This document shows positions 1 to 64,000 of a stretch of DNA of 64,000 nt, piece after piece. The DNA lies in assembly GCA_027459745.1 (NCBI GenBank), contig DAIDHL010000001.1, positions 168,290 through 232,289 of the forward strand. Direction: 5' to 3'. The translations under genes were made by a program, and so were the position numbers. Position 1 is the stretch's first letter. Each line of letters starts with the position of its first letter. This stretch comes from Candidatus Levyibacteriota bacterium (lineage in GTDB: Bacteria; Patescibacteriota; Microgenomatia; Levybacterales; UBA12049). The notes below the pieces were generated by a model. That model was given only the letters and a program-made list of their open reading frames with translations. It was not told where the DNA came from and did no database searches.

Positions 1-163
1 TTCTAGTAATCAATATACGGTGCAAAAGGGAGATAATTTATGGAATATAGCGGTTAGAGCTTACAACAATGGATATATGTGGACAAAAATTGCTCAATCG
101 AATCGGCTTGCAAATCCAAGTATTATTCATTCCGGTAATGTCCTGGTTATCCCCCGAAATTAA
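1..163 (+). CDS. LysM domain protein, C-terminal fragment (5' part outside window)
   Basis: Frame-2 translation ...YTVQKGDNLWNIAVRAYNNGYMWTKIAQSNRLANPSIIHSGNVLVIPRN* is a textbook LysM motif; stop TAA 161-163. Confidence 0.6.
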   Translation, partial: SSNQYTVQKGDNLWNIAVRAYNNGYMWTKIAQSNRLANPSIIHSGNVLVIPRN

Positions 164-225
164 TTTCTATAATAAACTCGTTGTATTTTTCTTCTATCCG
201 GCTATAATAAGCAATTAGAAGTCTT

Positions 226-296
226 GCGGGATTAGTACACCGGTAGTATGATTCCTTCCCAAGGAATAGAAGCGAGTTCGACTCTCGTATCCCGCT
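226..296 (+). tRNA. tRNA-Gly (anticodon CCC), no encoded CCA
   Basis: Hand-folded cloverleaf: acceptor GCGGGAT/ATCCCGC, D-stem GTAC/GTAT, anticodon stem ATTCC/GGAAT with loop TTCCCAA (U33, anticodon CCC, A37), 4-nt variable loop, T-stem GCGAG/CTCGT with T-loop TTCGACT, discriminator T. Confidence 0.75.
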
Positions 297-457
297 CATA
301 ATCAAATTACTTTTTTTTCATCTAACATCTAGCGTTTTTTCTGTAGGGGAGAAGGGATGTAATTTTAGAATGTTCAGTCCTCATAAATAATTGGTCAGAA
401 GTTTGATATGTACTTATATATTTTACTAAAGATGCTTAAAATACACGAATTTGTCTA

Positions 458-486
458 TTGACGACCTAATATTTATTTGTTAGTAT
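458..486 (+). promoter_or_regulatory. sigma70-like promoter candidate upstream of pyrG (TTGACG-17-TAGTAT)
   Basis: TTGACG at 458-463, 17-nt spacer, TAGTAT at 481-486; the GTG at 492 would give a near-leaderless transcript. Confidence 0.25.
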
Positions 487-491
487 AAATC

Positions 492-2171
492 GTGCCCCGC
501 AATAATTTAAAAAATAAAAAAACTAAATATATATTTATTTCAGGTGGCGTAATATCCGGTATTGGTAAAGGCCTCACTTCAGCTTCCATAGCTTTACTTT
601 TAAAATCAGCAGGTTATAAAGTTGTTCCTCTAAAGTTTGAGAACTATTTAAATGTAGACGCTGGCACAATTAACCCTATCGAGCATGGTGATCCTTTCTT
701 GTGCGAAGATGGCACAGAGGGTGATATGGACATGGGAACGTATGAAAAGTTTTTGGATATGGATATGGGGAAAGATAATTTCATTACTATTGGACGTATC
801 TATCAAACAGTTATCGATAGAGAACGACGATTTGAATATAACGGAGAAGATGTAGAAGCGATTCCTCATATTACTGATGAAATTCAGGCTCGTATTTTTC
901 ACTTGGCAAAAAAAACAGATGCCGATATTGTATTAATAGAGTTGGGAGGTACAGCTGGAGAGTATCAAAATGTCCTCTATTATGAAGCATCACGCATTTT
1001 GACATTGCGTAATCCGGGTGATGTGATTCATATACACGTTAGCTATATGCCCACACCAAGTCATTTGGGTGAACCGAAGACTAAGCCTACTCAATTATCT
1101 GTTAGAACTCTTAATGGTATGGGTATCCAACCTGATTTTATCGTTGCACGTTCTGAATCTCATTTGGATAAGCGCCGTCGTGACAGATTTGCGCTTTTCT
1201 GCAATATGCATGCAGATGATATTATCTCCAATCCTGATGTAGATACAGTTTATGAAATTCCTTTGATCTTGCATGAGCAAGGAATTGATAAAAGAATTCA
1301 ACAAAAACTGGGTTTTAAAGTAAAAGAGCCTAAATTGGATGCCTGGAAAGAGCATATTAAAAAAATCAAAGCTACAAAAACAAAAGAAATTACTATTGCT
1401 ATTGTAGGGAAATATTTTGGTACTGGCTCATATCAGTTAAGAGATTCTTACGCTGCGTTGTTTGATGCTATCTCTCATGCTGCGACAGAAAATGGAGTTA
1501 AAGTTAATACTATGTGGGTAGATGCAGAAAAAGTCGAGAAAGAAGGAGCCAAAAAAATCATTGGCCATCCAGACGGTATTATTGTACCTATCGGATGGGG
1601 AGAACGGGGAAGTGAAGGTATGATTGCTTCAGCTATTTATGCTCGTCGCGAAAAAATTCCTTACTTAGGATTGTGTTTTGGCATGCAGTTGGCAGTTGTG
1701 GCATTTGCTCGTGATGTTTTGGGTTGGAAGGATGCAAATACTGAAGAAATAAACCCTAAATCCAAACATAAAGTAATCCATTTCATCGAAGCACAAAAAG
1801 AATTAATTGCCCGTCGGGCTTATGGAGGGACGATGAGATTGGGAGGTTGGGAAGCTTTTGTCAAACAGGGTACACGGGCTTTTGAGATATATAAGAAATA
1901 TAACTCATTTATTGACGAAAAGACAGGTTTGACCAGTGAAAGACATCGACATCGCTATGAATTTAATAATGATTTCGCACAGGATTTTGAAAAAGCGGGA
2001 TTGGTAATATCAGCCAGGTCAGTTAAAGAAAACTTGGTTGAAATAGTTGAACTGCCCAAATCTGAGCATCCTTTCTTTTTAGGAACCCAAGGTCATCCCG
2101 AATACAAGAGTCGTCCTTTGCATCCGCATCCCATTTTTATTGAGTTCATCAAGGCATGCGCGAAGAAATAA
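492..2171 (+). CDS. pyrG: CTP synthase
   Basis: N-terminal KYIFISGGVISGIGKG...NVDAGTINPIEHGD synthetase domain and C-terminal class-I glutamine amidotransferase (LGLCFGMQ, GTQGHPE); GTG start in ORF track. Confidence 0.9.
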   Translation: MPRNNLKNKKTKYIFISGGVISGIGKGLTSASIALLLKSAGYKVVPLKFENYLNVDAGTINPIEHGDPFLCEDGTEGDMDMGTYEKFLDMDMGKDNFITIGRIYQTVIDRERRFEYNGEDVEAIPHITDEIQARIFHLAKKTDADIVLIELGGTAGEYQNVLYYEASRILTLRNPGDVIHIHVSYMPTPSHLGEPKTKPTQLSVRTLNGMGIQPDFIVARSESHLDKRRRDRFALFCNMHADDIISNPDVDTVYEIPLILHEQGIDKRIQQKLGFKVKEPKLDAWKEHIKKIKATKTKEITIAIVGKYFGTGSYQLRDSYAALFDAISHAATENGVKVNTMWVDAEKVEKEGAKKIIGHPDGIIVPIGWGERGSEGMIASAIYARREKIPYLGLCFGMQLAVVAFARDVLGWKDANTEEINPKSKHKVIHFIEAQKELIARRAYGGTMRLGGWEAFVKQGTRAFEIYKKYNSFIDEKTGLTSERHRHRYEFNNDFAQDFEKAGLVISARSVKENLVEIVELPKSEHPFFLGTQGHPEYKSRPLHPHPIFIEFIKACAKK

Positions 2172-2237
2172 TCTAGCCACTTATTGATTTTAGCAAGGGA
2201 TCTTGAGGAATTTTAGAATTTCCGCTATAATACCACT

Positions 2238-2522
2238 ATGCAACAGATAAATTTTGCAGCCGGAGACAGAATTAGAGTTCATCAGAAGATTCAGGAAGGC
2301 GATAAATCTCGCATTCAGGTCTTTGAAGGGATAGTTTTATCCATCAAAGGACGAGGTATAAATAAGACCCTTCAGGTTCAAAAAATGGTTGGGGATATTG
2401 CTGTAGAAAGAATTTGGCCTTTAGCCTCTCCTAATATTGAAAAAATTGAATTAAGAGAAAAATCTAAAAAGAAAATTAGACGAGCCCACTTAAATTATCT
2501 GCGTCTTCCAAAAATTAGTTAA
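2238..2522 (+). CDS. rplS: 50S ribosomal protein L19
   Basis: [26 protein letters not shown]...[11 protein letters not shown]...[16 protein letters not shown] matches the L19 consensus. Confidence 0.85.
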
Positions 2523-2537
2523 TTTTTATAGATTCCT

Positions 2538-2849
2538 TTGTTTTTTATGAAAGAGTCTTTTCCGATACCCTCGTATTCGCAACCTAAAATTCGTAGTTTA
2601 AGACAACAGCTTCTTGATACTGAGCTTTATCCAGACTCAAATAGTCCATCCAGAACAAGAGGACTTATGAGGAGTATTATCGTTATTATGAGTGAGGAAC
2701 ATCCTAAAATTACTCATACGAGTCAAAAATTAGCAAGATTAGCTATACTTAAAAATGCAAGAAGTAATTGGAGTTCGAGAAATCAAGATGTTTTACCTCA
2801 TTTGGACAAGATAATAAACATTATTCAAAGAGACTTACAAAGGGTATAA
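2538..2849 (+). CDS. hypothetical protein
   Basis: 103-aa ORF between rplS and the YraN-like gene; no motif recognised. Confidence 0.3.
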   Translation: MFFMKESFPIPSYSQPKIRSLRQQLLDTELYPDSNSPSRTRGLMRSIIVIMSEEHPKITHTSQKLARLAILKNARSNWSSRNQDVLPHLDKIINIIQRDLQRV

Positions 2850-2856
2850 TAAGCTC

Positions 2857-3228
2857 ATGAATAAATTAGGAGTATTAGGAGAGATGTACGCTACGAGCTA
2901 TCTTAAGAAAAATAATTATAGAATCATGGCTCGTAACTTCCGCTTGCGTAATGGAGAAATAGATATTATTGGCATTGAGAACCCGGATAGTTTGAAAAAC
3001 AACACTTTAGTATTTTTTGAGGTGAAAACACGCACAACCGAAGAATTTGGTACTCCTCTGGAATCAATCACTTATTTCAAAATCAAAGCATTAACTAGAT
3101 CAGCTGAGGTCTATAAAGCGTCTCATCACAATTTGCCCGATGCTATGCGCATTGATGCTATAGCTGTTATTCTTACCCCACTTGGAGAATTAGTTAATAT
3201 AGAGCACGTGAAGAATATATCAGGTTGA
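2857..3228 (+). CDS. YraN/UPF0102 family endonuclease-like protein
   Basis: GEMYATSYLKKNNYRIMARNFR...GEIDIIG...LVFFEVKTR pattern typical of UPF0102. Confidence 0.65.
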   Translation: MNKLGVLGEMYATSYLKKNNYRIMARNFRLRNGEIDIIGIENPDSLKNNTLVFFEVKTRTTEEFGTPLESITYFKIKALTRSAEVYKASHHNLPDAMRIDAIAVILTPLGELVNIEHVKNISG

Positions 3229-3379
3229 ATAATATCAAATTTTTATATCTAAACAGATCTCTAACCGGCGGCAGGTAGGAAAATGTTTATACTTAAAATA
3301 CAAAAATGAACTCGTTTCACTAGTTATTTTGAGCTTAAATATGTTGAGGATTTAAGTATTGGGGTGCAGAAATTACTAA

Positions 3380-5374
3380 TTAGTTGAGTTTTTTAATCTG
3401 GTCGCGGATTTTCATGGCTGTTTCAAAATCCAGGTGGTCAGCAGCGATTCTCATTTCTTTTCTAAGTTTACTCAGTAAATCTTTCTTTTCATCAGGCAAC
3501 AATACTTCTTTCTGTCCCAGCTGGATCAGAGTATCTAAGGTTTCGACTTCCTCGTCTTCGATTATACGATCTATAAGTTTAGCTCTGACCGCTTTTTCAA
3601 TAGTTGTAGGTGTAATATCATGATCTTTGTTGTACTGAATTTGAATTTTTCTTCTTCTTTCGACTTCTTCCATAGCTGCCTTCATTGAATCAGTCATTCT
3701 ATCTGCATAAAGTATGACTTGGGCATCTACATTACGTGCTGCTCTTCCCATAGTTTGAATCAATGAGCTGCGACTACGCAAAAACCCTTCCTTGTCTGCA
3801 TCAAGTATTATAACCAGCGAAACTTCTGGTAAATCCAAACCTTCACGCAAAAGATTTATGCCCACCAATACATCAAATTCACCCAAACGCAAACTATCTA
3901 ACAGGTCTTGTCGATCAAGAGTTTCTACATCAGAGTGAATATAGGCAACCTTAACTTGCTTTTCCTGTAAATAACTAGTGAGTTCTTCCGCCATGCGTTT
4001 GGTCAAAGTTGTAATTAAAACACGTTGTTTCTTACTAACTCTTTTTTCTATTTCTTTAAGTACATCCGGAATTTGTCCTTCTGTGGGACGTACAAACACT
4101 TCCGGATCTACTAACCCTGTTGGTCGAATAAGTTGTTCTACTACTCCATGCTCAGTCTCTTGAGCCAAGGAAAGCTCATATTCATTGGGGGTGGCGCTAA
4201 CGAATACCATCTGGTGGGCTTTACGCATAAATTCATCATACTTTAGAGGACGATTGTCTAGTGCGGATGGTAGACGGAAACCATAATCAATCAACACACT
4301 TTTTCGAGATTGATCCCCATTGTACATACCACGAATTTGTGGCAAAGTAATGTGGGATTCATCGACGATTAATAACCAATCTTTACTTGCATGTTCAAAA
4401 TAATCAATCAAAGTGTAAGGTGGAGTACCTTTGGCACGATTTTCAAAGTATATAGAATAATTTTCTATTCCGTTAACATAGCCAACTTCGCGGATCATTT
4501 CCAAGTCAAAATTAGTTCTTTGAGCTAATCTCTGAGCTTCCAGTAATTTATCCTGAGATCTTAACTCTCCAACTCTTTTGTCCAAATCTGCTTTGATGCG
4601 TTTAAATGCATCATCATAGGTACGCGGATCAGTCATGTAATGTTTGGCGGGATAAATCACGGTTTTATGAATAATTTCTATCACGTCCCCACTCAAAGGA
4701 TCAAATCTTTGCATCGAGGATAATGAATTTTCATTAATTTCCATGCGGATGCCGTCGTCCATATAAGCAGGGAATAGTTCAATTGAGCCTCCCCTGACAC
4801 GAAATGTGCCGCGTTTGAATTCATAATCATTACGGTCATATTGCAGGTCGGTCAAGCGAACTAGAATATCACGTTGTTCGATCTTCATACCCTCCATTAA
4901 CTCAAGAACAAATTTGCCATATTCAACAGGAGAGCCAAGATTATAAATACATGAGACGGATGCGACTACTATGACATCCTTGCGGGTTAACAGATTCGTA
5001 GTAGCAGACAAACGTAGTTTATCAATTTCATCATTAATTTCAGCTTCTTTCTCTATATAGGTATCACTGCGCGGGACATAAGCCTCAGGTTGATAATAAT
5101 CGTAATAAGAAACAAAATAAGACACAGCATTGTCAGGAAAAAAATCTCTAAATTCTTGGTAAAGTTGTCCAGCCAATGTTTTATTATGCGAAATAATTAA
5201 GGTAGGTCGTTGTAGTTTTTGAATTACATTGGCCATTGTAAAAGTTTTTCCACTGCCTGTAACTCCGAGTAAAACTTGATGTTTAGCATTATGTTCAAGG
5301 TTTTCGGTAAGTAGTTTAATGGCCTGGGGTTGATCTCCAGTTGGCTTAAATTTCGAGGCTAATTTGAACTGCAT
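3380..5374 (-). CDS. uvrB: excinuclease ABC subunit B
   Basis: FKPTGDQPQAI..L......QVLLGVTGSGKTFTMANVI helicase motifs, UvrB interaction domain and C-terminal UVR motif (DFETAMKIRDQIKKL). Confidence 0.92.
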   Translation of the reverse strand: MQFKLASKFKPTGDQPQAIKLLTENLEHNAKHQVLLGVTGSGKTFTMANVIQKLQRPTLIISHNKTLAGQLYQEFRDFFPDNAVSYFVSYYDYYQPEAYVPRSDTYIEKEAEINDEIDKLRLSATTNLLTRKDVIVVASVSCIYNLGSPVEYGKFVLELMEGMKIEQRDILVRLTDLQYDRNDYEFKRGTFRVRGGSIELFPAYMDDGIRMEINENSLSSMQRFDPLSGDVIEIIHKTVIYPAKHYMTDPRTYDDAFKRIKADLDKRVGELRSQDKLLEAQRLAQRTNFDLEMIREVGYVNGIENYSIYFENRAKGTPPYTLIDYFEHASKDWLLIVDESHITLPQIRGMYNGDQSRKSVLIDYGFRLPSALDNRPLKYDEFMRKAHQMVFVSATPNEYELSLAQETEHGVVEQLIRPTGLVDPEVFVRPTEGQIPDVLKEIEKRVSKKQRVLITTLTKRMAEELTSYLQEKQVKVAYIHSDVETLDRQDLLDSLRLGEFDVLVGINLLREGLDLPEVSLVIILDADKEGFLRSRSSLIQTMGRAARNVDAQVILYADRMTDSMKAAMEEVERRRKIQIQYNKDHDITPTTIEKAVRAKLIDRIIEDEEVETLDTLIQLGQKEVLLPDEKKDLLSKLRKEMRIAADHLDFETAMKIRDQIKKLN

Positions 5375-5476
5375 CGTCCTGACAGTATAGCATATTAAGT
5401 AAAAAGTGGAATATTGCCAGAACGAATTTGAGAGCTAATGCATATTTCACTTCTCATCATTTTAAGTTGAAGTCTC

Positions 5477-6217
5477 TTATGAAGTATAGGGCAAAATAGG
5501 ACCCGAAGGTAGAGTGGATGGGGGTGCGGGTATGGTTGTGGATGACTCTATAATTGTTTTTAGGCGGGAGAGCGCTCCTAAAGCTTCTTCTAACGAGGTG
5601 AAGCGCGAATTTTTATCTGCTTGCTCTAAATTATGCTGAGTAGACTCTCGATTAATGTGATGAGTTGTTCTGATCGGACTTATTTGAGGGCTGCTCTTTT
5701 TTTTCAAAAAAACTAATAAACTTTGTTTAGTTTGATCTGGGGCTTCATGGAAAAAAATATCAATACTTTTTAAAAAGGCATATGAATCCTTATCGTCATC
5801 TGAAAATGATCTTTGTGGAAGTAATAACGATGTCCTGCTTCCCATCAATCTTATAAGCATAACACGCATACGATCTTTCATTTCTTGAATAGACCATTCT
5901 TCGCTAGATTGATTATGTGAATTTGAGAACGAAGTAAATTTAATCGCTATGGTGGGCCCAGAATGACTTTTATTCATTTTAAGATGCGTTAGAACATTTA
6001 AATTATTAAAAACAGTCTCACCATTCCAAGACGAGAATTTGAATCTCCCACTAGCTAAATCTACGGGGGGGACGAATAGTCGGTTAAGATACTCTTGAGT
6101 AATTAAGGCATTAGATGGAATGAAATAAGAAATGTTATCTTGGGTGGGTTCGGGGGCAGGAACTGTTCGCTGCAACAATGCCCAAAGCCCTTTTATATTT
6201 GGTTTTTCATTTGACAC
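5477..6217 (-). CDS. hypothetical protein (divergent from lexA)
   Basis: 246-aa ORF with no recognisable motif; shares an intergenic region with lexA. Confidence 0.35.
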   Translation of the reverse strand: MSNEKPNIKGLWALLQRTVPAPEPTQDNISYFIPSNALITQEYLNRLFVPPVDLASGRFKFSSWNGETVFNNLNVLTHLKMNKSHSGPTIAIKFTSFSNSHNQSSEEWSIQEMKDRMRVMLIRLMGSRTSLLLPQRSFSDDDKDSYAFLKSIDIFFHEAPDQTKQSLLVFLKKKSSPQISPIRTTHHINRESTQHNLEQADKNSRFTSLEEALGALSRLKTIIESSTTIPAPPSTLPSGPILPYTS

Positions 6218-6295
6218 TCTGAAATTTTAGAACAATCCAGCCATAATGGCAAGTTTAACAATAAATTTTGACTATCTTTGTATCACTTTGTCTGA

Positions 6296-6325
6296 TTGAC
6301 GAAATTATACGAAATGTCGTATATT
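6296..6325 (+). promoter_or_regulatory. lexA promoter (TTGACG-18-TATATT) with embedded 16-bp palindrome ATACGAAATGTCGTAT at 6307-6322, candidate LexA operator
   Basis: Perfect inverted repeat ATACGA-AATG-TCGTAT overlapping the spacer/-10 directly upstream of the probable lexA start. Confidence 0.5.
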
Positions 6326-6334
6326 TTACTAACT

Positions 6335-6961
6335 ATGCCGGGTGTACTATATCGCAAGGAACGTGAATTATTAACATTTTTAGCCCAGTTTCAAAAACAA
6401 TACGGTTATTCTCCAACTCTTAAGGAAATGGCACAAGCAACCGGACATAGCAGTGTTTCTACTGTGCATACCATTATTCGTAATTTAGTTGACAAAGGAT
6501 ATATAAAAAAAGACGAAGGGAATACACGTGCTTTAAGAATCTTGCCAGATGCATTTGCTGTCCCTGAAGCCGGAGTAGTGCGTTCTATTGAGCTTCCTTT
6601 GATGGGTTATATTGCTGCAGGCAGACCTTTAGAACCCCATACTGATCCTAATGCTACCTTTCACGTTTCAGCATCTATGATTTCCGGACATAAGACAGCT
6701 TATGTTTTACAAGTTAAGGGTGAGTCGATGATTGAAGATGGTATTATGGATGGAGACTATGTGGTTATTGAGCGAGTTGCGGATGCAACTAATGGCGAAA
6801 TTGTTGTTGCATTGGTGGATGACAACTTAGCAACCTTAAAAAGATTTTATAAAGAGGGTGGTAAGGTCATTTTGCGACCGGCCAATTCAACTATGGAACC
6901 TATTTACCCTAACACCTGTAAAATTCAAGGTAAAGTAGTGGGGTTAGTTCGCAGATTTTAA
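6335..6961 (+). CDS. lexA: LexA repressor (S24 peptidase)
   Basis: N-terminal winged HTH (ERELLTFLAQFQKQYGYSPTLKEMAQATGHSSVSTVHTIIRNLVDKGYI), Ala-Gly cleavage site (IAAGRP), catalytic GESMIEDGI...LKRF; ORF track opens at TTG 6296 but ATG 6335 fits LexA N-termini. Confidence 0.85.
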   Translation: MPGVLYRKERELLTFLAQFQKQYGYSPTLKEMAQATGHSSVSTVHTIIRNLVDKGYIKKDEGNTRALRILPDAFAVPEAGVVRSIELPLMGYIAAGRPLEPHTDPNATFHVSASMISGHKTAYVLQVKGESMIEDGIMDGDYVVIERVADATNGEIVVALVDDNLATLKRFYKEGGKVILRPANSTMEPIYPNTCKIQGKVVGLVRRF

Positions 6962-6962
6962 T

Positions 6963-7880
6963 CTACTTATTTAATTGTTGCTGCAGGAAAGGGAAAACCA
7001 CTTTTCTATATTGTTCTGGATGGAGTTTATAAGTTTCAATATGGTTACCTCCATAAAATATTTCTAACTTACTTTGTGGGTTGGCTTTAGCCAGTAACGC
7101 CCTTGCATCATTTACAGGTATGGTCGTATCACCATTAGATTGCAAGAATAAGAAAACTCGATTAGGAACCATGGCAACATGGTCGATAGGGTTTATCTGA
7201 TTTACATCAACATGATAAATATATTTCATGGCCATAAAAGTACCAGGCACAAAAATAGGCCAAACTCCGTTTTGTTGTATTAAAACATTAGCAATAATTG
7301 GTTTCATTCTAGCGGCTGAGCTATCTATAACTAAAGCTCCTATATCTTGTAATTTATCGGCTGCCATCAGAATAGAGATTGCCCCCATAGAGTCGCCGAT
7401 AATGCCTATATCTTTGCCTAAAAATCCTTTTTGTTTGGCAAAATTGGCTACCGCTACTACATCCTGACTTTCCAAGAGACCCTGAGTAACGTTACCCGTA
7501 GATTCACCATGCCCGCGGCTGTCATACATAATTAAAGCATATCCCTGTGCATTTAATTCCCTTGCCAAATCAACACCAAAGTAATCTACATTAGCACGAA
7601 TCTGTTTTATACCTGTTACTAAAATGATCAATTTCCCATTAGTACCTGGGAAAAACCAACCTTTAAGTACTGCTCCTTGCGCACCATTAACTGTGATATC
7701 TTCATGAGTTGGAGCTACAAGGTCTGCAGAAACATTAATTTTTTGTGGATAAGATGCTAACACACGTGAGGCAAGATAGACAGAAAAAGCTGTATATATT
7801 ACTACAATTATTAAAACAATTACCAAAATCATAAATATTCTGGACATTTTACTTTTTGAAGAGTTTTTTACGAATCTCAA
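6963..7880 (-). CDS. alpha/beta hydrolase with N-terminal TM anchor (dienelactone hydrolase/S9-like)
   Basis: N-terminal hydrophobic segment; nucleophile elbow GDSMGA; hydrolase fold pattern. Confidence 0.6.
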   Translation of the reverse strand: MRFVKNSSKSKMSRIFMILVIVLIIVVIYTAFSVYLASRVLASYPQKINVSADLVAPTHEDITVNGAQGAVLKGWFFPGTNGKLIILVTGIKQIRANVDYFGVDLARELNAQGYALIMYDSRGHGESTGNVTQGLLESQDVVAVANFAKQKGFLGKDIGIIGDSMGAISILMAADKLQDIGALVIDSSAARMKPIIANVLIQQNGVWPIFVPGTFMAMKYIYHVDVNQINPIDHVAMVPNRVFLFLQSNGDTTIPVNDARALLAKANPQSKLEIFYGGNHIETYKLHPEQYRKVVFPFLQQQLNK

Positions 7881-8478
7881 GTTTATGATCTAGGTACCAA
7901 ATAACAGCCAGAACCAATAGAATAACGATGACTAGCTCTAGTTGACGAAACAAGCCGCTTAATGATTGCCACTTGGTACCCAAATAAACACCAATAAAAG
8001 TTAACAATGAACTATATATTATAGAACCAATAGCAGCATAGGTTATAAACTTCCATACATTCATTTCAAATACTCCTGCAGGAAGAGAAATAATCCAGCG
8101 TACCCCAGGTAACAATTTGCCTATCAAAACCATCTTGTCGCCGTATTTTTTAAACCAGTTAGCAGCATGTTCATACTCGCGATCACTTAGAAGTACATAT
8201 TTGCCATGCTTTTTGATTAAATTTAAAATCACTTTCTCTTCGAGAAAGAAACCAATAAAATATGGCACAAGTGAGCCTAAAACATCAGCGATTACTGCAA
8301 TAGGCACCACAATAAAATAGTTTAACTTTCCTGAAAAAACCAAAAAGCCTGAAAAGGGTAAAACTATTTCTGAAGGAATAGGAAAGACGGATGAACCAAT
8401 CGCTACTAGGGCAAAAATTCCACCATAGCCTCCCGCTTGAATAAAATGTATAATAAACCCTGATAACATCTCGAGCAT
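7849..8478 (-). CDS. DedA/TVP38 family membrane protein
   Basis: YGGIFALVAIGSSVFPIPSEIVLPFSGFL ... KYGDKMVLIGKLLPGVRWIISLPAGV is the DedA signature. Confidence 0.7.
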   Translation of the reverse strand: MLEMLSGFIIHFIQAGGYGGIFALVAIGSSVFPIPSEIVLPFSGFLVFSGKLNYFIVVPIAVIADVLGSLVPYFIGFFLEEKVILNLIKKHGKYVLLSDREYEHAANWFKKYGDKMVLIGKLLPGVRWIISLPAGVFEMNVWKFITYAAIGSIIYSSLLTFIGVYLGTKWQSLSGLFRQLELVIVILLVLAVIWYLDHKLEIRKKLFKK

Positions 8479-9189
8479 ATGGGGATATTGTACATTGTTC
8501 CAACACCAATTGGCAATCTGGAAGATATAACAATTCGCAGTTTGAATTTGTTATTTTCTGCACAATATATAGCTTGTGAAGATACCAGGAAAACCGGTCA
8601 GTTGTTAAAATTACTTAAAGAAAAGTTTTCTACTAATCCAGAAGAAAAAGTAGATCAGCCTCAACTTATTTCATATTACGAACAAAATGAATTTGTACGA
8701 ATACCTGGAATAGTGAACGTATTAAAAAACGATTTTGATGTAGTATTGGTATCCGACGCAGGAACTCCGCTGGTTTCTGATCCGGGTTTTCGTTTGGTCA
8801 AGGCGTGTTATGAAAATAATATAAAAGTGGTATCTCTTCCTGGGCCCAGTGCAGTGACTACGGCTCTAGCTGCATCCGGATTACCCTCAGATAAATTTAC
8901 TTTTCTGGGTTATCCCCCCCATAAACCAGGTCATCGAAAAACATTTTATGAGAATATTAAGCAATCAGCTGAAATTATTTCTTCTACGTTTATCATATTT
9001 GAAGCGCCACATAAGCTTCGCAAAACACTAGAAGAAATTAGCGAAACTTTAGGTGACATTGAAATCGTAATTGCGAGAGAGTTGAGCAAGGTTCATGAGG
9101 AAGTTAGTAAAAAAACTATTAGTCAATATTTATTGTATTATAAAAAACGTGAACCTAAAGGAGAGATAGTGTTACTTTTTCATATATGA
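8479..9189 (+). CDS. rsmI: 16S rRNA (cytidine1402-2'-O)-methyltransferase
   Basis: GILYIVPTPIGNLEDITIRSL..L......IACEDTRKTGQLL tetrapyrrole-methylase-fold signature of RsmI. Confidence 0.85.
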   Translation: MGILYIVPTPIGNLEDITIRSLNLLFSAQYIACEDTRKTGQLLKLLKEKFSTNPEEKVDQPQLISYYEQNEFVRIPGIVNVLKNDFDVVLVSDAGTPLVSDPGFRLVKACYENNIKVVSLPGPSAVTTALAASGLPSDKFTFLGYPPHKPGHRKTFYENIKQSAEIISSTFIIFEAPHKLRKTLEEISETLGDIEIVIARELSKVHEEVSKKTISQYLLYYKKREPKGEIVLLFHI

Positions 9190-9713
9190 CAGAAATTGAA
9201 TTAGAAAAAACTTATTTAGCAAAATATATCCCAGATGATCTGACATCATTTCCTTATGTAGATTTGGTCGATATTTATATGCCCAAAAATACTCCACATC
9301 CACATTTAAGGTTAAGAAAAAGAGGTGAGCAATATTCAATCACTCGTAAGACTCAAACGCAGGAACAAGATGCAAGTAAGCATATAGAAGAAACAATTGT
9401 TTTAACAGAAGATGAATTTGCTGCTTTATCAGTGGTCGAAGGTTTTAAAACCCACAAAGCGCGTTATAAATATAAATGGCAAGGTCAAGAGTTTGAGATT
9501 GATGTGTTTTTGGACAATTTGGCTGGCTTAGTTTTGGTTGATAAAGAATTTAATACAGAAAAAGAATTAAATAACTTTCAAATACCTGAGTTTTGTTTGG
9601 ACGACGTAACCGATGAAGAACTTCTAGCTGGGGGGATGTTAGCGGGCAAAAAATATTTAGAAATTTCTAACTTACTTGATAAATTTAATTATAAACCACT
9701 ACGCTTAGAATAA
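9186..9713 (+). CDS. CYTH-domain protein (triphosphate tunnel metalloenzyme-like)
   Basis: N-terminal EIELEKTYL (ExExK-like) and size/acidic pattern of CYTH domain. Confidence 0.45.
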   Translation: MTEIELEKTYLAKYIPDDLTSFPYVDLVDIYMPKNTPHPHLRLRKRGEQYSITRKTQTQEQDASKHIEETIVLTEDEFAALSVVEGFKTHKARYKYKWQGQEFEIDVFLDNLAGLVLVDKEFNTEKELNNFQIPEFCLDDVTDEELLAGGMLAGKKYLEISNLLDKFNYKPLRLE

Positions 9714-9716
9714 AAC

Positions 9717-10094
9717 TTATCGAGGTTTATGAGGAGAAAAAGGCATAAGATATCTTTTTTTATATCGGTCAAGTCCATTAGCAATGTCGAAAATATCAGA
9801 GTTATAAGATTCAATTATTGCTTTTGTTATGCCTACTTTGCTTAGGTATACTGTCCGTGCATCCATTTGCACATCTTCACTGTTTAACAAAAAATCTTCA
9901 ACTTTAAATAAGAAACTTTCTTCGTAATGTGGCTGATTACTTATTCTTCTTCGTAATATATCTAAAGGGACTACAGTATATGATCCGTTAATTCCGGGTT
10001 GTTTATTAATTGCATCAAATGTAATTGCGCTTTGTTTGGCATTTACAAAAAGGTTAGACCCCATAACTGTTTCATATAGATCTGGTTTTAACAT
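9717..10094 (-). CDS. hypothetical protein
   Basis: 125-aa ORF packed downstream of the acyl-CoA synthetase; no motif recognised. Confidence 0.35.
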   Translation of the reverse strand: MLKPDLYETVMGSNLFVNAKQSAITFDAINKQPGINGSYTVVPLDILRRRISNQPHYEESFLFKVEDFLLNSEDVQMDARTVYLSKVGITKAIIESYNSDIFDIANGLDRYKKRYLMPFSPHKPR

Positions 10095-10097
10095 AAT

Positions 10098-11747
10098 TTA
10101 ATAATCTTCCAAAGTTGAAATATCTCCGATTGGCTGGCCTAATTCTTTGGCACGTAAGATTCTGCGCATAATTTTACCGCTTCTGGTTTTAGGCAGACGA
10201 TCTATAAACTCTATTTCGCGAGGATATGCATGACCGGCTAAATGAGTCTTAACGAAGTCTGCTAACTCAGATTTAAGTTTTTCGGAGGCCAGTGACTCGT
10301 CTTTCAAAACTACAAAGGCTTTAATAATTTCACCACGAACAACGTCAGGTTTACCAATCACTCCTGCTTCAACCACATCTGGATGTTCAATCAACACACT
10401 TTCAACTTCGAAGGGACCAATGCGTTCTCCAGATGTTTTGATCAAATCGTCTGCCCGCCCTATAAACCAAAAATAGCCTTTCTCGTCCTTTTTGGCTTTG
10501 TCACCCGAAATATACCATTCATCTTTAAAATATGATTTATATTTCTCCTCGTCTTGCCAAATTGTTCGCATAATAGACGGCCAATAGGGTTTGAGACACA
10601 AATTGCCTTCTTCATTGACTACCACCTCTTCCATATTATCATCCATTATTTTTGCTTCTACCCAGGGCAAAGGTTTGCCCATTGATCCGGGATGAATACC
10701 TAGTGAGGGAGTATTGGCAATCATGATAGAACCAGTTTCGGTTTGCCACCAGGTATCATGAAAAAATTTACCAAATACTTTGTTACCCCAAAGGATTGCT
10801 TCAGGATTAAGTGGCTCGCCAACTGAGGCCAAAAAACGTAAACTTGATAGGTCATGTTTTTGTACTAATTCTTCACCTTTAGCCATCAACATGCGGATGG
10901 CTGTAGGAGCTGTATACCATACAGTAACTTTGTGTTTGGCAATTATTTCATACCATTTCTCAGCCTCAAATTTACCACCGTACACGACGGTGGTTATTCC
11001 CAGTGCCCAGTTGCTCAAGATGGAGTAAACAATACCGGTAATCCAGCCGGGATCAGCGGTGCACCAATATACATCATTTGGCTGCAGGTCTAAACATAAT
11101 TTGGCACTGGCAATTTGTTGAATAATTGCATAATGTGCATGTACGATGCCTTTTGGTTTTCCGGTTGTACCCGATGTATAAAGCATAAAAGCATAATCTT
11201 CAGCTTGTGTGTGGGCTGTTTCAAAACTGTCTGATTGAGACTCATATTCAGCTATAAATTCTTCGTTGTCTACAACTAATATAGAACTTAATTCGGATAA
11301 ATCATTTTTAATTTTTTCAACTCTTGGCAATAAATTTTTATTAGTGAAGACAATCTTGCTGCCTGAGTTACTCAATCTATCTTTTAGAGCTTCAGATTCA
11401 AAGGCAGAAAAATATACACTGGCAATAGCTCCAGTTTTCATGATTCCTAAGAAAATATAAAACAACTCGGGGATTCTGGGTAGAAAAATAGAGACTCGAT
11501 CTCCTTTTTTAATACCAATTTGATGTAGATAATTCGCAATTCTATTACTTTTTCTGACCAAACTGAAAAAAGTAATCTCGGTGGTCGTTCCATCTTCTGC
11601 TTCATAAATCAAAGCTGTTTTATTGCCATTGCCTTTTTCAATGTTATGATCCAAGACATTGTAGGCCATATTAAGGCTGCCGTCTTCAAACCAAACTAGC
11701 GAGTCTGGAAGGTTTTGAAAATATTCGGAAGTATATTTATTATCCAT
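10098..11747 (-). CDS. AMP-forming acyl-CoA synthetase (acetyl-CoA synthetase family, short form)
   Basis: YTSGTTGKPKG AMP-binding motif and WWQTETG motif shared with Acs. Confidence 0.8.
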   Translation of the reverse strand: MDNKYTSEYFQNLPDSLVWFEDGSLNMAYNVLDHNIEKGNGNKTALIYEAEDGTTTEITFFSLVRKSNRIANYLHQIGIKKGDRVSIFLPRIPELFYIFLGIMKTGAIASVYFSAFESEALKDRLSNSGSKIVFTNKNLLPRVEKIKNDLSELSSILVVDNEEFIAEYESQSDSFETAHTQAEDYAFMLYTSGTTGKPKGIVHAHYAIIQQIASAKLCLDLQPNDVYWCTADPGWITGIVYSILSNWALGITTVVYGGKFEAEKWYEIIAKHKVTVWYTAPTAIRMLMAKGEELVQKHDLSSLRFLASVGEPLNPEAILWGNKVFGKFFHDTWWQTETGSIMIANTPSLGIHPGSMGKPLPWVEAKIMDDNMEEVVVNEEGNLCLKPYWPSIMRTIWQDEEKYKSYFKDEWYISGDKAKKDEKGYFWFIGRADDLIKTSGERIGPFEVESVLIEHPDVVEAGVIGKPDVVRGEIIKAFVVLKDESLASEKLKSELADFVKTHLAGHAYPREIEFIDRLPKTRSGKIMRRILRAKELGQPIGDISTLEDY

Positions 11748-11802
11748 TGGACTTAAATAGCATAAGTCATTTATAAGTAGTTATGCAAGGTTTTCTTTTT
11801 AT

Positions 11803-11830
11803 TTGACAAATATAATATATATCCTATAAT
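11803..11830 (+). promoter_or_regulatory. near-consensus sigma70 promoter TTGACA-16-TATAAT
   Basis: TTGACA 11803-11808, TATAAT 11825-11830, about 35 nt upstream of the ORF at 11868. Confidence 0.5.
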
Positions 11831-11867
11831 ACCTATTATCTCAGAAAGAATTGAACCAATTGACCCA

Positions 11868-12236
11868 ATGCAAAACGAAATGGCTGGCAGGCCAGTAGTA
11901 AATAATAACTTAAAGCAAGATAAGTTATATCCCTTACATGGAACAGTTTATAGAGTTAGAAGTCCCTTAAAGACTAAAGTACAGGAACTTGCATATGATG
12001 GTGTAGATACAGCCTTGGACATTGCTAATGGTTCTTGGCAAATATCGAAAAATTTATATACAAAATATCCTTATTCTTCATCTATTCTAATTCCACCTGT
12101 AGCAGGAGGAGTAACGGACGCTTTAATCGAAGGCAATCCTGTAAAAGGTTTAGTGGCAGGGGTGGTTGCAGGTGTCGGATTAGTTATGAGACACTGGAAG
12201 CGAAAAACCGATTTGCGAACAATAAAGTTTGATTAA
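11868..12236 (+). CDS. small protein with C-terminal Gly-zipper hydrophobic segment
   Basis: 122-aa ORF preceded by a strong promoter; C-terminal GLVAGVVAGVGLV. Confidence 0.45.
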   Translation: MQNEMAGRPVVNNNLKQDKLYPLHGTVYRVRSPLKTKVQELAYDGVDTALDIANGSWQISKNLYTKYPYSSSILIPPVAGGVTDALIEGNPVKGLVAGVVAGVGLVMRHWKRKTDLRTIKFD

Positions 12237-14545
12237 AGGTTACTTTCTATACGAGCAATTTGTTCTCTTGCCGATTCCACCAGATCAGGCGAAATAGAAA
12301 TACTGCTAATTCCCCAACGGACTAATTTTTCTAACATATCCGGATATAAACTTGGTGCTTGTCCACAAATCGATGAACTCACACTATGTTTTTTACAAAT
12401 TTTTAAGACATGCTCAAATGCCCAAAGCATAGCTTCATTTCGTTCGTCAAATTCATGTGCTACCTCACTATTATCCCTATCAGTGCCAAGCATTAGAGTT
12501 GTTAAATTATCGGAACCAATTGAAACCCCATCTAGTCCAACCTCGATAAATTTTTCTAATAAAATCACATTACTTGGAATCTCACACATCATGTAGAGTT
12601 TAAAACTCGGGCTCCTATATAATCCGGCTGAGGCTATTATCTTTTTAACTTCTATCAGTTCACGTACATTCCGCACAAAAGGTACCATAAGCCAAAGATT
12701 TTTTAAGCCCATTTTATTACGCACAATTTTTATTGCTTCCAATTCCATATAGAAAACTTGGGGATCATGAATATAGCGAAAAGCTCCTCGATAGCCAATT
12801 AAGGGGTTTTCTTCTGTTAGTTCATAAGTTTTACCTCCAATTAAATTTCTATATTCATTGCTTTTAAAATCACTAGCCTTATATATTACTGGCCTTTGTC
12901 CAAAATTTCGACAGACATTTTCTAGCTGCCCCGCCAATTTAGCAATATACTCCTTTTGAGTGCCATCTTGAAGAATTTTTTTTGGGTGAATCCCTATACT
13001 TGTTATCATGGATTCTGCTTTTAACAATCCAACTCCGTCTACATCTTTCTGTGCAACTTTATCCGAATTCACTGTTTCTGATAGATTTACATAAACTTTG
13101 GTGGCAGTTTGGAGATGCTTTGGAGTAAGCAGCTCTTTTTTTTGATCTCCGTTGATAAATCCTCCAGAATAAACTTCTCCTAGCGTGCCGTTTACGGTTA
13201 CGACTTGTCCATTTTTCAAGGTTTTTATTGCATTTTCTATACCTGTAATGGCAGGAATGCCTATTTCTTTTGAAACAATAGATGCGAGAGAAGTGTGACC
13301 ACCGATTTGGCTAACAATCGCGTTAGCTTTTTTCATAGCACGCGAATAATCTTGATTCGTATGGTTGACCACTAATACTTCACCTGGTGTGACACTTGAA
13401 ACGTCATGAGAATTTTGTAATATTTTTACTGGACCAGAAGCTATGCCTGGAGAAGCAGGCGCTCCTTTAAGTAATAATCCACCATGCCGCACAGAAGGCT
13501 CATTTGCTTTTTCACTTTTGGCTTTAGAGAATGTTGTAATGGGGCGTGTTTGCACAATGTAAATTTTTCCATCTTCAATAGCCCATTCGCATTCTTGCGG
13601 GAAATAGTAATGATGTTCAAGCTTTTTACCAATTTCAGCCAGTTGGATAATTTCTTCATCTGTTATTTTTTGCTGATTTCCGATAGGAGTAGTTAACTTA
13701 ATTATTCTATTCTCAAAGCTAACTTTTTTTAACATTTTGTCCTGAATTTGAACTTTTTTTTGTAGAATGTAGTAATTCTTTTTATCTATTTCGTAATGAT
13801 CGGGTGTGATTTGTCCTTGTGTGATCATTCCACCCAAACCATAAATCGCTTCAATAACAATTTTATTTTTGTCGTTGGTGATTGGATCAACTGTAAACAT
13901 GTGACCAGATTTATCTGACTCAATCATGTGCTGAACAATAACAGCCATACCTATGCGAAAGTGATCAAAATTCTTTTCATGACGATAAAATATAGTTCTA
14001 GCATCAAATAATGAGGCCCAGCATTCCTTTATTTTTAACAACACATTACTATATCCTTTGATATTTAAATAAGTATTCTGCTGACCTGCCAGTGAAGCTA
14101 AGGGTAAGTCTTTGGTTGTTGCCGAAGAGCGAACTGCAACTTGTTTTTGTTTAAAGAGTCCGCTTAACTTAGAGTAAGACTGTGTAATATCTTCAATCAA
14201 TTCTTTAGATTGTTGAGCTTCTAAAATAAGCTTTTTGATATGTTCAGAGACTTGGGCAGTTGATTCAGGGCGATCATAGTTAATTGTCGACAGTAAGTGT
14301 TTAATTTTTTCAGATAATCGATTTTCTCGCAAAAAATTGAAATAAGCATGAGAGGAAACGATAAAGCCATTAGGTACTGAAAAGCCTGCTGAAGTAATTT
14401 CCCCTAAATTTGCGCCTTTTTCCCCGACTAAATAAACATCTTCTTTATCAACTTCCGAAAACCATAGTACAAGATTAGTCGAATGGGCAGACATGTCTCT
14501 ATTATTACTGTATGTGCCTTGAGTTGCAAGTATTTTTATTGACAT
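12233..14545 (-). CDS. ppsA: phosphoenolpyruvate synthase / pyruvate, water dikinase
   Basis: N-terminal PEP/pyruvate-binding domain, central phosphohistidine swivel domain GGHTSLASIVSKEIGIPAITG, C-terminal PEP-utilising TIM-barrel. Confidence 0.85.
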   Translation of the reverse strand: MSIKILATQGTYSNNRDMSAHSTNLVLWFSEVDKEDVYLVGEKGANLGEITSAGFSVPNGFIVSSHAYFNFLRENRLSEKIKHLLSTINYDRPESTAQVSEHIKKLILEAQQSKELIEDITQSYSKLSGLFKQKQVAVRSSATTKDLPLASLAGQQNTYLNIKGYSNVLLKIKECWASLFDARTIFYRHEKNFDHFRIGMAVIVQHMIESDKSGHMFTVDPITNDKNKIVIEAIYGLGGMITQGQITPDHYEIDKKNYYILQKKVQIQDKMLKKVSFENRIIKLTTPIGNQQKITDEEIIQLAEIGKKLEHHYYFPQECEWAIEDGKIYIVQTRPITTFSKAKSEKANEPSVRHGGLLLKGAPASPGIASGPVKILQNSHDVSSVTPGEVLVVNHTNQDYSRAMKKANAIVSQIGGHTSLASIVSKEIGIPAITGIENAIKTLKNGQVVTVNGTLGEVYSGGFINGDQKKELLTPKHLQTATKVYVNLSETVNSDKVAQKDVDGVGLLKAESMITSIGIHPKKILQDGTQKEYIAKLAGQLENVCRNFGQRPVIYKASDFKSNEYRNLIGGKTYELTEENPLIGYRGAFRYIHDPQVFYMELEAIKIVRNKMGLKNLWLMVPFVRNVRELIEVKKIIASAGLYRSPSFKLYMMCEIPSNVILLEKFIEVGLDGVSIGSDNLTTLMLGTDRDNSEVAHEFDERNEAMLWAFEHVLKICKKHSVSSSICGQAPSLYPDMLEKLVRWGISSISISPDLVESAREQIARIESNL

Positions 14546-14578
14546 AAAGTCTAATGAAGTTTATAGTATGTAGAGTTT

Positions 14579-15331
14579 ATGGACGAGCAGACCAAACAAA
14601 AATATCATCAGCTTTTCCTTCAATCAGCCAAGCAATATTTATTCAGTTTTAATACTAATCTAGAAAATTATTTACGTAGTCAGACAGAACAAGCTGCTGT
14701 CGAGCAAATGTTTATTGCAGTGCATTCTATCAGAAGCCAATGCAACGTAATGGGATATCGTGATTTAGGCAACGAGTGCGCTGAGGTTGAGCAAATGCTA
14801 AGACCGCTTAGGGATTCTTCTACCCCGTTGACTTCTGAACAACTGAATTATCTACAGGATAGAGGTAAAAAAATCAATTTGATGTTAGGATCAATTGCCA
14901 TACCAAATACTGAGGTCTTAGTAAATGACCAACAACAAGGCCAGGAATCTCCAGTACAAAATAAAAAAATACTACTGGTTGAAGATGATCATTTTTTTCA
15001 ACAGTTCTATGCTTATAAGTTAAAGCAGAGTGGTTTTATAGTAGAAGAGGCCGCTAACGGTGATGAAGGAATAAAAAAACTAACTACTTTTTTGCCTAAT
15101 ATAGTTTTGTTGGATTTGATTATGCCTGTGAAAGATGGCTTCGAGTTTTTAGCTGAGAAGAAACAGTCTGAATCACAACAAATTGTAAATATTCCAGTGA
15201 TTATTTTTTCAACTCTAGGACAGGAAAAGGATATTCAAAGAGCTAAAGATTTAGGAGCCAATGACTATGTAAATAAGAGTTTTTTTGATTACTCCACACT
15301 TATTCAAAAAGTCCAGCAATTTTTAGGTTAA
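14579..15331 (+). CDS. Hpt-like / receiver (REC) domain response regulator
   Basis: C-terminal REC (KKILLVEDD...LLDLIMPVKDGFEFL...ANDYVNK); N-terminal 110 aa has an Hpt-like AVHSIRSQ (HxxKG-like) helix. Confidence 0.65.
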   Translation: MDEQTKQKYHQLFLQSAKQYLFSFNTNLENYLRSQTEQAAVEQMFIAVHSIRSQCNVMGYRDLGNECAEVEQMLRPLRDSSTPLTSEQLNYLQDRGKKINLMLGSIAIPNTEVLVNDQQQGQESPVQNKKILLVEDDHFFQQFYAYKLKQSGFIVEEAANGDEGIKKLTTFLPNIVLLDLIMPVKDGFEFLAEKKQSESQQIVNIPVIIFSTLGQEKDIQRAKDLGANDYVNKSFFDYSTLIQKVQQFLG

Positions 15332-15440
15332 GATAGATATTGGGTTAGAGTTCAGCCTTCTTTAAACACCTTGTATATACTCTTTTATATTTACTTATTA
15401 TTTAGATCTCCTCTGGTGACAATTTCAGCAATTTGTTATT

Positions 15441-17150
15441 ATGAATATAGCTTTATCAAACCTGCCTATGATCATAAGTGATGTTACGCTTAAAGAAATC
15501 ATTCTGCAAACCAAACTGTTAGATGAGAAAAAAATTGATGAGATGCTGGATTTTGCTAAAAATACACATATCAGTTTGGCAGATGCATTAGTAGAAAAAG
15601 ACTTAATTTCAGATGAGAATCTGGGAATCCTTATTTCTGATGCGCTTAAAATTCCATTCATCGTTTTGTCCAAAATAGTATTAGATCCACAAGTAGCCCG
15701 AATTATCCCTGAACGTATAGCTCTCAAACATCATACCATTCCCTTTGCCATCGAAAATCAAACGGTTAAGATCGCTATGTCTGACCCATCAGATAAAGGT
15801 ATCCAGGACATCATTGCAAGAAAAACCAACATGCAGGTGATAGCATATTTAGCCACAGAAAGAGATATTTATGCCTCACTGCGTATTTATCAGAAAAATT
15901 TGCAAAAGTCGTTTGACGAATTAATCGAAGACGAAGTTAGAAAAAGTGGCCATGTAAAAAATGACGCGCCTATAGCTAAGATTGTTGACTTAGTTATTCG
16001 CTATGCCTATCAGGATCGCGCGTCGGATATCCATATTGAACCGGAAGAGTTAAATTCTTTAGTTCGTTTTCGTGTCGATGGCATTTTACATGATGTCTTG
16101 TTTTTACCTAAATCTTTACATGACCAGGTTATCAGTAGAATTAAAGTATTATCACGTTTAAGGACTGATGAGCATTTAGGTCCGCAAGACGGGAAAATGC
16201 GAGCTAAGTTAGAAGAGGAAGATTTAGATATTCGTGTATCTATCCTTCCAGTCGTAGATGGTGAAAAAGCTGTTTTGCGTTTACTTGCCTCGAGATTTCG
16301 CAACTTTTCTTTGCTTGATTTAGGCATGACGGAAGAAGATTTAAAAATTGTCACTGATGGATTCAATAAGTCATTTGGTATGGTTTTATCTACTGGACCT
16401 ACGGGTTCAGGTAAAACGACATCTATTTACTCTATTTTAAAGATTTTAAATATTCGAGAGAAAAATATTACAACCATTGAGGATCCTGTGGAGTATCGTA
16501 TCAAAGGTGTAAATCAAATTCACGTAAATCCGAAATCGGGTTTAACTTTTGCCGATGGATTACGTTCTATTTTGCGTCAAGATCCCAATATCGTTTTTGT
16601 CGGTGAAATTCGTGACAATGAAACTGCGGAAATCGCGGTAAATGCAGCTTTAACCGGACATCTAGTTCTTTCTACACTTCACACCAATGATGCCGCAACT
16701 ACCTTACCTCGTTTGACAGACATGGGAGTTGAACCTTTCCTAGTAGCCTCAACTGTAAATGTGATTTTTGCACAAAGGTTGGTGCGTAAAATTTGTGAAA
16801 TGTGTAAAACGTCTGTTACAGTTGAAAGAAAGAAGCTTATAGAACATATTTCTGAGGGAGAAATTTCCAAGTTTTTCCCTGCCAATCAGCAGATCATGCT
16901 TTATCAAGGAGCAGGCTGTAAGGTTTGTCATAATACTGGGTATGAAGGAAGAATTGGAGTGTTTGAAGTTTTAAAAGTAACAAAAAACATTCGTGATTAT
17001 ATTTCGCAAAAAAAAGATGCCGATTTTATTCAACGTGTAGCCGTTGAAGAGGGTATGAGAACCATGCTAGAAGATGGGTTGTCCAAAGTAGCTAGAGGTT
17101 TAACTACAATTGAAGAAGTATTACGCGTAACCAAGGTTGAATCAGAATGA
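15441..17150 (+). CDS. pilB: type IV pilus assembly ATPase PilB (GspE family)
   Basis: GspE-N domain, Walker A GPTGSGKTTS, tetracysteine motif CEMCK...CKVCHNTGYEGRIGVFEV. Confidence 0.9.
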   Translation: MNIALSNLPMIISDVTLKEIILQTKLLDEKKIDEMLDFAKNTHISLADALVEKDLISDENLGILISDALKIPFIVLSKIVLDPQVARIIPERIALKHHTIPFAIENQTVKIAMSDPSDKGIQDIIARKTNMQVIAYLATERDIYASLRIYQKNLQKSFDELIEDEVRKSGHVKNDAPIAKIVDLVIRYAYQDRASDIHIEPEELNSLVRFRVDGILHDVLFLPKSLHDQVISRIKVLSRLRTDEHLGPQDGKMRAKLEEEDLDIRVSILPVVDGEKAVLRLLASRFRNFSLLDLGMTEEDLKIVTDGFNKSFGMVLSTGPTGSGKTTSIYSILKILNIREKNITTIEDPVEYRIKGVNQIHVNPKSGLTFADGLRSILRQDPNIVFVGEIRDNETAEIAVNAALTGHLVLSTLHTNDAATTLPRLTDMGVEPFLVASTVNVIFAQRLVRKICEMCKTSVTVERKKLIEHISEGEISKFFPANQQIMLYQGAGCKVCHNTGYEGRIGVFEVLKVTKNIRDYISQKKDADFIQRVAVEEGMRTMLEDGLSKVARGLTTIEEVLRVTKVESE

Positions 17151-18202
17151 AACTAGCAGATATATCAATATCAACAAATGAAGAGATAAATTTAATTAGC
17201 AACATGTCTACCATGTTGAAGGCTGGTATTCCGATTATAGAAGTCATAGACTCGCTTTTAGAAGATTCAAAAGGACATCTCAAAATTGTTTTAGAAACAC
17301 TGCGTGCTGATTTGATGCAGGGTAAAAGAATTTATACATCTTTCTCCAAATTCCCTAAGATCTTCGATAGTGTAACAATTAATCTTATTCGTGCAAGTGA
17401 AGAAGCTGGGACGCTAGATGTTTCTTTGGAAGATTTAAAAATAAACATTCAAAAACAAATGGAATTTAATGATCAGATAAGAGGGGCTATGATTTATCCT
17501 GTTTTTATTATATTTGTCTTTTTTAGCGTGATGATAGTGATATTAATTGTAGTTATCCCTAAAATTTCCACCGTATTTTCTAGTTTGGGGGCTACCTTGC
17601 CTTTGCCAACGCAGATTATGATTACAGCCTCAAATTTTTTGCTTAAAAATACGCTTGAAGCTGTTACTAGCGCTGTTTTAATAACAGCTTTTATTCTTTA
17701 TATGATTCGTAAACAGAAAAAATTCTTAATAAGAATGCTCTTAAGTCTTCCTGTTATCTCCAAACTTGGTAAAGAAATAGATATTGCCCGTTTTACCCGG
17801 AGTTTGTATTTGTTACTTAATTCTGGTTTACCCATAGGCAGTGCTTTAGCGTTGGCAGGTTCAGTGGTAAATAAAAAAGATGTTGCACTGGCCATTGAGC
17901 ATTCCAGACAAGTTGTTTTAGCGGGTAAAAATTTATCCGAAGGGTTTAAATCTCATAAAGATATTTTTCCCAGTATGATTATTAAAATTACTGAGGCAGG
18001 GGAGAGAAGTGGTTCCTTAGATAAATCTATGCAGGATGCCTCGATTTATCTGGATTATCAAGTTTCACAGACCCTGAAAACAGTAACAGCATTAATAGAG
18101 CCTGTGATGTTGGTAGTAGTTGGTTTGTTAATTGGTGGCATGATGTTAGCGATCATTGCGCCAATGTACGGAATGATCAGCCAGATCAGCAACCCGCAGT
18201 AA
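17147..18202 (+). CDS. pilC: type IV pilus platform protein PilC (GspF family)
   Basis: Two GspF-like repeats, polytopic membrane protein, coupled to the pilB stop. Confidence 0.8.
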   Translation: MKLADISISTNEEINLISNMSTMLKAGIPIIEVIDSLLEDSKGHLKIVLETLRADLMQGKRIYTSFSKFPKIFDSVTINLIRASEEAGTLDVSLEDLKINIQKQMEFNDQIRGAMIYPVFIIFVFFSVMIVILIVVIPKISTVFSSLGATLPLPTQIMITASNFLLKNTLEAVTSAVLITAFILYMIRKQKKFLIRMLLSLPVISKLGKEIDIARFTRSLYLLLNSGLPIGSALALAGSVVNKKDVALAIEHSRQVVLAGKNLSEGFKSHKDIFPSMIIKITEAGERSGSLDKSMQDASIYLDYQVSQTLKTVTALIEPVMLVVVGLLIGGMMLAIIAPMYGMISQISNPQ

Positions 18203-18213
18203 TCCTTAAATTT

Positions 18214-18699
18214 ATGACAAGGAATGTACAAAAAGGTTTTACTATTATCGAACTAGTTGTTGTAGTAGTTCTTTTTATAACAATTTCCGCTTTTGTTACG
18301 ACTAATTTAATTGGTGCGCAGCATAGTGCAAGTCTTTCAACTGCCATGTCCATTTTGGTGGCAGATATTAAAAATCAACAAAGTTTGGCTTTGACGGGCA
18401 AGAATAGTTTGGGTTCGAATGGTAATTACTTTGGAGTTCATTTTGATACTAATTCTTATACATTGTTTAGTGGATCTGTCTATAATCCTTCAGGTTCTAA
18501 TAATCAAACAATAAATTTAGATCCTGAGTTTCAGTTCACCAATATTACGCTTACCAATGATAATCTGATTTTTATTCCATTAAATGGTGAAGTATATGGT
18601 TACAGCTCTAACACAAACTCAGTTGAGTTACTGGATACTGTAAGTAATCAACAAAAAATTCTGCAGTTTAATTATTTAGGAGTAATTACAAATGATTAA
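18214..18699 (+). CDS. prepilin-type N-terminal cleavage/methylation domain protein (minor pilin)
   Basis: QKG|FTIIELVVVVVLFITI class-III signal peptide with Glu+5. Confidence 0.7.
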   Translation: MTRNVQKGFTIIELVVVVVLFITISAFVTTNLIGAQHSASLSTAMSILVADIKNQQSLALTGKNSLGSNGNYFGVHFDTNSYTLFSGSVYNPSGSNNQTINLDPEFQFTNITLTNDNLIFIPLNGEVYGYSSNTNSVELLDTVSNQQKILQFNYLGVITND

Positions 18700-20698
18700 A
18701 ATGAAAGGACAAACTTTAGTCGAATTATTAGTCACAATCGGCTTGGCAGCTATTTTGTTGCCAGCACTACTTGTTGGATCTTATGCATCCAACAGTGGTC
18801 GTGCACAAAATGAGCAACATATTCAGGCTTACACCATGATTCAGGCTATGGAGGAAGAAATGCGGAGTATTCGTGAGGGCAGCTGGTCAGCTATAGCAAA
18901 TGATGGAACTTATTATATAAAAAATGCCGGAACAACCTGGACTTTAGCTTCTGGTACACTCACTGCTAACGGCTTTACCCAGCAGGTAGTAATAGGAGAT
19001 GTATACCGTAATAGCTCAGGTAATATTACCACGTCGGGTGGAACGATAGATCCTTCGACTAAGTCCATAACAATTACAGTTTCTTGGAATTATCCTTATC
19101 CTTCTTCAAGCTCAGAAACATTTTACCTAACTCGATATCTTAATAATTATTCTAAAATTGATACGAGTGTCACCGATTTTAATGTCGGTACTTTGATAGG
19201 TACTGCAGTTACTAATACCAATGGTGGTGAAGTCACTTTGGGTAATGGAGGAAATGCGGACTGGTGCAAACCACAAGATTCCCTGATAAACACTTTAACT
19301 ATGCCCAAACAAGCTAATACCATTATGGCACTCCCTGGAGAAGCATACGTAGGAACAGGGGACGGAACTTCAGGGGTAACATTCGTTAATGTCGGCATCA
19401 CACAACCTTTGCCTCCAGCTACACCTTCAGCTTCGATTGTAGGGACGTATTCAAGTAGCTACAAAACAAATGCTATCTTTTCAGACGGAAGATATGTTTA
19501 CTTAGCTACAGATGGATCTGCTCAACAGGTATTGATTTTGGATACTTCTTCTACCCCGTATAGCGTAATTGGAACTATATCAGTTCCAAGTGGAGTAGGG
19601 GCAAATGGTGTATATGTTTATAATAATACAGCTTATGTTACTAGTTCCAACAAGCTGTATACTTTTGATGTTACTACCAAAACAGGTGCCCATACTACCC
19701 CTTTGACATCCATAACAATGTATTTTAGCTTTTTTAGTCCTAATCCATTGGCAAAGCAGGTTGTAGTGTCTAATGGGTATGCTTTCGTAGGAACGGCAAA
19801 CACTCTATTTGGGTTGCAGAAATTTAAAATAATTAACAATGGTTCGTCTTTAGGTTTAGTTGGGGTATCTAATTTCACATGGAATCAATCATCTGAGGGA
19901 TTGGCTGTCAACAGTGACGGAACAAGAGCTTATATAGCTTTTGACAAAGGTAGCGGCTTTGGTGCATTATTTCCAGATGGCTTTTTTATAGTCGATACTT
20001 CCTATCCGGATCAAGGCTCTTGGTGGTCCCAGTTTTTTCCTAATTTTTATAACATAATTGGAACCTATAATTCAGGAGCTACCGATCCGGATGGCATGGC
20101 AATTGCCGCATCAAACAGAGCCATATTAGTAGGAAATGGCGGATCACAACAATATCAGGTTATAGATACATCCAATGAAGCTCATCCTGTTTTATGTGGA
20201 GGTATGAGTTTTTCACAAGGAATATTTGGTGTTTCTACCGTATTACAGTCTAATGGTTATGCGTACTCTTACATAATTTCAGGTGAAAGTAAAGATCAGT
20301 TTAAAATTATCGAAGGAGGAGTAGGAGGATCATATTCAGATTCTGGCACTTACGAATCTAAAACTTTTGATGCTAGTGCGCAGGCAGCATTTAATAGTGT
20401 GTACGTAGATATTAGCCAGCCTCCTTTAACTCAAATAAAAATGCAGGTTGGTGTAACAAATCCTGTGAGCGGAAGCTGCGGCAATGTTCCTTCTTTTACA
20501 TATGTAGGGCCAAATGGAGACCCAACACAGTATTTTACCTCATCTTCCTCAGCTATCATGGCACCCATACCGATTGGTTCATATGGAGCAAATTATGCTA
20601 ATCCAGGTCAGTGTTATCGTTATAAACTTTGGCTTTCAACTAATAGTCTGACTCAATTACCAGTAGTTTACGATGTGTCGACTAATTACTCACTATGA
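18692..20698 (+). CDS. large (668 aa) prepilin-like protein, putative pilus-tip/adhesin subunit
   Basis: MKG|QTLVELLVTIGLAAILL prepilin N-terminus followed by about 630 aa of S/T/G/N/Y-rich sequence. Confidence 0.6.
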   Translation: MIKMKGQTLVELLVTIGLAAILLPALLVGSYASNSGRAQNEQHIQAYTMIQAMEEEMRSIREGSWSAIANDGTYYIKNAGTTWTLASGTLTANGFTQQVVIGDVYRNSSGNITTSGGTIDPSTKSITITVSWNYPYPSSSSETFYLTRYLNNYSKIDTSVTDFNVGTLIGTAVTNTNGGEVTLGNGGNADWCKPQDSLINTLTMPKQANTIMALPGEAYVGTGDGTSGVTFVNVGITQPLPPATPSASIVGTYSSSYKTNAIFSDGRYVYLATDGSAQQVLILDTSSTPYSVIGTISVPSGVGANGVYVYNNTAYVTSSNKLYTFDVTTKTGAHTTPLTSITMYFSFFSPNPLAKQVVVSNGYAFVGTANTLFGLQKFKIINNGSSLGLVGVSNFTWNQSSEGLAVNSDGTRAYIAFDKGSGFGALFPDGFFIVDTSYPDQGSWWSQFFPNFYNIIGTYNSGATDPDGMAIAASNRAILVGNGGSQQYQVIDTSNEAHPVLCGGMSFSQGIFGVSTVLQSNGYAYSYIISGESKDQFKIIEGGVGGSYSDSGTYESKTFDASAQAAFNSVYVDISQPPLTQIKMQVGVTNPVSGSCGNVPSFTYVGPNGDPTQYFTSSSSAIMAPIPIGSYGANYANPGQCYRYKLWLSTNSLTQLPVVYDVSTNYSL

Positions 20699-21216
20699 AG
20701 AAAAAAATTTCCAAACTATATCTAATGTTAAAAAATCCTAAAGGTTTTACTTTGGTAGAGATGTTGCTATATATGGCTATTTTTTCGATATTGATGGGAG
20801 TACTGATACAGATATTTTTTTCAGCAATTGATACTCAGTTGACGTCTAAAGCAACTTCTAGCGTAGACCAGGACGGAGCATATATCTTATCCAGATTAAA
20901 TTATGATATCTCCCGCGCACAAGCTGTAACATCTCCCAGCAGTTATGGAGTTGGTGCTAGCTCATTGTCTTTACAAATAGGAGGAGCTTCATATACATAT
21001 TCTTTAGATTCTAACGAAAATTTAGTTCTAAACAATACTTATGGCATAAATCAATTAAATAGTGTGGACACTGTATTGAGTAACCTTTCCTTTACCAGAA
21101 TAGGTAATCCGGGCGGTAAAGATACAATTCAGCTTAATTTTCAGCTCAAAAGTACGACTCAAAGAAACACTGGTTATGAATTAAGAAATTTTACTACAAC
21201 AGTAAGTTTGCGTTAA
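20695..21216 (+). CDS. minor pilin / pseudopilin
   Basis: KG|FTLVEMLLYMAIFSIL with extended leader. Confidence 0.65.
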   Translation: MKKKISKLYLMLKNPKGFTLVEMLLYMAIFSILMGVLIQIFFSAIDTQLTSKATSSVDQDGAYILSRLNYDISRAQAVTSPSSYGVGASSLSLQIGGASYTYSLDSNENLVLNNTYGINQLNSVDTVLSNLSFTRIGNPGGKDTIQLNFQLKSTTQRNTGYELRNFTTTVSLR

Positions 21217-21217
21217 T

Positions 21218-21598
21218 ATGAAGCACTTAACTCAAAAAGGACAAGCATTGATAACTTTACTATTATTTGTAATTATTTCTGTTACGATTACGAGTGGTGC
21301 AATTATAGTTATTTTATTAAACTCACGCAATGTAACACAAATTTCTCAGGCTGGAACTTGTAAAGTTATTGCGGAAACAGGAGCAGAAAATGCATTGTTG
21401 CGCATCTTGCGAGATCCAAGTTATACTGGAGAAGTAATGTCCTTGGATGGTGGCTCAACTACCGTGCAAGTGGCTAGTAGTGGAGGAACCTTCACCATTA
21501 CATCGTCAGCTACACTTGATTCATATCATAGTACTATTCAAGTAGTAGCTAATGAAACTAATGATGTGATGAGTGTATCTTCCTGGAAGGAGTTATAA
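21218..21598 (+). CDS. minor pilin-like (Glu+5 missing, PilX/GspK-like)
   Basis: KG|QALITLLLFVIISV; Thr replaces Glu+5. Confidence 0.55.
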   Translation: MKHLTQKGQALITLLLFVIISVTITSGAIIVILLNSRNVTQISQAGTCKVIAETGAENALLRILRDPSYTGEVMSLDGGSTTVQVASSGGTFTITSSATLDSYHSTIQVVANETNDVMSVSSWKEL

Positions 21599-21599
21599 T

Positions 21600-22763
21600 A
21601 TGCCAGAAAATAAAACATTTGCCGTAATATACTTAGATACACAATATTTCGATTATTATGCCCTTCATTTTCAAACACCTTTAAGATTTACTTTCACTAC
21701 AGACACTGTGGGACATATGGATGTCTTGTCGATAGATAAATTAACTGGTCAATTGACCAGCTTTATAACCAATTATAAATTGCCGTCTGCCTCTATCCTT
21801 TTGATACTTTCTGATCGTATGTTATTTTGCAAAGAATTTAACCTTATAGCTCCAGATTCGTCAGAAAATGAAGATATCAAGAATTTTTTAGACATGGTGC
21901 CTTTTGAACACGTGCTCAGTAAAGTATACAAACTTGATCGGAAGATAATTGTTGCCGCCACAAATCAGGATTTTATAAACGTATTTACTAGGGCATTTAA
22001 AGTCAGTAGTCAGATAGATGTATGTATCCCTAGTTTTCTACTTGGCAAAGAATTTAATTTAGATAAAGGATTGTCAAATGAATATGCAAGACTGCTGATA
22101 GAAAAACTTGGCAGTATAAAAATGTGGTCTTTACCTCTTGATCATGATTATGTTGCCCCTGTTTTACCTAAAAGTAGGACTGTTAATAATGCACATAGTG
22201 ACAATTTAAAAGATAGTACTGATTTACAACCGGAAGATCAACCTAAATTGAATAAACCTAACAATACTAGAATTTTTGCTATGGTTGGGATATTTCTATT
22301 GCTCATAGGTATTTTGGTTTTTATGTTTATACAACAATCAATACAAAATAATAAGGCTGATGCATTAGCCAAAGCAAATAATCAAGCTAAGCTTAAACAA
22401 CAGCAAGCTAATGCAAATAATAATTCTATTACTCCGAATACTGTTTTACCCACCGGAGAACCAGCAACGGCTTTTACTGCCACAACAGAAGAACAAAACT
22501 TAACAGTTTCAGTGCAATACACTACAAATTATGCTTCTCAAGCTGCGCAGATTGTGAATAATTTAAACGGCTTCGGCATCAAAAATGTTAGTAGCTTGCC
22601 AATCAGTAGCTCTTCTAATAAACAAATTGTAGTTTTAACATCTGACAAACTTTCAGCTGCGTCTCGACAAAGAATTTTGTCTCAAGTACAAAAGGTAGAA
22701 TCTAATGCTATCTTAGGCTCTAACTCTCAATTATCCGTGGATGTATTAATATTGCTACAGTAG
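21600..22763 (+). CDS. pilus assembly protein, possible PilM-like cytoplasmic domain fused to PilN/O-like bitopic C-terminus
   Basis: About 235-aa cytoplasmic N-domain, one TM (IFAMVGIFLLLIGILVFMFI), Q/N-rich periplasmic coil; operon position between pseudopilins and major pilin; ATG at 21600 chosen over the overlapping 21573 start. Confidence 0.35.
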   Translation: MPENKTFAVIYLDTQYFDYYALHFQTPLRFTFTTDTVGHMDVLSIDKLTGQLTSFITNYKLPSASILLILSDRMLFCKEFNLIAPDSSENEDIKNFLDMVPFEHVLSKVYKLDRKIIVAATNQDFINVFTRAFKVSSQIDVCIPSFLLGKEFNLDKGLSNEYARLLIEKLGSIKMWSLPLDHDYVAPVLPKSRTVNNAHSDNLKDSTDLQPEDQPKLNKPNNTRIFAMVGIFLLLIGILVFMFIQQSIQNNKADALAKANNQAKLKQQQANANNNSITPNTVLPTGEPATAFTATTEEQNLTVSVQYTTNYASQAAQIVNNLNGFGIKNVSSLPISSSSNKQIVVLTSDKLSAASRQRILSQVQKVESNAILGSNSQLSVDVLILLQ

Positions 22764-22767
22764 AAAC

Positions 22768-23232
22768 ATGAGTAGTGCAAAAAGTCTTAAATTTCAAAAA
22801 GGGTTTACGTTAATCGAGCTTTTGATGGTTATTGGAATCTTATCTGTTTTAGTTGGCATTGTATTAGTAGCGATTAACCCTTCTAATCAATTTAAGCAAG
22901 CGAATGACACGAAGAGACAAAATGATGTAGTGGCAATTCTTGGAGCAATCGGACAATATCAGGCAGATCATAATGATGCTCTTCCAGCTGGTTTATCATC
23001 TAATATGTCGTCTACAGAACTTTCCAGTAATGGAGCTAATATTTGTGCTAGTCTTGTCCCAGCTTATATAGCAGCTTTACCTGAAGACCCATTAATATCT
23101 GGTGGAGTAGGAATTACTAACTGTAGTAGTAATTATGATACAGGTTATACCATCGCAATTTCAGCTACAAATACAATTACAATTGCGGGCACAGCTGAAA
23201 TGCCAGGAGTGACTATATCAGTAAGTAGGTGA
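22768..23232 (+). CDS. type IV major pilin
   Basis: FQKG|FTLIELLMVIGILSVLVGIVLVAI with Glu+5 and ANDTKRQNDV hinge typical of T4a pilins/GspG. Confidence 0.75.
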   Translation: MSSAKSLKFQKGFTLIELLMVIGILSVLVGIVLVAINPSNQFKQANDTKRQNDVVAILGAIGQYQADHNDALPAGLSSNMSSTELSSNGANICASLVPAYIAALPEDPLISGGVGITNCSSNYDTGYTIAISATNTITIAGTAEMPGVTISVSR

Positions 23233-23269
23233 GGGGTTGGTTGATTGTAGGTTAACTGATTTACTAAAT

Positions 23270-23707
23270 TTATTTCTCCTCACGTTCTTTTTTTCTTTGA
23301 TCTTCGGTTTCATCAGGACGTTTATAATCATCTTCAAGTCTGTATGTTGTGCCGATTTCAGGTGTAGAAACCTCAATGACGTCACAGTCCGTAATGCCTA
23401 CTAGGCGGTGTTTCTGACCCAGAGCACAGGTATAACCAACATTTGCTTGAAGTTCGGTCTCCATTAATTCACCTAGATTGTTTTCCCAGACGACCTTGGC
23501 ACGTCCATTCGTGAGTAACCAGCTCTCTTGTTTTTTGTCATGTACTTGTAGACTTAAGCGGCTGCCAGCATTGATATGAATGATTTTACCCATGTAGGGG
23601 ACATTTGCAGGTACCCAGTGCAATTCATAACCCCATGGTTTTTCAATTTTTCTGACATAAGAATCATTAGAAAACTTGGATTTATCAATTTTATTAAGAT
23701 CAAACAT
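23270..23707 (-). CDS. cupin domain protein (mannose-6-phosphate isomerase type II cupin-like)
   Basis: KPWGYELHW...GSRLSLQVHDKKQESWLLTNGRAKV cupin motifs. Confidence 0.6.
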   Translation of the reverse strand: MFDLNKIDKSKFSNDSYVRKIEKPWGYELHWVPANVPYMGKIIHINAGSRLSLQVHDKKQESWLLTNGRAKVVWENNLGELMETELQANVGYTCALGQKHRLVGITDCDVIEVSTPEIGTTYRLEDDYKRPDETEDQRKKEREEK

Positions 23708-23721
23708 ACTATATTTTGAGG

Positions 23722-25089
23722 TTATGCCATCGAGTTAATTAAATCTACTAATTCTTTGGTTTTTTCTTTTTCTACTTTCTCTGAACGAGCCTCAACATTT
23801 ATGCGCAATAGTGGTTCGGTATTTGACTTACGTAGATTAAATCTCCATTGATCATATTCAACTGATAAACCATCAACAAACTCTTGTTTTCCGTCATTAT
23901 ATTTCTCTTTTATGGCCTCAATTATTTTATCTTTATTTTCAGTTTCAAAATTAATCTCGCCAGAAATAAAATATTTACTTGTATAAGGAGACACCAACTG
24001 TGATAATGTTTGGGAATACTTGGACATCATCTCCCAAATTAAGAAGAAAGGAATCATGCCATTGTCACGTCCATAGTTTTCTTTGAAGTAAAAATGAGAA
24101 GACATTTCTCCGCCGAAGATGGCGTTTTCAGTTTTCATATTACCAGCGATAATTGTCATACCAGGAGGACTAATAAAAGGTGTGCCTCCATTGGAAGTAA
24201 TAGCTTCAGTGGTAGCCCAAGTTAAACGTGGATCAATAATTACAGTTGATCCGGGACTTTTCTTTAATAACTCAACTGACATTACTGCCGTCATGAAATA
24301 ACCTTCAATAAAATTAGCTGTTTCATCAGCAAAAAAACATCTATCTCCATCTGCATCCCAAGAGACTCCCAAATCAGCTTTTTCTTCAGAAATTGCGGCT
24401 AGTAATTCTTTTCTGTTACCGGGAAGTAATGGGTTGGGTGGACCTTTAGGGAAAGTGCCATCTGGTCGGTCGTTAAGAGGAACAATTGTCAAAGGTAAAT
24501 TAAATATCTCTACGGCTCTTTTTAACATAATTACGTCCACTCCAAAGTTAGCATTAGCGACCACTTTAATTGGTTTAAGCTGTTTATAATCTACAAATTC
24601 TACGGCTTTTTTTAAAAAGTCATCTAAAACATCTTTTTCTTCTACCGTGCCTTTAGCATCTGACTTTAGTGGCTCAAAACCCTTATCTACCAAATCTCTA
24701 ATATCAAATAAACCTGTTTTGGAAGAAATAGGTTCAGCACCTCTTTTGCAAATATTCATGCCATTATATTCACGTGGGTTATGTGAGGCTGAAATAGTAA
24801 TACCACCATCCACTGGCAATTCACCTACCGCAAAATAGAAGACATCTGTAGAAACTACTCCAATGTTTATAACATTTACACCTGCATCCAAAAAGCCATT
24901 TAAAGCAGCATTAAACAACGATTCACCCGACTCTCTGACATCTCTACCTAAAACTACAATTTTAGGGTTATATAATTTAACATAGGCTTGAGCTACTTGA
25001 TAAGCTATTTCTTCATTAAAGTCTGTGGGGTATATTCCGCGGATGTCGTAAGACTTAAATATAGATGGGTTTAGTGCCATATCCCACAT
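23722..25089 (-). CDS. phosphomannomutase/phosphoglucomutase
   Basis: Active-site loop TISASHNPREYNG and four-domain PGM/PMM architecture. Confidence 0.85.
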   Translation of the reverse strand: MWDMALNPSIFKSYDIRGIYPTDFNEEIAYQVAQAYVKLYNPKIVVLGRDVRESGESLFNAALNGFLDAGVNVINIGVVSTDVFYFAVGELPVDGGITISASHNPREYNGMNICKRGAEPISSKTGLFDIRDLVDKGFEPLKSDAKGTVEEKDVLDDFLKKAVEFVDYKQLKPIKVVANANFGVDVIMLKRAVEIFNLPLTIVPLNDRPDGTFPKGPPNPLLPGNRKELLAAISEEKADLGVSWDADGDRCFFADETANFIEGYFMTAVMSVELLKKSPGSTVIIDPRLTWATTEAITSNGGTPFISPPGMTIIAGNMKTENAIFGGEMSSHFYFKENYGRDNGMIPFFLIWEMMSKYSQTLSQLVSPYTSKYFISGEINFETENKDKIIEAIKEKYNDGKQEFVDGLSVEYDQWRFNLRKSNTEPLLRINVEARSEKVEKEKTKELVDLINSMA

Positions 25090-25090
25090 A

Positions 25091-25777
25091 TTAAATCTCA
25101 GCTAAAAAAAAGTCAAGGGTATCAGGTAAGGGTTGTGTAAGATTGCCTGTCTTGTATTGCCAGTCAAAATTAAATAATTTTTCATGTAGGATTAGTAACT
25201 TTTTAGTTGAAAAAAGCTTGCTTTGTTTTATCAACTTGGGTTTTTGCCACTGCATCATATTAATTTCAGAGATGCTGGTAAGTGAGTTTTCTTTTAGGGC
25301 TAAAAGTAAACGTATTTGTTTGCCAATCATAAATAGAATTATTTCCGGTTCTATATTTTGCAAGGTTTGGTGATAAAGAAAAATTAATCGTTTGCTATTT
25401 TCAGGTGCTAATGCATCAAGCAATTGAAAAAGAGTTTGTGGGTAAGAAAATTCTCTAAATACTGCTCCGGCCAGTTTTTTCTGTTGTGGTTTTGAGAGCT
25501 GTTTCTGTTCCCATAATGCAATGTTGCCTTTATTATGTTTATGTAAAAAATCAATTAAAATATCCAGTTCCTTTCCGGCATGTTTTTTACTTAAAAGGTT
25601 TTCTATAAAGACGTCTTTATTTTCCACAAATAAACCATTTCCTTCAACAGCTTCTGTTAAATCAGTCAAAGTCATTTTATCACCCTGCAATGTAATCGCA
25701 TCAAGTGTGCTTTGTTTAAGCTGAAAATAAAAGTTACGAGAATCTTTTAAATTATCACCGTGAATAATAGTTAACAT
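25091..25777 (-). CDS. possible DNA polymerase III delta subunit (HolA-like, short)
   Basis: Weak pattern match (N-terminal IIHGDN, C-terminal LxxxLxxD..KTG); low confidence. Confidence 0.3.
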   Translation of the reverse strand: MLTIIHGDNLKDSRNFYFQLKQSTLDAITLQGDKMTLTDLTEAVEGNGLFVENKDVFIENLLSKKHAGKELDILIDFLHKHNKGNIALWEQKQLSKPQQKKLAGAVFREFSYPQTLFQLLDALAPENSKRLIFLYHQTLQNIEPEIILFMIGKQIRLLLALKENSLTSISEINMMQWQKPKLIKQSKLFSTKKLLILHEKLFNFDWQYKTGNLTQPLPDTLDFFLAEI

Positions 25778-25815
25778 AGTTTAATAATCCAACAAACACA
25801 TATTCTAATATTTAA

Positions 25816-26196
25816 CTATTCATTTATTCTTTTTTTGTACTCTTTAAATAATTTACCTACTGATTGACCGATATTTTGGTGTCGAGTTTTATGAGGAACT
25901 AATGCACCAGAAAAATTCTTAGGTATATGTAACAATTCATGAATTAAAACCTTGGTTTTTTTCTCATCGTCCAGCTTGTCATAATATTTTGATAGAACTT
26001 CAATCACGTATGCCGGCTCAACCTCCAGAGCCTGTTGAAAAATTTTAGGAAATGCCCAGGTGCGGGCATAAGCACGGGATTTTGAGCCATAAGTACGATA
26101 ACAAAAAACTCTATTCAAATTAATGTATGGTAAATCGAGAACTTTTATTATTTGTTCTAATTTTTTTTTGATATCTTCAGCTATTTCCCAATCCAT
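25816..26196 (-). CDS. small HExxH protein, putative Zn-metallopeptidase-like (SprT/DUF45-like)
   Basis: LIHELLHIP HExxH motif in a 126-aa protein. Confidence 0.4.
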   Translation of the reverse strand: MDWEIAEDIKKKLEQIIKVLDLPYINLNRVFCYRTYGSKSRAYARTWAFPKIFQQALEVEPAYVIEVLSKYYDKLDDEKKTKVLIHELLHIPKNFSGALVPHKTRHQNIGQSVGKLFKEYKKRINE

Positions 26197-26362
26197 AAAA
26201 TGATAAACCTTAAATCTAAATTTTCAGAAGACTAGGAATACTCAGTTAATCTGAAAATTAGACTTCCAGTGAATCAGATTTTCAAATATATACTGACTTT
26301 TCTAAAATTCGGATCTACCGAAACTCTGAGTGTTCAAAGTTTTCTGAATATCGAATTCAATT

Positions 26363-27544
26363 TTAGATTTTCAATAGCCATTTTAACAAAATTTTAACAG
26401 ATGTTGGTAAGATAAATTTAGGTTGGGTGGTATTTATGACATTGGGGAAATTTTTGGTGGGAGGGTTGAATGTTTTTACTGTAGCAGCAGCTAGAACCTG
26501 GGAACTATTTAATACAGGTTTGCCCTTAGTTTTAGATATGTTTTTTAAGAATTTATATTCATTTGTTTGACTATTGTCAGGTTTTATCAATGAGAAAGGT
26601 TGGAATGGTCCAGCTGCTGCATCTAAGAGAAAAGGGGTGATTGCAACAATACTAGGGTCGTTCCATACGTTATTAAAGGCTTGTTGATAATAACCAACGA
26701 TAGTATTGTCGCTTACAATATCATCCTCCCAACCTGTTTCCGTAATAAATACAGGCAACTTTTTACCTCCTAATTGTTGTAATAGATTTTGTTCGTAGTG
26801 AAAACTGTAAATACTTTCAGTTGTATTAACACTGGGGGGTTGAATAAAGCCTGGATTGGGGTAGGAGTGGCTAGAAAATCCGTCAATCTCAGAAAAAATA
26901 TTCGGTACTGCTTGTGCCATCGCCTCGTAGTACTGATATTCATTCATATATTGATTGCCTTGAGTAGGTGCAGCATTATCCATGCCTGCACTTATCATAA
27001 AAAAATCTGGATTTACAAATTTAAACTCTTTAACAGCATAATCCAGCAGTTGTGCATAGCCTGCTGGATCGACTGATCCTCCCCATTCGTCAGCTCTATT
27101 TACCTCGTTATATACAATTATATATCGATTTCTAGTAGGCCAATTCAATGAATTTAAAAAATTAGCGAAATCTATGATGTCGTTATAATCAGGCTTACTC
27201 CAGTCTTGTGTATTAAAATAATCACCAGTAGTGGCCAATCTAATAATGGGAATAATGTGATCTTTTTTACACTCATCCATAAAATTTTGCCATTTTACCA
27301 GATCTTTATCATCAGACTGAATGGGAATGGTGACGTACCCCCAGTCACCTCCATTGCCATTAACTAAACCAGCAGCGTTATCTACCTCACTAGGGAAAAG
27401 AATATGTATGCCAATTTTGTTATTTGGTACGGACAGGGGGTTTTCTATGGCATAAATTTGTTTTACGGGGAAGAGAATAAAAACAAGAAGGAATAGTATA
27501 TAAATAAAAAGTTTTTTCATCCAATTAATTATATCACTTGACAT
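26363..27544 (-). CDS. secreted/membrane-anchored protein, possible TIM-barrel glycoside hydrolase-like
   Basis: N-terminal signal/TM; IIVYNEVNRADEWGG resembles a GH clan-A NEP strand; weak. Confidence 0.3.
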   Translation of the reverse strand: MSSDIINWMKKLFIYILFLLVFILFPVKQIYAIENPLSVPNNKIGIHILFPSEVDNAAGLVNGNGGDWGYVTIPIQSDDKDLVKWQNFMDECKKDHIIPIIRLATTGDYFNTQDWSKPDYNDIIDFANFLNSLNWPTRNRYIIVYNEVNRADEWGGSVDPAGYAQLLDYAVKEFKFVNPDFFMISAGMDNAAPTQGNQYMNEYQYYEAMAQAVPNIFSEIDGFSSHSYPNPGFIQPPSVNTTESIYSFHYEQNLLQQLGGKKLPVFITETGWEDDIVSDNTIVGYYQQAFNNVWNDPSIVAITPFLLDAAAGPFQPFSLIKPDNSQTNEYKFLKNISKTKGKPVLNSSQVLAAATVKTFNPPTKNFPNVINTTQPKFILPTSVKILLKWLLKI

Positions 27545-27628
27545 TAGATTAAATAAATCTTATAGTATTGCGATATTTTAATTTTAACATAATCCAGGCA
27601 CGAATCTATCTACTTGGAATAATTAACT

Positions 27629-28318
27629 ATGAAAAAGGAGTTTATAATAGATTCAAGAATAATAAATAATCTTGATGCTGCATCAGATGGGAAACAAAGT
27701 AAAGGGCAACATCCTTTAAGAAATCCTCTTATCAGGAGGATTTTTGATTCATTGATTGTTAACGGAATGGAGTATTTCTCAGTTCATGATACATTAAATA
27801 TAAACGGTGAAACAACTTTCTGTTTGCAAGCTTTTCCATATGTGAATGAAATCAAAGATGTTGAGACTTTTCTGGATAAAGTAGGTCAATTATATAAATG
27901 GTTAACTATGTTTACAGATGCAAAGTGGACTGAAAAACCTTTTGAAGTTGGGCATACAAGCGCAGAGAGTTTATATTTAGGTTCTTTGGAGACTACAAAT
28001 TATTTTCCAGTTTCAGAAAAGTATAGAGCCTCATATCATGATGTATTAAGAGAATATACGAGAACGCATAAACGAAATGCGAGGTTTTGGCGAAAATTAA
28101 ATGAGTGGTACTTAGAACGTTTGGCTGTCGAAGCAAATAGAGAGTATTATAAAACAAATATTCAGGTCATCCCATATCCAGCAAGAAGATTTGCAGAGGC
28201 AGGAAGAATGTCATCTTTAAGAAAAGGGCAAGCGAGAGTAAGTCATCAAATGGTTATTCAGTCCACAAGAAATCCGGGACTTAACAATGCGCAGTTTATA
28301 TCATTATTGAATGAGTAA
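27629..28318 (+). CDS. hypothetical protein
   Basis: 229-aa ORF, no motif recognised. Confidence 0.4.
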   Translation: MKKEFIIDSRIINNLDAASDGKQSKGQHPLRNPLIRRIFDSLIVNGMEYFSVHDTLNINGETTFCLQAFPYVNEIKDVETFLDKVGQLYKWLTMFTDAKWTEKPFEVGHTSAESLYLGSLETTNYFPVSEKYRASYHDVLREYTRTHKRNARFWRKLNEWYLERLAVEANREYYKTNIQVIPYPARRFAEAGRMSSLRKGQARVSHQMVIQSTRNPGLNNAQFISLLNE

Positions 28319-28345
28319 ATAATATACAATAGATAATTAAATCTA

Positions 28346-29314
28346 ATGAAAAATAATAATTTCTGGAAAGATTTACCAAGACCATTTTCAGCATTGGCTC
28401 CTATGGATGGAGTAACTGATGCTGTTTTCCGACAAATTATTGTAGAAACAGGCAAACCTGATGTATTGTTCACTGAATTTACCAATTGTGACGGGTTACT
28501 ATCTAGTGGAAAGGATAAAGTTATTCAAAGATTGAAGTTTAAGTCAAATGAACATTTTATAGTCGCACAGATTTGGGGAAACGATCCTAAAACTTTTTAT
28601 GAATCTGCCAAGATTTGCGTAGATTTAGGTTTCGATGGAATTGATATAAATATGGGTTGTCCAGTGCGAGACATCACACAGCATGGAGCATGTTCTGCTT
28701 TGATTGATAATCCTAAATTGGCGGGAGAGATTATTCAGGCTACTAAAGACGGAGCAGGAAAATTACCAGTAAGTGTAAAAACTCGTGTAGGGAGAAAAAT
28801 GGAAATTATTGATCAGTGGATAAGGTTTTTACTTCAGCAGGACTTGCCTGCATTAACTATACATCTGCGGACAGTAGCCGAAATGTCAAAAGTGCCCGCT
28901 CACTGGGAATACATGGCCAAAATAGTTAAATTGCGAAACGAGATTGCACCCCAAACATTACTGGTTGGGAATGGCGATGTACAAAATTTAGTAGATGGAG
29001 AAGAAAAGACACAAGTATATAGAATTGAGGGGATAATGTATGGAAGAGCTGTTTTTAGTGATCCTTGGTTATTTAATAAATCAATAGATAAAACAACAAT
29101 TACAGTTAAGCAACGGCTAGTACTTTTTCAACAACATTTAGATTTATTTAGAAGTGAGTATGGAGAAACGACAAATTATGCCATCCTTAAAAAATATTGT
29201 AAAATATACATGAATAGTTTTTCCAATGCAGCTGAGTTGAGAGAGAAAATCATGTTAACGAAAAGCTTAACCGAAATGGAACAAGTCACTAAAGATATGA
29301 TAAAGAGCTTATAA
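28346..29314 (+). CDS. tRNA-dihydrouridine synthase
   Basis: ALAPMDGVTDAVFRQI...VAQIWGNDPKTF...GFDGIDINMGCPV Dus signature with catalytic Cys. Confidence 0.85.
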   Translation: MKNNNFWKDLPRPFSALAPMDGVTDAVFRQIIVETGKPDVLFTEFTNCDGLLSSGKDKVIQRLKFKSNEHFIVAQIWGNDPKTFYESAKICVDLGFDGIDINMGCPVRDITQHGACSALIDNPKLAGEIIQATKDGAGKLPVSVKTRVGRKMEIIDQWIRFLLQQDLPALTIHLRTVAEMSKVPAHWEYMAKIVKLRNEIAPQTLLVGNGDVQNLVDGEEKTQVYRIEGIMYGRAVFSDPWLFNKSIDKTTITVKQRLVLFQQHLDLFRSEYGETTNYAILKKYCKIYMNSFSNAAELREKIMLTKSLTEMEQVTKDMIKSL

Positions 29315-29366
29315 TATATAAAGTAATTGCTTGTCTGAAAGTTCCTATTATGTATAATAAACATAT

Positions 29367-30077
29367 ATGAATACTAAATTAAGTGTTATTATTCCAACCT
29401 TTAATGAAGAGGAGTTCTTGCCTAATTTACTGGATTCATTAAAAAAACAAACTTTCCGTCCCGAAGAAATTATAGTAAGTGATGCATTTTCAACTGATAA
29501 TACTCGTAATATAGCTGCGTTGTACGGATGTAAAGTCATTGACGGAGGACGTCCTGCTCATGCTAGAAACAAAGGAGCAAGCGTGGCAAAGGGGGAGATC
29601 TTACTATTTTTAGATGCAGATGTAGTTTTGCCTAAAAATTTCCTTAAAGATACGATTTCTGAATTCGAGAAGCGTAAGTTAGATATTGCTTCCTGTTTTG
29701 TAACCCCTTTGTCCAATTTGACGGTGGATCACATGCTCCATTCACTGGTGAATTATTATATTAAACTCACATCGGAATTCTACCCTCATTTACCAGGTTT
29801 TTGTGTTTTTGTAAGAAAAAGTACACATAATAAAATTAAGGGTTTTGACGAAGAATTATTATTAGCAGAAGATCATGATTATGTGCAGCGAGCTAAGCAA
29901 TTTGGTAAGTTTGCCTTTTTAAATGCTTATAAAGTTCCTGTATCAGTGAGGAGATTATCAGAAGAAGGTAGATTCAAAATCGCTCTTAAATATGTTGCAA
30001 TTGAGATCCATTTATTCTTGCTGGGGCATATTAAAGAGAATATATTTGAATACAATTTCGGCAAACATCATAAATAG
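29367..30077 (+). CDS. family 2 glycosyltransferase
   Basis: LSVIIPTFNEEEFLPNLLDSLKKQ...EIIVSDAFSTD and DAD motif (LFLDADV). Confidence 0.8.
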   Translation: MNTKLSVIIPTFNEEEFLPNLLDSLKKQTFRPEEIIVSDAFSTDNTRNIAALYGCKVIDGGRPAHARNKGASVAKGEILLFLDADVVLPKNFLKDTISEFEKRKLDIASCFVTPLSNLTVDHMLHSLVNYYIKLTSEFYPHLPGFCVFVRKSTHNKIKGFDEELLLAEDHDYVQRAKQFGKFAFLNAYKVPVSVRRLSEEGRFKIALKYVAIEIHLFLLGHIKENIFEYNFGKHHK

Positions 30078-30080
30078 TCG

Positions 30081-30920
30081 ATGATATATAGTAGAATTAC
30101 CAAAAAAAGTTTCTCTCCTGAGCCAAATGTGACAGATTACTACTGGGTATGCGGTAACGAGTCTAATCCAGCTTTATTGTTTCTTCCTGGATACACAGGT
30201 ACTCATAAAGATCTTTTAGAAATGTCTGAAATTCTCAAAGAAGAATATTTTGTTTTGATTCCGGACTTACCAGGCTGGGGAGATTCGCAGCCCTTATATG
30301 AACGCTTAACCTTAACTAACTATGCCGATTATCTGGAAAAATTGCTTAATTCAATAGCGCTACAAAGACTTATTGTATGTGGCCATTGTATGGGAGCTAC
30401 TTTAGCTATAGAGCTAGCTCATAAATATCCTGATTTGGTTAAAGAATTGTTTTTAATAAGTACACCCTATATACATAATACCTTAAGTGAAACTATGTTT
30501 TTGCACTTGGCTGATTTAAGCGAACATTCTCCAAGGCCATTTAAAAGTTTTTTCTTCTTGTGGAGAAGTAGAATTTTTAGCGTCCCTTTAAGCCTTTTTA
30601 TTTTAAAATTCCGTAGTTTTAGAAAGATGTTAAAAATTACATTTAAAACAGCGTTTTCGCAAACTAAACAAGACGAAAAAGCTGTAGAGGAAAACTGGAT
30701 TAGCTTGATTCATTTTGATTATAAAAAGATTCTTAATTTAAACATTCCCATTTATTTAATTTATGGAGATGAGGACCTGATCATAAACAAGAAACAGGCA
30801 TATAAGTTTCATTCTTTACGACCCTCAGTGCCATTACACTTTATTCCTCATGCTGGGCATTTACCTCCCGTAGAAACACCTGGTAGTCTAGCTAACTATA
30901 TAAAGAGCCTTACGGCATAG
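30081..30920 (+). CDS. alpha/beta hydrolase with Cys in the nucleophile elbow (GHCMG)
   Basis: LIVCGHCMGATLAIELA at the GxSxG position; C-terminal HAGH. Confidence 0.6.
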   Translation: MIYSRITKKSFSPEPNVTDYYWVCGNESNPALLFLPGYTGTHKDLLEMSEILKEEYFVLIPDLPGWGDSQPLYERLTLTNYADYLEKLLNSIALQRLIVCGHCMGATLAIELAHKYPDLVKELFLISTPYIHNTLSETMFLHLADLSEHSPRPFKSFFFLWRSRIFSVPLSLFILKFRSFRKMLKITFKTAFSQTKQDEKAVEENWISLIHFDYKKILNLNIPIYLIYGDEDLIINKKQAYKFHSLRPSVPLHFIPHAGHLPPVETPGSLANYIKSLTA

Positions 30921-31004
30921 TTTTCTACAAAATCTGTTATCAAAATCCTTCAATCTAAATAAGATTTTGCGAATGATTTAGCGCATAAATGCGACTTACA
31001 TTAT

Positions 31005-31778
31005 GTGAGACGAGAATTATTGTGTCTGAAATTAGGTGGATCTATAATCACAAATAAAGCAAAACCATATACTGCCGATATCACAAATATAGAGTCTATT
31101 GTTAGTTTACTGCAGAGTATAAAAATACCTTTGGTGATAGTACATGGCAGTGGAAGTTTCGGACATGTGTCGGCTAAGAAATATGGAGGAATACATGGTT
31201 ATTCATCTGCTAAAGGTATAGCTAAAGTAGCTTATGATGCTTCACATATAAACCAAATTTTAATGGAGGTATTTATTAAATATAAAATGCCTGTAATCTC
31301 ATTTAGTCCTCGTAGTTTTTTGTTAGCAAGTGACGGAAAACTTAAAGAAGCTTTTTTGCGTCCGATTGAGCAGGCATTAGATCAAAGCTTAATTCCTGTT
31401 ACCTTTGGAGATGTAATTTGGGATGAATCATGGAATAGTACGATATTTTCTGGAGAAGAAACATTAAATATTATGTACCGTTTTTTGTGCAAGAAGTATT
31501 TTTTTACAAAAATCATCGAGCTTACTGATGTTAATGGCGTATTAGACTCTTATGGGAATATTATACCGTTGATAAACGCACAGAATTGGCAAGAGGTAAA
31601 AACATACTTTCATAGCTCTAAAAATCCAGACGTTACAGGGGGTATGCGACATAAAGTGGAAAAAGCACTGGAAATGGCTAAATCAGGAGTAAAGACTTTA
31701 ATTATAAATGGCAAGGACCAATCAGCAGTTAAAAAGGCTTTAAATGGTGGTCAAGTAGGAACATTAATTTCAAATTAA
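31005..31778 (+). CDS. isopentenyl phosphate kinase (amino-acid kinase family)
   Basis: LKLGGS, VHGSGSFGH, FSGEE, TDVNGV and DVTGGM motifs line up with archaeal IPK. Confidence 0.75.
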   Translation: MRRELLCLKLGGSIITNKAKPYTADITNIESIVSLLQSIKIPLVIVHGSGSFGHVSAKKYGGIHGYSSAKGIAKVAYDASHINQILMEVFIKYKMPVISFSPRSFLLASDGKLKEAFLRPIEQALDQSLIPVTFGDVIWDESWNSTIFSGEETLNIMYRFLCKKYFFTKIIELTDVNGVLDSYGNIIPLINAQNWQEVKTYFHSSKNPDVTGGMRHKVEKALEMAKSGVKTLIINGKDQSAVKKALNGGQVGTLISN

Positions 31779-31781
31779 ATT

Positions 31782-32411
31782 ATGGAACGGATTGTATTGT
31801 CAAATCAAGAACAGAAAGAAATGAGTCGTCCGGTAATAGGGATGGCTGCCGTTATTATTAATGCCAGTACGGGGGAAATATGGTCAGTTGAAGAGCAAGT
31901 ATCCAAAGCACTTACGGGCCGGCAAGCCGGACAGCTATCAATTCCACTTGAGACGAGAAAAATAGGAGAAAGTATAATGAGCAATTTAGAAGGAGCTATG
32001 GCAGAAGCATCGAGTGATAAAGATAGCGTGGGTAATGATGTAAGAGAGCAGGTTATAGGAAATCTATTCCATTTTAATACAATTCCTCAAGGCGTAGTAA
32101 TTGTACCAGTGGGTAGTAGAATGATCAGATGCGACTTGTCAGTTTTATTATATGGTGGTATGGATACACTACCTCAACCTTATTCGACGGAAGTAATCAA
32201 TGCTCGTTGGATTGACCCTGTAAAATTATTAGAAGGAAATGTAAGGCCTTTAGCTAGGGATGTTGTAAATTATACTTTAGATTCAGGGCTTTATGTCAAA
32301 AGTTTGTCCCATTTCAGACAAGAACCCTGGAGAGCGCAAAAAACATTTTCACCTAATTTTTCTATAATTTCAAATCATACAAGACGAGAATTGTTACCTG
32401 ATTGTAGCTAG
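31782..32411 (+). CDS. hypothetical protein (degenerate Nudix-like G..E..GE stretch)
   Basis: 209-aa ORF; GRQAGQLSIPLETRKIGES only loosely Nudix-like. Confidence 0.35.
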   Translation: MERIVLSNQEQKEMSRPVIGMAAVIINASTGEIWSVEEQVSKALTGRQAGQLSIPLETRKIGESIMSNLEGAMAEASSDKDSVGNDVREQVIGNLFHFNTIPQGVVIVPVGSRMIRCDLSVLLYGGMDTLPQPYSTEVINARWIDPVKLLEGNVRPLARDVVNYTLDSGLYVKSLSHFRQEPWRAQKTFSPNFSIISNHTRRELLPDCS

Positions 32412-32457
32412 ATTATACTTATAAGTATAATAAAATTTTTTACGGAAAGATTAATCA

Positions 32458-33351
32458 TTAAGACTGATGAATATTAAGAAGTACTTTTCCATCTTGTATA
32501 CCTAAAGTGCTATTTGGATGAGTACTCACATAAGCATTAAGAGTATTGGCAAGCCTTTGCTTCATGGTCTTTATAGATCCTTCTACTCCCGATTCTAAAG
32601 TTCTCTTTCGTAATGATTCAGAAATTCTTTGTTTACTGTCACGTTCGTATAAGATTCCACCCATCTCTTCATAGGGAGATTGTAAGAGGTATTCTCTTAG
32701 CGAACGAAACATATGATCATATTCTGCAATTCCAGTAGAATGTCCTTCTAAACCAAAGTAGCATAAGTAGCTTAAATGAGGATCTTTATATGGGGAATAA
32801 CGTTCTGTGCCATCGGTTTCCATGTTTTTTCTAATTCTTTCAGAATAGCCTGTTGCGAATTGTTCGTCTCTTTCTATAAGATATACAGCTATTTTTGAGA
32901 GTACTTGTGAAGGAACATTCGGCTCCAATTGTTTATCTGTATCTTCCTCAGTATCTGGCGTCTCTCCATTAAAATAAGCCATCATATTTTTAATTTCCAT
33001 CTGAGTATCATTTTCGATTGTTTCAACACTAAACGGCATTTCAGTATCAGGATCGGGGTTATGTAATGATATTTTTTTTGTCAGCGTAGTGCTGCTGTCT
33101 TGTTCACCCGGATTTAGAAAATTTATGAGAACTTTTTTACTAGATTCAAAGAGTTCTGCAGCAAAAGTCTCGTCTATTTTCCATTCAGGATGAAGTTGAT
33201 GAATATATTGAAAAAACAAGTCTTGCAAATCAGGATAACCTTGTGAAAATCGGAAAGAAGAGAACAATAGTTTGGTGGCATACTGAATGGATAATTCTCC
33301 TTTTTGTCGTTCATCTGAAGAACTACCGTCAATCTGAGCTTCGCCTGGCAT
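32458..33351 (-). CDS. hypothetical acidic protein
   Basis: 297-aa ORF, no motif recognised. Confidence 0.4.
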   Translation of the reverse strand: MPGEAQIDGSSSDERQKGELSIQYATKLLFSSFRFSQGYPDLQDLFFQYIHQLHPEWKIDETFAAELFESSKKVLINFLNPGEQDSSTTLTKKISLHNPDPDTEMPFSVETIENDTQMEIKNMMAYFNGETPDTEEDTDKQLEPNVPSQVLSKIAVYLIERDEQFATGYSERIRKNMETDGTERYSPYKDPHLSYLCYFGLEGHSTGIAEYDHMFRSLREYLLQSPYEEMGGILYERDSKQRISESLRKRTLESGVEGSIKTMKQRLANTLNAYVSTHPNSTLGIQDGKVLLNIHQS

Positions 33352-33399
33352 ACGTAAATATTATAATATTATTGATAGTATATCAACAATTCAAAAATT

Positions 33400-33567
33400 T
33401 CGGTCAAACTTACATAGATCCTAAGCCGGGGGTTCTTCGTGTGCTGCTTGGTTCGATATGTCCCGCTGGGTTGGCATGGTCATATTCTGGCTTATCGAAT
33501 CGCGAGTTTAACAAGCAATATCAGGCTATTCTTGATATAGGAAGTGGTAATTTTGCAATGAGTACCC
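33400..33567 (+). repeat. direct repeat copy A (168 bp; 164/168 identical to 39820-39987, last 131 bp perfect)
   Basis: Direct sequence comparison; mismatches only in the first 40 bp. Confidence 0.9.
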
Positions 33568-33656
33568 TCAATGCAAATACCATCGAACCGCTTTTGCTTT
33601 GGATCTTTAACTTAATGCATGTTTTTGGGTATAAAGAAAGAGCCTATCGTGTATAA
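33400..33656 (+). pseudogene. 3' remnant of a large serine recombinase gene (no start codon)
   Basis: Encodes ...GQTYIDPKPGVLRVLLGSICPAGLAWSYSGLSNREFNKQYQAILDIGSGNFAMST..., nearly identical to the C-terminus of the recombinase at 38484-40016; upstream part of ORF 33243-33656 overlaps the opposite-strand gene. Confidence 0.6.
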
Positions 33657-33668
33657 TACCATTAGTAT

Positions 33669-33992
33669 ATGAGTACCAAGGCAGATAATGAGATATTGCC
33701 AGAAGATAAGATACAACTCAATCAGGATCAAGAAAATTTGATTACGTTGGCCTTCGCAAAACAGATACCAGTTGACGATGCTGAATTCATTGAAAAGATA
33801 CAAAAACAGGACAGGCCATCAACTGGTGCTTATATTGAGATTGAGGAGTATTTTACAAAGAAATATGGCGAAGAATTTGGGAGAATCTTTCTTGCTACAA
33901 TTACTGGTGGAGAAGCAAGCTACAAAAATACAATAGAGAAGCTTGAGAAAGAACGAGCTCAGAAAAGAATACGTCTTGGAAATAGTAATTAG
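33669..33992 (+). CDS. hypothetical protein
   Basis: 107-aa acidic ORF inside the element. Confidence 0.4.
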   Translation: MSTKADNEILPEDKIQLNQDQENLITLAFAKQIPVDDAEFIEKIQKQDRPSTGAYIEIEEYFTKKYGEEFGRIFLATITGGEASYKNTIEKLEKERAQKRIRLGNSN

Positions 33993-34213
33993 TCAGGAAA
34001 AATATCTGATGCTTTCACCTTTAATGCCTTAATCACTCTATAGATGTTCTGGAAGGTTGTATTGATCTCTCCCCGTTCAATTTTTGCGTAATAATTACCT
34101 TTCATGCCAATCGCCTTAGCCACTTCCTCTTGAGTAAAGTTACCATTTACTCTTGCGTGACGTATCTTTTCGCCGAATTCTTTTTGAGCTTTATGATTAA
34201 CCTTGGTTGCCAT
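33989..34213 (-). CDS. XRE-family HTH transcriptional regulator
   Basis: FGEKIRHARVNGNFTQEEVAKAIGMKGNYYAKIERGE helix-turn-helix. Confidence 0.8.
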   Translation of the reverse strand: MATKVNHKAQKEFGEKIRHARVNGNFTQEEVAKAIGMKGNYYAKIERGEINTTFQNIYRVIKALKVKASDIFPD

Positions 34214-34240
34214 AGATAAAGTATAACAAAAATGGCCTCT

Positions 34241-34265
34241 CAGTGATACATTCAGCAGTGATACA
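34241..34265 (+). promoter_or_regulatory. two direct CAGTGATACA repeats between the XRE gene and divergent ORF
   Basis: CAGTGATACA at 34241-34250 and 34256-34265 in the 60-bp divergent intergenic region. Confidence 0.35.
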
Positions 34266-34273
34266 ATGAGCTT

Positions 34274-34678
34274 GTGGATACGAGTACACTATCTGAATCA
34301 TTTAAGCAAAAAGTACACAAGGCAATGGAGAAACCATATGTATGGCAAGAAGTTGAAGATCTCCAGACTAACGAACAGCTACTCGCACAGAAATATTTGT
34401 ATGGGAAGTTAAGTGGCAGAGAATTTGATCGTCGACTTACACGAATTCAATCGCAAGTTCCTTCACTTATTATTAAATCTCTCGATGAACTGGAAGCAGT
34501 TATGGATATATTGAATATTGGAGAAGAAATAAAAAGGAAAACGCTTCAAGATATGTCTTTTCAATATGAAAAAGCTGTAAAACAAGGATACTTATGTCGT
34601 TTTAGCGTTTGGTTTTATGAAACTATATATAAAGGAACTGCGATGTATTGCGCAACACAAATATATATAAGTAAATAA
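34274..34678 (+). CDS. hypothetical protein
   Basis: 134-aa ORF (GTG start) divergent from the XRE gene. Confidence 0.4.
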   Translation: MDTSTLSESFKQKVHKAMEKPYVWQEVEDLQTNEQLLAQKYLYGKLSGREFDRRLTRIQSQVPSLIIKSLDELEAVMDILNIGEEIKRKTLQDMSFQYEKAVKQGYLCRFSVWFYETIYKGTAMYCATQIYISK

Positions 34679-34695
34679 AAGTAATGTTCCCAAAC

Positions 34696-37131
34696 CTAAA
34701 AAATTTCAGATATTTTTTTTGCTGATTGAAGTAGCTCATATTTTGTATATCGTGGACTTTGTAGATTAATTCTGGGATTGTCTAAATGTATTGGGTTAAT
34801 TTGATAGATATCAGACAAAAATAGTTTAAATTTGCCGGTTTTCTCGTAAGGTTCTATGTTCTTAATTTTACCCATCCATCTTATTACTTTATTTGGTGCT
34901 ACTTCATATAATGCAAGATATTTGAGCTTCTTTTTTGCCTCGGGAGATAGTTTAACTGCCCACCAGGCATGCTGTTCAATAAATGCTCGGCTAAGACCGT
35001 CATTTTTTGTTGCGCAAATGATAGTATCATAATCTTTATCTATAGATTTAGCTACCCTAAAAACCTTCTTTTCAGGAATATGATCTTTTTGTACAATCTC
35101 AACTGGTTGTTTTGATTTTTCTAGTCTAGAGAATATTCTATCAAACCATTCGATCGCAGATTCCCCGTCTTTTCTAATCAACGGATCGCTATCTTTTGCA
35201 TGAGCTATATCATTACGATATTCCCTTAAATCAGTAAGCCTTTTTTGTAATTCTTCCTTAGAGCCGAAAATTGCTTCAAATAGATTCCAGTTTTTTAGTA
35301 TAATCTTTTGATAATCTCCCACATCACAATAATTCAGATAATCTCTTGTAGAAAAGTCAGTAAGATTTTTATATGGATTACGCTTAAGCTCTGAAGCTAT
35401 TTTAATACTTACATTAACCTTAGTATCCTCAGGTATAGATGTATTCCAATAACCTTGATTTACTGATAATGCTGTTTGTATTGTATCTCTTAGTCTTACC
35501 TCAATCATATCTATCGCTTTTTTAGGATCATTTGATAGTAGCTGCATAATTCTGCCTCCAGTTACTTTTTTAAATTCTTCAAAAATATAATTGGCTCGTT
35601 CTAGGATGAATTGTTCATATCGATTATTTTCAACTGCTTGGCTATAAGGAATCATTTGCACTTTTAGTGTTTCTCCAAAATTTGGATTTTCCTTGCTATA
35701 AGTACTAAAATAATCGCTAGGCGCTTGTTTGGAAATCTCTTTATTAAGTTCTGCAGGGATGAAACAGAAGTTAGCGATTGAGTATTCACTATACTTTATA
35801 CCTTTTGATCTTGATTTTAGGAATTCTTTAGGAAATATATGATGTCTCTCAGCAAGGTTTATGCTTGCACATATGGAATCATCTAAAATAATATTATTAT
35901 TGTTTTTAAAATGCTTGGGACTTTTGCTGGCTAAAAGACAAAAGAAAACATTTCTAAGTGAGGATTTCGTTGTTATTTTTGTTTCGATAATTTCTTCTGG
36001 GGTAAGCGTAATTGGATAGTTAATTTCTACGTTGTCCTTTCCTTCAATAAAGCTGTCAAATATATCTTTTCGATCTTCCCACATGTGTGTATCACGTTGA
36101 CTACCGTATCTTTCGCTTAAGGAAGCTTTCCAAAACCATTCCTGAACTTTTTTGGTTACATTTTGGTTGAATGATGCTTTTGGATATTTATAATAAAGAT
36201 ATATAAGAAGAGAGAGAATTGCAGGGTATGGTAAAAATTCATATGTTTTTACTCCTAAATTTGCAGTAAGATGATCCACAGCTTTTTCTACAGATTGGCA
36301 TACTTTAGGCCATGCTGATTTAATCTCTTCTTTTTTAAGTTCAAATAAATATTTTTGGTTACAATATCCTTTAATAATTAACGCAATAGCTAATAATACT
36401 GGTTCTATTGGAATTTCTCCAAAAGATTTTTTGTCATTTATACTCTTACTTAAGGCCTCATACTTCTCTCGTATGTCAAAATCATCTCCCCACGTACTTG
36501 CGACAACGAGGTCAAAAACTGATAGTTTTTTGCCTCCTTGATTAATTCTTTCAAATATTTCAATCGCATCAGCGAGTTCTTTCTCTTTTACGCTAATTAC
36601 AGATAAAGGGTAATTAGCAAAAATTCCAGTCAGTTTTTGAAATATCTTTTTTCTTTCATCAGTCAAGTTCTTAAATATTTCTAAGGATGTTTCCTGACTA
36701 AAGATATCTCTTACAGAAGCAAAATGATTATCTTTTGTCTCTTCCTCGAAAAAAACCTCATCATCAAAATTAAAGCAGATATTACCATAATTAATGGTAT
36801 CTACTGTTAATCCATTAAACGTAACAAATAAAGCAGTCGCTCTTTGTTGTCCATCAAGAATGTATCTCAAATCTGAGTGGCCGTCTGGTTTTGGTAAATT
36901 TAATTCAGGGAAATCCTTATAAAAAAGATTATATTGTCTATCTGCGTCCCAAACAAAAAAACTTCCTATTGGATACTCTCTATATATTGAGTCTAGCAAG
37001 TCAATAATTTTTTTACGTCCCCACACGAATTTTCTCTGAAAACGCGGTATGCGGAGTGTTCCATTTGATATATCGTAAAGAAGATTAGATAATTTGTAAT
37101 TTGATTTTATTTCAATCTTAGATATTTCCAT
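34696..37131 (-). CDS. GmrSD-like nuclease: DUF262 (ParB-like) + DUF1524 (HNH/His-Me) + C-terminal HEPN-like RNx3H domain + unknown C-terminal module
   Basis: RIPRFQRKFVW...YPIGSFF...LDGQQRATAL (DUF262); ERHHIFPKEFL...NFCFIPAELNK (DUF1524); EYRNDIAHAKD (Rx4H); final 150 aa unassigned. Confidence 0.7.
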   Translation of the reverse strand: MEISKIEIKSNYKLSNLLYDISNGTLRIPRFQRKFVWGRKKIIDLLDSIYREYPIGSFFVWDADRQYNLFYKDFPELNLPKPDGHSDLRYILDGQQRATALFVTFNGLTVDTINYGNICFNFDDEVFFEEETKDNHFASVRDIFSQETSLEIFKNLTDERKKIFQKLTGIFANYPLSVISVKEKELADAIEIFERINQGGKKLSVFDLVVASTWGDDFDIREKYEALSKSINDKKSFGEIPIEPVLLAIALIIKGYCNQKYLFELKKEEIKSAWPKVCQSVEKAVDHLTANLGVKTYEFLPYPAILSLLIYLYYKYPKASFNQNVTKKVQEWFWKASLSERYGSQRDTHMWEDRKDIFDSFIEGKDNVEINYPITLTPEEIIETKITTKSSLRNVFFCLLASKSPKHFKNNNNIILDDSICASINLAERHHIFPKEFLKSRSKGIKYSEYSIANFCFIPAELNKEISKQAPSDYFSTYSKENPNFGETLKVQMIPYSQAVENNRYEQFILERANYIFEEFKKVTGGRIMQLLSNDPKKAIDMIEVRLRDTIQTALSVNQGYWNTSIPEDTKVNVSIKIASELKRNPYKNLTDFSTRDYLNYCDVGDYQKIILKNWNLFEAIFGSKEELQKRLTDLREYRNDIAHAKDSDPLIRKDGESAIEWFDRIFSRLEKSKQPVEIVQKDHIPEKKVFRVAKSIDKDYDTIICATKNDGLSRAFIEQHAWWAVKLSPEAKKKLKYLALYEVAPNKVIRWMGKIKNIEPYEKTGKFKLFLSDIYQINPIHLDNPRINLQSPRYTKYELLQSAKKISEIF

Positions 37132-37178
37132 ATTTGGATTATATCAAACACAACAACAAGTAAACAGCTTTAGAACAT

Positions 37179-37958
37179 CTACTCATCCACAATCTTCATC
37201 CAGTTTCCCCACGTATGCTTTGTACCAATCAAGGTATCTTTTGTAGTCACATAGATGCTAACTTCTCCCCATTCCTCTCGTAACACAGTACGAGCGCACC
37301 GCATCACTTTTTTCTGTTCATAGGAAGTCTGTGTAACAAGCAGAAGTGTAGGGAATGCTATCTTCATGACGTCTTCATCCCAAGTATCCGCACAAGTGAA
37401 ATATCTTCGAATTTTACTTTTAATAAATCGTTTAGGTATCTTTTCATCAAACAGTTCAAGAAAATAATATTTAGTCTTTGTCCCTTGCTTCGTTACAGAG
37501 AAATAGCCATCAGCTGGGGGTTGCGGAAGATCAACATAACTCGTGAGTTCTATCTTACTAAAAAATGAGACGTCTTTGTCTTGCTCCTTGTAATACTGCT
37601 TTAAAGAGTAAGCAATCTTAGCAATATCACAACAATGGATTTGAAACCGTTGACTCCGTTGCTTTTCTCGATACAGTTGTGACAATATATATGCCTCACA
37701 GTCCTTTTGTGATTTCAAAATCTTCGCTGCTTTACTGGATAAACAATATATTGCCGGCTTAGTACGATTGATAAATGAAGCTTTATCATAAAACTGAACA
37801 ATATATCCTTTATCTACTAAATCTTTAAGCCATTGCTGAATACGAGTAGGGAGTTTATGTTTTAAATAGAGTTGAATAGTTGGTGTATCTAAGAATCTGA
37901 ATTGGTAGAGTAAAAGCATGATAGCTAATTGTTTTTTTGTTATTTTAAATTCTGGCAT
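37179..37958 (-). CDS. Replic_Relax-like winged-helix protein (putative relaxase/replication-relaxation family), paralog of 61670-62434
   Basis: LYQFRFLDTPTIQLYL...IQQWLKDLVDKGYI N-terminus and clear similarity to the second copy (FVTTKD, YYFLELFDE/RYFLDYFDE). Confidence 0.5.
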   Translation of the reverse strand: MPEFKITKKQLAIMLLLYQFRFLDTPTIQLYLKHKLPTRIQQWLKDLVDKGYIVQFYDKASFINRTKPAIYCLSSKAAKILKSQKDCEAYILSQLYREKQRSQRFQIHCCDIAKIAYSLKQYYKEQDKDVSFFSKIELTSYVDLPQPPADGYFSVTKQGTKTKYYFLELFDEKIPKRFIKSKIRRYFTCADTWDEDVMKIAFPTLLLVTQTSYEQKKVMRCARTVLREEWGEVSIYVTTKDTLIGTKHTWGNWMKIVDE

Positions 37959-38142
37959 AATAAAACCTCACAACACATACTATTTATATATAAATAGAAA
38001 GATGTGGTACATTATATCTTACTCAGCCGTAAACGCAAGCATTTTTTGCATGCACGCTACACGCAAGATTCTTAACGAGCAAAAACGTAAACTGAAGGGT
38101 GCACATTGGCTAAATACTTGGGGAATTAGCCATTATTCCGCT

Positions 38143-38187
38143 TGACAAGCACTTAATTAATTTATATACTGTCTATATATAGACAGT
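38143..38187 (+). promoter_or_regulatory. promoter TTGACA-17-TATACT overlapped by perfect 20-bp palindrome ACTGTCTATATATAGACAGT (38168-38187)
   Basis: Palindrome sits at the predicted +1 of the 92-aa ORF / serine recombinase operon. Confidence 0.5.
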
Positions 38188-38203
38188 CATTATTTATCCT
38201 GCA

Positions 38204-38482
38204 ATGATTGACAATTCAGAAAAGAAATCTCGACAATTTAATCTAAATTATTTTCCTCAGTCATCCATTTTTGCTAACTCACTAAATGAAATGTTCCCAG
38301 AACAGCAACATGAAGATAAAACTGTCAAGAAAGCAAGAGAAGTTCTAGGAGAAAATTATACTTTAGAACAAACAAAAGAGCTGATGGCTTCTTATGAGTT
38401 TATTATTCAAAAGTGGCTGGAAGAATATGAGAAAAGCATTTTTAACAATAAAACATTAAAAGAGCTACTTCAAAAAAATTAA
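38204..38482 (+). CDS. hypothetical protein co-transcribed with the serine recombinase (possible accessory/RDF)
   Basis: 92-aa ORF ending 2 nt before the recombinase start. Confidence 0.4.
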   Translation: MIDNSEKKSRQFNLNYFPQSSIFANSLNEMFPEQQHEDKTVKKAREVLGENYTLEQTKELMASYEFIIQKWLEEYEKSIFNNKTLKELLQKN

Positions 38483-38483
38483 T

Positions 38484-40016
38484 ATGGCTGGAGCTGAACT
38501 AACTAAACAAGCAATTATTTACATCCGAGTCTCAAGCGAAGAACAGGTTGAAAATTTTTCATTGGATACACAAGATGATATTTGCAGAAAAGAAGCAACT
38601 AGGCGAGGTTTTCAAATAATTGAAATCTTTCGGGAAGAAGGAAAGTCTGCAAAAACTATAACGGGCAGACCAGAGTTGATGAAGCTATTAGATTATTGTC
38701 GAAGAAACCGCAGACATGTTGATGCAGTATTTGTATACAGACTTGATCGTATATCTCGACAAACATCTGACTACTTAGCTATTCGAAAACGCTTGGCAGA
38801 TTATGGCATTTCCTTAATTTCAGCTAATGAACCTACTGGAAACTCCCCAACAGAGAAATTATTGGAAACAATTATTGCCAGTTTTGCTCAACATGATAAT
38901 GATGTTCGTTCAGAACGAACAAAAAATGGCTTACGCACAAGATTTCTTGCTGGTATGTGCACGGGCAAAGTGCCAATAGGATACGTTATGGAAGGCGGTT
39001 ATGCAGTAAAAGATAAAAATTTTGAAAATATGAAGAAAGCTTGGAATCTTATGGCAACAGGAACAAAGAGTCTTTCAGAAATGGCTGCGATTATGAATGA
39101 ATGGGGAATACGAAAAGTTGTTGCTGGTAAAGAGCATAAACTACGAATGCAAACAGTCGGTAGATTATTTAGACATAAATTTTATATGGGTGTTCTGACC
39201 TCTACAAAATATCCAGAAGAGATTCGAGGACAACATGAGGCAATGGTAACGGAAGAGCAATTTTATAAAGTACAAGCAATTATAGATGGCAGGAATGTCA
39301 GTGGGATGACTATTGGTAAGCGACTCAATGAGAACCCAGATTTTCCTTTACGACGAGTAATTAAATGTGGAAAATGTGGAGGAGTTTTATCCGGCGCTTG
39401 GAGTAAGGGGAGATCAAAACGATATGCTTACTATATCTGTAAAAACCGTTGTGGTGCTCCATCTATTGCTGTTAAAAAATTGGACGACTCACTCATACAA
39501 TACTTCCAAGATATTACGCCTACTAAAGATCAACTAGATGTATTTCTGATTGTGTTAAGAAAAATGTTTTATCAAAGCCTATCGGGGCTTCAAGCAAAAC
39601 GAGTGATAGCTCAAGAAGAAATATATAAGCTAAAACAAATGAGACAAAAGCTTGTAGAAAAAAATTTGGCAGGGGTCTATTCAGATGAGATATTTAAAGA
39701 GCAAAGGGTTATTATTGAAGACAAAATTGCTACTGCTGAAAGTATTTTAGGACAGACAATTTTTGATAAATACAATTTTGATGATGTCGAGAAATTTATG
39801 CGTGCAAAATTTAAGGATCTCGGTCAAACTTACATAGATTCTGAGCCTGGGGTTCGTCGTGTGCTGCTTGGTTCGATATGTCCCGCTGGGTTGGCATGGT
39901 CATATTCTGGCTTATCGAATCGCGAGTTTAACAAGCAATATCAGGCTATTCTTGATATAGGAAGTGGTAATTTTGCAATGAGTACCCCATCTGGGACGAT
40001 GTTCGTACCTATCTAG
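38484..40016 (+). CDS. large serine recombinase (resolvase/invertase N-domain + recombinase domain + zinc ribbon)
   Basis: AIIYIRVSSEEQ catalytic Ser motif, ...VYRLDRISR; CGKCGG...C zinc ribbon; 510 aa. Confidence 0.85.
   Translation: MAGAELTKQAIIYIRVSSEEQVENFSLDTQDDICRKEATRRGFQIIEIFREEGKSAKTITGRPELMKLLDYCRRNRRHVDAVFVYRLDRISRQTSDYLAIRKRLADYGISLISANEPTGNSPTEKLLETIIASFAQHDNDVRSERTKNGLRTRFLAGMCTGKVPIGYVMEGGYAVKDKNFENMKKAWNLMATGTKSLSEMAAIMNEWGIRKVVAGKEHKLRMQTVGRLFRHKFYMGVLTSTKYPEEIRGQHEAMVTEEQFYKVQAIIDGRNVSGMTIGKRLNENPDFPLRRVIKCGKCGGVLSGAWSKGRSKRYAYYICKNRCGAPSIAVKKLDDSLIQYFQDITPTKDQLDVFLIVLRKMFYQSLSGLQAKRVIAQEEIYKLKQMRQKLVEKNLAGVYSDEIFKEQRVIIEDKIATAESILGQTIFDKYNFDDVEKFMRAKFKDLGQTYIDSEPGVRRVLLGSICPAGLAWSYSGLSNREFNKQYQAILDIGSGNFAMSTPSGTMFVPI
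39820..39987 (+). repeat. direct repeat copy B (inside the 3' end of the serine recombinase gene)
   Basis: See copy A. Confidence 0.9.
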
Positions 40017-40086
40017 CTTCACTTGATAAAAAAGAAAAAGAAGTCCTTAAATTGATGTTTTCCTCAAAAAGTAAGGAGGAAACACA

Positions 40087-40578
40087 ATGTTAGATTTCTG
40101 GAAACGAAAACAAACAAAGGTTGTTTCAGTTTTGCTTACCTCAATTCTACATGATGAAACAACATTTTATCAAGCATTCTTAAAAGATTTACAAGCTGCA
40201 AAAAGAGAGGTCATCATTGAGAGTCCGTATATTACGAGTTATCGAATGCGGATGCTTTACCCAATCTTTGCAAAATTACTTCATCGAGGGATAAAAGTAT
40301 TTATCATAACTCGTCCTCCACAAGAGCATGACAGCGAAAAGATGCGTGCACAAGCAGAGATAGAAATTCGTCGCTTTGAACAAATTGGCATTCAAGCACT
40401 CCTTTGTGTTGGTAGTCATCATAGAAAGCTTGCAATGATTGATCGGAATATTTTATGGGAAGGTAGCTTAAATATTCTCTCTCAGTCATACAGTCGGGAA
40501 TATATGCGAAGAATTGCCAGTCACCAAATCACACAGGATACCTTTATATTTTTAAAATTTGATAAGATTATTTATTGA
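40087..40578 (+). CDS. PLD-family (single HKD) nuclease, Nuc-like
   Basis: GSHHRKLAMIDRNILWEGSLN contains HxKx4D; 163 aa as in plasmid Nuc endonucleases; strong RBS AAGGAGG. Confidence 0.7.
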   Translation: MLDFWKRKQTKVVSVLLTSILHDETTFYQAFLKDLQAAKREVIIESPYITSYRMRMLYPIFAKLLHRGIKVFIITRPPQEHDSEKMRAQAEIEIRRFEQIGIQALLCVGSHHRKLAMIDRNILWEGSLNILSQSYSREYMRRIASHQITQDTFIFLKFDKIIY

Positions 40579-40640
40579 GAGTATAAAAATTGTAGTTTAT
40601 GTTTGCGAAAACAGAAAATATGTGGTAGAAAGGAGGTACT

Positions 40641-40877
40641 ATGGACGATAAAAATGTTGCTATTGAAAAATTTGGACTGGTTATTGATGCATTAACGTAT
40701 GCACATGAGAATAATCTGGATATTAACAGCAAGGAAGATGTTAAAAAAATATTACTTGCACTTGAGCATGATCAGGTAAATGATGAGGAAGTTGACGAGT
40801 TTATGCTTTTGCTTCAAGCAGGGAATATGTTTATAGAAAAAGATGCCCAAAAGCGAAAAACATCAATGCTTAATTGA
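40641..40877 (+). CDS. small acidic hypothetical protein
   Basis: 78-aa D/E-rich ORF with RBS GGAGG. Confidence 0.4.
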   Translation: MDDKNVAIEKFGLVIDALTYAHENNLDINSKEDVKKILLALEHDQVNDEEVDEFMLLLQAGNMFIEKDAQKRKTSMLN

Positions 40878-40889
40878 CATAAACGTGCC

Positions 40890-41201
40890 CTACGAGTACT
40901 TCATCCCAAAAGAAGCATCCGACATGAGAAGGTAAATAATCCCTTCGAAAAAACCAATGATGCCTGGAATACCTGTCCAGCAGAAAAACAGATAAATAAC
41001 TCCTTGAATTGGTCTGCCTAAATAGAATTTATGGATACCAATGTCACCTAGAAATATAGCAAGCAAAGCAGCAGTAATTCTGCTTTTCGTTGTTCTCATT
41101 TCCATTTGCGAAGTGAGATTAGTACGCACTTGTCGTCTGTATGCTTCTTCCTCTTCAATTTTCTTTTTTTCTGCTTCAGTGAGTGCCATAAGTGGCAACA
41201 C
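40890..41201 (-). CDS. TM2 domain protein
   Basis: LAIFLGDIGIHKFYLGRPIQGVIYLFFCWTGIPGIIGFFEGIIYL is the TM2 two-helix signature. Confidence 0.65.
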   Translation of the reverse strand: MLPLMALTEAEKKKIEEEEAYRRQVRTNLTSQMEMRTTKSRITAALLAIFLGDIGIHKFYLGRPIQGVIYLFFCWTGIPGIIGFFEGIIYLLMSDASFGMKYS

Positions 41202-41297
41202 TATATCAAATTGTTGAGCTTATTGCTAGATGCTAGAGATACTGGGAGTTAGCAACTTCCGCTTTGGTGGCACGAGCTCTTCTGCTATAATTCAGCC

Positions 41298-42305
41298 ATG
41301 GCAGATAGTATTCCAGTCAACAAATATATAGGGTATTTACGCTATACAGGAGATTTAGTATCGGATGGCATACTCGATGCAAAACAAGCATCAGATGCAC
41401 TTCGTGGTTTTGACGAGATTTTAAGATTTTTTATAACTCGAGAAAATTCTCAGTTACAAACAGTACCTTTTGAGATTCCTGTATTAATACAAAAAGGTAG
41501 TTGGGAAGCTGTCATTCCGGAGATAGTTAGTAAGATATTGAGTCCAACAGGTATCGCTGAAGCAACTAGTGCAACATATTTAACTGTTAGCGCTAAAAAA
41601 GCTGCAACCGATGGTTTTCTTGAGACAGGAGCTGCGAAAGATATAGCAAAAACATTTAAAGCGGGAATAAGGAGTGCTCAGTGGGTTATTAAAATTGCCA
41701 CGCATCTAAAATCGATTTCACGTAAGGATTTGAATCCGAAAATCATTCGGGACGGAAAGGAAATATTTATCGAAATACCAAATGAAGATGGCAAAACGTT
41801 CATTGTGCCTAAAAAATATTATGATCTCTTTATGATATCGCCGGTAAAATTATTTTCTAATCCAGTTCGTCTTGTTGAAAAAGGTAGAATATTCGAATTA
41901 GGAGTATACGACAACGGAAAGGAAGAAAAAGTAACTATATCCGAAGATGAAAAAGGAATATTTTATTCTGGAGAGGAAGAAGAAGTCCTATTTCCTGAAT
42001 TAAAACACGGCCAATCAGTTGAACTTGAAGGTACTATAACAAAAGGCAATGAAAAATCCAATACGATAGGATTCGAATATTTAGGTCATATATTAACTGC
42101 AAAGCCAGCAGAAGGTAGTATTGTTAACTATAAAAATAGAATAGTTTCCTCTAGTGAAGACCATATTTTCCCACGAGTCAAAATTTCAGGCGTTATCGAT
42201 AGAGCTTATGATTTAAAAGAAGGTGAATTACAAAAAAAACGTCCAATGATAGTTTTTATAAAAATAACTCCGATAGATATCCAAAACGAACAACAGCATA
42301 TTTAA
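41298..42305 (+). CDS. hypothetical protein (335 aa, soluble, no recognised domain)
   Basis: ORF with TTGGTG-16-TATAAT promoter-like upstream; no motif recognised. Confidence 0.45.
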   Translation: MADSIPVNKYIGYLRYTGDLVSDGILDAKQASDALRGFDEILRFFITRENSQLQTVPFEIPVLIQKGSWEAVIPEIVSKILSPTGIAEATSATYLTVSAKKAATDGFLETGAAKDIAKTFKAGIRSAQWVIKIATHLKSISRKDLNPKIIRDGKEIFIEIPNEDGKTFIVPKKYYDLFMISPVKLFSNPVRLVEKGRIFELGVYDNGKEEKVTISEDEKGIFYSGEEEEVLFPELKHGQSVELEGTITKGNEKSNTIGFEYLGHILTAKPAEGSIVNYKNRIVSSSEDHIFPRVKISGVIDRAYDLKEGELQKKRPMIVFIKITPIDIQNEQQHI

Positions 42306-42314
42306 CCTGTTCGT

Positions 42315-42926
42315 TTAAGGATCACCTTGTAAAAACGTCCTCGGATTCACAGGAATCCCATACACATTTATTTGGAAATGGACATGCGGCCCCGTTGCAT
42401 TCCCCGTTTCTCCTTCATACCCAATAACATCACCTGTATCAACAGTTGCTCCCACTTTCGTATTCAGTGCTTCCATGTGTCCATAAAGACTCGTGACATG
42501 ATCACCGTTGTCTATAATCACATGTATACCATACCCCGAGTTATCCTCTCCTGCATAAATCACCGTGCCTTTCGCGAATGGATGAATCGGGTCACCTTGT
42601 TCTCCGTTTGGGTCTGCAATATCAATGCCCGTATGCAGAATTTGGTACGGCGGATCCGGTTGTCCAAACTCCAATGTTACGACTCCCTGCATCGGCCACG
42701 CCATTGCAGCAGTGAAATCTGTAATAGTTCCATCAAGATTATGAATCTCAACCGTATTTGTCTTTGTATCAAGAGTAACGAGTTTATCCGATACAGATTG
42801 AAAACCGAAGCTGGTTATTACGATGATGCCAATAAGCGGAAGCAGGAGAATAAAGAGGAACATACCGGCAACAATTTTTAATTCATTGCGAAAGGAGAAA
42901 AGGGTAAAAGCAGCAAAAGGTAGCAT
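42315..42926 (-). CDS. M23 family (LytM) peptidase with N-terminal TM, likely T4SS-associated cell-wall hydrolase
   Basis: HTGIDIA...GTVIYAG...GYGIHVIIDNGDHVTSLYGHM...GETGNATGPHVHFQI. Confidence 0.8.
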   Translation of the reverse strand: MLPFAAFTLFSFRNELKIVAGMFLFILLLPLIGIIVITSFGFQSVSDKLVTLDTKTNTVEIHNLDGTITDFTAAMAWPMQGVVTLEFGQPDPPYQILHTGIDIADPNGEQGDPIHPFAKGTVIYAGEDNSGYGIHVIIDNGDHVTSLYGHMEALNTKVGATVDTGDVIGYEGETGNATGPHVHFQINVYGIPVNPRTFLQGDP

Positions 42927-42929
42927 TGG

Positions 42930-44762
42930 TTAGAGATATATCTCCTTTGGATCTGTTGTCAGCAACGGATGTTCTTTTTCGCTTGCGACTACTTTGACAG
43001 CCACATGATTTTGGTCGGCAATAATCAGTGCCTCGCCTCTATCGCAGGTAAGGAGGAATTGTTGTTCATATTCACTTAAATGAAATTCTTCAGTCACTTT
43101 TTTTATTGTGGTTGTGTCCTGACGCATCAGAATGCGCAAAGAGGACTGTGACGCAATCGCTCGTCCATAATCTTGTCTGAGAAAATCTTGGGCTTGCTGG
43201 GAGATAATTGTAACACCAAGATAATATTTTCTGGCGCGCCGAACCAATCCAGCGATAAATCGTGCACTTTCTTCATGTTCAAGTAACATCCATCCTTCAT
43301 CAATGACGAGAAGGCGTTTCTGCGGATGAGACTTCACTTGAGCATCAACAAAGTTTGCAATCACCACCATCATAATTTGCCGTATGGATTCATGCAGGTC
43401 TTTAATATCAAAAATAACCAATCGGTTATCAAGCTGAATATTGGTTTGTTCATTAAAAACGTTTGCGAGTGAACCTTTGACAAACCGCTCGAGCCGATGA
43501 CAAATATCTTTTTGTTTCATAACTCGAAGTGTCTGGTATAAATCCTCAATAAGTGGGAAATCTTCTTTGGCTTTTCCTTTTTTCTTCTCACTCATGGTAT
43601 ATCCAAAGTTTTTGTATGTTTGTAATATTGCCTTATCCATCACGGCTCGTTCTTCAGGTGATAAACTCCCAACCATTAACGAAATAATTTCAGTGAGATT
43701 TTGGATGTGTTCTGCCAGGGCATTGTCGCCAGTAAATGACACAGTTGAAAAATCAAACGGATTTATCTTTTCTTTACTGGAACTGGATAATTTGATGAAT
43801 GTTCCTTTCACAGATTTTGCCAGTTGTTTATATTCTCCCTCGGGGTCAATGACAATCACTTTCGTCCCCTGCATGAGATGACGAAGGATTTCTACTTTTG
43901 TGGTATAACTTTTCCCACTGCCAGATTGAGCAAAGATTATAGAGTTTGCGTTATTAAGAGAGAAACGATCAACAATAACGAGTGAGTTATTTGATTTATT
44001 TATCCCATACAAAATACCTGACTCTTGAACGAGTTCTGAAGAAACAAACGGAAACGTAAGTGCTGCACTGGAACTATCTAGGTTTCGTCTCTGCATCAAT
44101 ATATTTTCCCCTCGCGGCAAAATAGATTGAATTCCTTCAAGCTGTTGAAACGTTGCAGTTTTGATGTAGAACAAACGACTGGACATAACTGTTTCAAGAA
44201 TTTTAGTGATTTTATTCAACTCCGCTAACGAATCGGCGGTGATTGCCATGTAAATAGAAATTTGAAATAGTTTCTCTTTGCCGCGTTGAATGTTATCTTT
44301 CAACTGAATTGCAGAATCTAATGGGTCAGTGATTTCAGATCCAACAATTCTACCGTTTTTAATCATTGCCCGTTTTGTTGCTTCAAGTTCGGTGATCTTG
44401 CGGTTTAATTTTGGCAAAGCCAGTAGGGGATCAACTTGTTCAATATGGTATGAGATATCTATGTTGTAATTGAAGTTGATCAGCATGTTCAGCCAGCCAG
44501 TACCTGCAACATACGGATAGCCTGAGATAAAAAGTGTACGAATATATGTATCACCCATTTGAATGTATGATGAACTTTCTTCAAGTCCTGAGTACGACAG
44601 GAGATCAATTTGGTCTTGCTCGCCAAAATTAAATTGGAAGGACTTCTTGAGCAACTCCTTCTTCTTGTTTTTTCGTTTTAGCTTCTTACGCAATTGCTTT
44701 GCAAGTTTTTGCATATCAACTGTGGGTAATTTTTGTAATGGTAGTTGGGATAAGTTAAACAT
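42930..44762 (-). CDS. VirB4-family conjugation ATPase, C-terminal 610-aa portion
   Basis: Walker A IFAQSGSGKSYTTK, Walker B RLLVIDEGW; starts with ATG overlapping the stop of the upstream ORF by 8 nt. Confidence 0.8.
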   Translation of the reverse strand: MFNLSQLPLQKLPTVDMQKLAKQLRKKLKRKNKKKELLKKSFQFNFGEQDQIDLLSYSGLEESSSYIQMGDTYIRTLFISGYPYVAGTGWLNMLINFNYNIDISYHIEQVDPLLALPKLNRKITELEATKRAMIKNGRIVGSEITDPLDSAIQLKDNIQRGKEKLFQISIYMAITADSLAELNKITKILETVMSSRLFYIKTATFQQLEGIQSILPRGENILMQRRNLDSSSAALTFPFVSSELVQESGILYGINKSNNSLVIVDRFSLNNANSIIFAQSGSGKSYTTKVEILRHLMQGTKVIVIDPEGEYKQLAKSVKGTFIKLSSSSKEKINPFDFSTVSFTGDNALAEHIQNLTEIISLMVGSLSPEERAVMDKAILQTYKNFGYTMSEKKKGKAKEDFPLIEDLYQTLRVMKQKDICHRLERFVKGSLANVFNEQTNIQLDNRLVIFDIKDLHESIRQIMMVVIANFVDAQVKSHPQKRLLVIDEGWMLLEHEESARFIAGLVRRARKYYLGVTIISQQAQDFLRQDYGRAIASQSSLRILMRQDTTTIKKVTEEFHLSEYEQQFLLTCDRGEALIIADQNHVAVKVVASEKEHPLLTTDPKEIYL

Positions 44763-45348
44763 AGGTATTTGCTAAGAGCATATCAATTGTTTGACCTTTC
44801 AATGCCTGTGTTTTGATTTGAGATGGATTGTAAAAGGAATAAAAAAGATCGAGTAATTCAAGACTTGTTACTTGTCGTGCTTTCATCCCTAATTTTTCTA
44901 TTCCTTTACTCACAATATCTCGTTGCAAGTGAAGATGCTCTTTGACTGTTGCAAAATCGTTCTGTTTTCCGATGTGACGATAAGGAATAACGACGTAAAA
45001 TCGGCGGGAAAGAATTTTATTGCCGGACACCATTTGTTTGATAAAGGAACAATAGGTATCAATTTGCTCTTTGTACATTGTTTCTTTCTCCTGTAATTTT
45101 TTGGCTTTAATCTGTTCCACATAGGAATCAATATCAACTTCACGAACTCTGATTAGCATTTGCAAAGGACAAGGCAATGAGTTTAAAAAGTTTTGAAAGC
45201 TATCAATCAGCACATCTTGCTCTTCCTCACTTTTTAATTCAAAATTAATACTCGATGTTTCAAGCACCAAACGATATTCATTATTTGGTAATACTAAGAT
45301 ATTATCCTTTACTTCTTTAATCTGAATTTGTCGGCGGCTGCTCGCCAT
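44755..45348 (-). pseudogene. VirB4 N-terminal (CagE/TrbE/VirB-type) domain as a separate 197-216-aa ORF, so split or frameshifted virB4
   Basis: YRLVLETSSINFELKSEEEQDVLIDSFQNFLNSLP...RRFYVVIPY aligns to the first 200 aa of VirB4 proteins; combined length 826 aa equals intact VirB4. Confidence 0.5.
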
Positions 45349-45349
45349 C

Positions 45350-45865
45350 TTATTTGATTTGTTCAAGACCAACATCGAGTCCTCCTTTCTTATTTGTTTT
45401 GACAAAAAATGTAAACGCAGGATTTTGCAATACAGTTTCCAGTCGTATCATGTCTGCCCCTTCTAATACGGGAACTACCGTTTTCTCTTTGGCGGTTGAC
45501 CTCATCTTCTTAAAAATTTTGAATGGTTTCTTTTCAATTTTCGGCAGATACATCTCACGTAAGTAGGTCTCATTTTTATTCAGCACATACCATCTTGGTC
45601 GAAGATTATATCGAAGTAAAATACCTGCCCAATTCAAGACAACCTTTCCTTTTATCCGCAGCGAAAGAGTGACACAAATGATCGCAACAATAAACGCGAT
45701 AACAATTTTTATCACACTCACATGGAGTTTCGGTGGAAGAAGAATAAATTCGACTGTTGTCCAGAAGACAGGAACCATTAATAAAAGAAGTTGTGTCAGA
45801 TTTAAACTCCCTGCAATTCGGTCTTCAACTGTCGTAATTTGAGCTGGAATCACTCTTGTTCTCAT
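45350..45865 (-). CDS. small two-TM membrane protein, VirB3-like (putative)
   Basis: Position immediately upstream of virB4, hydrophobic hairpin LLLLMVPVFWTTVEFILL...VIKIVIAFIVAIICV. Confidence 0.35.
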   Translation of the reverse strand: MRTRVIPAQITTVEDRIAGSLNLTQLLLLMVPVFWTTVEFILLPPKLHVSVIKIVIAFIVAIICVTLSLRIKGKVVLNWAGILLRYNLRPRWYVLNKNETYLREMYLPKIEKKPFKIFKKMRSTAKEKTVVPVLEGADMIRLETVLQNPAFTFFVKTNKKGGLDVGLEQIK

Positions 45866-47157
45866 GCGTTGATATACCTCCGTTTTAGTTTCGCTTCAGC
45901 ATTGTCATCTTCGGTATACCCAGCGTTTGACCCCTCTTGTTTGTGTGTCGTCATCGTGTTGACCATCTGACTTCCCATATGAATAAGAGCGCTCAGTCGG
46001 GATGTATAAAACATCATTTGAAACATCCAGGTAGGAATTCGCAGAAGTGTCAAGAAAAGCCCGATTGCAATAACTATTGAAAGAAGAGAACTATCGGGAT
46101 TATCTGGCAACGCGAGGAAAGAGGACGCAAGTTGAATCACAACGACATGAACAAAGATCATGAAAACAGTGACAACGTATCCTTTGACCGCTGCTTCGGC
46201 GAAATCTGAGGTTTTCGGTATTGCCCACATCAGAAATATGAAAGGAGAAAGCACACCGGCAAGGGCAACAAGAATGAGGCGGACGATGTACATAAATAAC
46301 AATATGATGGCCACAATGAGAAAGATAACGAAAAAGATAAGCGTAATTAATTTTGTATTGCCTGTTAAGAGACTCACGGGATTAATTGCATTGACCACCC
46401 ATGCATGATCCAACCCTCCGGTTGTATTAATAACTTCCTTGACAAGAGCATTACATGTTGTGATGACGTAATCACAAAGAAACAAAGAGACATTCGCACC
46501 AAGGAAGGATAATCCAATTCTCGGCAATAAATGTTTGAGTTCTATTTCCTCAAACCCAAAGGTTGATGCAGACATGAAATGTAATCCAAGTAGTGCAACA
46601 ACGACAACAAAGAGTGAATCAACAATTCCTAGACTAATTGCCCAGAAATGAAAGACAACAGAATTTGTGAGAAGACTTGGTGTCGTGGTGAGATAGCTAA
46701 TGATTGCATTCACAATAGGTTGTGTAGCGCTTTGTACTACATCCTGCAATAAGCCAATGACGGCGTTAATAAGGACTTGCGCGACTCCATCGTTGGGTGT
46801 TTGCGTAGCAAGTGGTGAGAGCGTAAGTGCTTGCGTTGTGGTACTTGCAGTGGGGCTAAGTAATGCGCCTTGCAGAAGGGAGATAACAACATTTGCTCCA
46901 AGAACAAGAGCTAATCCGATGACGGCATTTCTGATCGTTTTCTTGGCGTTTTCTAACGCTTCCGGATGACCGGTTGAGGTCATGTAGTGATAGCCGCCTT
47001 TGATTAAAAAAAATGCCGCCGAAGCGGACGCGAGAAGAGTAATCAGTTGCAACGTATCATTCGTGTAGTTGCTCATATCCGTTCCTACTGCAAACACAGG
47101 AGGAACGACCATAAGATATGTAATAGCTCCGAAAAGAGCATAGAAAGTCTTTTTCAT
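45862..47157 (-). CDS. polytopic membrane protein: N-terminal VirB2/TrbC-like pilin domain fused to VirB6/TrbL-like domain
   Basis: Signal peptide MKKTFYALFGAITYLMVVPPVFA; GGYHYMTSTGHPEALENAKKTIRNAVIGLALVLGANVV paralogous to the adjacent pilin-like gene; more than 6 further TM segments; start moved to MKK at 47157 (RBS GGAG). Confidence 0.55.
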   Translation of the reverse strand: MKKTFYALFGAITYLMVVPPVFAVGTDMSNYTNDTLQLITLLASASAAFFLIKGGYHYMTSTGHPEALENAKKTIRNAVIGLALVLGANVVISLLQGALLSPTASTTTQALTLSPLATQTPNDGVAQVLINAVIGLLQDVVQSATQPIVNAIISYLTTTPSLLTNSVVFHFWAISLGIVDSLFVVVVALLGLHFMSASTFGFEEIELKHLLPRIGLSFLGANVSLFLCDYVITTCNALVKEVINTTGGLDHAWVVNAINPVSLLTGNTKLITLIFFVIFLIVAIILLFMYIVRLILVALAGVLSPFIFLMWAIPKTSDFAEAAVKGYVVTVFMIFVHVVVIQLASSFLALPDNPDSSLLSIVIAIGLFLTLLRIPTWMFQMMFYTSRLSALIHMGSQMVNTMTTHKQEGSNAGYTEDDNAEAKLKRRYINA

Positions 47158-47170
47158 ACTATAAATACTC

Positions 47171-47512
47171 CTACTGAGCAGCCTGTGCTGTACCAAAGGC
47201 AGTCGTTGCAAGATCTGAAACGATGTGCGAGAGTACAAATGCACCAAGCACAACAGCTAAACCAACAGCTGAGTACATAATTGTTTTTTTTGATCGATCG
47301 AGCTGTTCAGGATTTCCTGAACTTGTAATGTAGCCAATTCCTCCCATGACGAAGAACCCGACTGAGATAGCAGCTGCAAGAGAAACGAGTACTTGCACAA
47401 TACTTTGAATAAATGTCTGAATTTTTGTGACATCTGCAGAAGCTGCAAAGGCTGGAGTTACAACGATAAGAGAAGTTATTAGAACTGCTTGTAGGTAGAT
47501 AATTTTTCTCAT
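47171..47512 (-). CDS. VirB2/TrbC-like conjugative pilin
   Basis: Signal peptide, then GGIGYITSSGNPEQLDRSKKTIMYSAVGLAVVLGAFVL two-helix pilin architecture. Confidence 0.6.
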   Translation of the reverse strand: MRKIIYLQAVLITSLIVVTPAFAASADVTKIQTFIQSIVQVLVSLAAAISVGFFVMGGIGYITSSGNPEQLDRSKKTIMYSAVGLAVVLGAFVLSHIVSDLATTAFGTAQAAQ

Positions 47513-47689
47513 AGTCCTCCTTTCTGTAAAGTTTTAGACAAAAAAAGCCGCCCGTCTGAGCAGCCGTAATTTATGAAATATGTATATCAAAAATTTATAC
47601 GAATTGCAATACTCAGCAGTAAGCAAAAATGATAACAAGAACAAAATAGGATAAGAATTCCTGGCAATTATCTAAGAGTTTAGTATAGA

Positions 47690-48883
47690 ATGGTAGAAGA
47701 AATTATTATGCGGCGAAAATTTCTCATCTTTCTTGCTATTGTATTCCTTTTTGGTTTATTTGTATTACCCAAGAGGACACTCGCGCAAAACACAAACACT
47801 CTCCCAGCAGTTATTCCAGACACGTATGTGAAAGGACAAGTTGCACAAATTGTAGCATCAGGATATACAACATCATACGGAACAAAAAGTTATTATGAAA
47901 AACTACAGATTCAAATTATTGAAGGAAAAGAAAAGGGGAAAATTGTTAATATAAATTTTCAAGGCGATTCAATGTTTGGCGATATACAAAAGCTCTCTGA
48001 TGGAGAACAAGTGGTTATTGATGAAAAACCAGATCCATCCGGAAAAATAACATACAGTATTTATGAAGCATACCGTCTAGGAAATTTTTGGTGGCTACTC
48101 GCAGCATTTTGTCTTTTTATTATTTTTGTCGCTGGAAAAAAAGGTGTTGGTGCATTGATCGGACTTTCGATTAGTATTGCGGTCATTACGCTTTATATTA
48201 TTCCACAAATTGTGAAAGGGGTTGATCCGCTAAGCGTTTGTATCAATGGCGCACTTGTTATTCTATTTTTTACGACGTATATTGCACATGGTGTGTCAGT
48301 AAAGACAACCGTAGCAATTATTGGTACTGGTTTATCTCTGCTTATTGCCGTTAACTTATCAACCGCACTGATGCCATTTTTACATCTTATTGGTTTGGGT
48401 AATATGGATGTTTACGACCTCCAGCTTGGAACAGGGAGTAAAGTAAATCCGCAGAGTCTTCTCTTAGGGGGTATTCTTATTGGAACATTGGGCGCACTAA
48501 ATGATATAACCACAACACAATCACTCACGATTTTTACCTTTGTTCGAGAGAATCCAACGCAAAAATTTTATCCTTTATTTCGCAAGGGCATGGAAATTGG
48601 AAAAGAACACATTGCCTCATTAATCAATACACTTATTCTGGCCTATGTAGGCGCAACCTTTGGCGCATTTATTTATATTGCCTTAAACCCTCAGAAAACG
48701 CCATTATGGGTCATACTTAATAATGAGACAACAATTGAAGATATGTTTCGAGCACTCATCAGTAGTAGTGCACTTATTCTGGCTGTTCCCATTACCACTG
48801 CACTTGCTTGTTTTATTTCGTTACGTGGAAAACATTATTTTTCCTCTATCTACTCTTTTATTTTCGCACTTATCCGTTCATAA
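47690..48883 (+). CDS. YibE/F family membrane protein
   Basis: N-terminal signal, then multiple TM with YibE/F-like pattern (GALIGLSISIAVITLYIIPQI...). Confidence 0.55.
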   Translation: MVEEIIMRRKFLIFLAIVFLFGLFVLPKRTLAQNTNTLPAVIPDTYVKGQVAQIVASGYTTSYGTKSYYEKLQIQIIEGKEKGKIVNINFQGDSMFGDIQKLSDGEQVVIDEKPDPSGKITYSIYEAYRLGNFWWLLAAFCLFIIFVAGKKGVGALIGLSISIAVITLYIIPQIVKGVDPLSVCINGALVILFFTTYIAHGVSVKTTVAIIGTGLSLLIAVNLSTALMPFLHLIGLGNMDVYDLQLGTGSKVNPQSLLLGGILIGTLGALNDITTTQSLTIFTFVRENPTQKFYPLFRKGMEIGKEHIASLINTLILAYVGATFGAFIYIALNPQKTPLWVILNNETTIEDMFRALISSSALILAVPITTALACFISLRGKHYFSSIYSFIFALIRS

Positions 48884-48915
48884 CGATTAAGCTCTAAAAT
48901 CTTCTTCAGATCTCT

Positions 48916-48980
48916 TGACAATATGCTCATTACATCGTATTATATCCCTATAAGGGGGATATGCCCGCAAGGGGCATAAA
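48916..48980 (+). promoter_or_regulatory. promoter TTGACA-17-TATTAT with two adjacent GC-tract inverted repeats (ATATCCCtataaGGGGGATAT; TATGCCCgcaaGGGGCATA), CsoR-type operators (coordinates approximate)
   Basis: CCC-N-GGG pseudo-palindromes resembling known CsoR operators, immediately upstream of the CsoR-like gene. Confidence 0.5.
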
Positions 48981-48983
48981 TAT

Positions 48984-49259
48984 ATGGCATATCGACCAAA
49001 AGACACTGAGGAAAGAATAACTCATCGTCTCAAAATAGCTCGCGGTCATTTAGATAAAGTTATTTCCATGATGGAAAATGATACCTATTGCATTGATGTA
49101 CTTCATCAAATTCAGGCAGTTGAGGGTGGATTAAAAGAAACCGGAAACCTCGTTCTAGAAAATCATTTAAAGTCTTGTGTAGCTGATGCTATTAGTAAAG
49201 GGAAAACAGAAGAAACAATTGCAGAGGTAATGGAAGTTTTTAGGAGAAAACAATCATGA
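48984..49259 (+). CDS. CsoR/RcnR/FrmR family metal-sensing repressor
   Basis: RLKIARGHLDKVISMMEND.YCIDVLHQIQAVEGGL...HL..C with C-H-C metal ligands. Confidence 0.75.
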   Translation: MAYRPKDTEERITHRLKIARGHLDKVISMMENDTYCIDVLHQIQAVEGGLKETGNLVLENHLKSCVADAISKGKTEETIAEVMEVFRRKQS

Positions 49260-50416
49260 ACATTATTTTCCATATACTAGAAGCATTAAAAATATCCCTT
49301 TATATGTTTTGGGAAGTATTATGGCCTCTTGTTTTAGGTTTTGCGCTTTCTGGAATTGTACAGGCTGTTGTATCTCATAAATCAATAGCAAAGCTACTGG
49401 GTAATGATTCACCAAAAAGTATTACCGTTGCTACACTGTTGGGTACAGCTTCAAGTTCTTGTTCATATGCTGCAATTGCTCTTGCACGGTCAATCTTTCA
49501 AAAAGGAGCAAGCTTTACATCTGCAATGGTATTTGAGCTTGCTTCAACAAATTTAGTTATTGAACTTGGAATTATTTTAGTCGTTTTGTTTGGATGGCAA
49601 TTTATGGCTGCCGAGTTTGTAGGCGGCATAATTATGGTAATTTTAATAGCCTTGATTTTCCGTTTTACTTTATCCCGACACTTAGTAGAAATAGCAAAGA
49701 AACAAGCTGAAAAAGGTTTGCAAGGAAGAATGGAAGGTCATGCTGCAATGGATATGAGCATAGAGTGGAAGGGCTCATTTATTTCAAAAATACTCAGTAA
49801 AAATGGCTTTACAACAGTTAGCCACTTTTACGTTATGGATTGGGCATCTGTCTGGACCGATATTGCACTTGGATTTTTGATTGCAGGGGCACTTGCTGCA
49901 TGGGTTCCACAATCTTTTTGGCAAGCATTTTTCTTAAAAGGTAACCCAACACTTGCAACAATTGAAGGACCTCTCGTTGGGCCATTGGTTGCTATTATTT
50001 CTTTTGTCTGTTCAGTTGGGAATGTACCTCTTGCAGCAGTGCTATGGAAAGGTGGAATAAGTTTTGGTGGGGTGGTAAGCTTTATTTTTGCTGATTTAAT
50101 TGTACTACCAGTGTTAGATATTTATCGCAAATATTATGGATGGAAGGTAATGAGCTATATTCTCATTACTTTTTACATCACTATGGCAGCTGCAGGATAT
50201 ATTATTGAATTCTTATTTAGCGCATTGCATGTTATCCCAACGGATCGAAATGTTGCTTTGATAACCCAAGGAGTTCACTGGAACTATACATCAATTCTTA
50301 ACATTATCTCCTTAATCATATCAGCTATTTTTATCTATCGCTTTTTTAAGACGAATGGAACTGCTATGCTTAAAATGATGAATATGTCTCTAAAGCAGAT
50401 GGAGCATCACCATTAA
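49256..50416 (+). CDS. DUF318/ArsP-like permease
   Basis: Polytopic; TLLGTASSSCSYAAIALA resembles the Cys-containing motif of this permease family. Confidence 0.55.
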   Translation: MNIIFHILEALKISLYMFWEVLWPLVLGFALSGIVQAVVSHKSIAKLLGNDSPKSITVATLLGTASSSCSYAAIALARSIFQKGASFTSAMVFELASTNLVIELGIILVVLFGWQFMAAEFVGGIIMVILIALIFRFTLSRHLVEIAKKQAEKGLQGRMEGHAAMDMSIEWKGSFISKILSKNGFTTVSHFYVMDWASVWTDIALGFLIAGALAAWVPQSFWQAFFLKGNPTLATIEGPLVGPLVAIISFVCSVGNVPLAAVLWKGGISFGGVVSFIFADLIVLPVLDIYRKYYGWKVMSYILITFYITMAAAGYIIEFLFSALHVIPTDRNVALITQGVHWNYTSILNIISLIISAIFIYRFFKTNGTAMLKMMNMSLKQMEHHH

Positions 50417-50454
50417 CTTAAAGGATTATAAAAGAATACTAAAGAAAATAATAT

Positions 50455-51498
50455 ATGAACCATTACAACATGCTTCTTAGTCATCTTGGTCTGGGCAAGT
50501 CTATGAATTCTATGGAGAAAGCATCATTCGAAGTTGCTTTGAAAGGTAAAAAACAAATAGCAGAAGGAATATATGAATTCGTTTTTGAAAAACCTAAGAA
50601 TTTTCATTTTAATGCAGGTCAGCATGTACGTATGACTCTTCTTAATCCTTCGGAAACTGATAAGAAGGGTAATAGCAGATTTCTAACACTAGCAAATACT
50701 CCACAAGATAAAGACCTTATTGTTGCTATGAGAATGACAGATTCGGCATTTAAGAGAGTTTTAGGAGAGATGCAAGTTGGAGAAAAAGTACTTATTCAAA
50801 TATTACTGCATAGTCCACATGGATCATTTGTAATATATGATGATCCCTCAATTCCTGCAGTATTTTTGGTAGGTGGAATTGGTATCGTTCCTGCTTACTC
50901 TATGATTAAAGACGCAATAGAAAGAAAGCTACAACACAAGATTTTCCTGTTCTATTCCAATAGACGACCAGAGGATGCTCCATATTTAGAAGAACTCCAA
51001 AATTTGGCAAAGCAAAATCCAAATTTCAAATTGATTGCAACTATGACAGAGCCGGAAAAATCAGCAAAATCATGGCAAGGACAAACGGGATATATAGATC
51101 AAGCCATGCTAAAGAATCATCTAAGTGATCTTAAATCTCCAATATACTATGAAGCTGGATTGACAAATATGGTAAATGCAATGAAAAAACTGCTTAAAGA
51201 TATAGGAATAAACGAAGACAGCATACATTCGGAAGATTTTTCTGGGCTTAAAATGGGGCTTATTAACATGACTAATAGTCCAACAGGAAATAAGAACCAT
51301 ATTTTGCTCATAGTAATCGCCTTGGTTTTACTAATCGTTATCGGTATACATGTTAGTATTGCTCTTTCAGTATATAAATCAATTTCTTTTAAAAGTATTT
51401 CTTATATTACGATAGGATTAATCCTTATCATTGTTATGTTTAAGGTCTTTGCTATATTCAAGTTCAAGCAGCATTTGTTAGATAGAAAGAATATATAA
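50455..51498 (+). CDS. FAD/NAD(P)-binding oxidoreductase (ferredoxin-NADP reductase-like) with C-terminal TM anchor
   Basis: FAD-binding beta-barrel (GQHVRMTL...SRFLTLAN), NAD-binding FLVGGIGIVPAYSMI, hydrophobic C-terminus. Confidence 0.6.
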   Translation: MNHYNMLLSHLGLGKSMNSMEKASFEVALKGKKQIAEGIYEFVFEKPKNFHFNAGQHVRMTLLNPSETDKKGNSRFLTLANTPQDKDLIVAMRMTDSAFKRVLGEMQVGEKVLIQILLHSPHGSFVIYDDPSIPAVFLVGGIGIVPAYSMIKDAIERKLQHKIFLFYSNRRPEDAPYLEELQNLAKQNPNFKLIATMTEPEKSAKSWQGQTGYIDQAMLKNHLSDLKSPIYYEAGLTNMVNAMKKLLKDIGINEDSIHSEDFSGLKMGLINMTNSPTGNKNHILLIVIALVLLIVIGIHVSIALSVYKSISFKSISYITIGLILIIVMFKVFAIFKFKQHLLDRKNI

Positions 51499-51504
51499 AA
51501 ATAT

Positions 51505-52128
51505 ATGATTACATATACTTGCCCTATGCATCCTGAAGTGCAGCAGGATCATCAAGGGAATTGTCCGAAATGCGGTATGAAGCTCGCGTCAAAAGGTCAA
51601 GCTGCAACAATGCAAATGGATCATTCTTCTGAAACACAGAATAGTTACAAGCCGCTTTTTATTATTATTGGTCTCATACTACTAACAACTATGGCTCTCG
51701 GTTTGAGAAGTTTATTGACAGAGCAGTTTAGTTGGTCTGTTGTCATGATTAATTTTATGGCTGGATTTTTCTTGGTGTTTAGTGGATTTAAACTGATTAA
51801 TATTACAGGTTTTGCAGAAGGATATTCAACATATGATTTACTTGCAAAAAGGGTATTTGCCTATGGATATATTTATCCATTTCTTGAGCTAATGCTTGGG
51901 CTTTTGTATGCCATGCATATTACACCACCACTAGTTAATCTTTTTACTTTTATTCTGATGGCATTTAGTGGCATAGGAGTTGCAATAAAAGTTGCAAAAC
52001 ATGAGAAATTCCAATGTGCATGCCTTGGTACATTTTTAAAAGTTCCACTTACTAAAGTAACTCTGATTGAGGATTTTGGTATGGCAGCAATGGCGCTCGT
52101 AATGGTTGTCCTACTTTTTAGACACTAA
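51505..52128 (+). CDS. heavy-metal-binding domain (YTCPMHPE...CPKCGM) fused to MauE/DoxX-like membrane domain
   Basis: N-terminal TCPMHPEVQQDHQGNCPKCGMKL HMBD; membrane domain with QCACLGTF. Confidence 0.6.
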   Translation: MITYTCPMHPEVQQDHQGNCPKCGMKLASKGQAATMQMDHSSETQNSYKPLFIIIGLILLTTMALGLRSLLTEQFSWSVVMINFMAGFFLVFSGFKLINITGFAEGYSTYDLLAKRVFAYGYIYPFLELMLGLLYAMHITPPLVNLFTFILMAFSGIGVAIKVAKHEKFQCACLGTFLKVPLTKVTLIEDFGMAAMALVMVVLLFRH

Positions 52129-52593
52129 AATTGAGATAGCATCTCCGGGTTTTAAAATATAATTCTCGTAGAGATTATTTGCTTTCCCATTGACTATCAC
52201 TTTCATGCTATATCGGTTGCCTATAAAATAAGCAGCAAACTGTGTCTTGTTAAATATTATTCCCCAAGTTGTAAATATATCACCGAGTGTAAAGGGAAAT
52301 GGTTTTAAATAATGGACATGTATTTGTCCGCTATGCCCATCATGAACTTGTATGGGATGTAAGCATCCATCTTCAATTCCGATAGTATCGGGAAGGCCAT
52401 ATTGAATTCCCAGTATGACTATTTTTAACATTACCATATAATGCAGCGTTGCCTTCTCCTCATCAATACATTGTGTAAGTACTGAAAGATGATCATTTTG
52501 ATATTGAGCAGATGAAGTTTTGGAAGAAAGATAGAAATCTCGTGCAAGGATTCCAATAAGGGCAAAGAACAAAATTACACAAATGTATTTCAT
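52111..52593 (-). CDS. secreted His-rich hypothetical protein
   Basis: Signal peptide; HPIQVHDGHSGQIHVHY. Confidence 0.4.
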   Translation of the reverse strand: MKYICVILFFALIGILARDFYLSSKTSSAQYQNDHLSVLTQCIDEEKATLHYMVMLKIVILGIQYGLPDTIGIEDGCLHPIQVHDGHSGQIHVHYLKPFPFTLGDIFTTWGIIFNKTQFAAYFIGNRYSMKVIVNGKANNLYENYILKPGDAISILVSKK

Positions 52594-52628
52594 ATTCTAA
52601 CTTTTATTATTGCACTTTTAAAAGGATT

Positions 52629-52645
52629 TTCCTACAATATGTAGG
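52629..52645 (+). promoter_or_regulatory. palindrome TCCTACAATATGTAGGA abutting the blaI/copY-like start (TACA/TGTA-type box, coordinates approximate)
   Basis: 17-bp inverted repeat containing TACA...TGTA half-sites typical of BlaI/MecI/CopY operators. Confidence 0.45.
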
Positions 52646-53026
52646 ATGAAACAAAAAGAGTTAAGCCACTTAGAGCAAGAGGTCATGGATATAGTGTGGG
52701 AGTTAAAGCAAGCTTCTATCCGGGATGTTCTCAATAAAATTAGCAAGGATAGGCAGCTTGCTTACAATACTATTGGCACAATTCTTACTAGGCTAGAGAA
52801 TAAAGGGTTAGTAATAAAGAAAGAAGGTGACGGTTCTTACCTTTATAAGCCAAAAATTTCAAAAGAATCATATGGTAAAGCGATTATTGATGGTTTTATG
52901 CAGAGAGTGATACATTCATTTGGTAAAACCGCTATTTCCTCATTTGCAGAAAGTATTGATAAACTTCCTGTTGAGGAACGTGAGGAATTGTTACGAATGC
53001 TTGAAAAACATGATACAAATAAATAA
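52646..53026 (+). CDS. BlaI/MecI/CopY family repressor
   Basis: LSHLEQEVMDIVWELKQASIRDVLNKI...YNTIGTILTRLENKGLV winged helix. Confidence 0.75.
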   Translation: MKQKELSHLEQEVMDIVWELKQASIRDVLNKISKDRQLAYNTIGTILTRLENKGLVIKKEGDGSYLYKPKISKESYGKAIIDGFMQRVIHSFGKTAISSFAESIDKLPVEEREELLRMLEKHDTNK

Positions 53027-54002
53027 GAATCTACTCATTTTTCTCAGTCTTGCTGTTGGACTTGGAGTGGGTGTCTTAGCTGTTCTTACTAAATTTATCC
53101 CACTCTTTATAGATCACACCGTTTACTACTGCCAGCATCTCGTTGGCTTCTTTTCAATGGAATTTCCTCACCAGATTAGTTTAATTGTCATAGGATTTTT
53201 TAGTATTATACTTTTCGTAACAATACTGAGGATGAGTTGGCTATTTATTGAAGTACACTTATTAAAACGCCAATTGATACAATATAGCAGTAAAAAATTT
53301 CAATTAAATAGGTTGTTACAGCAATATAACTTACAAAATAAAGTCTATCTGATCGAAAATAACCGAACATTTGCCTTCTGCTTTGGTATTCTTAATCCTA
53401 AAATTTATATTTCAACAAATTTACTTTCACTGATGAATGAGAAAGAAATAGAAGCGGTACTACTGCATGAGAAATACCACTTAAAACATAGAGATAGTTT
53501 AACAATGCTCATTGCAACAGTATTACAACACCTTTTTCCATTTTTCCCATTATTTTCTGACTTAATCAGAAACTATAAAATTGAAAGAGAGATTGCAGCA
53601 GATCAACAGGCAATACAAACACTTGGTACAGCACAACCAGTAACCGCAGTATTAAAGAAATTATTATGCATTCCCACTCTTACACTTCCAACAGTTTCAG
53701 CTCTTGCAGAGTATGAAACACTAAGGCCAAGAATTAAAGCAATTGTTGGTGAGCAGTATTCATATATTCGATTTAGTAAAGCAAAAATGCTTATTAGTTT
53801 TTCCGCAGTTGTCGTGATTATCAGTATGCTTGTCGTTCCAGTTCACGCAATGGAAATTCACAACCATAAACAAGATGTAATGATGGTATGTTTGCAAAGT
53901 GGAGGTTGTGTAACTGCATGTACAGATAAAAACGCAAGCACTCCTTATACTGTTCCTTACTCAACAGATAATGCTTCACATCCTTATTCAGTTGCAAAAT
54001 AA
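53010..54002 (+). CDS. BlaR1/MecR1-like M56 peptidase-domain membrane sensor
   Basis: TM segments then LLHEKYHLKHRD (HExxH of M56); start re-picked at MIQINK (53010). Confidence 0.65.
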   Translation: MIQINKNLLIFLSLAVGLGVGVLAVLTKFIPLFIDHTVYYCQHLVGFFSMEFPHQISLIVIGFFSIILFVTILRMSWLFIEVHLLKRQLIQYSSKKFQLNRLLQQYNLQNKVYLIENNRTFAFCFGILNPKIYISTNLLSLMNEKEIEAVLLHEKYHLKHRDSLTMLIATVLQHLFPFFPLFSDLIRNYKIEREIAADQQAIQTLGTAQPVTAVLKKLLCIPTLTLPTVSALAEYETLRPRIKAIVGEQYSYIRFSKAKMLISFSAVVVIISMLVVPVHAMEIHNHKQDVMMVCLQSGGCVTACTDKNASTPYTVPYSTDNASHPYSVAK

Positions 54003-54052
54003 TTTCTCCTCTTGACTTTTGTATTTATATACTCCTACAATAAGTAGGAGGT

Positions 54053-54853
54053 ATGAGAAAAGCAAAAGAAGAAGTTATTAGACATCCTGGTGTCATTGAT
54101 CCAATAGAACCCACGCGTTTCAATTTGCGTATTCCTCGAAATATCAAAACAACGCCAATACTTGTAGTATTACTTATTATCGCTGCTTTCTTTTTGGGAA
54201 TGCTTACTACGAAAGTACAATATTTAGAAAAAGGGAATACTACGGTTGCTGGTGCTATTGCTCCAACACAAGCTGTTCAGGCAGGAAACCAACAACCACA
54301 ACCTACTCTTGGTAAACAAAATGTTGATAATGGACATTTTCCAGTAAAAGGCGATCCAAATGCAAAAGTAACAGTTATAGAATTTGGCGATTTTCGCTGT
54401 CCATTTTGTAAGAGATTCTTCACTGATGTTGAACCACAATTGCAAAAAGATTATATAGACACAGGCAAAGTAAAATTCTACTTCCGGCAGTACGCATTTT
54501 TAGGACCAGCATCAACAGTTGCGGCCAATGCTGCAGAGTGTGCGAATGAACAAAACAAATTCTGGGATTTTCATGATTACTTATATAAAAACCAGCCATC
54601 CGAAACTGATACGTCAATATACACTACAGATAATTTAACACAAATTGTAGGCAACCTCGGTATGGATACAGATCAATTTAGAACATGCTTAGATGGTAAA
54701 AAGTATGACAAAAATGTCAGTGATGATTTAGCTGCAGGACAAAAAGTAGGTGTCAATGCAACGCCAACTTTTTATATTGATGGTAATCAGCTTGTCGGTG
54801 CACAGCCTTATTCAGCGTTTCAAACAATTATAGATCAAGAGTTGAAGAAATAA
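54053..54853 (+). CDS. DsbA-family thiol-disulfide oxidoreductase, membrane anchored
   Basis: VTVIEFGDFRCPFCKRFF CxxC thioredoxin fold. Confidence 0.8.
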   Translation: MRKAKEEVIRHPGVIDPIEPTRFNLRIPRNIKTTPILVVLLIIAAFFLGMLTTKVQYLEKGNTTVAGAIAPTQAVQAGNQQPQPTLGKQNVDNGHFPVKGDPNAKVTVIEFGDFRCPFCKRFFTDVEPQLQKDYIDTGKVKFYFRQYAFLGPASTVAANAAECANEQNKFWDFHDYLYKNQPSETDTSIYTTDNLTQIVGNLGMDTDQFRTCLDGKKYDKNVSDDLAAGQKVGVNATPTFYIDGNQLVGAQPYSAFQTIIDQELKK

Positions 54854-54858
54854 TATGT

Positions 54859-55368
54859 ATGGTATCAATTCGAAAAATATTCCTGCCCACTATCGTTATT
54901 TCAGTTTTTTATATTCTCCTTTTTACGTACTTTCGTAACTTCAATCTTGTTAATACAACACTCATAAATAATACACCGATTCTCTATAAAATAAAGCTGT
55001 TTTCTATCCTTATTGAAGGACTTTCCTCAACGATGACTCAAGTGGGTTTACTTTTAATGTTTCTGACCGGATTTCTAATAGGGTTAAATCTAACGCTGAT
55101 GTTTCAAAAAGTCGCATTTTTAAAACAAGCGGGATCTGTAAAGTTTGTTGCAGGTGGCAGTTCTTTTTTTGGAGTAATTAGCGGAGGCTGTGCATCTTGT
55201 GGGCTGCCTGTTCTATCTCTATTTGGATTAAGTGGCGCAGTTGCTTATCTTCCTTTTAAAGGTGTTGAATTACCATATATTTCTCTTATCCTCCTTTCTG
55301 CATCACTGTTTTTCTTATTACGAAATAAAACCCAACTGCAAGTCTGCGAAGTCAAAAAGACAAAATGA
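54859..55368 (+). CDS. membrane protein with GGCASCG motif
   Basis: 4 predicted TM helices; CxxC in a Gly-rich loop. Confidence 0.4.
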   Translation: MVSIRKIFLPTIVISVFYILLFTYFRNFNLVNTTLINNTPILYKIKLFSILIEGLSSTMTQVGLLLMFLTGFLIGLNLTLMFQKVAFLKQAGSVKFVAGGSSFFGVISGGCASCGLPVLSLFGLSGAVAYLPFKGVELPYISLILLSASLFFLLRNKTQLQVCEVKKTK

Positions 55369-56336
55369 AAAAACATTCAATTTTACTGCCTAAATCAAGA
55401 GTACGCTTAGTAGCGATAGTCTTTATTTTGCTACCACTCTTTATCGTTGGATTATATTATGTACGTTCAGCACCTTCTGTCCAAAAAACAGCAATAAATC
55501 TTGCTTATGATACAAGAAAAATTCCAGTTGTTGGACATCTCATTCCTCTTTCCTGGTTACCAAAACGAGATGTTGCCGAAGAGGTATTACCTAAAGAAGG
55601 ATTTCAAACACAAATTATACTTGGCGATGTCATTCCAAAAATGGTGAAAGTTGGTGTTATTGATCCAGCAAAGATTGAAGATTTGTACAAAAACGACAAG
55701 AGTACACAACAACAAATTAAGCAATTGCTTTCTCAATCATCAAATGCACCCCTTACAATTAACTCAAGTAATACCTTATGGTTATTAAATCTTCTCTGGC
55801 CGTTAGGACTTGCAAACAAAATGAAAGTGAATGAGCAAAGCCAAGTTGCTGGTGCAGACGTTAATAACTTTGCTTCAACTGGTGGGTGGACACTTGGAAA
55901 AGCAGACAGTGGCGGTGGATATTTTAATAAATACCAAATACTTCCATTAACTTCGCAGCAAGAACAAAGAGTAAAAACGATTGCTGATACAATTCATAGG
56001 CCATGTTGTAATAATTCTGCTTTTTTCCAAGACTGCAATCATGGTTCTGCAATGCTCGGACTTGTAGAGCTTGGAGTAAAAGAAGGATTATCAGATGAAG
56101 AGATCTACAAAACTGCGCTTGCATTTAACTCATTCTGGTTTCCGCAAAACTATATGGAAACGGCATTGTATTTTGAGAAAGTAAAAGGGCAAGATTGGGA
56201 AGAAATTGATTCCAAATTGATTTTATCAAAGCAATACTCGAGTATTAGTGGATGGATGGCAAATGTTGATACGGTTGCTCGAAAAACACCTGGTCTAATA
56301 CCAACTACACAAAATGGTGGTAGTTGTGCGGTATAG
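55365..56336 (+). CDS. membrane-anchored Cys-rich exported protein (PCCNNSAFFQDCNHG)
   Basis: N-terminal TM, extracytoplasmic domain with CC...C motifs; paralogous motifs in next gene. Confidence 0.45.
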   Translation: MKKHSILLPKSRVRLVAIVFILLPLFIVGLYYVRSAPSVQKTAINLAYDTRKIPVVGHLIPLSWLPKRDVAEEVLPKEGFQTQIILGDVIPKMVKVGVIDPAKIEDLYKNDKSTQQQIKQLLSQSSNAPLTINSSNTLWLLNLLWPLGLANKMKVNEQSQVAGADVNNFASTGGWTLGKADSGGGYFNKYQILPLTSQQEQRVKTIADTIHRPCCNNSAFFQDCNHGSAMLGLVELGVKEGLSDEEIYKTALAFNSFWFPQNYMETALYFEKVKGQDWEEIDSKLILSKQYSSISGWMANVDTVARKTPGLIPTTQNGGSCAV

Positions 56337-56367
56337 TTTTTCGGTATAATAACTGATGTAAAATTAC

Positions 56368-57063
56368 TTGTATATGAAACGTCAACAAATTCTTATAGGG
56401 ATTGTTCTAATTGCTACAGTAGCATTAGGATACTTTGTGCTTAATCCATCAGCACTTATTTCACTCATAAATCCAAATAATCCAGATGTGGTACATGCGC
56501 AATTACTTTCTACCTATAACTCAATTCCTACCTCATCTGGAAAGAACGCATTTTTGAAACAAAGTAATAATCTGACCACAAAAGTTGATACGGAATTAGC
56601 AGATTTAGATAGCGAAATTATTTCTTGTGACGCAAATGTTGATAATCTCATGTCTACTGGTAGTATTGGTGGCAGTTGTGTAGGTGGTGGTACAACGTTG
56701 CCAACTGCAAAAGGAAAGTTCTTAGGTGGACAATGCTGTGGAGCCATGACTACTACCAAAGATTATCATGCGCAACTACAGAAGTTGCAGGTATATAAAA
56801 ATATTCCAGATATGCCTCTAAATCCCTATAAAACGCCAGTAGAATTAGCAAAAAAATGGATTGATGTTGATAAATCAACAACCTTATCAGCAGACCAGCA
56901 AAAAGTCTTTAATCAAGCATTAAGCATGTCAAAGGAAGGGCCATGTTGCTGTAAGTGTTGGCATTATTATGTGAATGAAGGGATTGCAAAAAAGATGATT
57001 CAAGATAACGGGTGGACTGGACAACAAGTTGCACAATTTTGGGATAATTCTAGTATTTGCTAA
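56368..57063 (+). CDS. membrane-anchored Cys-rich exported protein (GQCCGAM; GPCCCKCWHYY)
   Basis: N-terminal TM, CC motifs similar to 55365-56336. Confidence 0.45.
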   Translation: MYMKRQQILIGIVLIATVALGYFVLNPSALISLINPNNPDVVHAQLLSTYNSIPTSSGKNAFLKQSNNLTTKVDTELADLDSEIISCDANVDNLMSTGSIGGSCVGGGTTLPTAKGKFLGGQCCGAMTTTKDYHAQLQKLQVYKNIPDMPLNPYKTPVELAKKWIDVDKSTTLSADQQKVFNQALSMSKEGPCCCKCWHYYVNEGIAKKMIQDNGWTGQQVAQFWDNSSIC

Positions 57064-57098
57064 AAATCTTTACTATACTACGTCTTGTAGGAACTGTT

Positions 57099-58055
57099 AT
57101 GAAAAAATCATTACCAATTATTGTTATCGTTGTTCTTGTAATCATTGGGATTATCTATATTACAACAAAAAATAGTAGTAATTCCAATATGCAAGGAATG
57201 CATATGATGAATGGCAGTAGCATGCAGGGTATGGATATGGGCGATAAGCAGTCAGCAGCCCAAAGCAATCGAACCTACACCTACACACTCCAATTAACAT
57301 CTTCAACAAGTAATTTACAACCGAATCAACAGACGACAATCACTTATAAAATTGTAGACGATCAAGGGAATATTTTAAAAGATTATGCTCTTGACCATAC
57401 AAAATTAATGCATTTTATTGTTGTGAGAAAAGATTTACAGGATTTTCAACATATTCATCCTGATTTCAATAAGAACACAGGTGAGTTTCGTATTCCTGTT
57501 ACCTTTCCGGAGATAGGGACATATCGGTTATTTGCCGATTTTACACCTGCAAATGGGCAAAAAGATGCACAAGGTGATATTTTAAGTGTTACGCCATATA
57601 AAGATGTAAATGTGGGAGACATCACAAAATATACACCGCAAGCAGTAACACCTGATACCCAGACAATAAAAACAGTAGGAGACTTTCAAATCACCTATAC
57701 GCTTCCACAACCGTTACAGGCAAACAAGTCCGCTACTATCACAGCTCACGTAACTAAAAACGGACAACCTGTTACTGATATGCAAGAATATTTAGGGGCA
57801 TTAGCACACGGTATTTTACTCAAACAAGACACATTAGATTTTGCTCATTTACACGATATGGGGCAAATGGGGAGTGGTAGTATGCAAGGAATGAGCATGC
57901 AGAACATGAATACAGGCAATGCTAAAATAACCAATACGGGTCCTAATATTACCTTTACCTATTCATTTCCTTCAAGTGGGGTATATAAACTCTTTACGCA
58001 ATTTGAAGAACAAGGTAACGTGATAACAACAGACTATACAATGCAGGTGCAATAA
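57099..58055 (+). CDS. Met/His-rich exported protein, putative Cu-binding
   Basis: Signal/TM MKKSLPIIVIVVLVII; MQGMHMMNGSSMQGMDMGD and HLHDMGQMGSGSMQGMSMQNM Met-motifs; start re-picked at 57099. Confidence 0.5.
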   Translation: MKKSLPIIVIVVLVIIGIIYITTKNSSNSNMQGMHMMNGSSMQGMDMGDKQSAAQSNRTYTYTLQLTSSTSNLQPNQQTTITYKIVDDQGNILKDYALDHTKLMHFIVVRKDLQDFQHIHPDFNKNTGEFRIPVTFPEIGTYRLFADFTPANGQKDAQGDILSVTPYKDVNVGDITKYTPQAVTPDTQTIKTVGDFQITYTLPQPLQANKSATITAHVTKNGQPVTDMQEYLGALAHGILLKQDTLDFAHLHDMGQMGSGSMQGMSMQNMNTGNAKITNTGPNITFTYSFPSSGVYKLFTQFEEQGNVITTDYTMQVQ

Positions 58056-58090
58056 TACTGATTGAAGTTATTGCAAAATATAAGTTTTTT

Positions 58091-58864
58091 ATGAACAAAT
58101 TTTCTTCTTCACCTGTCACGCATCACATTGCAACTAAAGTTCCAGAGATCACTCTCATCTTTTGGATTATTAAACTACTCTCTACTGCGATGGGTGAATC
58201 AACCACTGACTATTTTGTTTACCAATTTAATCCCTACATTATTGTAGTACTTGGATTTATTGGCTTGGCCGCTGCGCTTACATTACAATTTTTTAGACGT
58301 CGTTATATTGCATGGATTTATTGGTTAACAATTGTCATGGTTGCCATATTTGGAACAATGGCAGCAGATGTTGCACATATTGTCATAGGAGTGCCCTATT
58401 TTATATCGACACTATGTTTTTCACTAGTACTTGGTATCGTTTTCTTCTCTTGGTATTTCAGTGAAAAAACACTATCTATCCATAGTATCTATACACGCCG
58501 AAGAGAATTGTTTTATTGGGCAACGGTTATGGCAACATTTGCTCTTGGTACCGCTGCAGGTGATATGACTGCTTCAACGCTGCACTTAGGATACTTTTCA
58601 TCATTTATTATATTTGTCATATTGTTTGCTCTCCCCGCTGTAGCATATAAGCTATTTGGGTTAAATGAGATTATTGCTTTTTGGTTTGCCTATGTCATCA
58701 CCCGACCACTCGGTGCGACATTTGCCGATTGGTTAGGAAAATCAATTCTCGGTGGTCTTGGAATAGGTGATGGAAAAGTAGCTTTGGTATTGACGATATT
58801 AATTATTATTTTTGTTGGCTATGTGACAGTCACAAAAACTGATGTAGATAATATGAAACTATAG
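58091..58864 (+). CDS. polytopic membrane protein, function unknown
   Basis: About 7 hydrophobic segments with internal duplication. Confidence 0.45.
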   Translation: MNKFSSSPVTHHIATKVPEITLIFWIIKLLSTAMGESTTDYFVYQFNPYIIVVLGFIGLAAALTLQFFRRRYIAWIYWLTIVMVAIFGTMAADVAHIVIGVPYFISTLCFSLVLGIVFFSWYFSEKTLSIHSIYTRRRELFYWATVMATFALGTAAGDMTASTLHLGYFSSFIIFVILFALPAVAYKLFGLNEIIAFWFAYVITRPLGATFADWLGKSILGGLGIGDGKVALVLTILIIIFVGYVTVTKTDVDNMKL

Positions 58865-58879
58865 TCAAAAACCCAGTAC

Positions 58880-59884
58880 TTATTCTGTATTATTTATGAT
58901 TGTTTTCGCTCCAGAAATGTACCCATAAGAATTCCATGATATATTGAGATAATGCAATAATGCTTGTCCGGTCATATATCCAGGTCGCACACGAAAGAGA
59001 AAATACCTATTCTGCTGGTTTTGCTCATTTCCTGCAATTGTTGACGCTGCTGTCGTGAATCCTGCCTGCTTTACAACACTGAGTGTCTGTGCATCAAATG
59101 CACCATAAGGATAGGCAAAGGAATAGACATGGATATGATATTCTTGCTCAAGCATCGTTTTGCTGGTATCAACTTCCTCTTGTACATATGCGAGCGGTTT
59201 CCCTTTCAGTAATACGTGATGAACAGTATGCGCACCAATGTCCACCAGACCACTGTTAACAACGTCTTGGAGCTCTTTTGGAGTAAGGGAGTCAGAGTTC
59301 GTACCCACAAAGCCTGGGACGATATATGCCGTTACTTTTATATGGTATTTTTTCAAAATTGGTAGAACGTTTGTGTCTAAATCCCAATGTCCATCATCAA
59401 ATGTCAAAATTATTGGATTTTGGGGAAGTGGCATCTTTCCATCAAGGATATCTCCTAATTCTTTTGCAGTAATAAAGGTATATCCGGCTTGCAAAAGGGT
59501 TTGAATTTGCTCTTCAAAGACGTTTGGGTCAACATTTAAAAGTTGACGTTCTGTATCTTTGGTATTTTGTACGTACTCAACGTAATGGTACATAAGAATA
59601 GGCACATGCAGCGTTGCAGAGATACTTGCTGTGTGTGTTTGTTGCTGGAGGACTTTTCTCACATCGGATGGTATCTTTTTCAGAGAGTTTTTCTCAGTTT
59701 CAGGAACCATTTTTTGATGTAAAGACGATGTTCTATAGAACAAAAAGCCTCCAAGTAAAGTAAGGATTGCTATAGCAATAAGTAATGGTATATATCGTTT
59801 TTGATGCAATACTTCCCCAAGGAGACTTTTTTTAAGAATTATTTTATTTTTCTGACGACGTCTTTTACGTTGTTGCACTGGCAT
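58880..59884 (-). CDS. polysaccharide deacetylase (NodB homology), membrane anchored
   Basis: ILTFDDGHWD...HTVHH motifs of CE4. Confidence 0.75.
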   Translation of the reverse strand: MPVQQRKRRRQKNKIILKKSLLGEVLHQKRYIPLLIAIAILTLLGGFLFYRTSSLHQKMVPETEKNSLKKIPSDVRKVLQQQTHTASISATLHVPILMYHYVEYVQNTKDTERQLLNVDPNVFEEQIQTLLQAGYTFITAKELGDILDGKMPLPQNPIILTFDDGHWDLDTNVLPILKKYHIKVTAYIVPGFVGTNSDSLTPKELQDVVNSGLVDIGAHTVHHVLLKGKPLAYVQEEVDTSKTMLEQEYHIHVYSFAYPYGAFDAQTLSVVKQAGFTTAASTIAGNEQNQQNRYFLFRVRPGYMTGQALLHYLNISWNSYGYISGAKTIINNTE

Positions 59885-59970
59885 AGCTGGGATAAATGAA
59901 CACTAGGAATTTTAATTATAACATGAGTTTATAAAACAATGATTATCTTGGATAAAACAAAGGAGGAGGA

Positions 59971-60198
59971 TCAGAAGGGAATCAAGTCTTTTATCTTCAC
60001 TCCCAAAACTTGCGAAATCTTATACATCGTCTCAAAGGCAGGGAAGTTATATCCTGCTTCAATATATGCAATAGACGTTAAGGCTAATCCCGCTCTTTCT
60101 GCAAGCTGTTCTTGGGTTAACCCTTTCTCTTTTCTCAACTTCTGAATATGTCTTCCCAACGTTTGCCGCATATTATTTAGTTTAGTATCATTACTCAT
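59971..60198 (-). CDS. XRE-family HTH regulator
   Basis: LRKEKGLTQEQLAERAGLALTSIAYIEAG; C-terminus similar to the XRE at 33989-34213. Confidence 0.8.
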   Translation of the reverse strand: MSNDTKLNNMRQTLGRHIQKLRKEKGLTQEQLAERAGLALTSIAYIEAGYNFPAFETMYKISQVLGVKIKDLIPF

Positions 60199-60230
60199 AC
60201 TTACAGGCTAACATAATCAGCGGGAAAATC

Positions 60231-60303
60231 TATTAGTCTATGACTAATAATGCATCTTGACAACCTGCAAACTTTGAGGCAATATATTAGTCATAGACTA
60301 ATA
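60231..60303 (+). promoter_or_regulatory. divergent switch region: two 19-bp palindromes TATTAGTC-TAT-GACTAATA (60231-60249) and TATTAGTC-ATA-GACTAATA (60285-60303) flanking TTGACA (60257-60262) -35
   Basis: Both palindromes perfect; second overlaps the -10 of the rightward promoter. Confidence 0.6.
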
Positions 60304-60306
60304 AGT

Positions 60307-60651
60307 ATGGAGCTATATCTAGAAGATATTGTATGGGGGAATAGGCTGTACGTTAACGCACAGTTTACAGTTACATTTGTATCATTGCTTCAAAAGTATG
60401 CGCAAGGGAAAATTCCTCTCGCCTACTTCTTTTCTTATGCTCATGCTATAAAAATGCAACGAAAAATCATACTTTATAAAGATTTAGCCAGACAAATAGA
60501 TGAGATTACTACTCTTGAAGATCTCATTAAGACAGGAAAGGTAACTCTTCGTGATGTTCGTGTGATCCACTACATTATAAATCGGGTGTATATCCAGCTT
60601 ACAGGAGCCCCCTTAGACTTTGTAAGAACTTCTAACGATACATTATCTTAA
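60307..60651 (+). CDS. hypothetical protein (114 aa) downstream of the XRE-controlled promoter
   Basis: ORF track starts at 60250 but that overlaps the promoter; internal ATG 60307. Confidence 0.45.
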   Translation: MELYLEDIVWGNRLYVNAQFTVTFVSLLQKYAQGKIPLAYFFSYAHAIKMQRKIILYKDLARQIDEITTLEDLIKTGKVTLRDVRVIHYIINRVYIQLTGAPLDFVRTSNDTLS

Positions 60652-60681
60652 TCCCTACCTCTGTTAAGGGCTGCGCCCCTC

Positions 60682-60776
60682 TTTTGCAAGGGTATATAAA
60701 CGAAGTCGTTGCTTCGCCCTTGCAAAATTCACCCTGCTATTGCATCGCAGGTATAGGAAGCAGGCAGGCTGCTTCC
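60682..60776. other. GC-rich non-coding segment with three consecutive hairpins, candidate oriT or structured RNA
   Basis: TTTTGCAAGGG...(nested CGAAG/CTTCG)...CCCTTGCAAAA; CCTGC-9-GCAGG; GGAAGCAG-5-CTGCTTCC. Confidence 0.35.
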
Positions 60777-60821
60777 TAAAAAATATTTTCAAATATACGC
60801 AGCCAGAAAGGGGTGAATAAA

Positions 60822-61160
60822 ATGAATCCAGTAATTACAGCAGATTTCTCACAATTTGGTATACGAGAACTGACCTTTGCACAGCTATTACTCAAAGCAT
60901 ATGCAGAAAGAGGTGCCGATTTTTTAGGGTGTGGGTTAACAGTCAATTTCAATACACACAGTGGGTATGTTTTCTTATCGGATGAAGATTACAACGTTGG
61001 TGTACTCGATGAAACAGAAGAATACATCGTGCAATTTTACTCATGCCCACAATGTGGCTATGAAGGGACACAACAAGAAGCAGTGGATAATGGCTGTGAC
61101 TTCGTTAAAAACGACGGGTACTGTTCGAAAAAATGCTACGAGCGTGAGTGGAGTTGTTAA
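60822..61160 (+). CDS. Cys-rich small protein with zinc-ribbon-like CPQCG...C..C
   Basis: ATG 60822 after GGGG Shine-Dalgarno; ORF track starts at GTG 60813. Confidence 0.45.
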   Translation: MNPVITADFSQFGIRELTFAQLLLKAYAERGADFLGCGLTVNFNTHSGYVFLSDEDYNVGVLDETEEYIVQFYSCPQCGYEGTQQEAVDNGCDFVKNDGYCSKKCYEREWSC

Positions 61161-61669
61161 AAAAATTCTGCCCACCTGCCCATAATATTATTTGACAATC
61201 TACCAGCAGAACAATATACTGAGGTTATTATCATGGAGAATGGCGAACAATCAGAACAACGGCCACAACAATTTCAGGAATACGGAGACGTAAACCTCCT
61301 GATGACCAATGGAGTAATATAACTATTACTCGCCCACTACGTGGAGGCAAGACAGAACAGATAGAACTTCGGTTCCCTTTACGACTACAGAACTAGATAC
61401 CATAAATGCAGCCAGACAAGCGAGGGATACACTTGCGGATGAAGCATTAGCAGGAAGTGGTCATGTGCGAACTTTTTATACCCAGGAATCAATACCGCAA
61501 GGCTATTCACTGCAAGATAGATCAAGTGCAGTACAATCAATGCGAAAAGCCGCAATGTATGCAGCAACACTTCTTGATCGACCTGGCATTTCAAACCCAT
61601 CAAGGGCAACATTGACGACAGTAGTTGATACACTGCAGCCATTCCTTGCTCCTAAGAAGGGATAAATAG

Positions 61670-62434
61670 CTAGTCAACAGTTTCCCAAATATTTACATTA
61701 GATTGTGCAAAGCGAATTTTATCTTTGGTTGTCACAAAAAAGGAAATGTCAGCAAATGATTTCTCCAGTACCGCCTTTCCGTAATATACAATATGCTTTT
61801 TCATTCGCTCATTTGCACAAATAAATAATATAGTTGGAAACGGCGCATCATCTGTATTTGTACTCCAATCTCCTTCGTCAAGGTATTTCAAGTATCCTTG
61901 CAGTCGCCCCCGAATAACACGGGAAGGAGTCGCTTCGTCAAAATAGTCGAGAAAGTATCGCTCAACTTTGTCCTTTGCCAGTTCTGTAATATACGCATCA
62001 GGTAATGGCTCAGGAAAATAATCATACATCCATAATTCAGATTGGGTAAAATAGTCTACTAGTGTACTTTCTCCTTTCTGTTCACAAAAGAAAAAATAAA
62101 GGTCAGCAATAAAAAGATTTCGATTAATAAAATTTTTCGTCTTTGTTTTTTCTTTGTATAACCACCGAAGTAAATTGGGATTGCATGCTTCATTTTCTTT
62201 AAGAATATGTCGTGACTTACTCTCCAAATGAAAGATATATGGTTTTGTCACATTACTTTTATCTGATATACAACCAATATATCCTTTTTCTTTTAAATCT
62301 GTTACCCATGCTTTAATGCGATGGGGGTCTTTGTGATGAAAGAGTTTTTGGAGATGAGAAATAGTAAGAAAGCGGAATCGATAGAGTTGATATTGTAGTT
62401 CTTTTTCTTTTTTAGTGGTCGGTGGTAATACCAT
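61670..62434 (-). CDS. Replic_Relax-like protein, paralog of 37179-37958
   Basis: LYRFRFLTISHLQKLF...IKAWVTDLKEKGYI...FVTTKD. Confidence 0.5.
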   Translation of the reverse strand: MVLPPTTKKEKELQYQLYRFRFLTISHLQKLFHHKDPHRIKAWVTDLKEKGYIGCISDKSNVTKPYIFHLESKSRHILKENEACNPNLLRWLYKEKTKTKNFINRNLFIADLYFFFCEQKGESTLVDYFTQSELWMYDYFPEPLPDAYITELAKDKVERYFLDYFDEATPSRVIRGRLQGYLKYLDEGDWSTNTDDAPFPTILFICANERMKKHIVYYGKAVLEKSFADISFFVTTKDKIRFAQSNVNIWETVD

Positions 62435-62581
62435 AGAGTTTATTAAAATATATCTGTTTGTGAGTCCATTTCGATCCTCTTATATACTATATAAGAATAA
62501 GAAGGATGTATTTCTCATAAAAATAGATTCAAAACCAACAAATTTATGTACCCACACGTAGGTACAATTCGTCGGTACTAT

Positions 62582-64000
62582 TCATTGTCCTTTTTTGCGC
62601 TTGGGTAATCGGTTATTTGTTACAGATTCCTCCTTCGTTCCATTGTCTTCTTTGTTAGTCTTCTCATCATTTGTAAATGTAGGTTTGATTACTGCTTTTG
62701 TTATTTTTTTGACTATTTTCTTCACGTAAATAATCGCATAATTCTTCCTCGATGCTTCAATCAACCGTTGTATTCTTATCTGATCTTTAACAATTGCCTC
62801 TTTGATTGTTTCTCCTGAGAATGGTTCTTCTGATTCAAGGGCAGTAATTTTAATATAGAATCGAAAACGGGGAAGATTCATGATTTCTCCCTTTTGTAAG
62901 AACGGTGCAAATTGCGAAAGCAATAAGTCTTCATCAATGGGATTACCTGTTCGGAAACTGACAATGGTTGTGACATTAGCTAAGATAACGGGAACAATTG
63001 TTCTATCTTGTTGCTGAGACGTTGACTGCTCGGCAATGATTAACCGTAGTCCATATTTACGTCCCTCGGCAAGCAACTTGGTAAATGATTGGGTTGCAAA
63101 GTTTTGGAATTCATCAACATAGAGATAAAATGGTCTTCGTGTTTCTTCTGGAATGTTTGCCCGTTTGAGTGCTGCTTGTTGCAGTTTTGTTAGTATCGTT
63201 ATTCCTAACAGTCGTGATGTATCTTCACCGATGCGTTGTGAGAAATTACAGATGAGGATTTTCCCATTTAATATTTCATCAAAGTTAATGGTTGACTTTG
63301 GTTGTTCCAATATGCGTCTCGCAGTAGGCGATCGGAAGAATCGACTTACCTTTGCTGTGACACCTTGTGTCATTTTGACGACTTGGAAGTCACCTGCTTT
63401 GCCAAATTCATATTTCCAAAAGTCGAGTAATTCCTCATCGTCAGTTATTTTTTTGAGGACATCATTTCTGAATTTTGGGTTCGATAATATTTTATTCAAT
63501 GTGAATAATGTTGCGTCTTCGACATAAAATGCTGTATAAATCGTTTGTCGAAGGATATGCTCAATGCGATGGGCATTGGCATGTTCTTCTTTGGAGAAGA
63601 CTTTGCGAAAGAGCGAAACAACACCCTCTGTGACTGTTTCTTTTTCCAGTTCTGTCTCATCGTCATCTAATCCCTTGGTCAATTCCAATACGTTGATCCC
63701 AACTGGATATTTCAAATCGGCTGGATTAACGTACACAAGATCATTGATACGTTCTTCAGGGATCGTCGCGAGTAATTCTTGTGCCACATCACCATGCGGA
63801 TCAATAAAAGCAATCCCTCTGCCTTTTTGGATATCTTCCATTGCCATACGAAACATCATGGTTGTTTTCCCACTTCCGGTTCTTCCCAGAATATACATGT
63901 GCGTTGCCCGCTGCTCGTCAGTTAGACCAATTTCTGTTGTTATGCCTCCATAGGTATTTTTAGCAAAGACGACATCCAATTGTTTGCCTTGTTTAAGCGA
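62582..64000 (-). CDS. type IV coupling protein-like ATPase (TraG/VirD4/TcpA-like), N-terminus beyond window
   Basis: Walker A GRTGSGKTT, IDPHGD, Walker B YLYVDEFQNF; reading frame stays open to the window edge. Confidence 0.7.
   Translation of the reverse strand, partial: SLKQGKQLDVVFAKNTYGGITTEIGLTDEQRATHMYILGRTGSGKTTMMFRMAMEDIQKGRGIAFIDPHGDVAQELLATIPEERINDLVYVNPADLKYPVGINVLELTKGLDDDETELEKETVTEGVVSLFRKVFSKEEHANAHRIEHILRQTIYTAFYVEDATLFTLNKILSNPKFRNDVLKKITDDEELLDFWKYEFGKAGDFQVVKMTQGVTAKVSRFFRSPTARRILEQPKSTINFDEILNGKILICNFSQRIGEDTSRLLGITILTKLQQAALKRANIPEETRRPFYLYVDEFQNFATQSFTKLLAEGRKYGLRLIIAEQSTSQQQDRTIVPVILANVTTIVSFRTGNPIDEDLLLSQFAPFLQKGEIMNLPRFRFYIKITALESEEPFSGETIKEAIVKDQIRIQRLIEASRKNYAIIYVKKIVKKITKAVIKPTFTNDEKTNKEDNGTKEESVTNNRLPKRKKGQ

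Follow-up and report, generated by a model that had tools for sequence, protein, structure and literature searches.

An open reading frame (ORF) in the window, the whole 64,000-nucleotide stretch of DNA analysed here, encodes an 811-aa protein that is probably an anti-phage enzyme of four parts: an NTPase switch, a DNA-cutting domain, an RNase-like HEPN domain and a reader-shaped tail. The best explanation, to which a probability of about 0.6 was assigned, is a GmrSD/BrxU-type defence enzyme (type IV, modification-dependent restriction) made as one chain and extended by two modules. From the N-terminus, the protein shows a DUF262 domain whose DGQQR pocket is intact, a helical linker like that of BrxU, the motif set of a His-Me finger, a HEPN domain that retains its Rx4H motif and, at the C-terminus, a PUA-like barrel (Table 1). 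In the proposed mechanism, the tail would detect foreign nucleic acid, with a modified base in the DNA of a phage or plasmid as the most probable signal. DUF262 would bind and hydrolyse nucleotide and, like its counterparts in BrxU and SspE, would thereby gate a change in conformation or oligomeric state that licenses DNA cutting or nicking by the His-Me finger. Two protomers would pair through their HEPN domains to form an RNase site, which may act as a second, abortive-infection-type effector or as a fallback if DNA cleavage fails. We infer that the protein would cleave DNA and RNA, hydrolyse NTP and bind a ligand. The original prediction of a GmrSD-like nuclease with a HEPN motif and a C-terminal module was supported on all points open to computation.

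Table 1. Positions of the domains of the 811-aa protein and of neighbouring features in the window
Feature	Coordinates	Strand	Details
Whole ORF	34696..37131	-	DUF262 - helical linker - His-Me finger - HEPN - PUA-like tail
DUF262 / GmrSD_N ParB-like NTPase domain	36499..37089	-	residues 15-211; FQRKFVW 31-37, LLDS 45-48, DGQQR 93-97
Alpha-helical linker domain, as in BrxU	35887..36498	-	residues ~212-415; helical, high pLDDT
His-Me finger (DUF1524-like) region	35557..35886	-	residues ~416-525; E428-R-H430-H431-I-F-P434 ... N454-F-C-F-I-P-A-E-L-N463
HEPN domain, Swt1-like	35110..35544	-	residues ~530-674; R639-N-D-I-A-H644
Linker, low confidence, poorly conserved	35029..35109	-	residues ~675-701
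PUA-like (ASCH/YTH/EVE-like) beta-barrel tail	34699..35028	-	residues ~702-811
Xre-type (HTH_3) regulator, similar to control proteins of R-M systems	33989..34213	-	context
Upstream gene, weak Replic_Relax match	37179..37958	-	Pfam PF13814 E 2.2e-5, 25.1 bits vs 25.3
Large serine recombinase (Resolvase + Recombinase + Zn_ribbon_recom)	38484..40016	+	mobile-element context
Direct repeat of 180 nt, left copy	33388..33567	+	displaced 3' end of recombinase gene; 95.6% identity to 39808-39987
Direct repeat of 180 nt, right copy	39808..39987	+	inside 3' end of serine recombinase gene

Domain architecture and conserved motifs

The gene is a single ORF of 811 aa plus stop with an ATG start (ORF listing); translation of the same interval on the plus strand contains many stops. 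The limits originally predicted were correct, with the strand (minus) left unstated. An ORF of 811 codons in DNA of 33% G+C, with at least 769 homologs in the databases, is a genuine gene. Every peptide that had been quoted was found in it: FQRKFVW and DGQQR (Table 1), ERHHIFPKEF at residues 428-437, NFCFIPAELNK at 454-464, LTDLREYRNDIAHAKDSD at 632-649, KKVFRVAKSIDKDYDTIICATKND at 688-711, HAWWAVKLS at 721-729 and YLALYEV at 738-744. No NCBIfam family matched the protein. Residue invariance was determined from an alignment of 55 diverse homologs and motif counts from the 120 best homologs; all candidate catalytic residues were invariant in the former, and nearly every sequence of the latter set carried them.

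The predicted N-terminal DUF262 domain was confirmed by Pfam (PF03235, GmrSD_N, E 1.5e-30) and by the invariance of D93-G-Q-Q-R97 in the family alignment. This domain aligns to residues 10-112 of BrxU (PDB 7p9k), including the BrxU motifs RLFDS and DGQQR, and the family profile aligns with BrxU as far as residue ~321. The domains are separated by an alpha-helical linker, and the overall fold resembles that of a solved member of the GmrSD/BrxU/SspE type. A PADLOC search, one of the checks proposed with the original prediction, returned PDC-M55C (E 3e-48), PDC-M34B on the HEPN region and HEC-05 (E 9e-45 over residues 120-524), the last of which is BrxU (10.1101/2024.01.29.577857). NTP-stimulated, modification-dependent cleavage or nicking of DNA is predicted for the 811-aa protein.

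The HEC-05 alignment spans the His-Me finger region, which also aligns weakly to BrxU residues 501-576. H430, H431, F433, P434, N454 and N463 are invariant in the family alignment. The central DUF1524 domain that had been proposed thus stands on motif, profile and fold; the label is used on this basis because Pfam GmrSD_C/DUF1524 found nothing in the protein, even with the cut-off relaxed to E≤1. Pfam GmrSD_C also matched 0 of the 55 relatives, and this silence is a point against the best explanation; membership of the Pfam DUF1524 family is not claimed. Matches to GmrSD_C in shorter relatives were sub-threshold only, the example being a protein of 31% identity (L071) that scored 22.3 bits against a threshold of 23 over the homologous stretch.

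A helical-bundle HEPN fold was recovered around the R-N-x3-H motif, so that the absence of such a fold, named in advance as the outcome that would speak against the prediction, was not seen. The motif lies on the last core helix at R639-N-D-I-A-H644, slightly beyond the 'about 620-640' originally given, and is nearly invariant: R639 and H644 do not vary in the family alignment, N640 occurs in at least 90% of sequences, and 119 of the 120 best homologs carry the full pattern. The bare pattern is weak evidence alone, with 0.03 occurrences expected per protein of the same composition. Pfam HEPN_Swt1 (PF18731) matched with E 8.9e-6 and 26.4 bits, 1.1 bits under its gathering threshold of 27.5; it matched 18 of the 55 relatives at E≤1e-3 (best 1.8e-7), and a precomputed match exists for three relatives. 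A HEPN-only profile searched against PDB sequences gave chance matches to designed helical bundles and nothing else. A dimeric composite HEPN site with RNase activity is predicted.

The HEPN domain might instead be a dimerisation or regulatory scaffold with no RNase role, in which case the protein would be a plain BrxU-type modification-dependent DNA endonuclease. This is improbable. BrxU and SspE are indeed intertwined dimers (PMC10952713), HEPN domains form dimers and are in some cases catalytically inactive (PMC3710099), and the HEPN_Swt1 score falls under its threshold. However, the conservation of R639, H644 and, nearly, N640 among relatives of 29-45% identity would not be expected of a domain with a structural role only, and the DUF262+HNH+HEPN fusion was classed as 'active' by Anantharaman et al. 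(PMC3710099).

The C-terminal tail and its exchange among relatives

Similarity within the family stops ~35 residues past the HEPN motif, and residues 675-721 have pLDDT values below 50 in the full-length model, which positions the tail with little confidence (pLDDT 30-60). Modelled and searched by fold, as had been proposed, the tail gave a PUA-like beta-barrel with a pLDDT of 91, a fold recovered by two methods. The model resembles ASCH, YTH and EVE domains, including known reader domains, which is in line with the reader-like C-terminal module originally suggested. Within the tail, W723 and Y742 are invariant, and D702, T703, G712, K737, Y738, A740, P746, I759, K767 and Y795 occur in at least 90% of sequences. 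From this conservation pattern, W723, Y738, Y742 and Y795 are candidate aromatics for a modified-base pocket.

Sequence searches placed the tail in no described family. The Pfam search of the C-terminal region that had been advised returned the sub-threshold HEPN_Swt1 match and neither EVE/PUA nor SRA; at E≤10, no Pfam family matched the tails of the query and three homologs of the same class, and a tail profile found no significant match among PDB sequences. The tail is without sequence-level membership in Pfam EVE, ASCH, YTH or SRA. It represents a family without Pfam annotation and is the sole unannotated part of the 811-aa protein. This family comprises 1,111 clusters. Its partners are GIY-YIG, VRR-NUC/PD-(D/E)XK, HSDR_N, Mrr_cat and GmrSD_N (DUF262) nucleases, often with RAMA, and the tail is also found standing alone in defence-type neighbourhoods. 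Rare EVE-GmrSD fusions have been noted (PMC7641849).

The modelled fold alone fixes neither DNA as against RNA nor the reading of a modified base. The best structural match is ZmASCH, an RNA-acting protein, and YTH domains are RNA readers. These observations count against the best explanation, as do the lack of a sequence-level link between the tail and any reader family, the uncertain position of the tail in the full-length model and the HEPN_Swt1 score below its threshold. The protein may be mainly RNA-directed, with the tail as a binder of RNA (perhaps tRNA or RNA that is modified), HEPN as the main effector RNase and DUF262/His-Me as an NTP-gated regulator or secondary nuclease, so that the outcome would be abortive infection, not restriction. 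This is unlikely, at perhaps one chance in five. The same tail is mostly fused to restriction DNA endonucleases (GIY-YIG, Mrr_cat, HSDR_N, VRR-NUC) and to RAMA, and the His-Me residues are no less invariant than those of HEPN. The structural matches also include DNA readers: THYN1 bound to 5mC DNA and the reader domains of three modification-dependent nucleases, namely VcaM4I, archaeal McrB (McrB-N with m5C DNA) and PD-T4-3.

The DUF262-His-Me-HEPN core is widespread, occurring in Patescibacteria, where it is common, in Proteobacteria and in haloarchaea. In relatives this core of 670 aa is constant while the tails differ: DUF5655/DUF1801-like, DUF4268, DUF4357/RAMA, or none. We infer from these sequence comparisons that the tail may be an exchangeable specificity module on a constant core. 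The tail is absent in 18 of 120 relatives; the core must therefore work without it, which is a point against the best explanation. A broader proposal, which is tentative and has the odds against it, is that the barrel family (~1,100 clusters, absent from Pfam, in many restriction nucleases) consists of modification readers. In the 811-aa protein, detection of modified foreign nucleic acid by the barrel would be linked to restriction by the His-Me DNase, with abortive infection by the HEPN RNase as a fallback, and specificity would be reprogrammed in nature by tail swapping on the 670-aa core.

Genomic context of the gene and its relatives

The genome that carries the 811-aa gene is probably that of a member of the Patescibacteria, as judged indirectly from Dus homologs. 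The gene appears to travel as cargo, with a serine recombinase gene and genes for type IV secretion nearby. The latter lie at 42930-47512, an M23 peptidase gene is also present in the region, and housekeeping-type genes lie to the left of ~32.4 kb and to the right of ~47.7 kb. At 0.33, G+C content is only slightly below that of the surroundings (~0.36). Neither att sites nor an empty site could be found, the sole repeat being the duplicated 180-nt recombinase 3' end. A scan for promoters and terminators found no enrichment over shuffles. Among the neighbours, the only PADLOC matches were an HTH 'control protein' of generic type and a PLD domain.

Relatives are often located in R-M or defence islands. 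HsdR lies directly upstream of a relative in three loci, HsdM and large methyltransferase-like genes lie near others, and one homolog with the same tail (P0002) is situated between Mrr-like, type IIG R-M and Pycsar genes. No conserved neighbour gene was detected in 84 loci, in which only generic HTH and recombinase genes recurred from among the neighbours in the window; the commonest neighbour clusters of relatives occurred in at most 5 of 31 loci. A multi-gene system was rejected because no partner gene recurs among the relatives' loci, and the 811-aa gene appears to act alone. A phage collection yielded partial, DUF262-level matches only.

The locus itself raises the alternative that the protein serves the mobile element and not the host, as an addiction or exclusion module or as a ParB-like DNA-handling factor of a conjugative element. 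The gene would then be co-transcribed with the Replic_Relax-like gene, which lies on the same strand across a gap of 47 nt; the nearby recombinase and type IV secretion genes, and the ParB/Srx fold of DUF262, are consistent with such a role. It is nevertheless very improbable. The Replic_Relax-like gene has no PADLOC match and is beside no homolog in the 84 loci, the relatives are in R-M operons and defence islands, not plasmid partition loci, and the motifs of both the nuclease and the HEPN domain are conserved. Among solved structures, the closest relatives are restriction enzymes, and the grouping with housekeeping ParB-like proteins that would have told against the original prediction was not seen. 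A housekeeping ParB or partition role was rejected, given the nearest relatives and their contexts.

Comparison with known systems

GmrSD/BrxU/SspE enzymes are studied models of NTP-gated, modification-sensing restriction, and we know of none among those studied that carries a second nuclease. To our knowledge, no enzyme of the DUF262-HNH-HEPN family appears to have been characterised experimentally. This family puts a DNase and also a probable RNase under a single NTPase switch and displays natural exchange of sensor tails; it would make a compact test case for coupling sensing to two different effectors. It occurs commonly in Patescibacteria, a group about whose defence repertoire little is known. 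Epigenetic tools could gain new modification-specific binding domains from the tail family, as they did from EVE/SRA-type enzymes.

BrxU, a GmrSD-family type IV restriction enzyme that switches between dimer and monomer, is among the closest known systems. The same three-domain core as in the 811-aa protein is found in the VNG7073-type fusion, 'ParB (DUF262) with HNH + Swt1-like HEPN', listed by Anantharaman et al. in 2013 (Table 1 of PMC3710099; HEPN 'active') and known from that line of a comparative-genomics table alone. Its plasmid copies in Halobacterium salinarum, annotated as separate fragments, match residues 21-664 at 33-35% identity, and other haloarchaeal genomes also carry the core (L031, L037). 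Unlike the 811-aa protein, these haloarchaeal proteins are without the PUA-like tail (L031 has 674 aa). The ParB(DUF262)-HNH-HEPN core is thus already catalogued and fits well-known modular themes, so that the conceptual surprise is modest.

PUA-superfamily readers (the EVE-HNH enzymes VcaM4I/TspA15I, YTH-like McrB-N and PD-T4-3) are kin of the tail at the level of fold. The tail differs from them in that its best fold match is ASCH, not EVE, in having no sequence membership in a curated family and in its C-terminal position after the HEPN domain. The combination of DUF262 and HEPN is shared with PD-T4-2 (Vassallo et al. 2022), a validated defence system with a RiboL-PSP-type HEPN (PMC10952713). 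However, PADLOC PD-T4-2_A matched only weakly and locally (E 2.8e-5, ~36 residues of DUF262), as did Pfam HEPN_RiboL-PSP (E 2e-3). The 811-aa protein was not assigned to PD-T4-2: that system consists of two proteins without DUF1524/His-Me, whereas the present one is the product of a single gene with His-Me motifs and a Swt1-like HEPN domain. Overall, it is a solid, moderately interesting variant of a catalogued core.

Domain architecture of the predicted nuclease

The target is one long ORF in the ORF listing, opening with ATG on the minus strand, and the plus-strand translation of the same stretch is riddled with stops. All peptides quoted in the original prediction, which had given no strand, were present in the minus-strand translation: FQRKFVW (residues 31–37), DGQQR (93–97), ERHHIFPKEF (428–437) and NFCFIPAELNK (454–464), with LTDLREYRNDIAHAKDSD at residues 632–649 and the tail strings within 688–744. 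The R-N-x3-H motif exists as proposed but lies at residues 639–644, slightly beyond the 620–640 claimed. The protein combines four domains (DUF262, His-Me finger, HEPN and C-terminal tail) with conserved candidate catalytic residues.

Pairing of DUF262 with a DUF1524 His-Me finger had been predicted. The first domain was confirmed by a Pfam GmrSD_N (DUF262) match over residues 15–211 (E=1.5e-30), and the His-Me motif by its invariant residues, but the expected GmrSD_C/DUF1524 match was absent from Pfam searches of the query, even at E≤1, and of 55 family members (0 of 55); NCBIfam likewise gave no match to the query. Positions invariant in the family alignment are D93-G-Q-Q-R97, S48 (the counterpart in the alignment of the serine in BrxU RLFDS), H430, H431, F433, P434, N454 and N463, and a regular-expression count over the best 120 of at least 769 homologues gave the same picture. 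Shorter, HEPN-less relatives have a sub-threshold Pfam GmrSD_C match over the homologous NYHHFFP...NITIVDDYLNKR stretch, reaching 22.3 bits (threshold 23) in a 539-aa Terribacillus protein (31 % identity over residues 14–539). Relative to the Pfam-defined DUF262-DUF1524 type, the DUF262 is present, and on the DUF1524 side stand the motif set of the target and the sub-threshold match of its shorter relatives. On sequence grounds, the His-Me finger of the family appears to be real but divergent.

PADLOC, proposed as a check, matched the query to PDC-M55C (3e-48), HEC-05 (9e-45; query 120–524 against profile 173–593 of 600) and PDC-M34B (6e-13; query 539–646), and weakly to SspE, PD-T4-2_A and Csx1/Csm6. 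HEC-05 is BrxU (Payne et al., 10.1101/2024.01.29.577857), and BrxU (7p9k) was the sole significant sequence relative among solved structures, with E=1.5e-10 in a single-sequence search and 4.9e-23 with a 55-sequence family profile. With that profile SspE was marginal (0.05), and NFCFIPAELNK...Y aligned weakly to the latter half of the BrxU His-Me finger (501–576).

The claim of a Swt1-like HEPN domain held up. HEPN_Swt1 matched residues 594–647 (E=8.9e-6; 26.4 bits, 1.1 bits below the Pfam gathering score), with weaker Pfam matches to HEPN_RiboL-PSP and DUF6548 over the same stretch, and HEPN_Swt1 was found at E≤1e-3 in 18 of 55 family members. HEPN proteins were among the structural matches, with figures of 9.2 for PbAbiF, 7.8 for AF0298, 7.6 for AbiA, 7.3 for Csm6, 7.0 each for a HEPN toxin and the yeast Swt1 C-terminal domain, 6.7 for sacsin HEPN and 6.0 for SO_3166. 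R639 and H644 are invariant in the family alignment and N640 occurs in 90 % or more of its sequences, with the regular-expression count again in agreement; a HEPN domain that is non-catalytic is considered improbable, and the HEPN assignment itself stands.

The exchangeable C-terminal tail

Similarity shared across the family ends about 35 residues past the HEPN motif, beyond which tails are exchanged as modules. Among the best 120 of at least 769 homologues, 67 carried one common class with a weak Pfam DUF1801 match, 22 carried DUF5655, five (P0001, P0002, P0003, P0038 and P0042) had the tail of the query, seven formed one pair and five singletons, and 18 (protein length ~665 aa) had no tail; the remaining protein, without the anchoring motif, was left unclassed. 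Pfam recognised other tails as DUF5655, DUF4268, DUF4357 and RAMA, and gave no match to the query-class tails at E≤10.

A profile built from the five query-class tails retrieved 74 proteins, mostly free-standing and of 110–215 aa, in none of which Pfam recognises a domain. An exhaustive HMM search gave 1,111 clusters (50 % identity, E≤1e-3), in which the domain is usually C-terminal. The tail had no sequence-level match in the PDB. The structure model and fold search suggested for this region gave a confident beta-barrel with short helices (56-sequence alignment; pLDDT 91, pTM 0.84). Its fold matches were ZmASCH (8.8), the YTH domains of Mmi1, YTHDC1 and YTHDC2 (8.0–8.2), PH1033 (7.9), AF2351 (7.8), VcaM4I (6.9), THYN1 with 5mC DNA (6.5), the Thermococcus gammatolerans McrB N-domain with m5C DNA (6.3) and PD-T4-3 (6.1). 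Foldseek concurred, with ZmASCH first (E=6e-4, probability 1.0, TM 0.60), then VcaM4I, MJECL36, DrmA and YTH domains. In ten longer proteins the tail is fused to GIY-YIG with RAMA/DUF4357, VRR-NUC/PD-(D/E)XK, HSDR_N with or without RAMA, Mrr_cat, GmrSD_N, a protein kinase or an IS66 transposase; in one (P0197) Pfam recognised no partner domain. Fusions of this kind are the pattern expected of a specificity domain of modification-dependent nucleases. Fold (PUA-like) and architecture (nuclease fusions) therefore support the suggestion that the tail may be a modified-base reader. Because ASCH/YTH-like tails and HEPN domains both point toward RNA, an RNA-centred system was also considered, and is judged unlikely.

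Free-standing tails of 115–132 aa (L002/L003, 6001–6399; L001, 6001–6348) neighbour HsdM, Hypoth_Ymh (a HEPN family), SIR2_2 and a Gp49/HTH toxin–antitoxin pair, and for another the neighbours are a Y1 transposase, a HEPN protein and an HTH gene. Action in trans is also possible for the domain.

Genomic setting and distribution of the family

Features of the window around the target
Feature	Position	Remark
Housekeeping-type genes	left of ~32.4 kb	Dus (28346–29314), GT2, amino-acid kinase
137-aa ORF	33243–33656	without recombinase 5' part
Left repeat copy	33388–33567	displaced fragment in 137-aa ORF
Xre-type HTH gene	33989–34213	left of target
Unassigned 134-aa ORF		left of target
Target	34696–37131	minus strand, 811 aa
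Weak Replic_Relax match	47 nt upstream	same strand as target
Large serine recombinase	38484–40016	
Right repeat copy	39808–39987	final ~60 codons of recombinase gene
PLDc_2 nuclease-like protein	40087–40578	163 aa, just downstream of recombinase
Type IV secretion/conjugation-like block	42315–47512	M23 peptidase, VirB4/TraG P-loop ATPase, PrgI-like, two T4SS_pilin (PF18895)
VirB4/TraG P-loop ATPase	42930–44762	
TraC_F_IV-like piece	44755–45405	216 aa, 8-nt overlap with ATPase gene
YibE/F, CsoR-like, permease genes	right of ~47.7 kb	

As to the predicted mobile-element setting, recombinase and type IV secretion-like genes lie close by, and G+C is slightly lower at the locus (0.33) than around it (~0.36); the target may therefore plausibly be carried on an integrative/conjugative-type element. 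That its function serves the element is regarded as very unlikely. Generic HTH and recombinase genes are the only window neighbours that recur next to homologues, and PADLOC found no defence-system partner among the neighbours.

Several neighbours have features of their own. The two repeat copies are direct and 180 nt long (95.6 % identity), and enclose 6.42 kb with the HTH gene, target, Replic_Relax-like gene and recombinase; tandem accretion of two related elements, or a partial duplication, could explain them. In PADLOC the PLDc_2 protein resembles MkoC and DrmC in their C-terminal PLD parts, and its candidate roles are a plasmid Nuc-type nuclease and other defence/anti-defence cargo. The TraC_F_IV-like piece and the ATPase are possibly a split or frameshifted VirB4. 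The Dus protein has best matches at 77–79 % identity, and its nearest named relatives are Patescibacteria/Ca. Levybacteria (55–59 %), which points to a Patescibacteria host and makes a Microgenomates-type candidate-phyla-radiation genome the probable source of the window.

The query has at least 769 matching proteins in the database, and at least 508 loci lie in species-representative genomes. They occur in many Patescibacteria (Amesbacteria, Gottesmanbacteria, Woesebacteria, Chisholmbacteria, Woykebacteria), in Gammaproteobacteria, Atribacterota, Chloroflexota, Actinomycetota and Planctomycetota, and in archaea including Halobellus, Halorubrum and Methanofastidiosia. Plasmids of Halobacterium salinarum hold a copy matching residues 21–664 (33–35 % identity) that is annotated in fragments. 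On plasmid PHS1 (NC_010366.1, 5944–8499; L085) it comprises three CDSs (218-aa DUF262, 67-aa hypothetical and 465-aa hypothetical), appears disrupted and lies near an AbiEi/AbiEii pair.

Relatives lie in defence-type neighbourhoods. No neighbour gene was universally conserved in 31 homologue loci; recurrent ones were type I HsdR (directly upstream at three loci), HsdM, large methyltransferase-like proteins and a ~250-aa protein. P0002, which has the same tail, sits in a dense defence island (L004, Logan SRR22388055 contig, 4374–17239) with an Mrr_cat nuclease, a second GmrSD_N protein directly downstream, an Eco57I/N6_Mtase type IIG enzyme and a Pycsar pair (Guanylate_cyc and PycTM).

A large sister group of 520–560-aa proteins (loci L038–L084, e.g. 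L071 Terribacillus, L039 Marinoscillum and L040 Flavobacterium) matches only query residues ~5–525 (29–36 % identity), with DUF262, linker and His-Me finger and without HEPN or tail. Set against this group, the HEPN-bearing family looks like an extension of the BrxU-like lineage.

Predicted mechanism and relation to known systems

The favoured model, given a probability of about 0.6, is an NTPase-gated His-Me DNase with a HEPN RNase and a PUA-like specificity tail. By analogy with BrxU, GmrSD and SspE (PMC10952713; 10.1101/2024.01.29.577857), DUF262 would bind and hydrolyse NTP, controlling oligomeric or conformational state, and the His-Me finger would cut or nick DNA. Two HEPN domains would pair to form an Rx4-6H RNase site, as HEPN biology suggests (PMC3710099), an arrangement that would naturally suit a dimeric BrxU-like scaffold. 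The tail, from its fold and fusion partners, would recognise a foreign nucleic-acid feature, most likely a modified base, and so set specificity.

The DUF262-HNH-HEPN core has been on record computationally since 2013, when Table 1 of Anantharaman et al. listed a Swt1-like HEPN fused to 'ParB (DUF262) with HNH ... (VNG7073), active' (PMC3710099); the H. salinarum copy appears to be this example. The literature searched contained neither experiments on the three-domain core nor a description of this tail family; rare EVE-GmrSD fusions are mentioned (PMC7641849). The validated system PD-T4-2 combines DUF262 and HEPN (PMC10952713) and is without a His-Me domain. The target is homologous to BrxU/GmrSD-type enzymes and is predicted to work alike.

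Follow-up and report, generated by a model that had tools for sequence, protein, structure and literature searches.

A survey of 3,035 Patescibacteria genomes recorded T4SSs in 2,417 of them and regards these as mostly non-conjugative (Quinonero-Coronel et al. 2025, PMC12102498). In that survey, relaxases occur in only 103 of the 3,035 genomes and T4CPs lie near virB4 in only 148 cases. A genome carries about one VirB4 and about two T4CPs, the VirB4 phylogeny tracks class, VirB6 is described as ‘scarce’ in Microgenomatia, and the T4SS is essential for epibiotic growth in Saccharibacteria. The VirB4 and T4CP numbers per genome, the class-tracking phylogeny and the essentiality fit a resident, non-conjugative T4SS and count against reading such a locus as an integrative conjugative element (ICE). 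The locus described here matters because of this current view, since here a putative CPR mobile element combines an intact DNA-transfer machine of Gram-positive type with a coupling ATPase, a relaxase candidate and cargo for metal resistance.

Other close systems include the MPF_FATA systems of Firmicutes, here the Clostridioides difficile CTn with its CD1110-family VirB4, Trs of pGO1 (TrsD/TrsE) and PrgI of pCF10, and the Mycoplasma ICEs (Mbov_0395 pilin-like, Mbov_0397 VirB4). The combination of PF13814, the MobC relaxase superfamily, with VirD4 CP and serine integrase genes is known from streptococcal IMEs (Coluzzi et al. 2017, PMC5357655).

The window, the whole 64,000-nucleotide stretch analysed, has UvrB and VirB4 relatives named Levybacteria, Microgenomates or Patescibacteria. 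Judged by these relatives, the host is an ultra-small Levybacteria-like (Microgenomatia, CPR) bacterium, in line with the CPR-like background of the original prediction. From ~33.4 kb to beyond 64 kb, the DNA is accessory and is read, with slightly better than even confidence, as two integrated elements lying side by side in the chromosome: element A, and the larger, ICE-like element B, which abuts it and runs from ~39988 to beyond 64000.

The T4SS operon of element B

The features of element B up to 59.9 kb are as follows.

40087-40578, plus strand: PLD-like nuclease/phospholipase family protein (PLDc_2), at the distal end of element B
40890-41201, minus strand (as the T4SS operon): TM2-domain membrane protein (PF05154)
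41298-42305, plus strand: 335-aa cargo protein of unknown function; full-length match to phrog_32975 (function unknown), no Pfam match
42315-42926, minus strand: M23 peptidoglycan hydrolase, VirB1 analogue (PF01551, 93 bits; N-terminal TM segment)
42930-44762, minus strand: VirB4 ATPase (Pfam P-loop_TraG, AAA_10; NCBIfam NF045971 conju_CD1110)
44755-45405, minus strand: TrsD-like, detached N-terminal domain of VirB4 (TrsD; Pfam TraC_F_IV)
45350-45865, minus strand: PrgI/VirB3-like membrane protein (PF12666, 20.2 bits; hydrophobic N-terminal segments)
45862-47157, minus strand: pilin-fused polytopic (VirB6/TrbL-like) protein, 431 aa (T4SS_pilin, 37.5 bits)
47171-47512, minus strand: VirB2/TrbC-like pilin, 113 aa (PF18895, T4SS_pilin; PF04956, TrbC)
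47690-59884: ~12 kb of metal and thiol-redox homeostasis cargo (Pfam-based)

The six T4SS genes at 42315-47512 are intact, and their lengths and order match those of orthologs in five other genomes. The VirB4 ORF corresponds to the C-terminal two thirds of a canonical VirB4, keeps its Walker A (AQSGSGKS) and Walker B (LLVIDE) motifs, and matches NF045971 conju_CD1110 over nearly its full length with 357.8 bits (cutoff 325). The TrsD-like ORF, whose true start is probably near 45375, aligns to the N-terminal part of the VirB4 models CD1110 and Mbov_0397. While the window copy of PrgI is below the PF12666 cutoff of 27 bits, the L002 ortholog is above it (33.4 bits). The 113-aa pilin is the first gene of the operon and matches NF045849, the Mycoplasma ICE pilin-like family, with 33.4 bits; the position of M23 is constant in all orthologous blocks. 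No VirB8-like component was detected, which counts against the ICE reading.

These sequence features support a monoderm (MPF_FATA / CD1110-type) minimal system, as the predicted Gram-positive-type T4SS had suggested. The block is a member of the T4SS family described for Patescibacteria in 2025 and is not rare; the remark that such systems are rarely described in these genomes is outdated for the T4SS by the survey counts. As in the Patescibacteria-clade T4SSs (PMC12102498; Southlakia epibionticum, Wang et al. 2023 cited there), VirB4 is nested in MPF_FATA, a TrsD-like N-domain ORF and PrgI/VirB3 are present, VirB2-like pilin genes lie beside virB4, an M23-type hydrolase follows downstream, outer-membrane components are absent and the host belongs to Microgenomatia. 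Unlike the picture drawn in the survey, the window T4SS lies in accessory DNA with horizontal exchange, on the same strand as, and 15 kb downstream of, a T4CP and MOB_C-like pair, and its pilin-fused polytopic protein fills the VirB6 position reported as scarce.

The Firmicutes systems share with the window a VirB4 of the CD1110 family, a TrsD-like detached N-domain, a PrgI-like VirB3, a cell-wall hydrolase, and the association of a VirD4-type T4CP and a MOB_C-class relaxase (here a candidate) with MPF_FATA. They use surface adhesins in place of VirB2-like pilins, which the window has, and a transglycosylase/CHAP hydrolase rather than M23; the window module has only six genes, and no PrgL/VirB8-like or adhesin gene was found. 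Mycoplasma ICEs resemble the window in their wall-less or monoderm small-genome host, minimal T4SS, small pilin-like membrane protein and VirB4 of the same broad clade, but the window proteins score below the Mycoplasma ICE cutoffs (NF045849, 33.4 vs 40; NF045975, 312 vs 590 bits), and those ICEs have a DDE transposase and no M23 hydrolase.

The 431-aa protein joins a signal peptide, a VirB2-like pilin domain and a polytopic membrane domain in one chain, with eight hydrophobic segments (~6 TM segments beyond T4SS_pilin) and an ATG start with an RBS. Its orthologs are 57–78% identical, and the pilin fusion, thought unusual in the original prediction, is present in every ortholog examined; it is typical of the T4SS family and not a peculiarity of this locus. 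The polytopic fusion exists as predicted, but its VirB6 homology is weakly supported, through a TrbL_4 match (E = 4e-4) in one ortholog (L003).

A degraded prophage has also been considered. In its favour are a partial match (116 bits) of VirB4 to phrog_2666 (‘terminase large subunit’), the match of the 335-aa ORF to phrog_32975, and the use of serine recombinases by phages as well. Against this, none of the Pfam or PHROG scans turned up capsid, portal, tail or lysis-cassette genes, VirB4 scores three times higher against the conjugative CD1110 family, over nearly its full length, and it is surrounded by genes for pilins, PrgI, TrsD, a T4CP and a relaxase-family protein. The prophage is effectively refuted and its probability negligible.

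The flanks of the T4SS block differ in all five contexts examined. In the nearest relative, GCA_027459725.1 (UvrB 93%, CTP synthase 95%, core syntenic), the T4SS lies in a different context and its proteins are 65% (VirB6-like), 65% (pilin), 53% (PrgI), 73% (TrsD), 73% (M23) and 82% (VirB4) identical to those of the window. The corresponding values for a distant genome (UvrB 76%) are 81, 76, 62, 79, 78 and 83%. Since every T4SS protein is closer to the distant genome than to the nearest relative, the block moves horizontally. Its GC is 0.399 against a core maximum of 0.375 (core windows of equal size), its GC3 is 0.34–0.41 against 0.26–0.33, and its tetranucleotide usage falls outside the core range. 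The GC rise is limited to the block and to 59.9-61.7 kb, so the higher local GC that had been predicted does not extend to the 12-kb cargo (0.358; core 0.357). The core-like composition of the cargo suggests that it is old or of local origin, which counts against the ICE reading.

The T4CP, the Replic_Relax protein and the structured element

The right end of the window carries the following features.

59971-60198, minus strand: HTH_3 (Cro/CI-type) regulator (HTH_3 domain)
60231-60249 and 60285-60303: two perfect 19-bp inverted repeats (100% complementary), at the start of the divergent ORF o133
60665-60784, plus strand: structured non-coding element, ~120 nt (four helices, covariation)
60813-61160, plus strand: o115, small Cys-rich ORF directly downstream of the structured element
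61670-62434, minus strand: Replic_Relax protein RR2, candidate MOB_C-type relaxase of element B (PF13814, 19.7 bits)
62582-64000, minus strand: VirD4-type T4CP, partial (TrwB_AAD_bind, TraG-D_C, T4SS-DNA_transf; NCBIfam T4CP families)

The T4CP is visible as the C-terminal ~470 aa of a ~850-aa protein; its frame stays open up to base 64000, and the rest of the gene lies beyond the edge of the window. It is 67% identical to residues 396–827 of the 851-aa L003 T4CP and keeps its Walker A (GRTGSGKT) and Walker B (FYLYVDE) motifs. The original prediction had listed M23, VirB4, VirB3-like, pilin-fused, pilin, Replic_Relax, T4CP and recombinase genes. All are present by Pfam/NCBIfam matches and Walker motifs, the matches bearing out the VirB4, T4CP and pilin assignments in particular, and the six T4SS genes are whole while the T4CP is cut by the window edge.

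RR2 and its paralog in element A, RR1 (25.1 bits), are both under the PF13814 cutoff of 25.3, which counts against the ICE reading. An AF2 model of RR2 (pLDDT 91.7) combines a wHTH with a nuclease domain matching FokI and Nt.BspD6I, suggesting a wHTH and restriction-endonuclease-like protein that is a candidate relaxase. With 912 representative clusters at E <= 1e-10, the RR family is large, and it is under selection.

By blastn, the structured element is 70–91% identical in 26 loci, mostly exceeding the ~70% of neighbouring CDS. Double changes are seen in 16 of 29 pairs (0 of 500 shuffles), covariance-model matches occur in ~59 loci, always with the same relative strand, and no match to Rfam was obtained. 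The element is a hallmark of, and specific to, the T4CP-RR mobility module, and is a candidate oriT, or else a regulatory RNA or promoter region. The adjoining o115 has a homolog in L027 only and is unrelated to the DUF2958 gene that holds the same position in L003 and L005. The HTH_3 regulator and the 19-bp repeats likely form a regulatory switch.

Element A and the borders of element B

Element A (33568-39987; 6.4 kb, 33.4-40.0 kb), with GmrSD, RR1 and a serine recombinase, is flanked on both sides by a 171-nt repeat.

33397-33567, plus strand: 171-nt direct repeat, left copy (96% identity to the right copy); putative left edge of element A
33669-33992 and 34274-34678, plus strand: two small ORFs, function unknown; nothing matched in Pfam, PADLOC or PHROG
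34696-37131, minus strand: GmrSD-N / HEPN fusion, 811 aa (PF03235, 107 bits, and HEPN_Swt1; PADLOC PDC-M55C, HEC-05); defence cargo
37179-37958, minus strand: RR1, candidate MOB_C-type relaxase
38204-38482, plus strand: o92, small conserved ORF, no family match
38484-40016, plus strand: large serine recombinase, 510 aa (Resolvase, Recombinase, Zn_ribbon_recom)
39817-39987, plus strand: 171-nt direct repeat, right copy, inside the recombinase 3' end; putative A/B junction

The left repeat is a detached copy of the 3' coding end of the recombinase gene with abrupt edges in pairwise alignment, and the repeat pair is probably a scar of tandem accretion or of homologous recombination between related recombinase genes. 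Homologs of o92, a possible directionality factor or regulator, lie directly upstream of the recombinase in ~25 loci. RR1 is 33% identical to RR2 and has no adjoining T4CP gene. Element A would be a 6.4-kb relative in which the recombinase, the partner ORF and a paralog of the relaxase have been kept, with the GmrSD defence gene as cargo. Having neither T4CP nor T4SS, it would be mobilizable at best.

The recombinase, 52% identical to that of L003, most likely belongs to element A and not to element B, because in relatives the recombinase adjoins the T4CP, here at or beyond the right edge of the window. The predicted placement of the module next to a serine recombinase holds as a linkage of parts across many genomes, but probably not for the adjacent gene. 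Likewise, the extent first proposed, 40087-64000, is too narrow on both sides: the recombinase lies just outside, the second Replic_Relax gene and GmrSD lie left of its start, and the T4CP runs off to the right. Both ends of element B are putative; its right end is predicted outside the window, as is its own recombinase, the T4CP gene being cut by the edge. Neither att sites nor circular junctions nor empty sites were detected, which counts against the ICE reading.

Linkage of the module and the T4SS across related loci

Linkage has been followed in 80 species-representative loci, with denominators varying by feature. RR follows the T4CP at a distance of no more than 3.5 kb in 67/69 loci, and upstream of the T4CP a divergent serine recombinase is present in 39/46. 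The T4SS is downstream of the T4CP, on the same strand and within ~10 kb, in 13/47 loci, and at 15–17 kb in three more (the window, a Levybacteria contig and a WWE3 contig), where ~0.5% would be expected by chance (our own estimate, assuming independent placement in a ~1-Mb genome). In compact versions (L003/L012, L087), recombinase, T4CP, RR and T4SS fit in ~12 kb beside housekeeping genes. This genomic context is the new part, the T4SS itself being already catalogued.

The other 34 of the 47 loci lack a T4SS in the 10 kb around the T4CP, which counts against the ICE reading and favours small mobilizable elements beside a resident T4SS. The mobile unit would then be a ~6-kb module of recombinase, o92, T4CP, RR and structured element with some cargo, inserting near and borrowing a chromosomal T4SS that serves mainly in epibiotic host-cell interaction; the window would hold two IMEs, one without a T4CP, flanking a T4SS-containing genomic island. 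The recombinase/VirD4/MobC trio is a known IME architecture (PMC5357655). Streptococcal IME_Class_8 has the same compact VirD4-type CP, PF13814/MobC relaxase and serine integrase module without a T4SS; the window's family has at least 16 cases in which a T4SS comes after the module, and its T4CP carries an additional DUF8128 domain at the N terminus; element A has no CP. Element A shows that a T4SS-less ~6.4-kb version exists, two T4CP modules occur in one genome (L006, L008), the literature counts 5,713 T4CPs to 2,474 VirB4s (PMC12102498), the T4SS is described as chromosomal and, in Saccharibacteria, essential (PMC12102498, PMC12857230), and in L003 the structured element stops ~113 bp short of the pilin gene, a position that would suit the terminus of a mobile element. 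On the other hand, order and strand of T4CP-RR and T4SS are constant in 16/16 linked cases despite 1.6–17 kb of unrelated cargo between them, like cargo types recur there, and the T4SS block is phylogenetically incongruent with the core, changes context in close relatives and departs from core composition. We regard borrowing as possible but rather unlikely.

A domesticated or decaying former ICE that no longer transfers, has its T4SS co-opted for protein/DNA exchange with the basibiont and carries its recombinase and relaxase genes as relics is less likely still. It draws on the published view of Patescibacteria T4SSs as mostly non-conjugative (PMC12102498), the core-like cargo, the missing VirB8 homolog, the rearrangement scars (171-nt repeat, T4CP loss beside RR1), and L005, where the 8.6 kb upstream of the T4CP contain no recombinase, so that some copies may be immobile. 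Such decay is at odds with the intact, ortholog-length mobility and T4SS ORFs visible in the window, the Walker motifs kept in T4CP and VirB4, the selection on the large RR family, the compensatory changes in the structured element and the recent horizontal exchange of the T4SS block.

Element B is therefore read, with a modest lean in its favour, as an integrative conjugative element of a family widespread in Patescibacteria; the ICE-like element originally proposed is partly supported, its ends and excision being putative and its relaxase a candidate. In minus-strand order, it would comprise a serine recombinase and small partner ORF (predicted past the window), T4CP, RR, a small ORF with the structured element, variable cargo made up here of a regulator and the ~12 kb of metal/redox genes, the T4SS operon, TM2 and PLD. 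From family knowledge, the recombinase would excise the element as a circle, the wHTH-nuclease RR would process an oriT, with the structured element as the best candidate for this site, the T4CP would pass the DNA to a channel powered by the split VirB4, and M23 would open the cell wall while the pilin(s) contact the recipient.

The cargo encodes YibE/F, CsoR, an ArsP permease, an NAD-binding reductase, HMBD-MauE, a BlaI/BlaR1-type pair, DsbA/thioredoxin, YtkA-like, DUF347 and polysaccharide deacetylase proteins; BlaI, DsbA, CsoR and YtkA types are also found downstream of RR in L015, L016, L020, L022, L027 and L035. PLD homologs lie close to the T4SS in L002 and to the T4CP in L005, and a TM2 homolog (57%) directly follows M23 in L087.

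Genes and proteins of the T4SS block

[quoted passage not shown]

Genes of the T4SS block, in order
From 47512 (-): first of six, pilin of the VirB2/TrbC type, 113 aa
Start 47157 (-): pilin-VirB6-like fusion, 431 aa, with a signal peptide, a second T4SS_pilin domain and ~6 more transmembrane segments
Third gene (-): PrgI/VirB3-like membrane protein, 20.2 bits in the window
Fourth gene (-): TrsD-like ORF, matching the N-terminal 170-280 positions of VirB4 models
42930-44762 (-): VirB4 ATPase, NCBIfam NF045971 (conju_CD1110), 357.8 bits (curated cutoff 325)
Last of six, to 42315 (-): membrane-anchored M23 peptidase (Pfam scan)

The original prediction had described an ICE-like element with a minimal, monoderm-type T4SS in a CPR host, and this core reading holds. 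All components that it named are present (ORF listing, Pfam/NCBIfam), with VirB4 above the CD1110 cutoff, and the CPR background is borne out by the relatives of UvrB and VirB4, which are named Levybacteria, Microgenomates, Daviesbacteria or Patescibacteria. VirB4 carries the Walker A motif AQSGSGKS and the Walker B motif LLVIDE and has >3,900 homologs, the top 120 of which are 74-83% identical, with named sources that are nearly all Patescibacteria. Since the TrsD-like ORF matches the N-terminal positions of VirB4 models, VirB4 consists here of two ORFs and is likewise divided in TrsD/TrsE of pGO1.

Both T4SS_pilin domains of the block score above the Pfam cutoff. The true start of the fusion protein is the ATG at 47157, which has an RBS, and with this start the apparent overlap with the pilin gene disappears. 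The PrgI-like protein is weak in the window, while its ortholog in the related locus L002 passes the family cutoff. Family searches support VirB4, the VirD4-type coupling protein (T4CP) and the pilins (Pfam/NCBIfam), but for VirB6/TrbL the sole family match is to TrbL_4 (E = 4e-4) in the ortholog of locus L003, nearly full-length and below threshold. The position and topology of the fusion protein match a VirB6/PrgH-type polytopic channel protein. A profile of the VirB6-like protein had zero matches among PDB sequences, and its AF2 single-sequence model (pLDDT 46) was left out of the fold search. The fusion of a pilin to a polytopic protein had been considered unusual; it is kept at 57-81% identity in all orthologs examined and is therefore the norm of the family. 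Domain scans of every ORF of 40-64 kb found no VirB8/PrgL-like domain, a component that is seldom detected in Patescibacteria (PMC12102498).

The T4SS of Patescibacteria was catalogued in 2025 by Quinonero-Coronel et al., who found VirB4 in 2,417/3,035 genomes as a monophyletic clade inside MPF_FATA, with TrsD, PrgI, VirB2-like pilins and M23-type hydrolases near virB4 and with VirB6 described as "scarce" in Microgenomatia (PMC12102498). This T4SS type is thus already published and common; the module is not novel, and for the T4SS itself the remark that such elements are rarely described in CPR-type genomes is outdated.

A degraded phage, the reading that the original prediction had set against a T4SS, is rejected, as Pfam and PHROG scans found no virion structural or packaging genes. 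The sole "terminase" label is a partial match of the VirB4 ATPase fold (residues 65-323, 116 bits) to phrog_2666, annotated as "terminase large subunit". This family is probably a VirB4/HerA-like ATPase family or misleadingly labelled, and its label can mislead automated phage calling on VirB4-bearing elements.

Horizontal exchange of the T4SS block

The nearest database relative of the host, GCA_027459725.1, shares 93% identity in UvrB, 95% in CTP synthase and 97% in LexA, and the order of core genes is kept. Its T4SS is located on a different contig, between NUDIX and polysaccharide-synthesis genes. A distant Levybacteria genome (UvrB 76%) has a T4SS that is closer to that of the window than the T4SS of GCA_027459725.1 is.

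Identity of T4SS proteins to those of the window
VirB4: nearest relative 82%, distant genome 83%
TrsD: nearest relative 73%, distant genome 79%
M23: nearest relative 73%, distant genome 78%
VirB6-like: nearest relative 65%, distant genome 81%
Pilin: nearest relative 65%, distant genome 76%
PrgI-like: nearest relative 53%, distant genome 62%

This incongruence with the core holds for 6/6 T4SS proteins, and the flanks of the T4SS block differ in 5/5 contexts. The composition of the block also deviates, with a GC content of 0.399 vs 0.357 in the core (maximum 0.375 in core windows of equal size), a GC3 of 0.34-0.41 vs 0.26-0.33 and a tetranucleotide distance that exceeds the core maximum. Taken together, the incongruence, the differing flanks and the deviant composition show that the T4SS block has been exchanged horizontally, at least within this lineage.

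The higher GC that had been noted for the right part of the window is real in the T4SS block but not in the cargo, ~12 kb of metal/redox genes between the block and the Replic_Relax gene of element B (0.358), nor in element A, the small T4CP-less unit at 33.4-40.0 kb (0.344). The composition of the cargo is indistinguishable from that of the core. GC was therefore discarded as evidence for the whole element, as only the T4SS block deviates.

Coupling protein, candidate relaxase and structured element

The mobility genes outside the T4SS block form two groups, each with a Replic_Relax protein (RR1 in element A, RR2 in element B).

Mobility features outside the T4SS block
62582-64000 (-): T4CP, VirD4-type, with TrwB_AAD_bind, TraG-D_C and T4SS-DNA_transf domains and Walker A and B motifs
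61670-62434: RR2, beside the T4CP gene, PF13814, 19.7 bits
60665-60784 (+): structured non-coding element, ~120 nt, four helices
38484-40016: SerRec, large serine recombinase, PF00239 (118.7 bits), PF07508 and PF13408 (zinc ribbon)
37179-37958: RR1, left of SerRec, PF13814, 25.1 bits, 33% identical to RR2

The T4CP frame stays open up to base 64000, and its product matches residues 396-827 of a homolog with 851 aa. Gene and element are thus cut by the window edge, and the truncation of the gene is not due to mutation. The limits of 40087 and 64000 first proposed for the element do not stand, as SerRec, RR1 and a GmrSD gene lie left of the start and the T4CP gene runs past the right edge. In line with the predicted Replic_Relax assignment, RR1 and RR2 match PF13814, both with scores just below the gathering score of 25.3. 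T4CP-adjacent Replic_Relax proteins mostly score around or below the Pfam threshold, and a precomputed PF13814 match exists for 13/23 RR homologs; that about half have none may explain undercounts in surveys. A profile of 18 RR homologs, searched against 1.84 billion proteins clustered at 50% identity, finds 1,450 representative clusters, 912 of them at E <= 1e-10.

In the AlphaFold model of the RR protein (pLDDT 91.7), a winged helix at the N-terminus is followed by an alpha/beta domain at the C-terminus. Among solved structures, Foldseek ranks FokI (E = 1.5e-4), the nickase Nt.BspD6I and BstEII highest, together with wHTH proteins of the MarR type. The model thus carries a wHTH and a restriction-endonuclease-like domain, as expected of a MOB_C relaxase; Francia and colleagues reportedly described these relaxases as endonuclease-like in 2013. 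PF13814 corresponds to the MobC relaxase superfamily recognised by CONJscan (Coluzzi et al. 2017, PMC5357655). By analogy, RR2 is a candidate MOB_C-type relaxase. A tblastn search of PLSDB plasmids with RR2 and an NCBIfam scan of the RR proteins and small ORFs both gave zero matches.

A T4CP scan with one genome per species yielded 80 related loci, onto which the window proteins were mapped. The canonical order is SerRec(-), o92(-) (a small ORF beside SerRec), T4CP(+), Replic_Relax(+), a small ORF(-) and variable DNA, followed by pilin, pilin-VirB6-like, PrgI, TrsD, VirB4 and M23, all (+). The RR gene lies <=3.5 kb downstream of the T4CP gene in 67 of the 69 loci with room to show it, and a divergent SerRec is found upstream of the T4CP gene in 39/46 loci. 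In six loci, as in the window, metal/redox cargo of the BlaI, DsbA, CsoR and YtkA kind lies downstream of RR, and in relatives defence systems (R-M of type I and type ISP, SMODS) are also found among the cargo at this place. A PLD homolog is present with the element in L002 and in L005, and L087 and the window have in common a TM2 gene after M23.

The structured element occurs in ~59 loci by covariance model, as a single copy per T4CP-RR module (for example L003:7001-7123(-), L008:12905-13027(-) and L087:6637-6760(-)), and in every case it follows RR on the other strand. The same model does not find it in loci with a T4SS but without T4CP-RR, nor in the core locus. Its identity of 70-91% (blastn) tops that of most of the surrounding genes (~70%), and its helices are separated by an invariant single-stranded TCACCC(C/T)GCT motif. 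In an alignment of 16 sequences, 93.8% of cells are paired, compared with 43-61% when partners are slid, and compensatory double changes occur in 16/29 pairs vs 6.7 +/- 1.5 in shuffles; 0/500 shuffles match the observed value on any of five measures. No Rfam family matches the element at the gathering or a permissive threshold, and a snoRNA match at 60428-60536 (E = 0.043) was dismissed as chance. The following ORF varies, being o115 in the window and DUF2958 in L003 and L005. As a result, a gene-specific 5' leader has been down-weighted, and the structured element looks like a cis element of the mobility module. Our best guess is a candidate oriT, with a regulatory RNA or a promoter region as the alternative.

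Nearby, perfect 19-bp inverted repeats at 60231-60249 and 60285-60303 (TATTAGTCTATGACTAATA and its complement) flank the start codon of o133 and adjoin a divergent HTH_3 regulator at 59971-60198. In sequence, they look like the operator pair of a Cro/CI-type switch.

T4SS genes lie downstream of the T4CP gene, on the same strand and within ~10 kb, in 13/47 loci. The two parts are 15-17 kb apart and in the same order in the window, a Levybacteria contig (L005/L001) and a WWE3 contig (L035/L002); by our estimate, ~0.5% would be expected from random placement of one T4SS in a ~1-Mb genome. In the compact loci L003/L012 and L087, the whole set is contained within ~12 kb directly beside housekeeping genes. 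We lean towards a true ICE for the T4SS-bearing region. IMEs that exploit a resident T4SS are the main rival explanation and a less likely one; the SerRec/T4CP/RR module shares with streptococcal IMEs the trio of VirD4 coupling protein, MobC relaxase and serine integrase (PMC5357655).

CPR/Patescibacteria make up a large part of bacterial diversity and live attached to other cells, and gene exchange among them is poorly understood. For lack of detected relaxases, their T4SS has been considered mostly non-conjugative (PMC12102498). The survey counted 5,713 T4CPs, only 148 of them near virB4, and only 109 relaxases, of which 58 are MOB_C, with 15 near virB4 and 39 near t4cp (PMC12102498). The same position is taken in a 2025 review, with emphasis on the T4SS being essential in Saccharibacteria (PMC12857230). 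We tentatively propose, at somewhat less than an even chance, that the T4CP-adjacent RR and the ~120-nt structured element are the "missing" relaxase and oriT of Patescibacteria T4SSs. If this is true, a large and so far unrecognised serine-recombinase ICE/IME family that shuttles defence and metal-resistance cargo among CPR bacteria would include, or be served by, many T4SSs of Microgenomatia, and the view of these T4SSs as co-opted away from conjugation would be overturned.

The value of the analysis is the comparative result, in which T4CP, a divergent MOB_C-type protein, structured element, serine recombinase and T4SS form one recurrent unit. This ordered association across the window locus and 80 relatives, together with the movement of the T4SS block between lineages, challenges the "non-conjugative" view of the CPR T4SS. 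It makes conjugation in CPR bacteria testable by providing candidate relaxase, oriT and integrase sequences, and it presents the element as a carrier of defence and metal-resistance genes among these reduced genomes.

Directly upstream of the T4CP gene in L005, the Levybacteria relative, at the usual place of the recombinase, are two BrnT/BrnA-type toxin-antitoxin pairs, a PLD homolog and an HTH gene (L005:5105-7115 and L005:5775-6233), and there is no recombinase within 8.6 kb; this layout may reflect a circular permutation or an immobilised copy with no recombinase. Many contigs with the CPR-type SerRec/T4CP/RR module also occur in MAGs whose record titles carry non-CPR labels (L013, L015-L017, L019-L022, L028, L030, L032, L048, L071, L079, L081 and others), namely Methanobacterium, Micrarchaeota, Woesearchaeota, Omnitrophota, Anaerolineae, Methylococcaceae, Limisphaerales, Clostridiales and "uncultured Gammaproteobacteria/Pseudomonadales". 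Mis-binning or mislabelling of mobile-element contigs is most likely, and the labels could hint at transfer into other organisms, including host organisms.

Element A, cargo and core genes

Element A is bracketed by a direct repeat and contains a defence gene.

Features of element A
33397-33567 and 39817-39987: 171-nt direct repeat, 96% identity, both copies with abrupt edges
34696-37131 (-): GmrSD-HEPN fusion, 811 aa, with an N-terminal GmrSD domain (DUF262), a Swt1-like HEPN domain and a C-terminal extension

The right copy of the repeat is the 3' coding end of SerRec, and the left copy is a detached fragment 6.4 kb upstream in a 137-aa ORF. The bracketed 6.4 kb hold two small ORFs, GmrSD, RR1, o92 and SerRec. 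Relative to the canonical module, this unit lacks the T4CP and has an extra defence gene, which matches the PADLOC candidate systems PDC-M55C and HEC-05. As a possible element boundary, this repeat around element A was the only one found; the right end of element B lies outside the window. To our knowledge, large serine recombinases create no long repeats, and in a self-BLAST of all loci no other element had a comparable repeat around it. An idiosyncratic scar of tandem accretion or homologous recombination is therefore more likely than a family att site, although an att-related site is a further possible origin. We interpret element A as a separate unit abutting element B, at best mobilizable.

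SerRec is complete, with the N-terminal catalytic-Ser motif YIRVSSEEQ in its translation and with Resolvase, Recombinase and zinc-ribbon domains. The original prediction had correctly placed a serine recombinase next to the conjugation module, but judging from gene arrangement this one probably serves the neighbouring element A. As SerRec stands beside the T4CP in most relatives (39/46), the predicted recombinase of element B should be next to its T4CP, just beyond base 64000.

The cargo at 47690-58864 (+) is a coherent metal/thiol-redox set. It includes YibE/F, a CsoR repressor, an ArsP-type permease, an HMBD-MauE fusion, DUF347, an NAD-binding reductase with a C-terminal membrane anchor, a DsbA-like thioredoxin, Cys-rich secreted proteins, a BlaI/BlaR1-like pair (possibly CopY/CopS-like) and a Met-rich YtkA-like protein. 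One more cargo gene sits between the M23 and TM2 genes, in reverse orientation to both.

41298-42305 (+): cargo protein, 335 aa, full-length match to phrog_32975 (E = 5e-58), a phage family whose function is not known

This protein has no Pfam, NCBIfam or PADLOC match and is absent from all related loci.

The core genes of the left half are CTP synthase, UvrB, PEP synthase, a type IV pilus cluster, phosphoglucomutase and Dus. The pilus cluster (15441-23232, +) encodes a PilB-like T2SSE ATPase and a PilC-like T2SSF protein. Several further ORFs belong to it, one of which codes for a 668-aa protein bearing an N-terminal methylation motif. In Patescibacteria, type IV pili reportedly serve to attach the cell to its host, and they could cooperate with the T4SS.

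Follow-up and report, generated by a model that had tools for sequence, protein, structure and literature searches.

Four open reading frames lie between positions 40,087 and 42,305 of the window, a 64,000-nucleotide stretch of contig DAIDHL010000001.1 from Candidatus Levyibacteriota bacterium (Table 1). All four frames of the original prediction are present with the same boundaries: a PLD-superfamily nuclease, a 78-aa protein, a TM2-domain protein and a 335-aa protein. The large serine recombinase gene lies directly 5' of the nuclease gene, as had been stated, and the 92-aa ORF that accompanies it forms with it a pair that also adjoins PLD genes in sister loci L145 and L127 (identity 41-44% and 54%). 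These sister PLD loci, here and below, are unbinned metagenome contigs whose assignment to the Patescibacteria we infer from protein identity and synteny. Further to the left, the GmrSD_N and HEPN protein matches the PADLOC models PDC-M55C and HEC-05. The interval itself is a mosaic of at least three separate units and not an operon.

Table 1. Features of the interval and its flanks, in window coordinates
Feature	Coordinates	Strand	Remarks
GmrSD_N + HEPN defence-type protein (context, left of recombinase)	34696..37131	-	PF03235, E 1.5e-30
92-aa ORF	38204..38482	+	accompanies serine recombinase; no family match
Large serine recombinase (context, left border)	38484..40016	+	Resolvase, Recombinase and Zn_ribbon_recom domains
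Single-HKD PLD-superfamily nuclease, Nuc/NucT/Zucchini type	40087..40578	+	163 aa; PF13091, motif, fold
78-aa helical partner of PLD (conserved gene pair)	40641..40877	+	strong Shine-Dalgarno AGGAGG
TM2-domain small membrane protein	40890..41201	-	PF05154
Promoter-like site of 335-aa gene	41264..41291	+	TTGGTG 41264-41269, 16-nt spacer, TATAAT 41286-41291
335-aa protein, uncharacterised standalone family, candidate single-gene defence	41298..42305	+	
335-aa N-terminal alpha/beta domain, aa 1-75	41298..41522	+	no structural match
335-aa low-confidence segment, aa 79-112	41532..41633	+	Gly/Ala/Thr-rich, moderately hydrophobic, pLDDT <50
335-aa middle beta domain, aa 148-214	41739..41939	+	OB-like topology b1-b2-b3-a-b4-b5, from secondary-structure order
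335-aa C-terminal OB fold, aa 240-325	42015..42272	+	
Patescibacterial T4SS operon (context, right border of slot)	42315..47253	-	M23 peptidase, VirB4-like ATPase, TraC-like, PrgI-like, pilin/VirB6-like

The PLD protein matches PLDc_2 (PF13091) with an E-value of 8.9e-12 and 45.4 bits against a gathering cutoff of 27, and each chain contains one complete copy of the motif HxK(x)4D(x)6GSxN (H112, K114, D119, G126-S127 and N129), which is invariant across 25 homologs. Foldseek searches with its predicted structure (AF2 pLDDT 88) gave NucT (6ehi, 5.8e-9, TM 0.63), Zucchini (4ggk, 8.6e-9) and Nuc (1byr, 1.9e-7) as the best matches, bearing out the earlier assignment to the Nuc-type single-HKD nucleases. 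Inspection found no signal peptide: the N-terminus is variable and lacks an h-region, and in several homologs the sequence opens with the first beta strand. From sequence and model together, the protein is predicted to be a canonical cytoplasmic single-HKD nuclease. It shares its length of about 160 aa, a single motif copy and the fold with Nuc (pKM101/R46, 1byr), NucT (H. pylori, 6ehi) and Zucchini/MitoPLD (4ggj/4ggk). Nuc and NucT are exported proteins, the Nuc gene is carried by a conjugative IncN plasmid, and H. pylori DNA uptake runs through the ComB T4SS; the frequent position of the present PLD beside a T4SS parallels both NucT (transformation) and Nuc (conjugative plasmid). Unlike these two, it has no signal peptide and is paired with a small downstream protein, usually together with a convergent XRE gene. 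It also differs from all three in belonging to a very large clade: homologs at 55-65% identity number more than 3000, and those with a named source are mostly Patescibacteria. PADLOC matched the C-terminal PLD domain of MkoC (E 3.7e-14), MkoB (4.4e-6) and DrmC (1.5e-4). Since the likeness to Mokosh (MkoB/MkoC) and DISARM (DrmC) is confined to the nuclease domain, and no Mokosh helicase or DISARM partner gene lies near the PLD gene, the protein is not a member of either system.

The 78-aa protein appeared to be an orphan when a word-indexed search returned only itself, a result overturned by positional homologs and an iterated HMM. Reading frames of 78-79 aa directly 3' of PLD homologs are 28-36% identical to it, rising to 53% within its subtype, and the iterated HMM detected the partner in 52 of 73 PLD loci, where the two genes overlap or are closely spaced. 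No significant relatives were found in Pfam, PHROG, NCBIfam or the PDB, and no PADLOC model matched. In 43 of 59 loci a convergent XRE-type gene follows the pair, although it is missing in this window. The PLD and partner genes thus appear to form a conserved two-gene cassette in the Patescibacteria, usually followed by a putative convergent repressor gene of XRE type. No description of this triad was found in the literature searched. It numbers more than 3000 clusters at 90% identity, with identity of about 60% between members from several Patescibacterial lineages.

To the right, the interval ends at the T4SS operon, which keeps the same gene order at 50-78% identity in L072, L077, L111, L126 and L146. 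Among the 27 loci with at least 5 kb of downstream sequence, the PLD pair is convergent to the M23/VirB4 T4SS operon in 10, always in the same orientation; the other 17 contain no T4SS within 6 kb. The gap between cassette and operon varies from 0.25 to 5 kb, and so does its cargo, which comprises a CBASS cyclase (E 2.7e-114) with TRIP13 (E 3e-115) in L102, a defence-type reverse transcriptase in L088, AbiEii (E 2.9e-50) in L111, PDC-M36A in L126, and the TM2 and 335-aa genes in this window. The earlier suggestion that defence genes accumulate at this position is thereby upheld. The cassette often marks one side of a slot, with the tail of the T4SS operon (the M23 peptidase gene) as its other side, and in sister genomes this slot carries proven kinds of antiviral systems. 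Defence-gene hotspots with a fixed place in mobile or conserved loci are known from P2 and P4 (PMC9122126). As in those hotspots, conserved flanks here bracket a slot whose content switches among unrelated defence systems; the flanks differ, with the PLD cassette on one side and, on the other, the tail of a chromosomal Patescibacterial T4SS operon. A paper on Patescibacterial T4SS does not mention the PLD cassette/T4SS arrangement, and its supplementary tables do not mention PLDc, TM2, M23 or Resolvase (PMC12102498). A fixed slot of this kind would be a practical place to look for defence genes in the Patescibacteria, which are mostly uncultured.

The original prediction had also placed these genes at the edge of an ICE, a label that is not established by the evidence from the window. 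Features of such an element are present, namely the large serine recombinase and T4SS genes (VirB4-like, TraC-like, PrgI-like, pilin and M23). However, the Patescibacterial T4SS is a relaxase-poor chromosomal type that is broadly ubiquitous in the Patescibacteria (PMC12102498), and no type IV coupling protein was found among the ORFs scanned at 34-48 kb. A candidate relaxase scores 25.1 bits for Replic_Relax, just under the cutoff of 25.3, and also matches a PHROG annotated as 'replication initiation by nicking' (E 1.5e-7).

Within the slot, the TM2 protein matches PF05154 (E 1.8e-18, 66.9 bits against a gathering cutoff of 27.9) and phrog_10680 (E 1.3e-30), with no PADLOC match, and translation probably starts only at the ATG at 41189. 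TM2 is a recurrent slot occupant, following the PLD pair in L078, L079 and L110 and adjoining M23 in L126. The 335-aa gene had been credited with a promoter-like site of its own, TTGGTG-16-TATAAT. Both elements are present, and the extended -10 element TGCTATAAT has a perfect TATAAT preceded by TG. The -35 element is weak, matching 3 of 6 consensus positions, which is why the site is missing from the consensus scan, and the claim lacks statistical support, as 7 promoter-like sites were found in this AT-rich stretch against 9.1 expected in shuffles. The -10 element ends 6 nt before the ATG and there is no Shine-Dalgarno sequence, which suggests a leaderless mRNA; from these sequence features the transcript is likely leaderless.

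The 335-aa protein has no match in Pfam, NCBIfam or PADLOC-DB v2, but the description of it as lacking recognisable motifs does not hold, because phrog_32975 matches it over its full length (E 5e-58). Its predicted structure (AF2 pLDDT 80) suggests a fixed architecture in which an N-terminal alpha/beta domain is followed by a flexible segment of moderate hydrophobicity, a long helix, an OB-like barrel and, at the C-terminus, an OB fold. Residues G18, G24, D27, L35, D39, P61 and W69 are invariant in the N-terminal domain, and the C-terminal domain is modelled as a five-stranded barrel with a helix between b3 and b4, as in an OB fold. The middle domain gave weak Foldseek matches to tandem-OB proteins (HIN-200, Taq SSB), with low TM-scores of 0.26-0.31. 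Potempin A was also among the structural matches. The protein shares neither sequence-family membership nor a Pfam match with SSB, RPA, PriB, the aaRS anticodon domain (tRNA_anti) or HIN-200/AIM2, and its N-terminal domain and hydrophobic segment set it apart from known OB binders. Several other candidates were rejected. The sole PDB profile match, to IceA2 (7xfp; E 0.04), came from a repetitive beta-rich alignment and was judged not significant; an internal duplication of the beta domains received an hhalign probability of 0.2%, with no mutual sequence similarity; and DARNA, an ssDNA-activated defence protein, consists of HEPN and a helical domain and is unrelated. A transmembrane helix was likewise set aside, as the Kyte-Doolittle 19-residue maximum is 0.99 and exceeds 1.6 in 3 of 33 homologs only, so that this is not a clear membrane protein. 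In most homologs hydropathy peaks at about aa 66-95, with values of 0.9-1.9 that rarely reach transmembrane level.

Nor is the 335-aa protein an orphan, as it had been called: 268 homologs were recovered, and the family comprises 303 representative clusters at 50% identity, all of about 310-350 aa and without fusions, across many phyla from Patescibacteria to Bacteroidota, Proteobacteria and Planctomycetes. The family is uncharacterised, in keeping with the undescribed function originally proposed. It was detected in none of 50,697 phage records, none of 2.9 million viral contigs and 2 of 72,556 plasmid records, both of these Vibrio replicons larger than 1 Mb whose records are unannotated, and is host-side rather than virus-borne. 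Among eight Pfam-annotated contexts, five are defence or candidate-defence islands, containing respectively a SLFN-like helicase, RadC and Mrr-nSTAND3; a Type ISP R-M enzyme directly upstream; DUF6615, DUF3800 and PIN7; MmeI-type R-M, NERD and PDDEXK; and Type I R-M, HepT/MNT, PIN, Dcm-Vsr and SIR2-HerA. The other three carry integrase, relaxase or terminase genes and correspond to an integrase islet, an integrative element and a prophage remnant. R-M subunits are the commonest immediate-neighbour families (57 genomes), and some homologs lie beside housekeeping genes (EPSP synthase, DAHP synthase and aminotransferases). No neighbour is conserved, with every neighbouring family confined to 4 or fewer of the 61 loci. 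The test set beforehand was whether homologs would prove to be spread broadly over chromosomes, without linkage to nucleases or mobile elements; they are indeed unlinked to PLD nucleases, but they reside in defence islands or integrative elements.

These data bear on what the PLD cassette might do. The 78-aa protein had been proposed as a strongly acidic DNA mimic, and the copy in this window is small, probably helical and acidic, although at pI 4.5 and net charge -8 its acidity is moderate rather than strong. The acidity is not conserved, the 53 family members having a median charge of -2 (range -10 to +9), a median pI of 5.5 and, in many cases, Lys-rich tails, which disfavours a mimic; Ocr/ArdA-like mimics have a strong, conserved negative charge, and Pfam, PHROG, NCBIfam and PDB searches gave no significant match that would tie the 78-aa protein to a mimic family. 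As the gene is moreover tied to PLD and not to leading regions, and its product has no Pfam or PDB relative, a role as a DNA-mimic anti-restriction protein is very improbable. A T4SS-linked nuclease module, in which the PLD, either as a secreted enzyme or at the T4SS itself, would act on DNA to process it or to salvage nucleotides from the host, with the small acidic protein as a chaperone or immunity factor comparable to VirE1 or colicin Im, has somewhat more in its favour. The pair faces the T4SS operon in constant orientation, the partner gene lies immediately downstream of the PLD gene, and NucT, one of the three closest folds, is implicated in H. pylori natural transformation and purine salvage (PMC5714352). 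Against this, the PLD has no signal peptide and its N-termini vary, some starting at the first strand of the fold, no secretion signal for the Patescibacterial T4SS is known, and the partner's acidity varies; in the long loci without a nearby T4SS, the pair and its XRE gene adjoin R-M or HATPase/HNH genes instead. On balance, such a module is unlikely, though it deserves some weight, and the cassette's recurrent place beside the operon suggests a connection between T4SS machinery and a Nuc/NucT-type nuclease that can be tested. The preferred reading is that the small helical protein would be a cognate regulator or inhibitor of the PLD, an idea drawn from gene order and from the unequal conservation of the two proteins. 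The PLD pair resembles the nuclease-inhibitor pairs colicin E DNase/Im and barnase/barstar and the T4SS chaperone VirE1 with VirE2: a small protein, acidic in this window, is encoded directly after the nuclease gene or overlaps it, and the enzyme is highly conserved whereas the partner is fast-evolving. The 78-aa protein has no sequence or structural relation to those partners, and its acidity is not conserved.

The neighbourhood data also bear on the 335-aa protein. That the four genes together form a single multi-gene defence or anti-restriction system is suggested by their adjacency and by the recombinase beside them, but it is contradicted by the co-occurrence data and is almost certainly wrong. 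In the gene-neighbourhood check, no PLD, 78-aa or TM2 homolog occurred near the 335-aa family in 68 homolog loci, and the 335-aa gene was absent from all 83 PLD loci; the strands of the four genes are mixed, and in the nearest syntenic locus, L072, the PLD and its partner are separated from M23 by an unrelated 211-aa gene, the 335-aa gene being absent. The 335-aa protein might instead be an SSB-like establishment or anti-defence factor of a mobile element, coating or protecting incoming ssDNA and expressed early from its own promoter like leading-region genes. Its OB fold or folds, its strong and probably leaderless start, and the recombinase and T4SS near it in the window would suit such a role. 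So would the L011/L046 homologs, which have a large serine recombinase on one side and NikA/relaxase on the other in an element with SSB and ArdC genes, and the L012 homolog, which adjoins a serine recombinase. However, the family is nearly absent from plasmids and wholly so from the phages and viral contigs searched, most of its contexts are chromosomal R-M or defence islands without transfer genes, and most Patescibacterial T4SS clusters lack a relaxase, from which their authors infer functions other than conjugation (PMC12102498). We consider this role decidedly unlikely.

The 335-aa protein is instead probably a new single-gene defence: a standalone, host-side, abortive-infection-like and nucleic-acid-sensing protein of what appears to be a small, patchily distributed and horizontally moving family, probably expressed from its own extended -10 promoter with a leaderless start. 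Its OB domain(s) would bind foreign nucleic acid such as ssDNA or RNA, and its effect would come from the conserved N-terminal or hydrophobic part or from sequestration; this effector step is a guess, because there is no recognisable enzymatic or pore-forming domain. OB folds also serve other functions, as the Potempin A matches illustrate, and on the side of caution about a defence role stand the absence of a PADLOC model for the protein and the weakness of a location argument for a single gene. The complete reading, of a PLD cassette, a cargo slot and a standalone 335-aa defence protein, starts from the observed gene content, family sizes, folds and neighbourhood statistics and has about an even chance of being right as a whole. 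A bolder version is a long shot: the family would be the first bacterial immune protein built on tandem OB barrels without a recognisable enzyme domain, oligomerising like HIN-200/AIM2 on foreign single-stranded or damaged nucleic acid and killing or arresting the cell through the N-terminal domain and the Gly/Ala-rich hydrophobic segment, with the leaderless transcript allowing Shine-Dalgarno-independent expression. If it is a defence gene, the 335-aa protein adds a compact single-protein system with an OB-fold sensor, small enough for direct testing.

Finally, a search of local repeats for insertion marks flanking the 335-aa gene gave short chance-level matches only. The gene itself has AT-rich third codon positions, with a GC3 of 0.22 vs 0.34-0.42 for the T4SS genes.

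All four open reading frames in the original prediction, encoding a 163-aa nuclease (PLD), a 78-aa protein, a TM2-domain protein on the opposite strand and a 335-aa protein, are real and lie where it had placed them, and the TM2 assignment was borne out by a profile match (see the table of features). The 335-aa protein had been regarded as an orphan lacking recognisable motifs. Searches against Pfam, NCBIfam and PADLOC indeed returned no match, but the protein is not an orphan, as it matches phrog_32975 end to end (E 5e-58) and has 268 homologs in a 90%-identity collection. At 50% identity the family comprises 303 representatives, drawn from 1.84 billion proteins, and as far as we could find it is undescribed. 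Length is uniform in full-length members, at about 310-350 aa, no domain fusions occur, and the family alignment has a mean column identity of 47% and 21 invariant positions. Structure prediction, proposed at the outset for this protein, gave an AF2 model (pLDDT 80, pTM 0.63) with a C-terminal OB fold.

Features of the region (window positions in nt; domains of the AF2 model of the 335-aa protein in aa)
Feature	Position	Strand	Remark
XRE homologs	34013-34192; 59995-60168	-	one just left of GmrSD gene
GmrSD_N + HEPN defence-type gene	34696-37131	-	upstream element at ~37132-37150
Replic_Relax-like protein, 259 aa	37179-37958	-	25.1 bits vs cutoff 25.3
orf92	38204-38482	+	
Large serine recombinase	38484-40016	+	
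PLD	40087-40578	+	163 aa
78-aa partner	40641-40877	+	
TM2-domain protein, 103 aa	40890-41201	-	TM2 match E 1.8e-18
-35 element TTGGTG	41264-41269	+	spacer to -10, 16 nt
-10 element TATAAT	41286-41291	+	TG precedes; 335-aa ATG 6 nt past end
335-aa gene	41298-42305	+	
T4SS operon	42315-47253	-	
N-terminal alpha/beta domain	aa 1-75		
Low-confidence segment	aa 79-112		Gly/Ala/Thr-rich
Long helix	aa 112-137		
Five-strand domain	aa 148-214		OB-like topology
C-terminal OB fold	aa 240-325		

In species-representative genomes, the 335-aa family occurs in Patescibacteria, Bacteroidota, Gamma- and Betaproteobacteria, Planctomycetota, Verrucomicrobiota, Lentisphaerota, Elusimicrobiota and one Eubacteriales genome, and one further homolog comes from a genome named by its source as Hodarchaeota (archaeal). 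Clustering of all genes within 6 kb of the homologs at 61 loci revealed no conserved neighbour, with no neighbour family present at more than 4 loci. Co-occurrence with PLD nucleases, which had been suggested as a check, was not observed: tblastn near the homologs detected no relatives of the PLD, TM2 or 78-aa proteins, and none of 83 PLD loci carries the 335-aa gene. R-M subunits are the commonest of 114 immediate neighbours, which also include housekeeping genes. By Pfam, homologs are accompanied by an SLFN-like helicase, RadC and Mrr-nSTAND3 (locus L001), by SocA/Panacea and a Type ISP R-M enzyme directly upstream (L003), by DUF6615, DUF3800 and PIN7 (L008), by MmeI-type R-M, NERD and PDDEXK (L010), and by Type I R-M, HepT/MNT, PIN, Dcm-Vsr and SIR2-HerA (L153). 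Others reside in a tyrosine-integrase islet of Alistipes (L004-L007), a prophage remnant (L154), and an integrative element with ArdC, SSB and a relaxase, where the homolog directly follows a large serine recombinase (L011). In the window, GC3 of the 335-aa gene is 0.22 vs 0.34-0.42 in the T4SS genes. These data show an accessory gene that stands alone, spreads by horizontal transfer and ends up in the company of defence genes.

In the window, this gene and TM2 fill a variable slot between the PLD pair and a T4SS operon encoding an M23 peptidase, a VirB4-like ATPase, and TraC-like, PrgI-like and pilin/VirB6-like proteins. T4SSs of this type are chromosomal and broadly present in Patescibacteria, and most such clusters have no relaxase, which has been taken as a sign of roles beyond conjugation (PMC12102498). 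The PLD pair faces the operon in the same orientation at 10 of the 27 PLD loci whose downstream sequence extends for 5 kb or more, across a gap of 0.25 to 5 kb whose content varies by locus. The proposal that defence genes accumulate here is supported by these sister slots, which hold a CBASS cyclase with TRIP13 (L102), a reverse transcriptase of defence or retron type (L088), AbiEii (L111) and PDC-M36A (L126), together with several unknown proteins. The 335-aa gene occupies a position that in other genomes houses defence systems, and as far as we could find, a defence slot adjoining a T4SS is undescribed. TM2 also lies in or near the slot at L078, L079, L110 and L126, and in L072, the closest locus by synteny (VirB4 78% identical), the slot gene encodes an unrelated 211-aa protein. 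The L102 system (7865-10311; cyclase, 196-aa protein, TRIP13) resembles type III CBASS; its contig is presumed Patescibacterial from its synteny with the window's T4SS operon.

The functions given here for the 335-aa family and the PLD pair are predictions. The 335-aa protein is best read as a predicted single-gene defence whose OB domain(s) would recognise a nucleic acid. Infection might be arrested, at a guess, by sequestration of a replication intermediate or by action of the N-terminal domain or hydrophobic segment after oligomerisation. The chief alternative is that the protein helps mobile elements to establish themselves or to counter defences, a role favoured by two recombinase-adjacent contexts; against it, the family is nearly absent from plasmids and viruses, with no member in 50,697 phage records or 2.9 million viral contigs, and among 72,556 plasmid records only in two Vibrio replicons >1 Mb.

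The promoter-like hexamer pair noted before the 335-aa gene is present in the sequence. With 6 nt between its -10 element and the ATG, and no Shine-Dalgarno sequence upstream, the transcript is probably leaderless. A consensus scan did not return the 41264-41291 site among its matches, and promoter-like sites are not enriched around the gene; judged by sequence, the site is a plausible promoter. Only 10 of 42 family genes (L012-L068) have a Shine-Dalgarno-like sequence upstream, and -10-like hexamers stand near the ATG in several copies from Patescibacteria; both features may simply reflect Bacteroidota/Patescibacteria translation habits. The real start of TM2 is probably the ATG at 41189 (MALTEAEKKK...), in agreement with a 99-aa homolog beside M23 in L126; no Shine-Dalgarno sequence precedes this start, and 10 nt before it is a TATAGT.

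The claim of a single-HKD nuclease held, as the 163-aa protein matches PLDc_2 (E 8.9e-12) and has one complete HxK(x)4D(x)6GSxN motif, invariant across 25 homologs. Homologs at 55-65% identity number more than 3000, and the names given to them by their sources are nearly all Patescibacterial (Saccharimonadales, Microgenomates, Daviesbacteria, Woykebacteria). The structures nearest to its AF2 model (pLDDT 88) are all nucleases (NucT, Zucchini/MitoPLD, Nuc and PLD3), MitoPLD being the sole solved-structure relative by sequence, and the best defence-database match, Mokosh MkoC, covers the PLD domain alone. PLD is a further member of a known enzyme class. N-termini vary among homologs, some of which have nothing ahead of the fold's first strand, which argues that PLD has no signal peptide, in contrast to Nuc and NucT.

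Word-indexed searching failed to recover any homolog of the 78-aa protein, and its family has no relative in Pfam or the PDB. Three PLD homolog loci nevertheless carry a 78-79-aa ORF directly 3' that is 28-36% identical to it, and in a survey of 80 metagenome PLD loci an iterated HMM recovered this partner at 52 of the 73 with room downstream. The two genes form a conserved pair. By composition the 78-aa family is helical, identity within the window's subtype reaches 46-53%, and the window's ORF has a strong Shine-Dalgarno sequence. The acidity originally noted is real here (pI 4.5, net charge -8), but the DNA mimicry proposed from it is disfavoured, as charge is not conserved in the family (median -2, range -10 to +9). 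This variability, the gene order and the difference in conservation between the two proteins favour a cognate regulator or inhibitor of PLD. The pair could be a regulated nuclease and inhibitor cassette, or a T4SS-linked nuclease after the manner of Nuc and NucT.

At 43 of 59 loci the pair is immediately followed by a small, convergently oriented XRE-type HTH gene, which is absent from this position in the window. As far as we could find, the triad is undescribed. The XRE protein of the PLD loci (L070-L152) has ~70 aa and the motif INVNYYA.IERGE. Contig Ga0172379_10000002 (753 kb) bears two PLD copies, one (L080/L070) with the small partner and adjoining XRE, HATPase_c_3 and HNH genes, the other (L126) beside the T4SS with a convergent XRE gene only and no partner detected.

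The left flank is variable, with orf92, the serine recombinase, the Replic_Relax-like gene and GmrSD-HEPN in the window and a HEPN_AbiV protein in L072. The region had been called an ICE, and a recombinase and T4SS are present, but no coupling protein was found at 34-48 kb of the window and the relaxase-like match is just sub-threshold; the label is not established. The Replic_Relax-like protein also matches a PHROG annotated 'replication initiation by nicking' (E 1.5e-7) and may serve a small integrative element as a divergent relaxase or Rep protein. The 92-aa ORF and recombinase travel together (window 38204-40016, + strand; L145 1002-2671; L127 4453-6155), upstream of the PLD gene in L145 and downstream in L127, and this recombinase may prefer PLD cassettes as neighbours or as targets. 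Upstream of the GmrSD_N + HEPN gene the sequence reads TGATATAAT, 6 nt, ATG, an extended -10 and leaderless geometry in common with the 335-aa gene, and these two genes have the lowest GC3 of the region (about 0.22).
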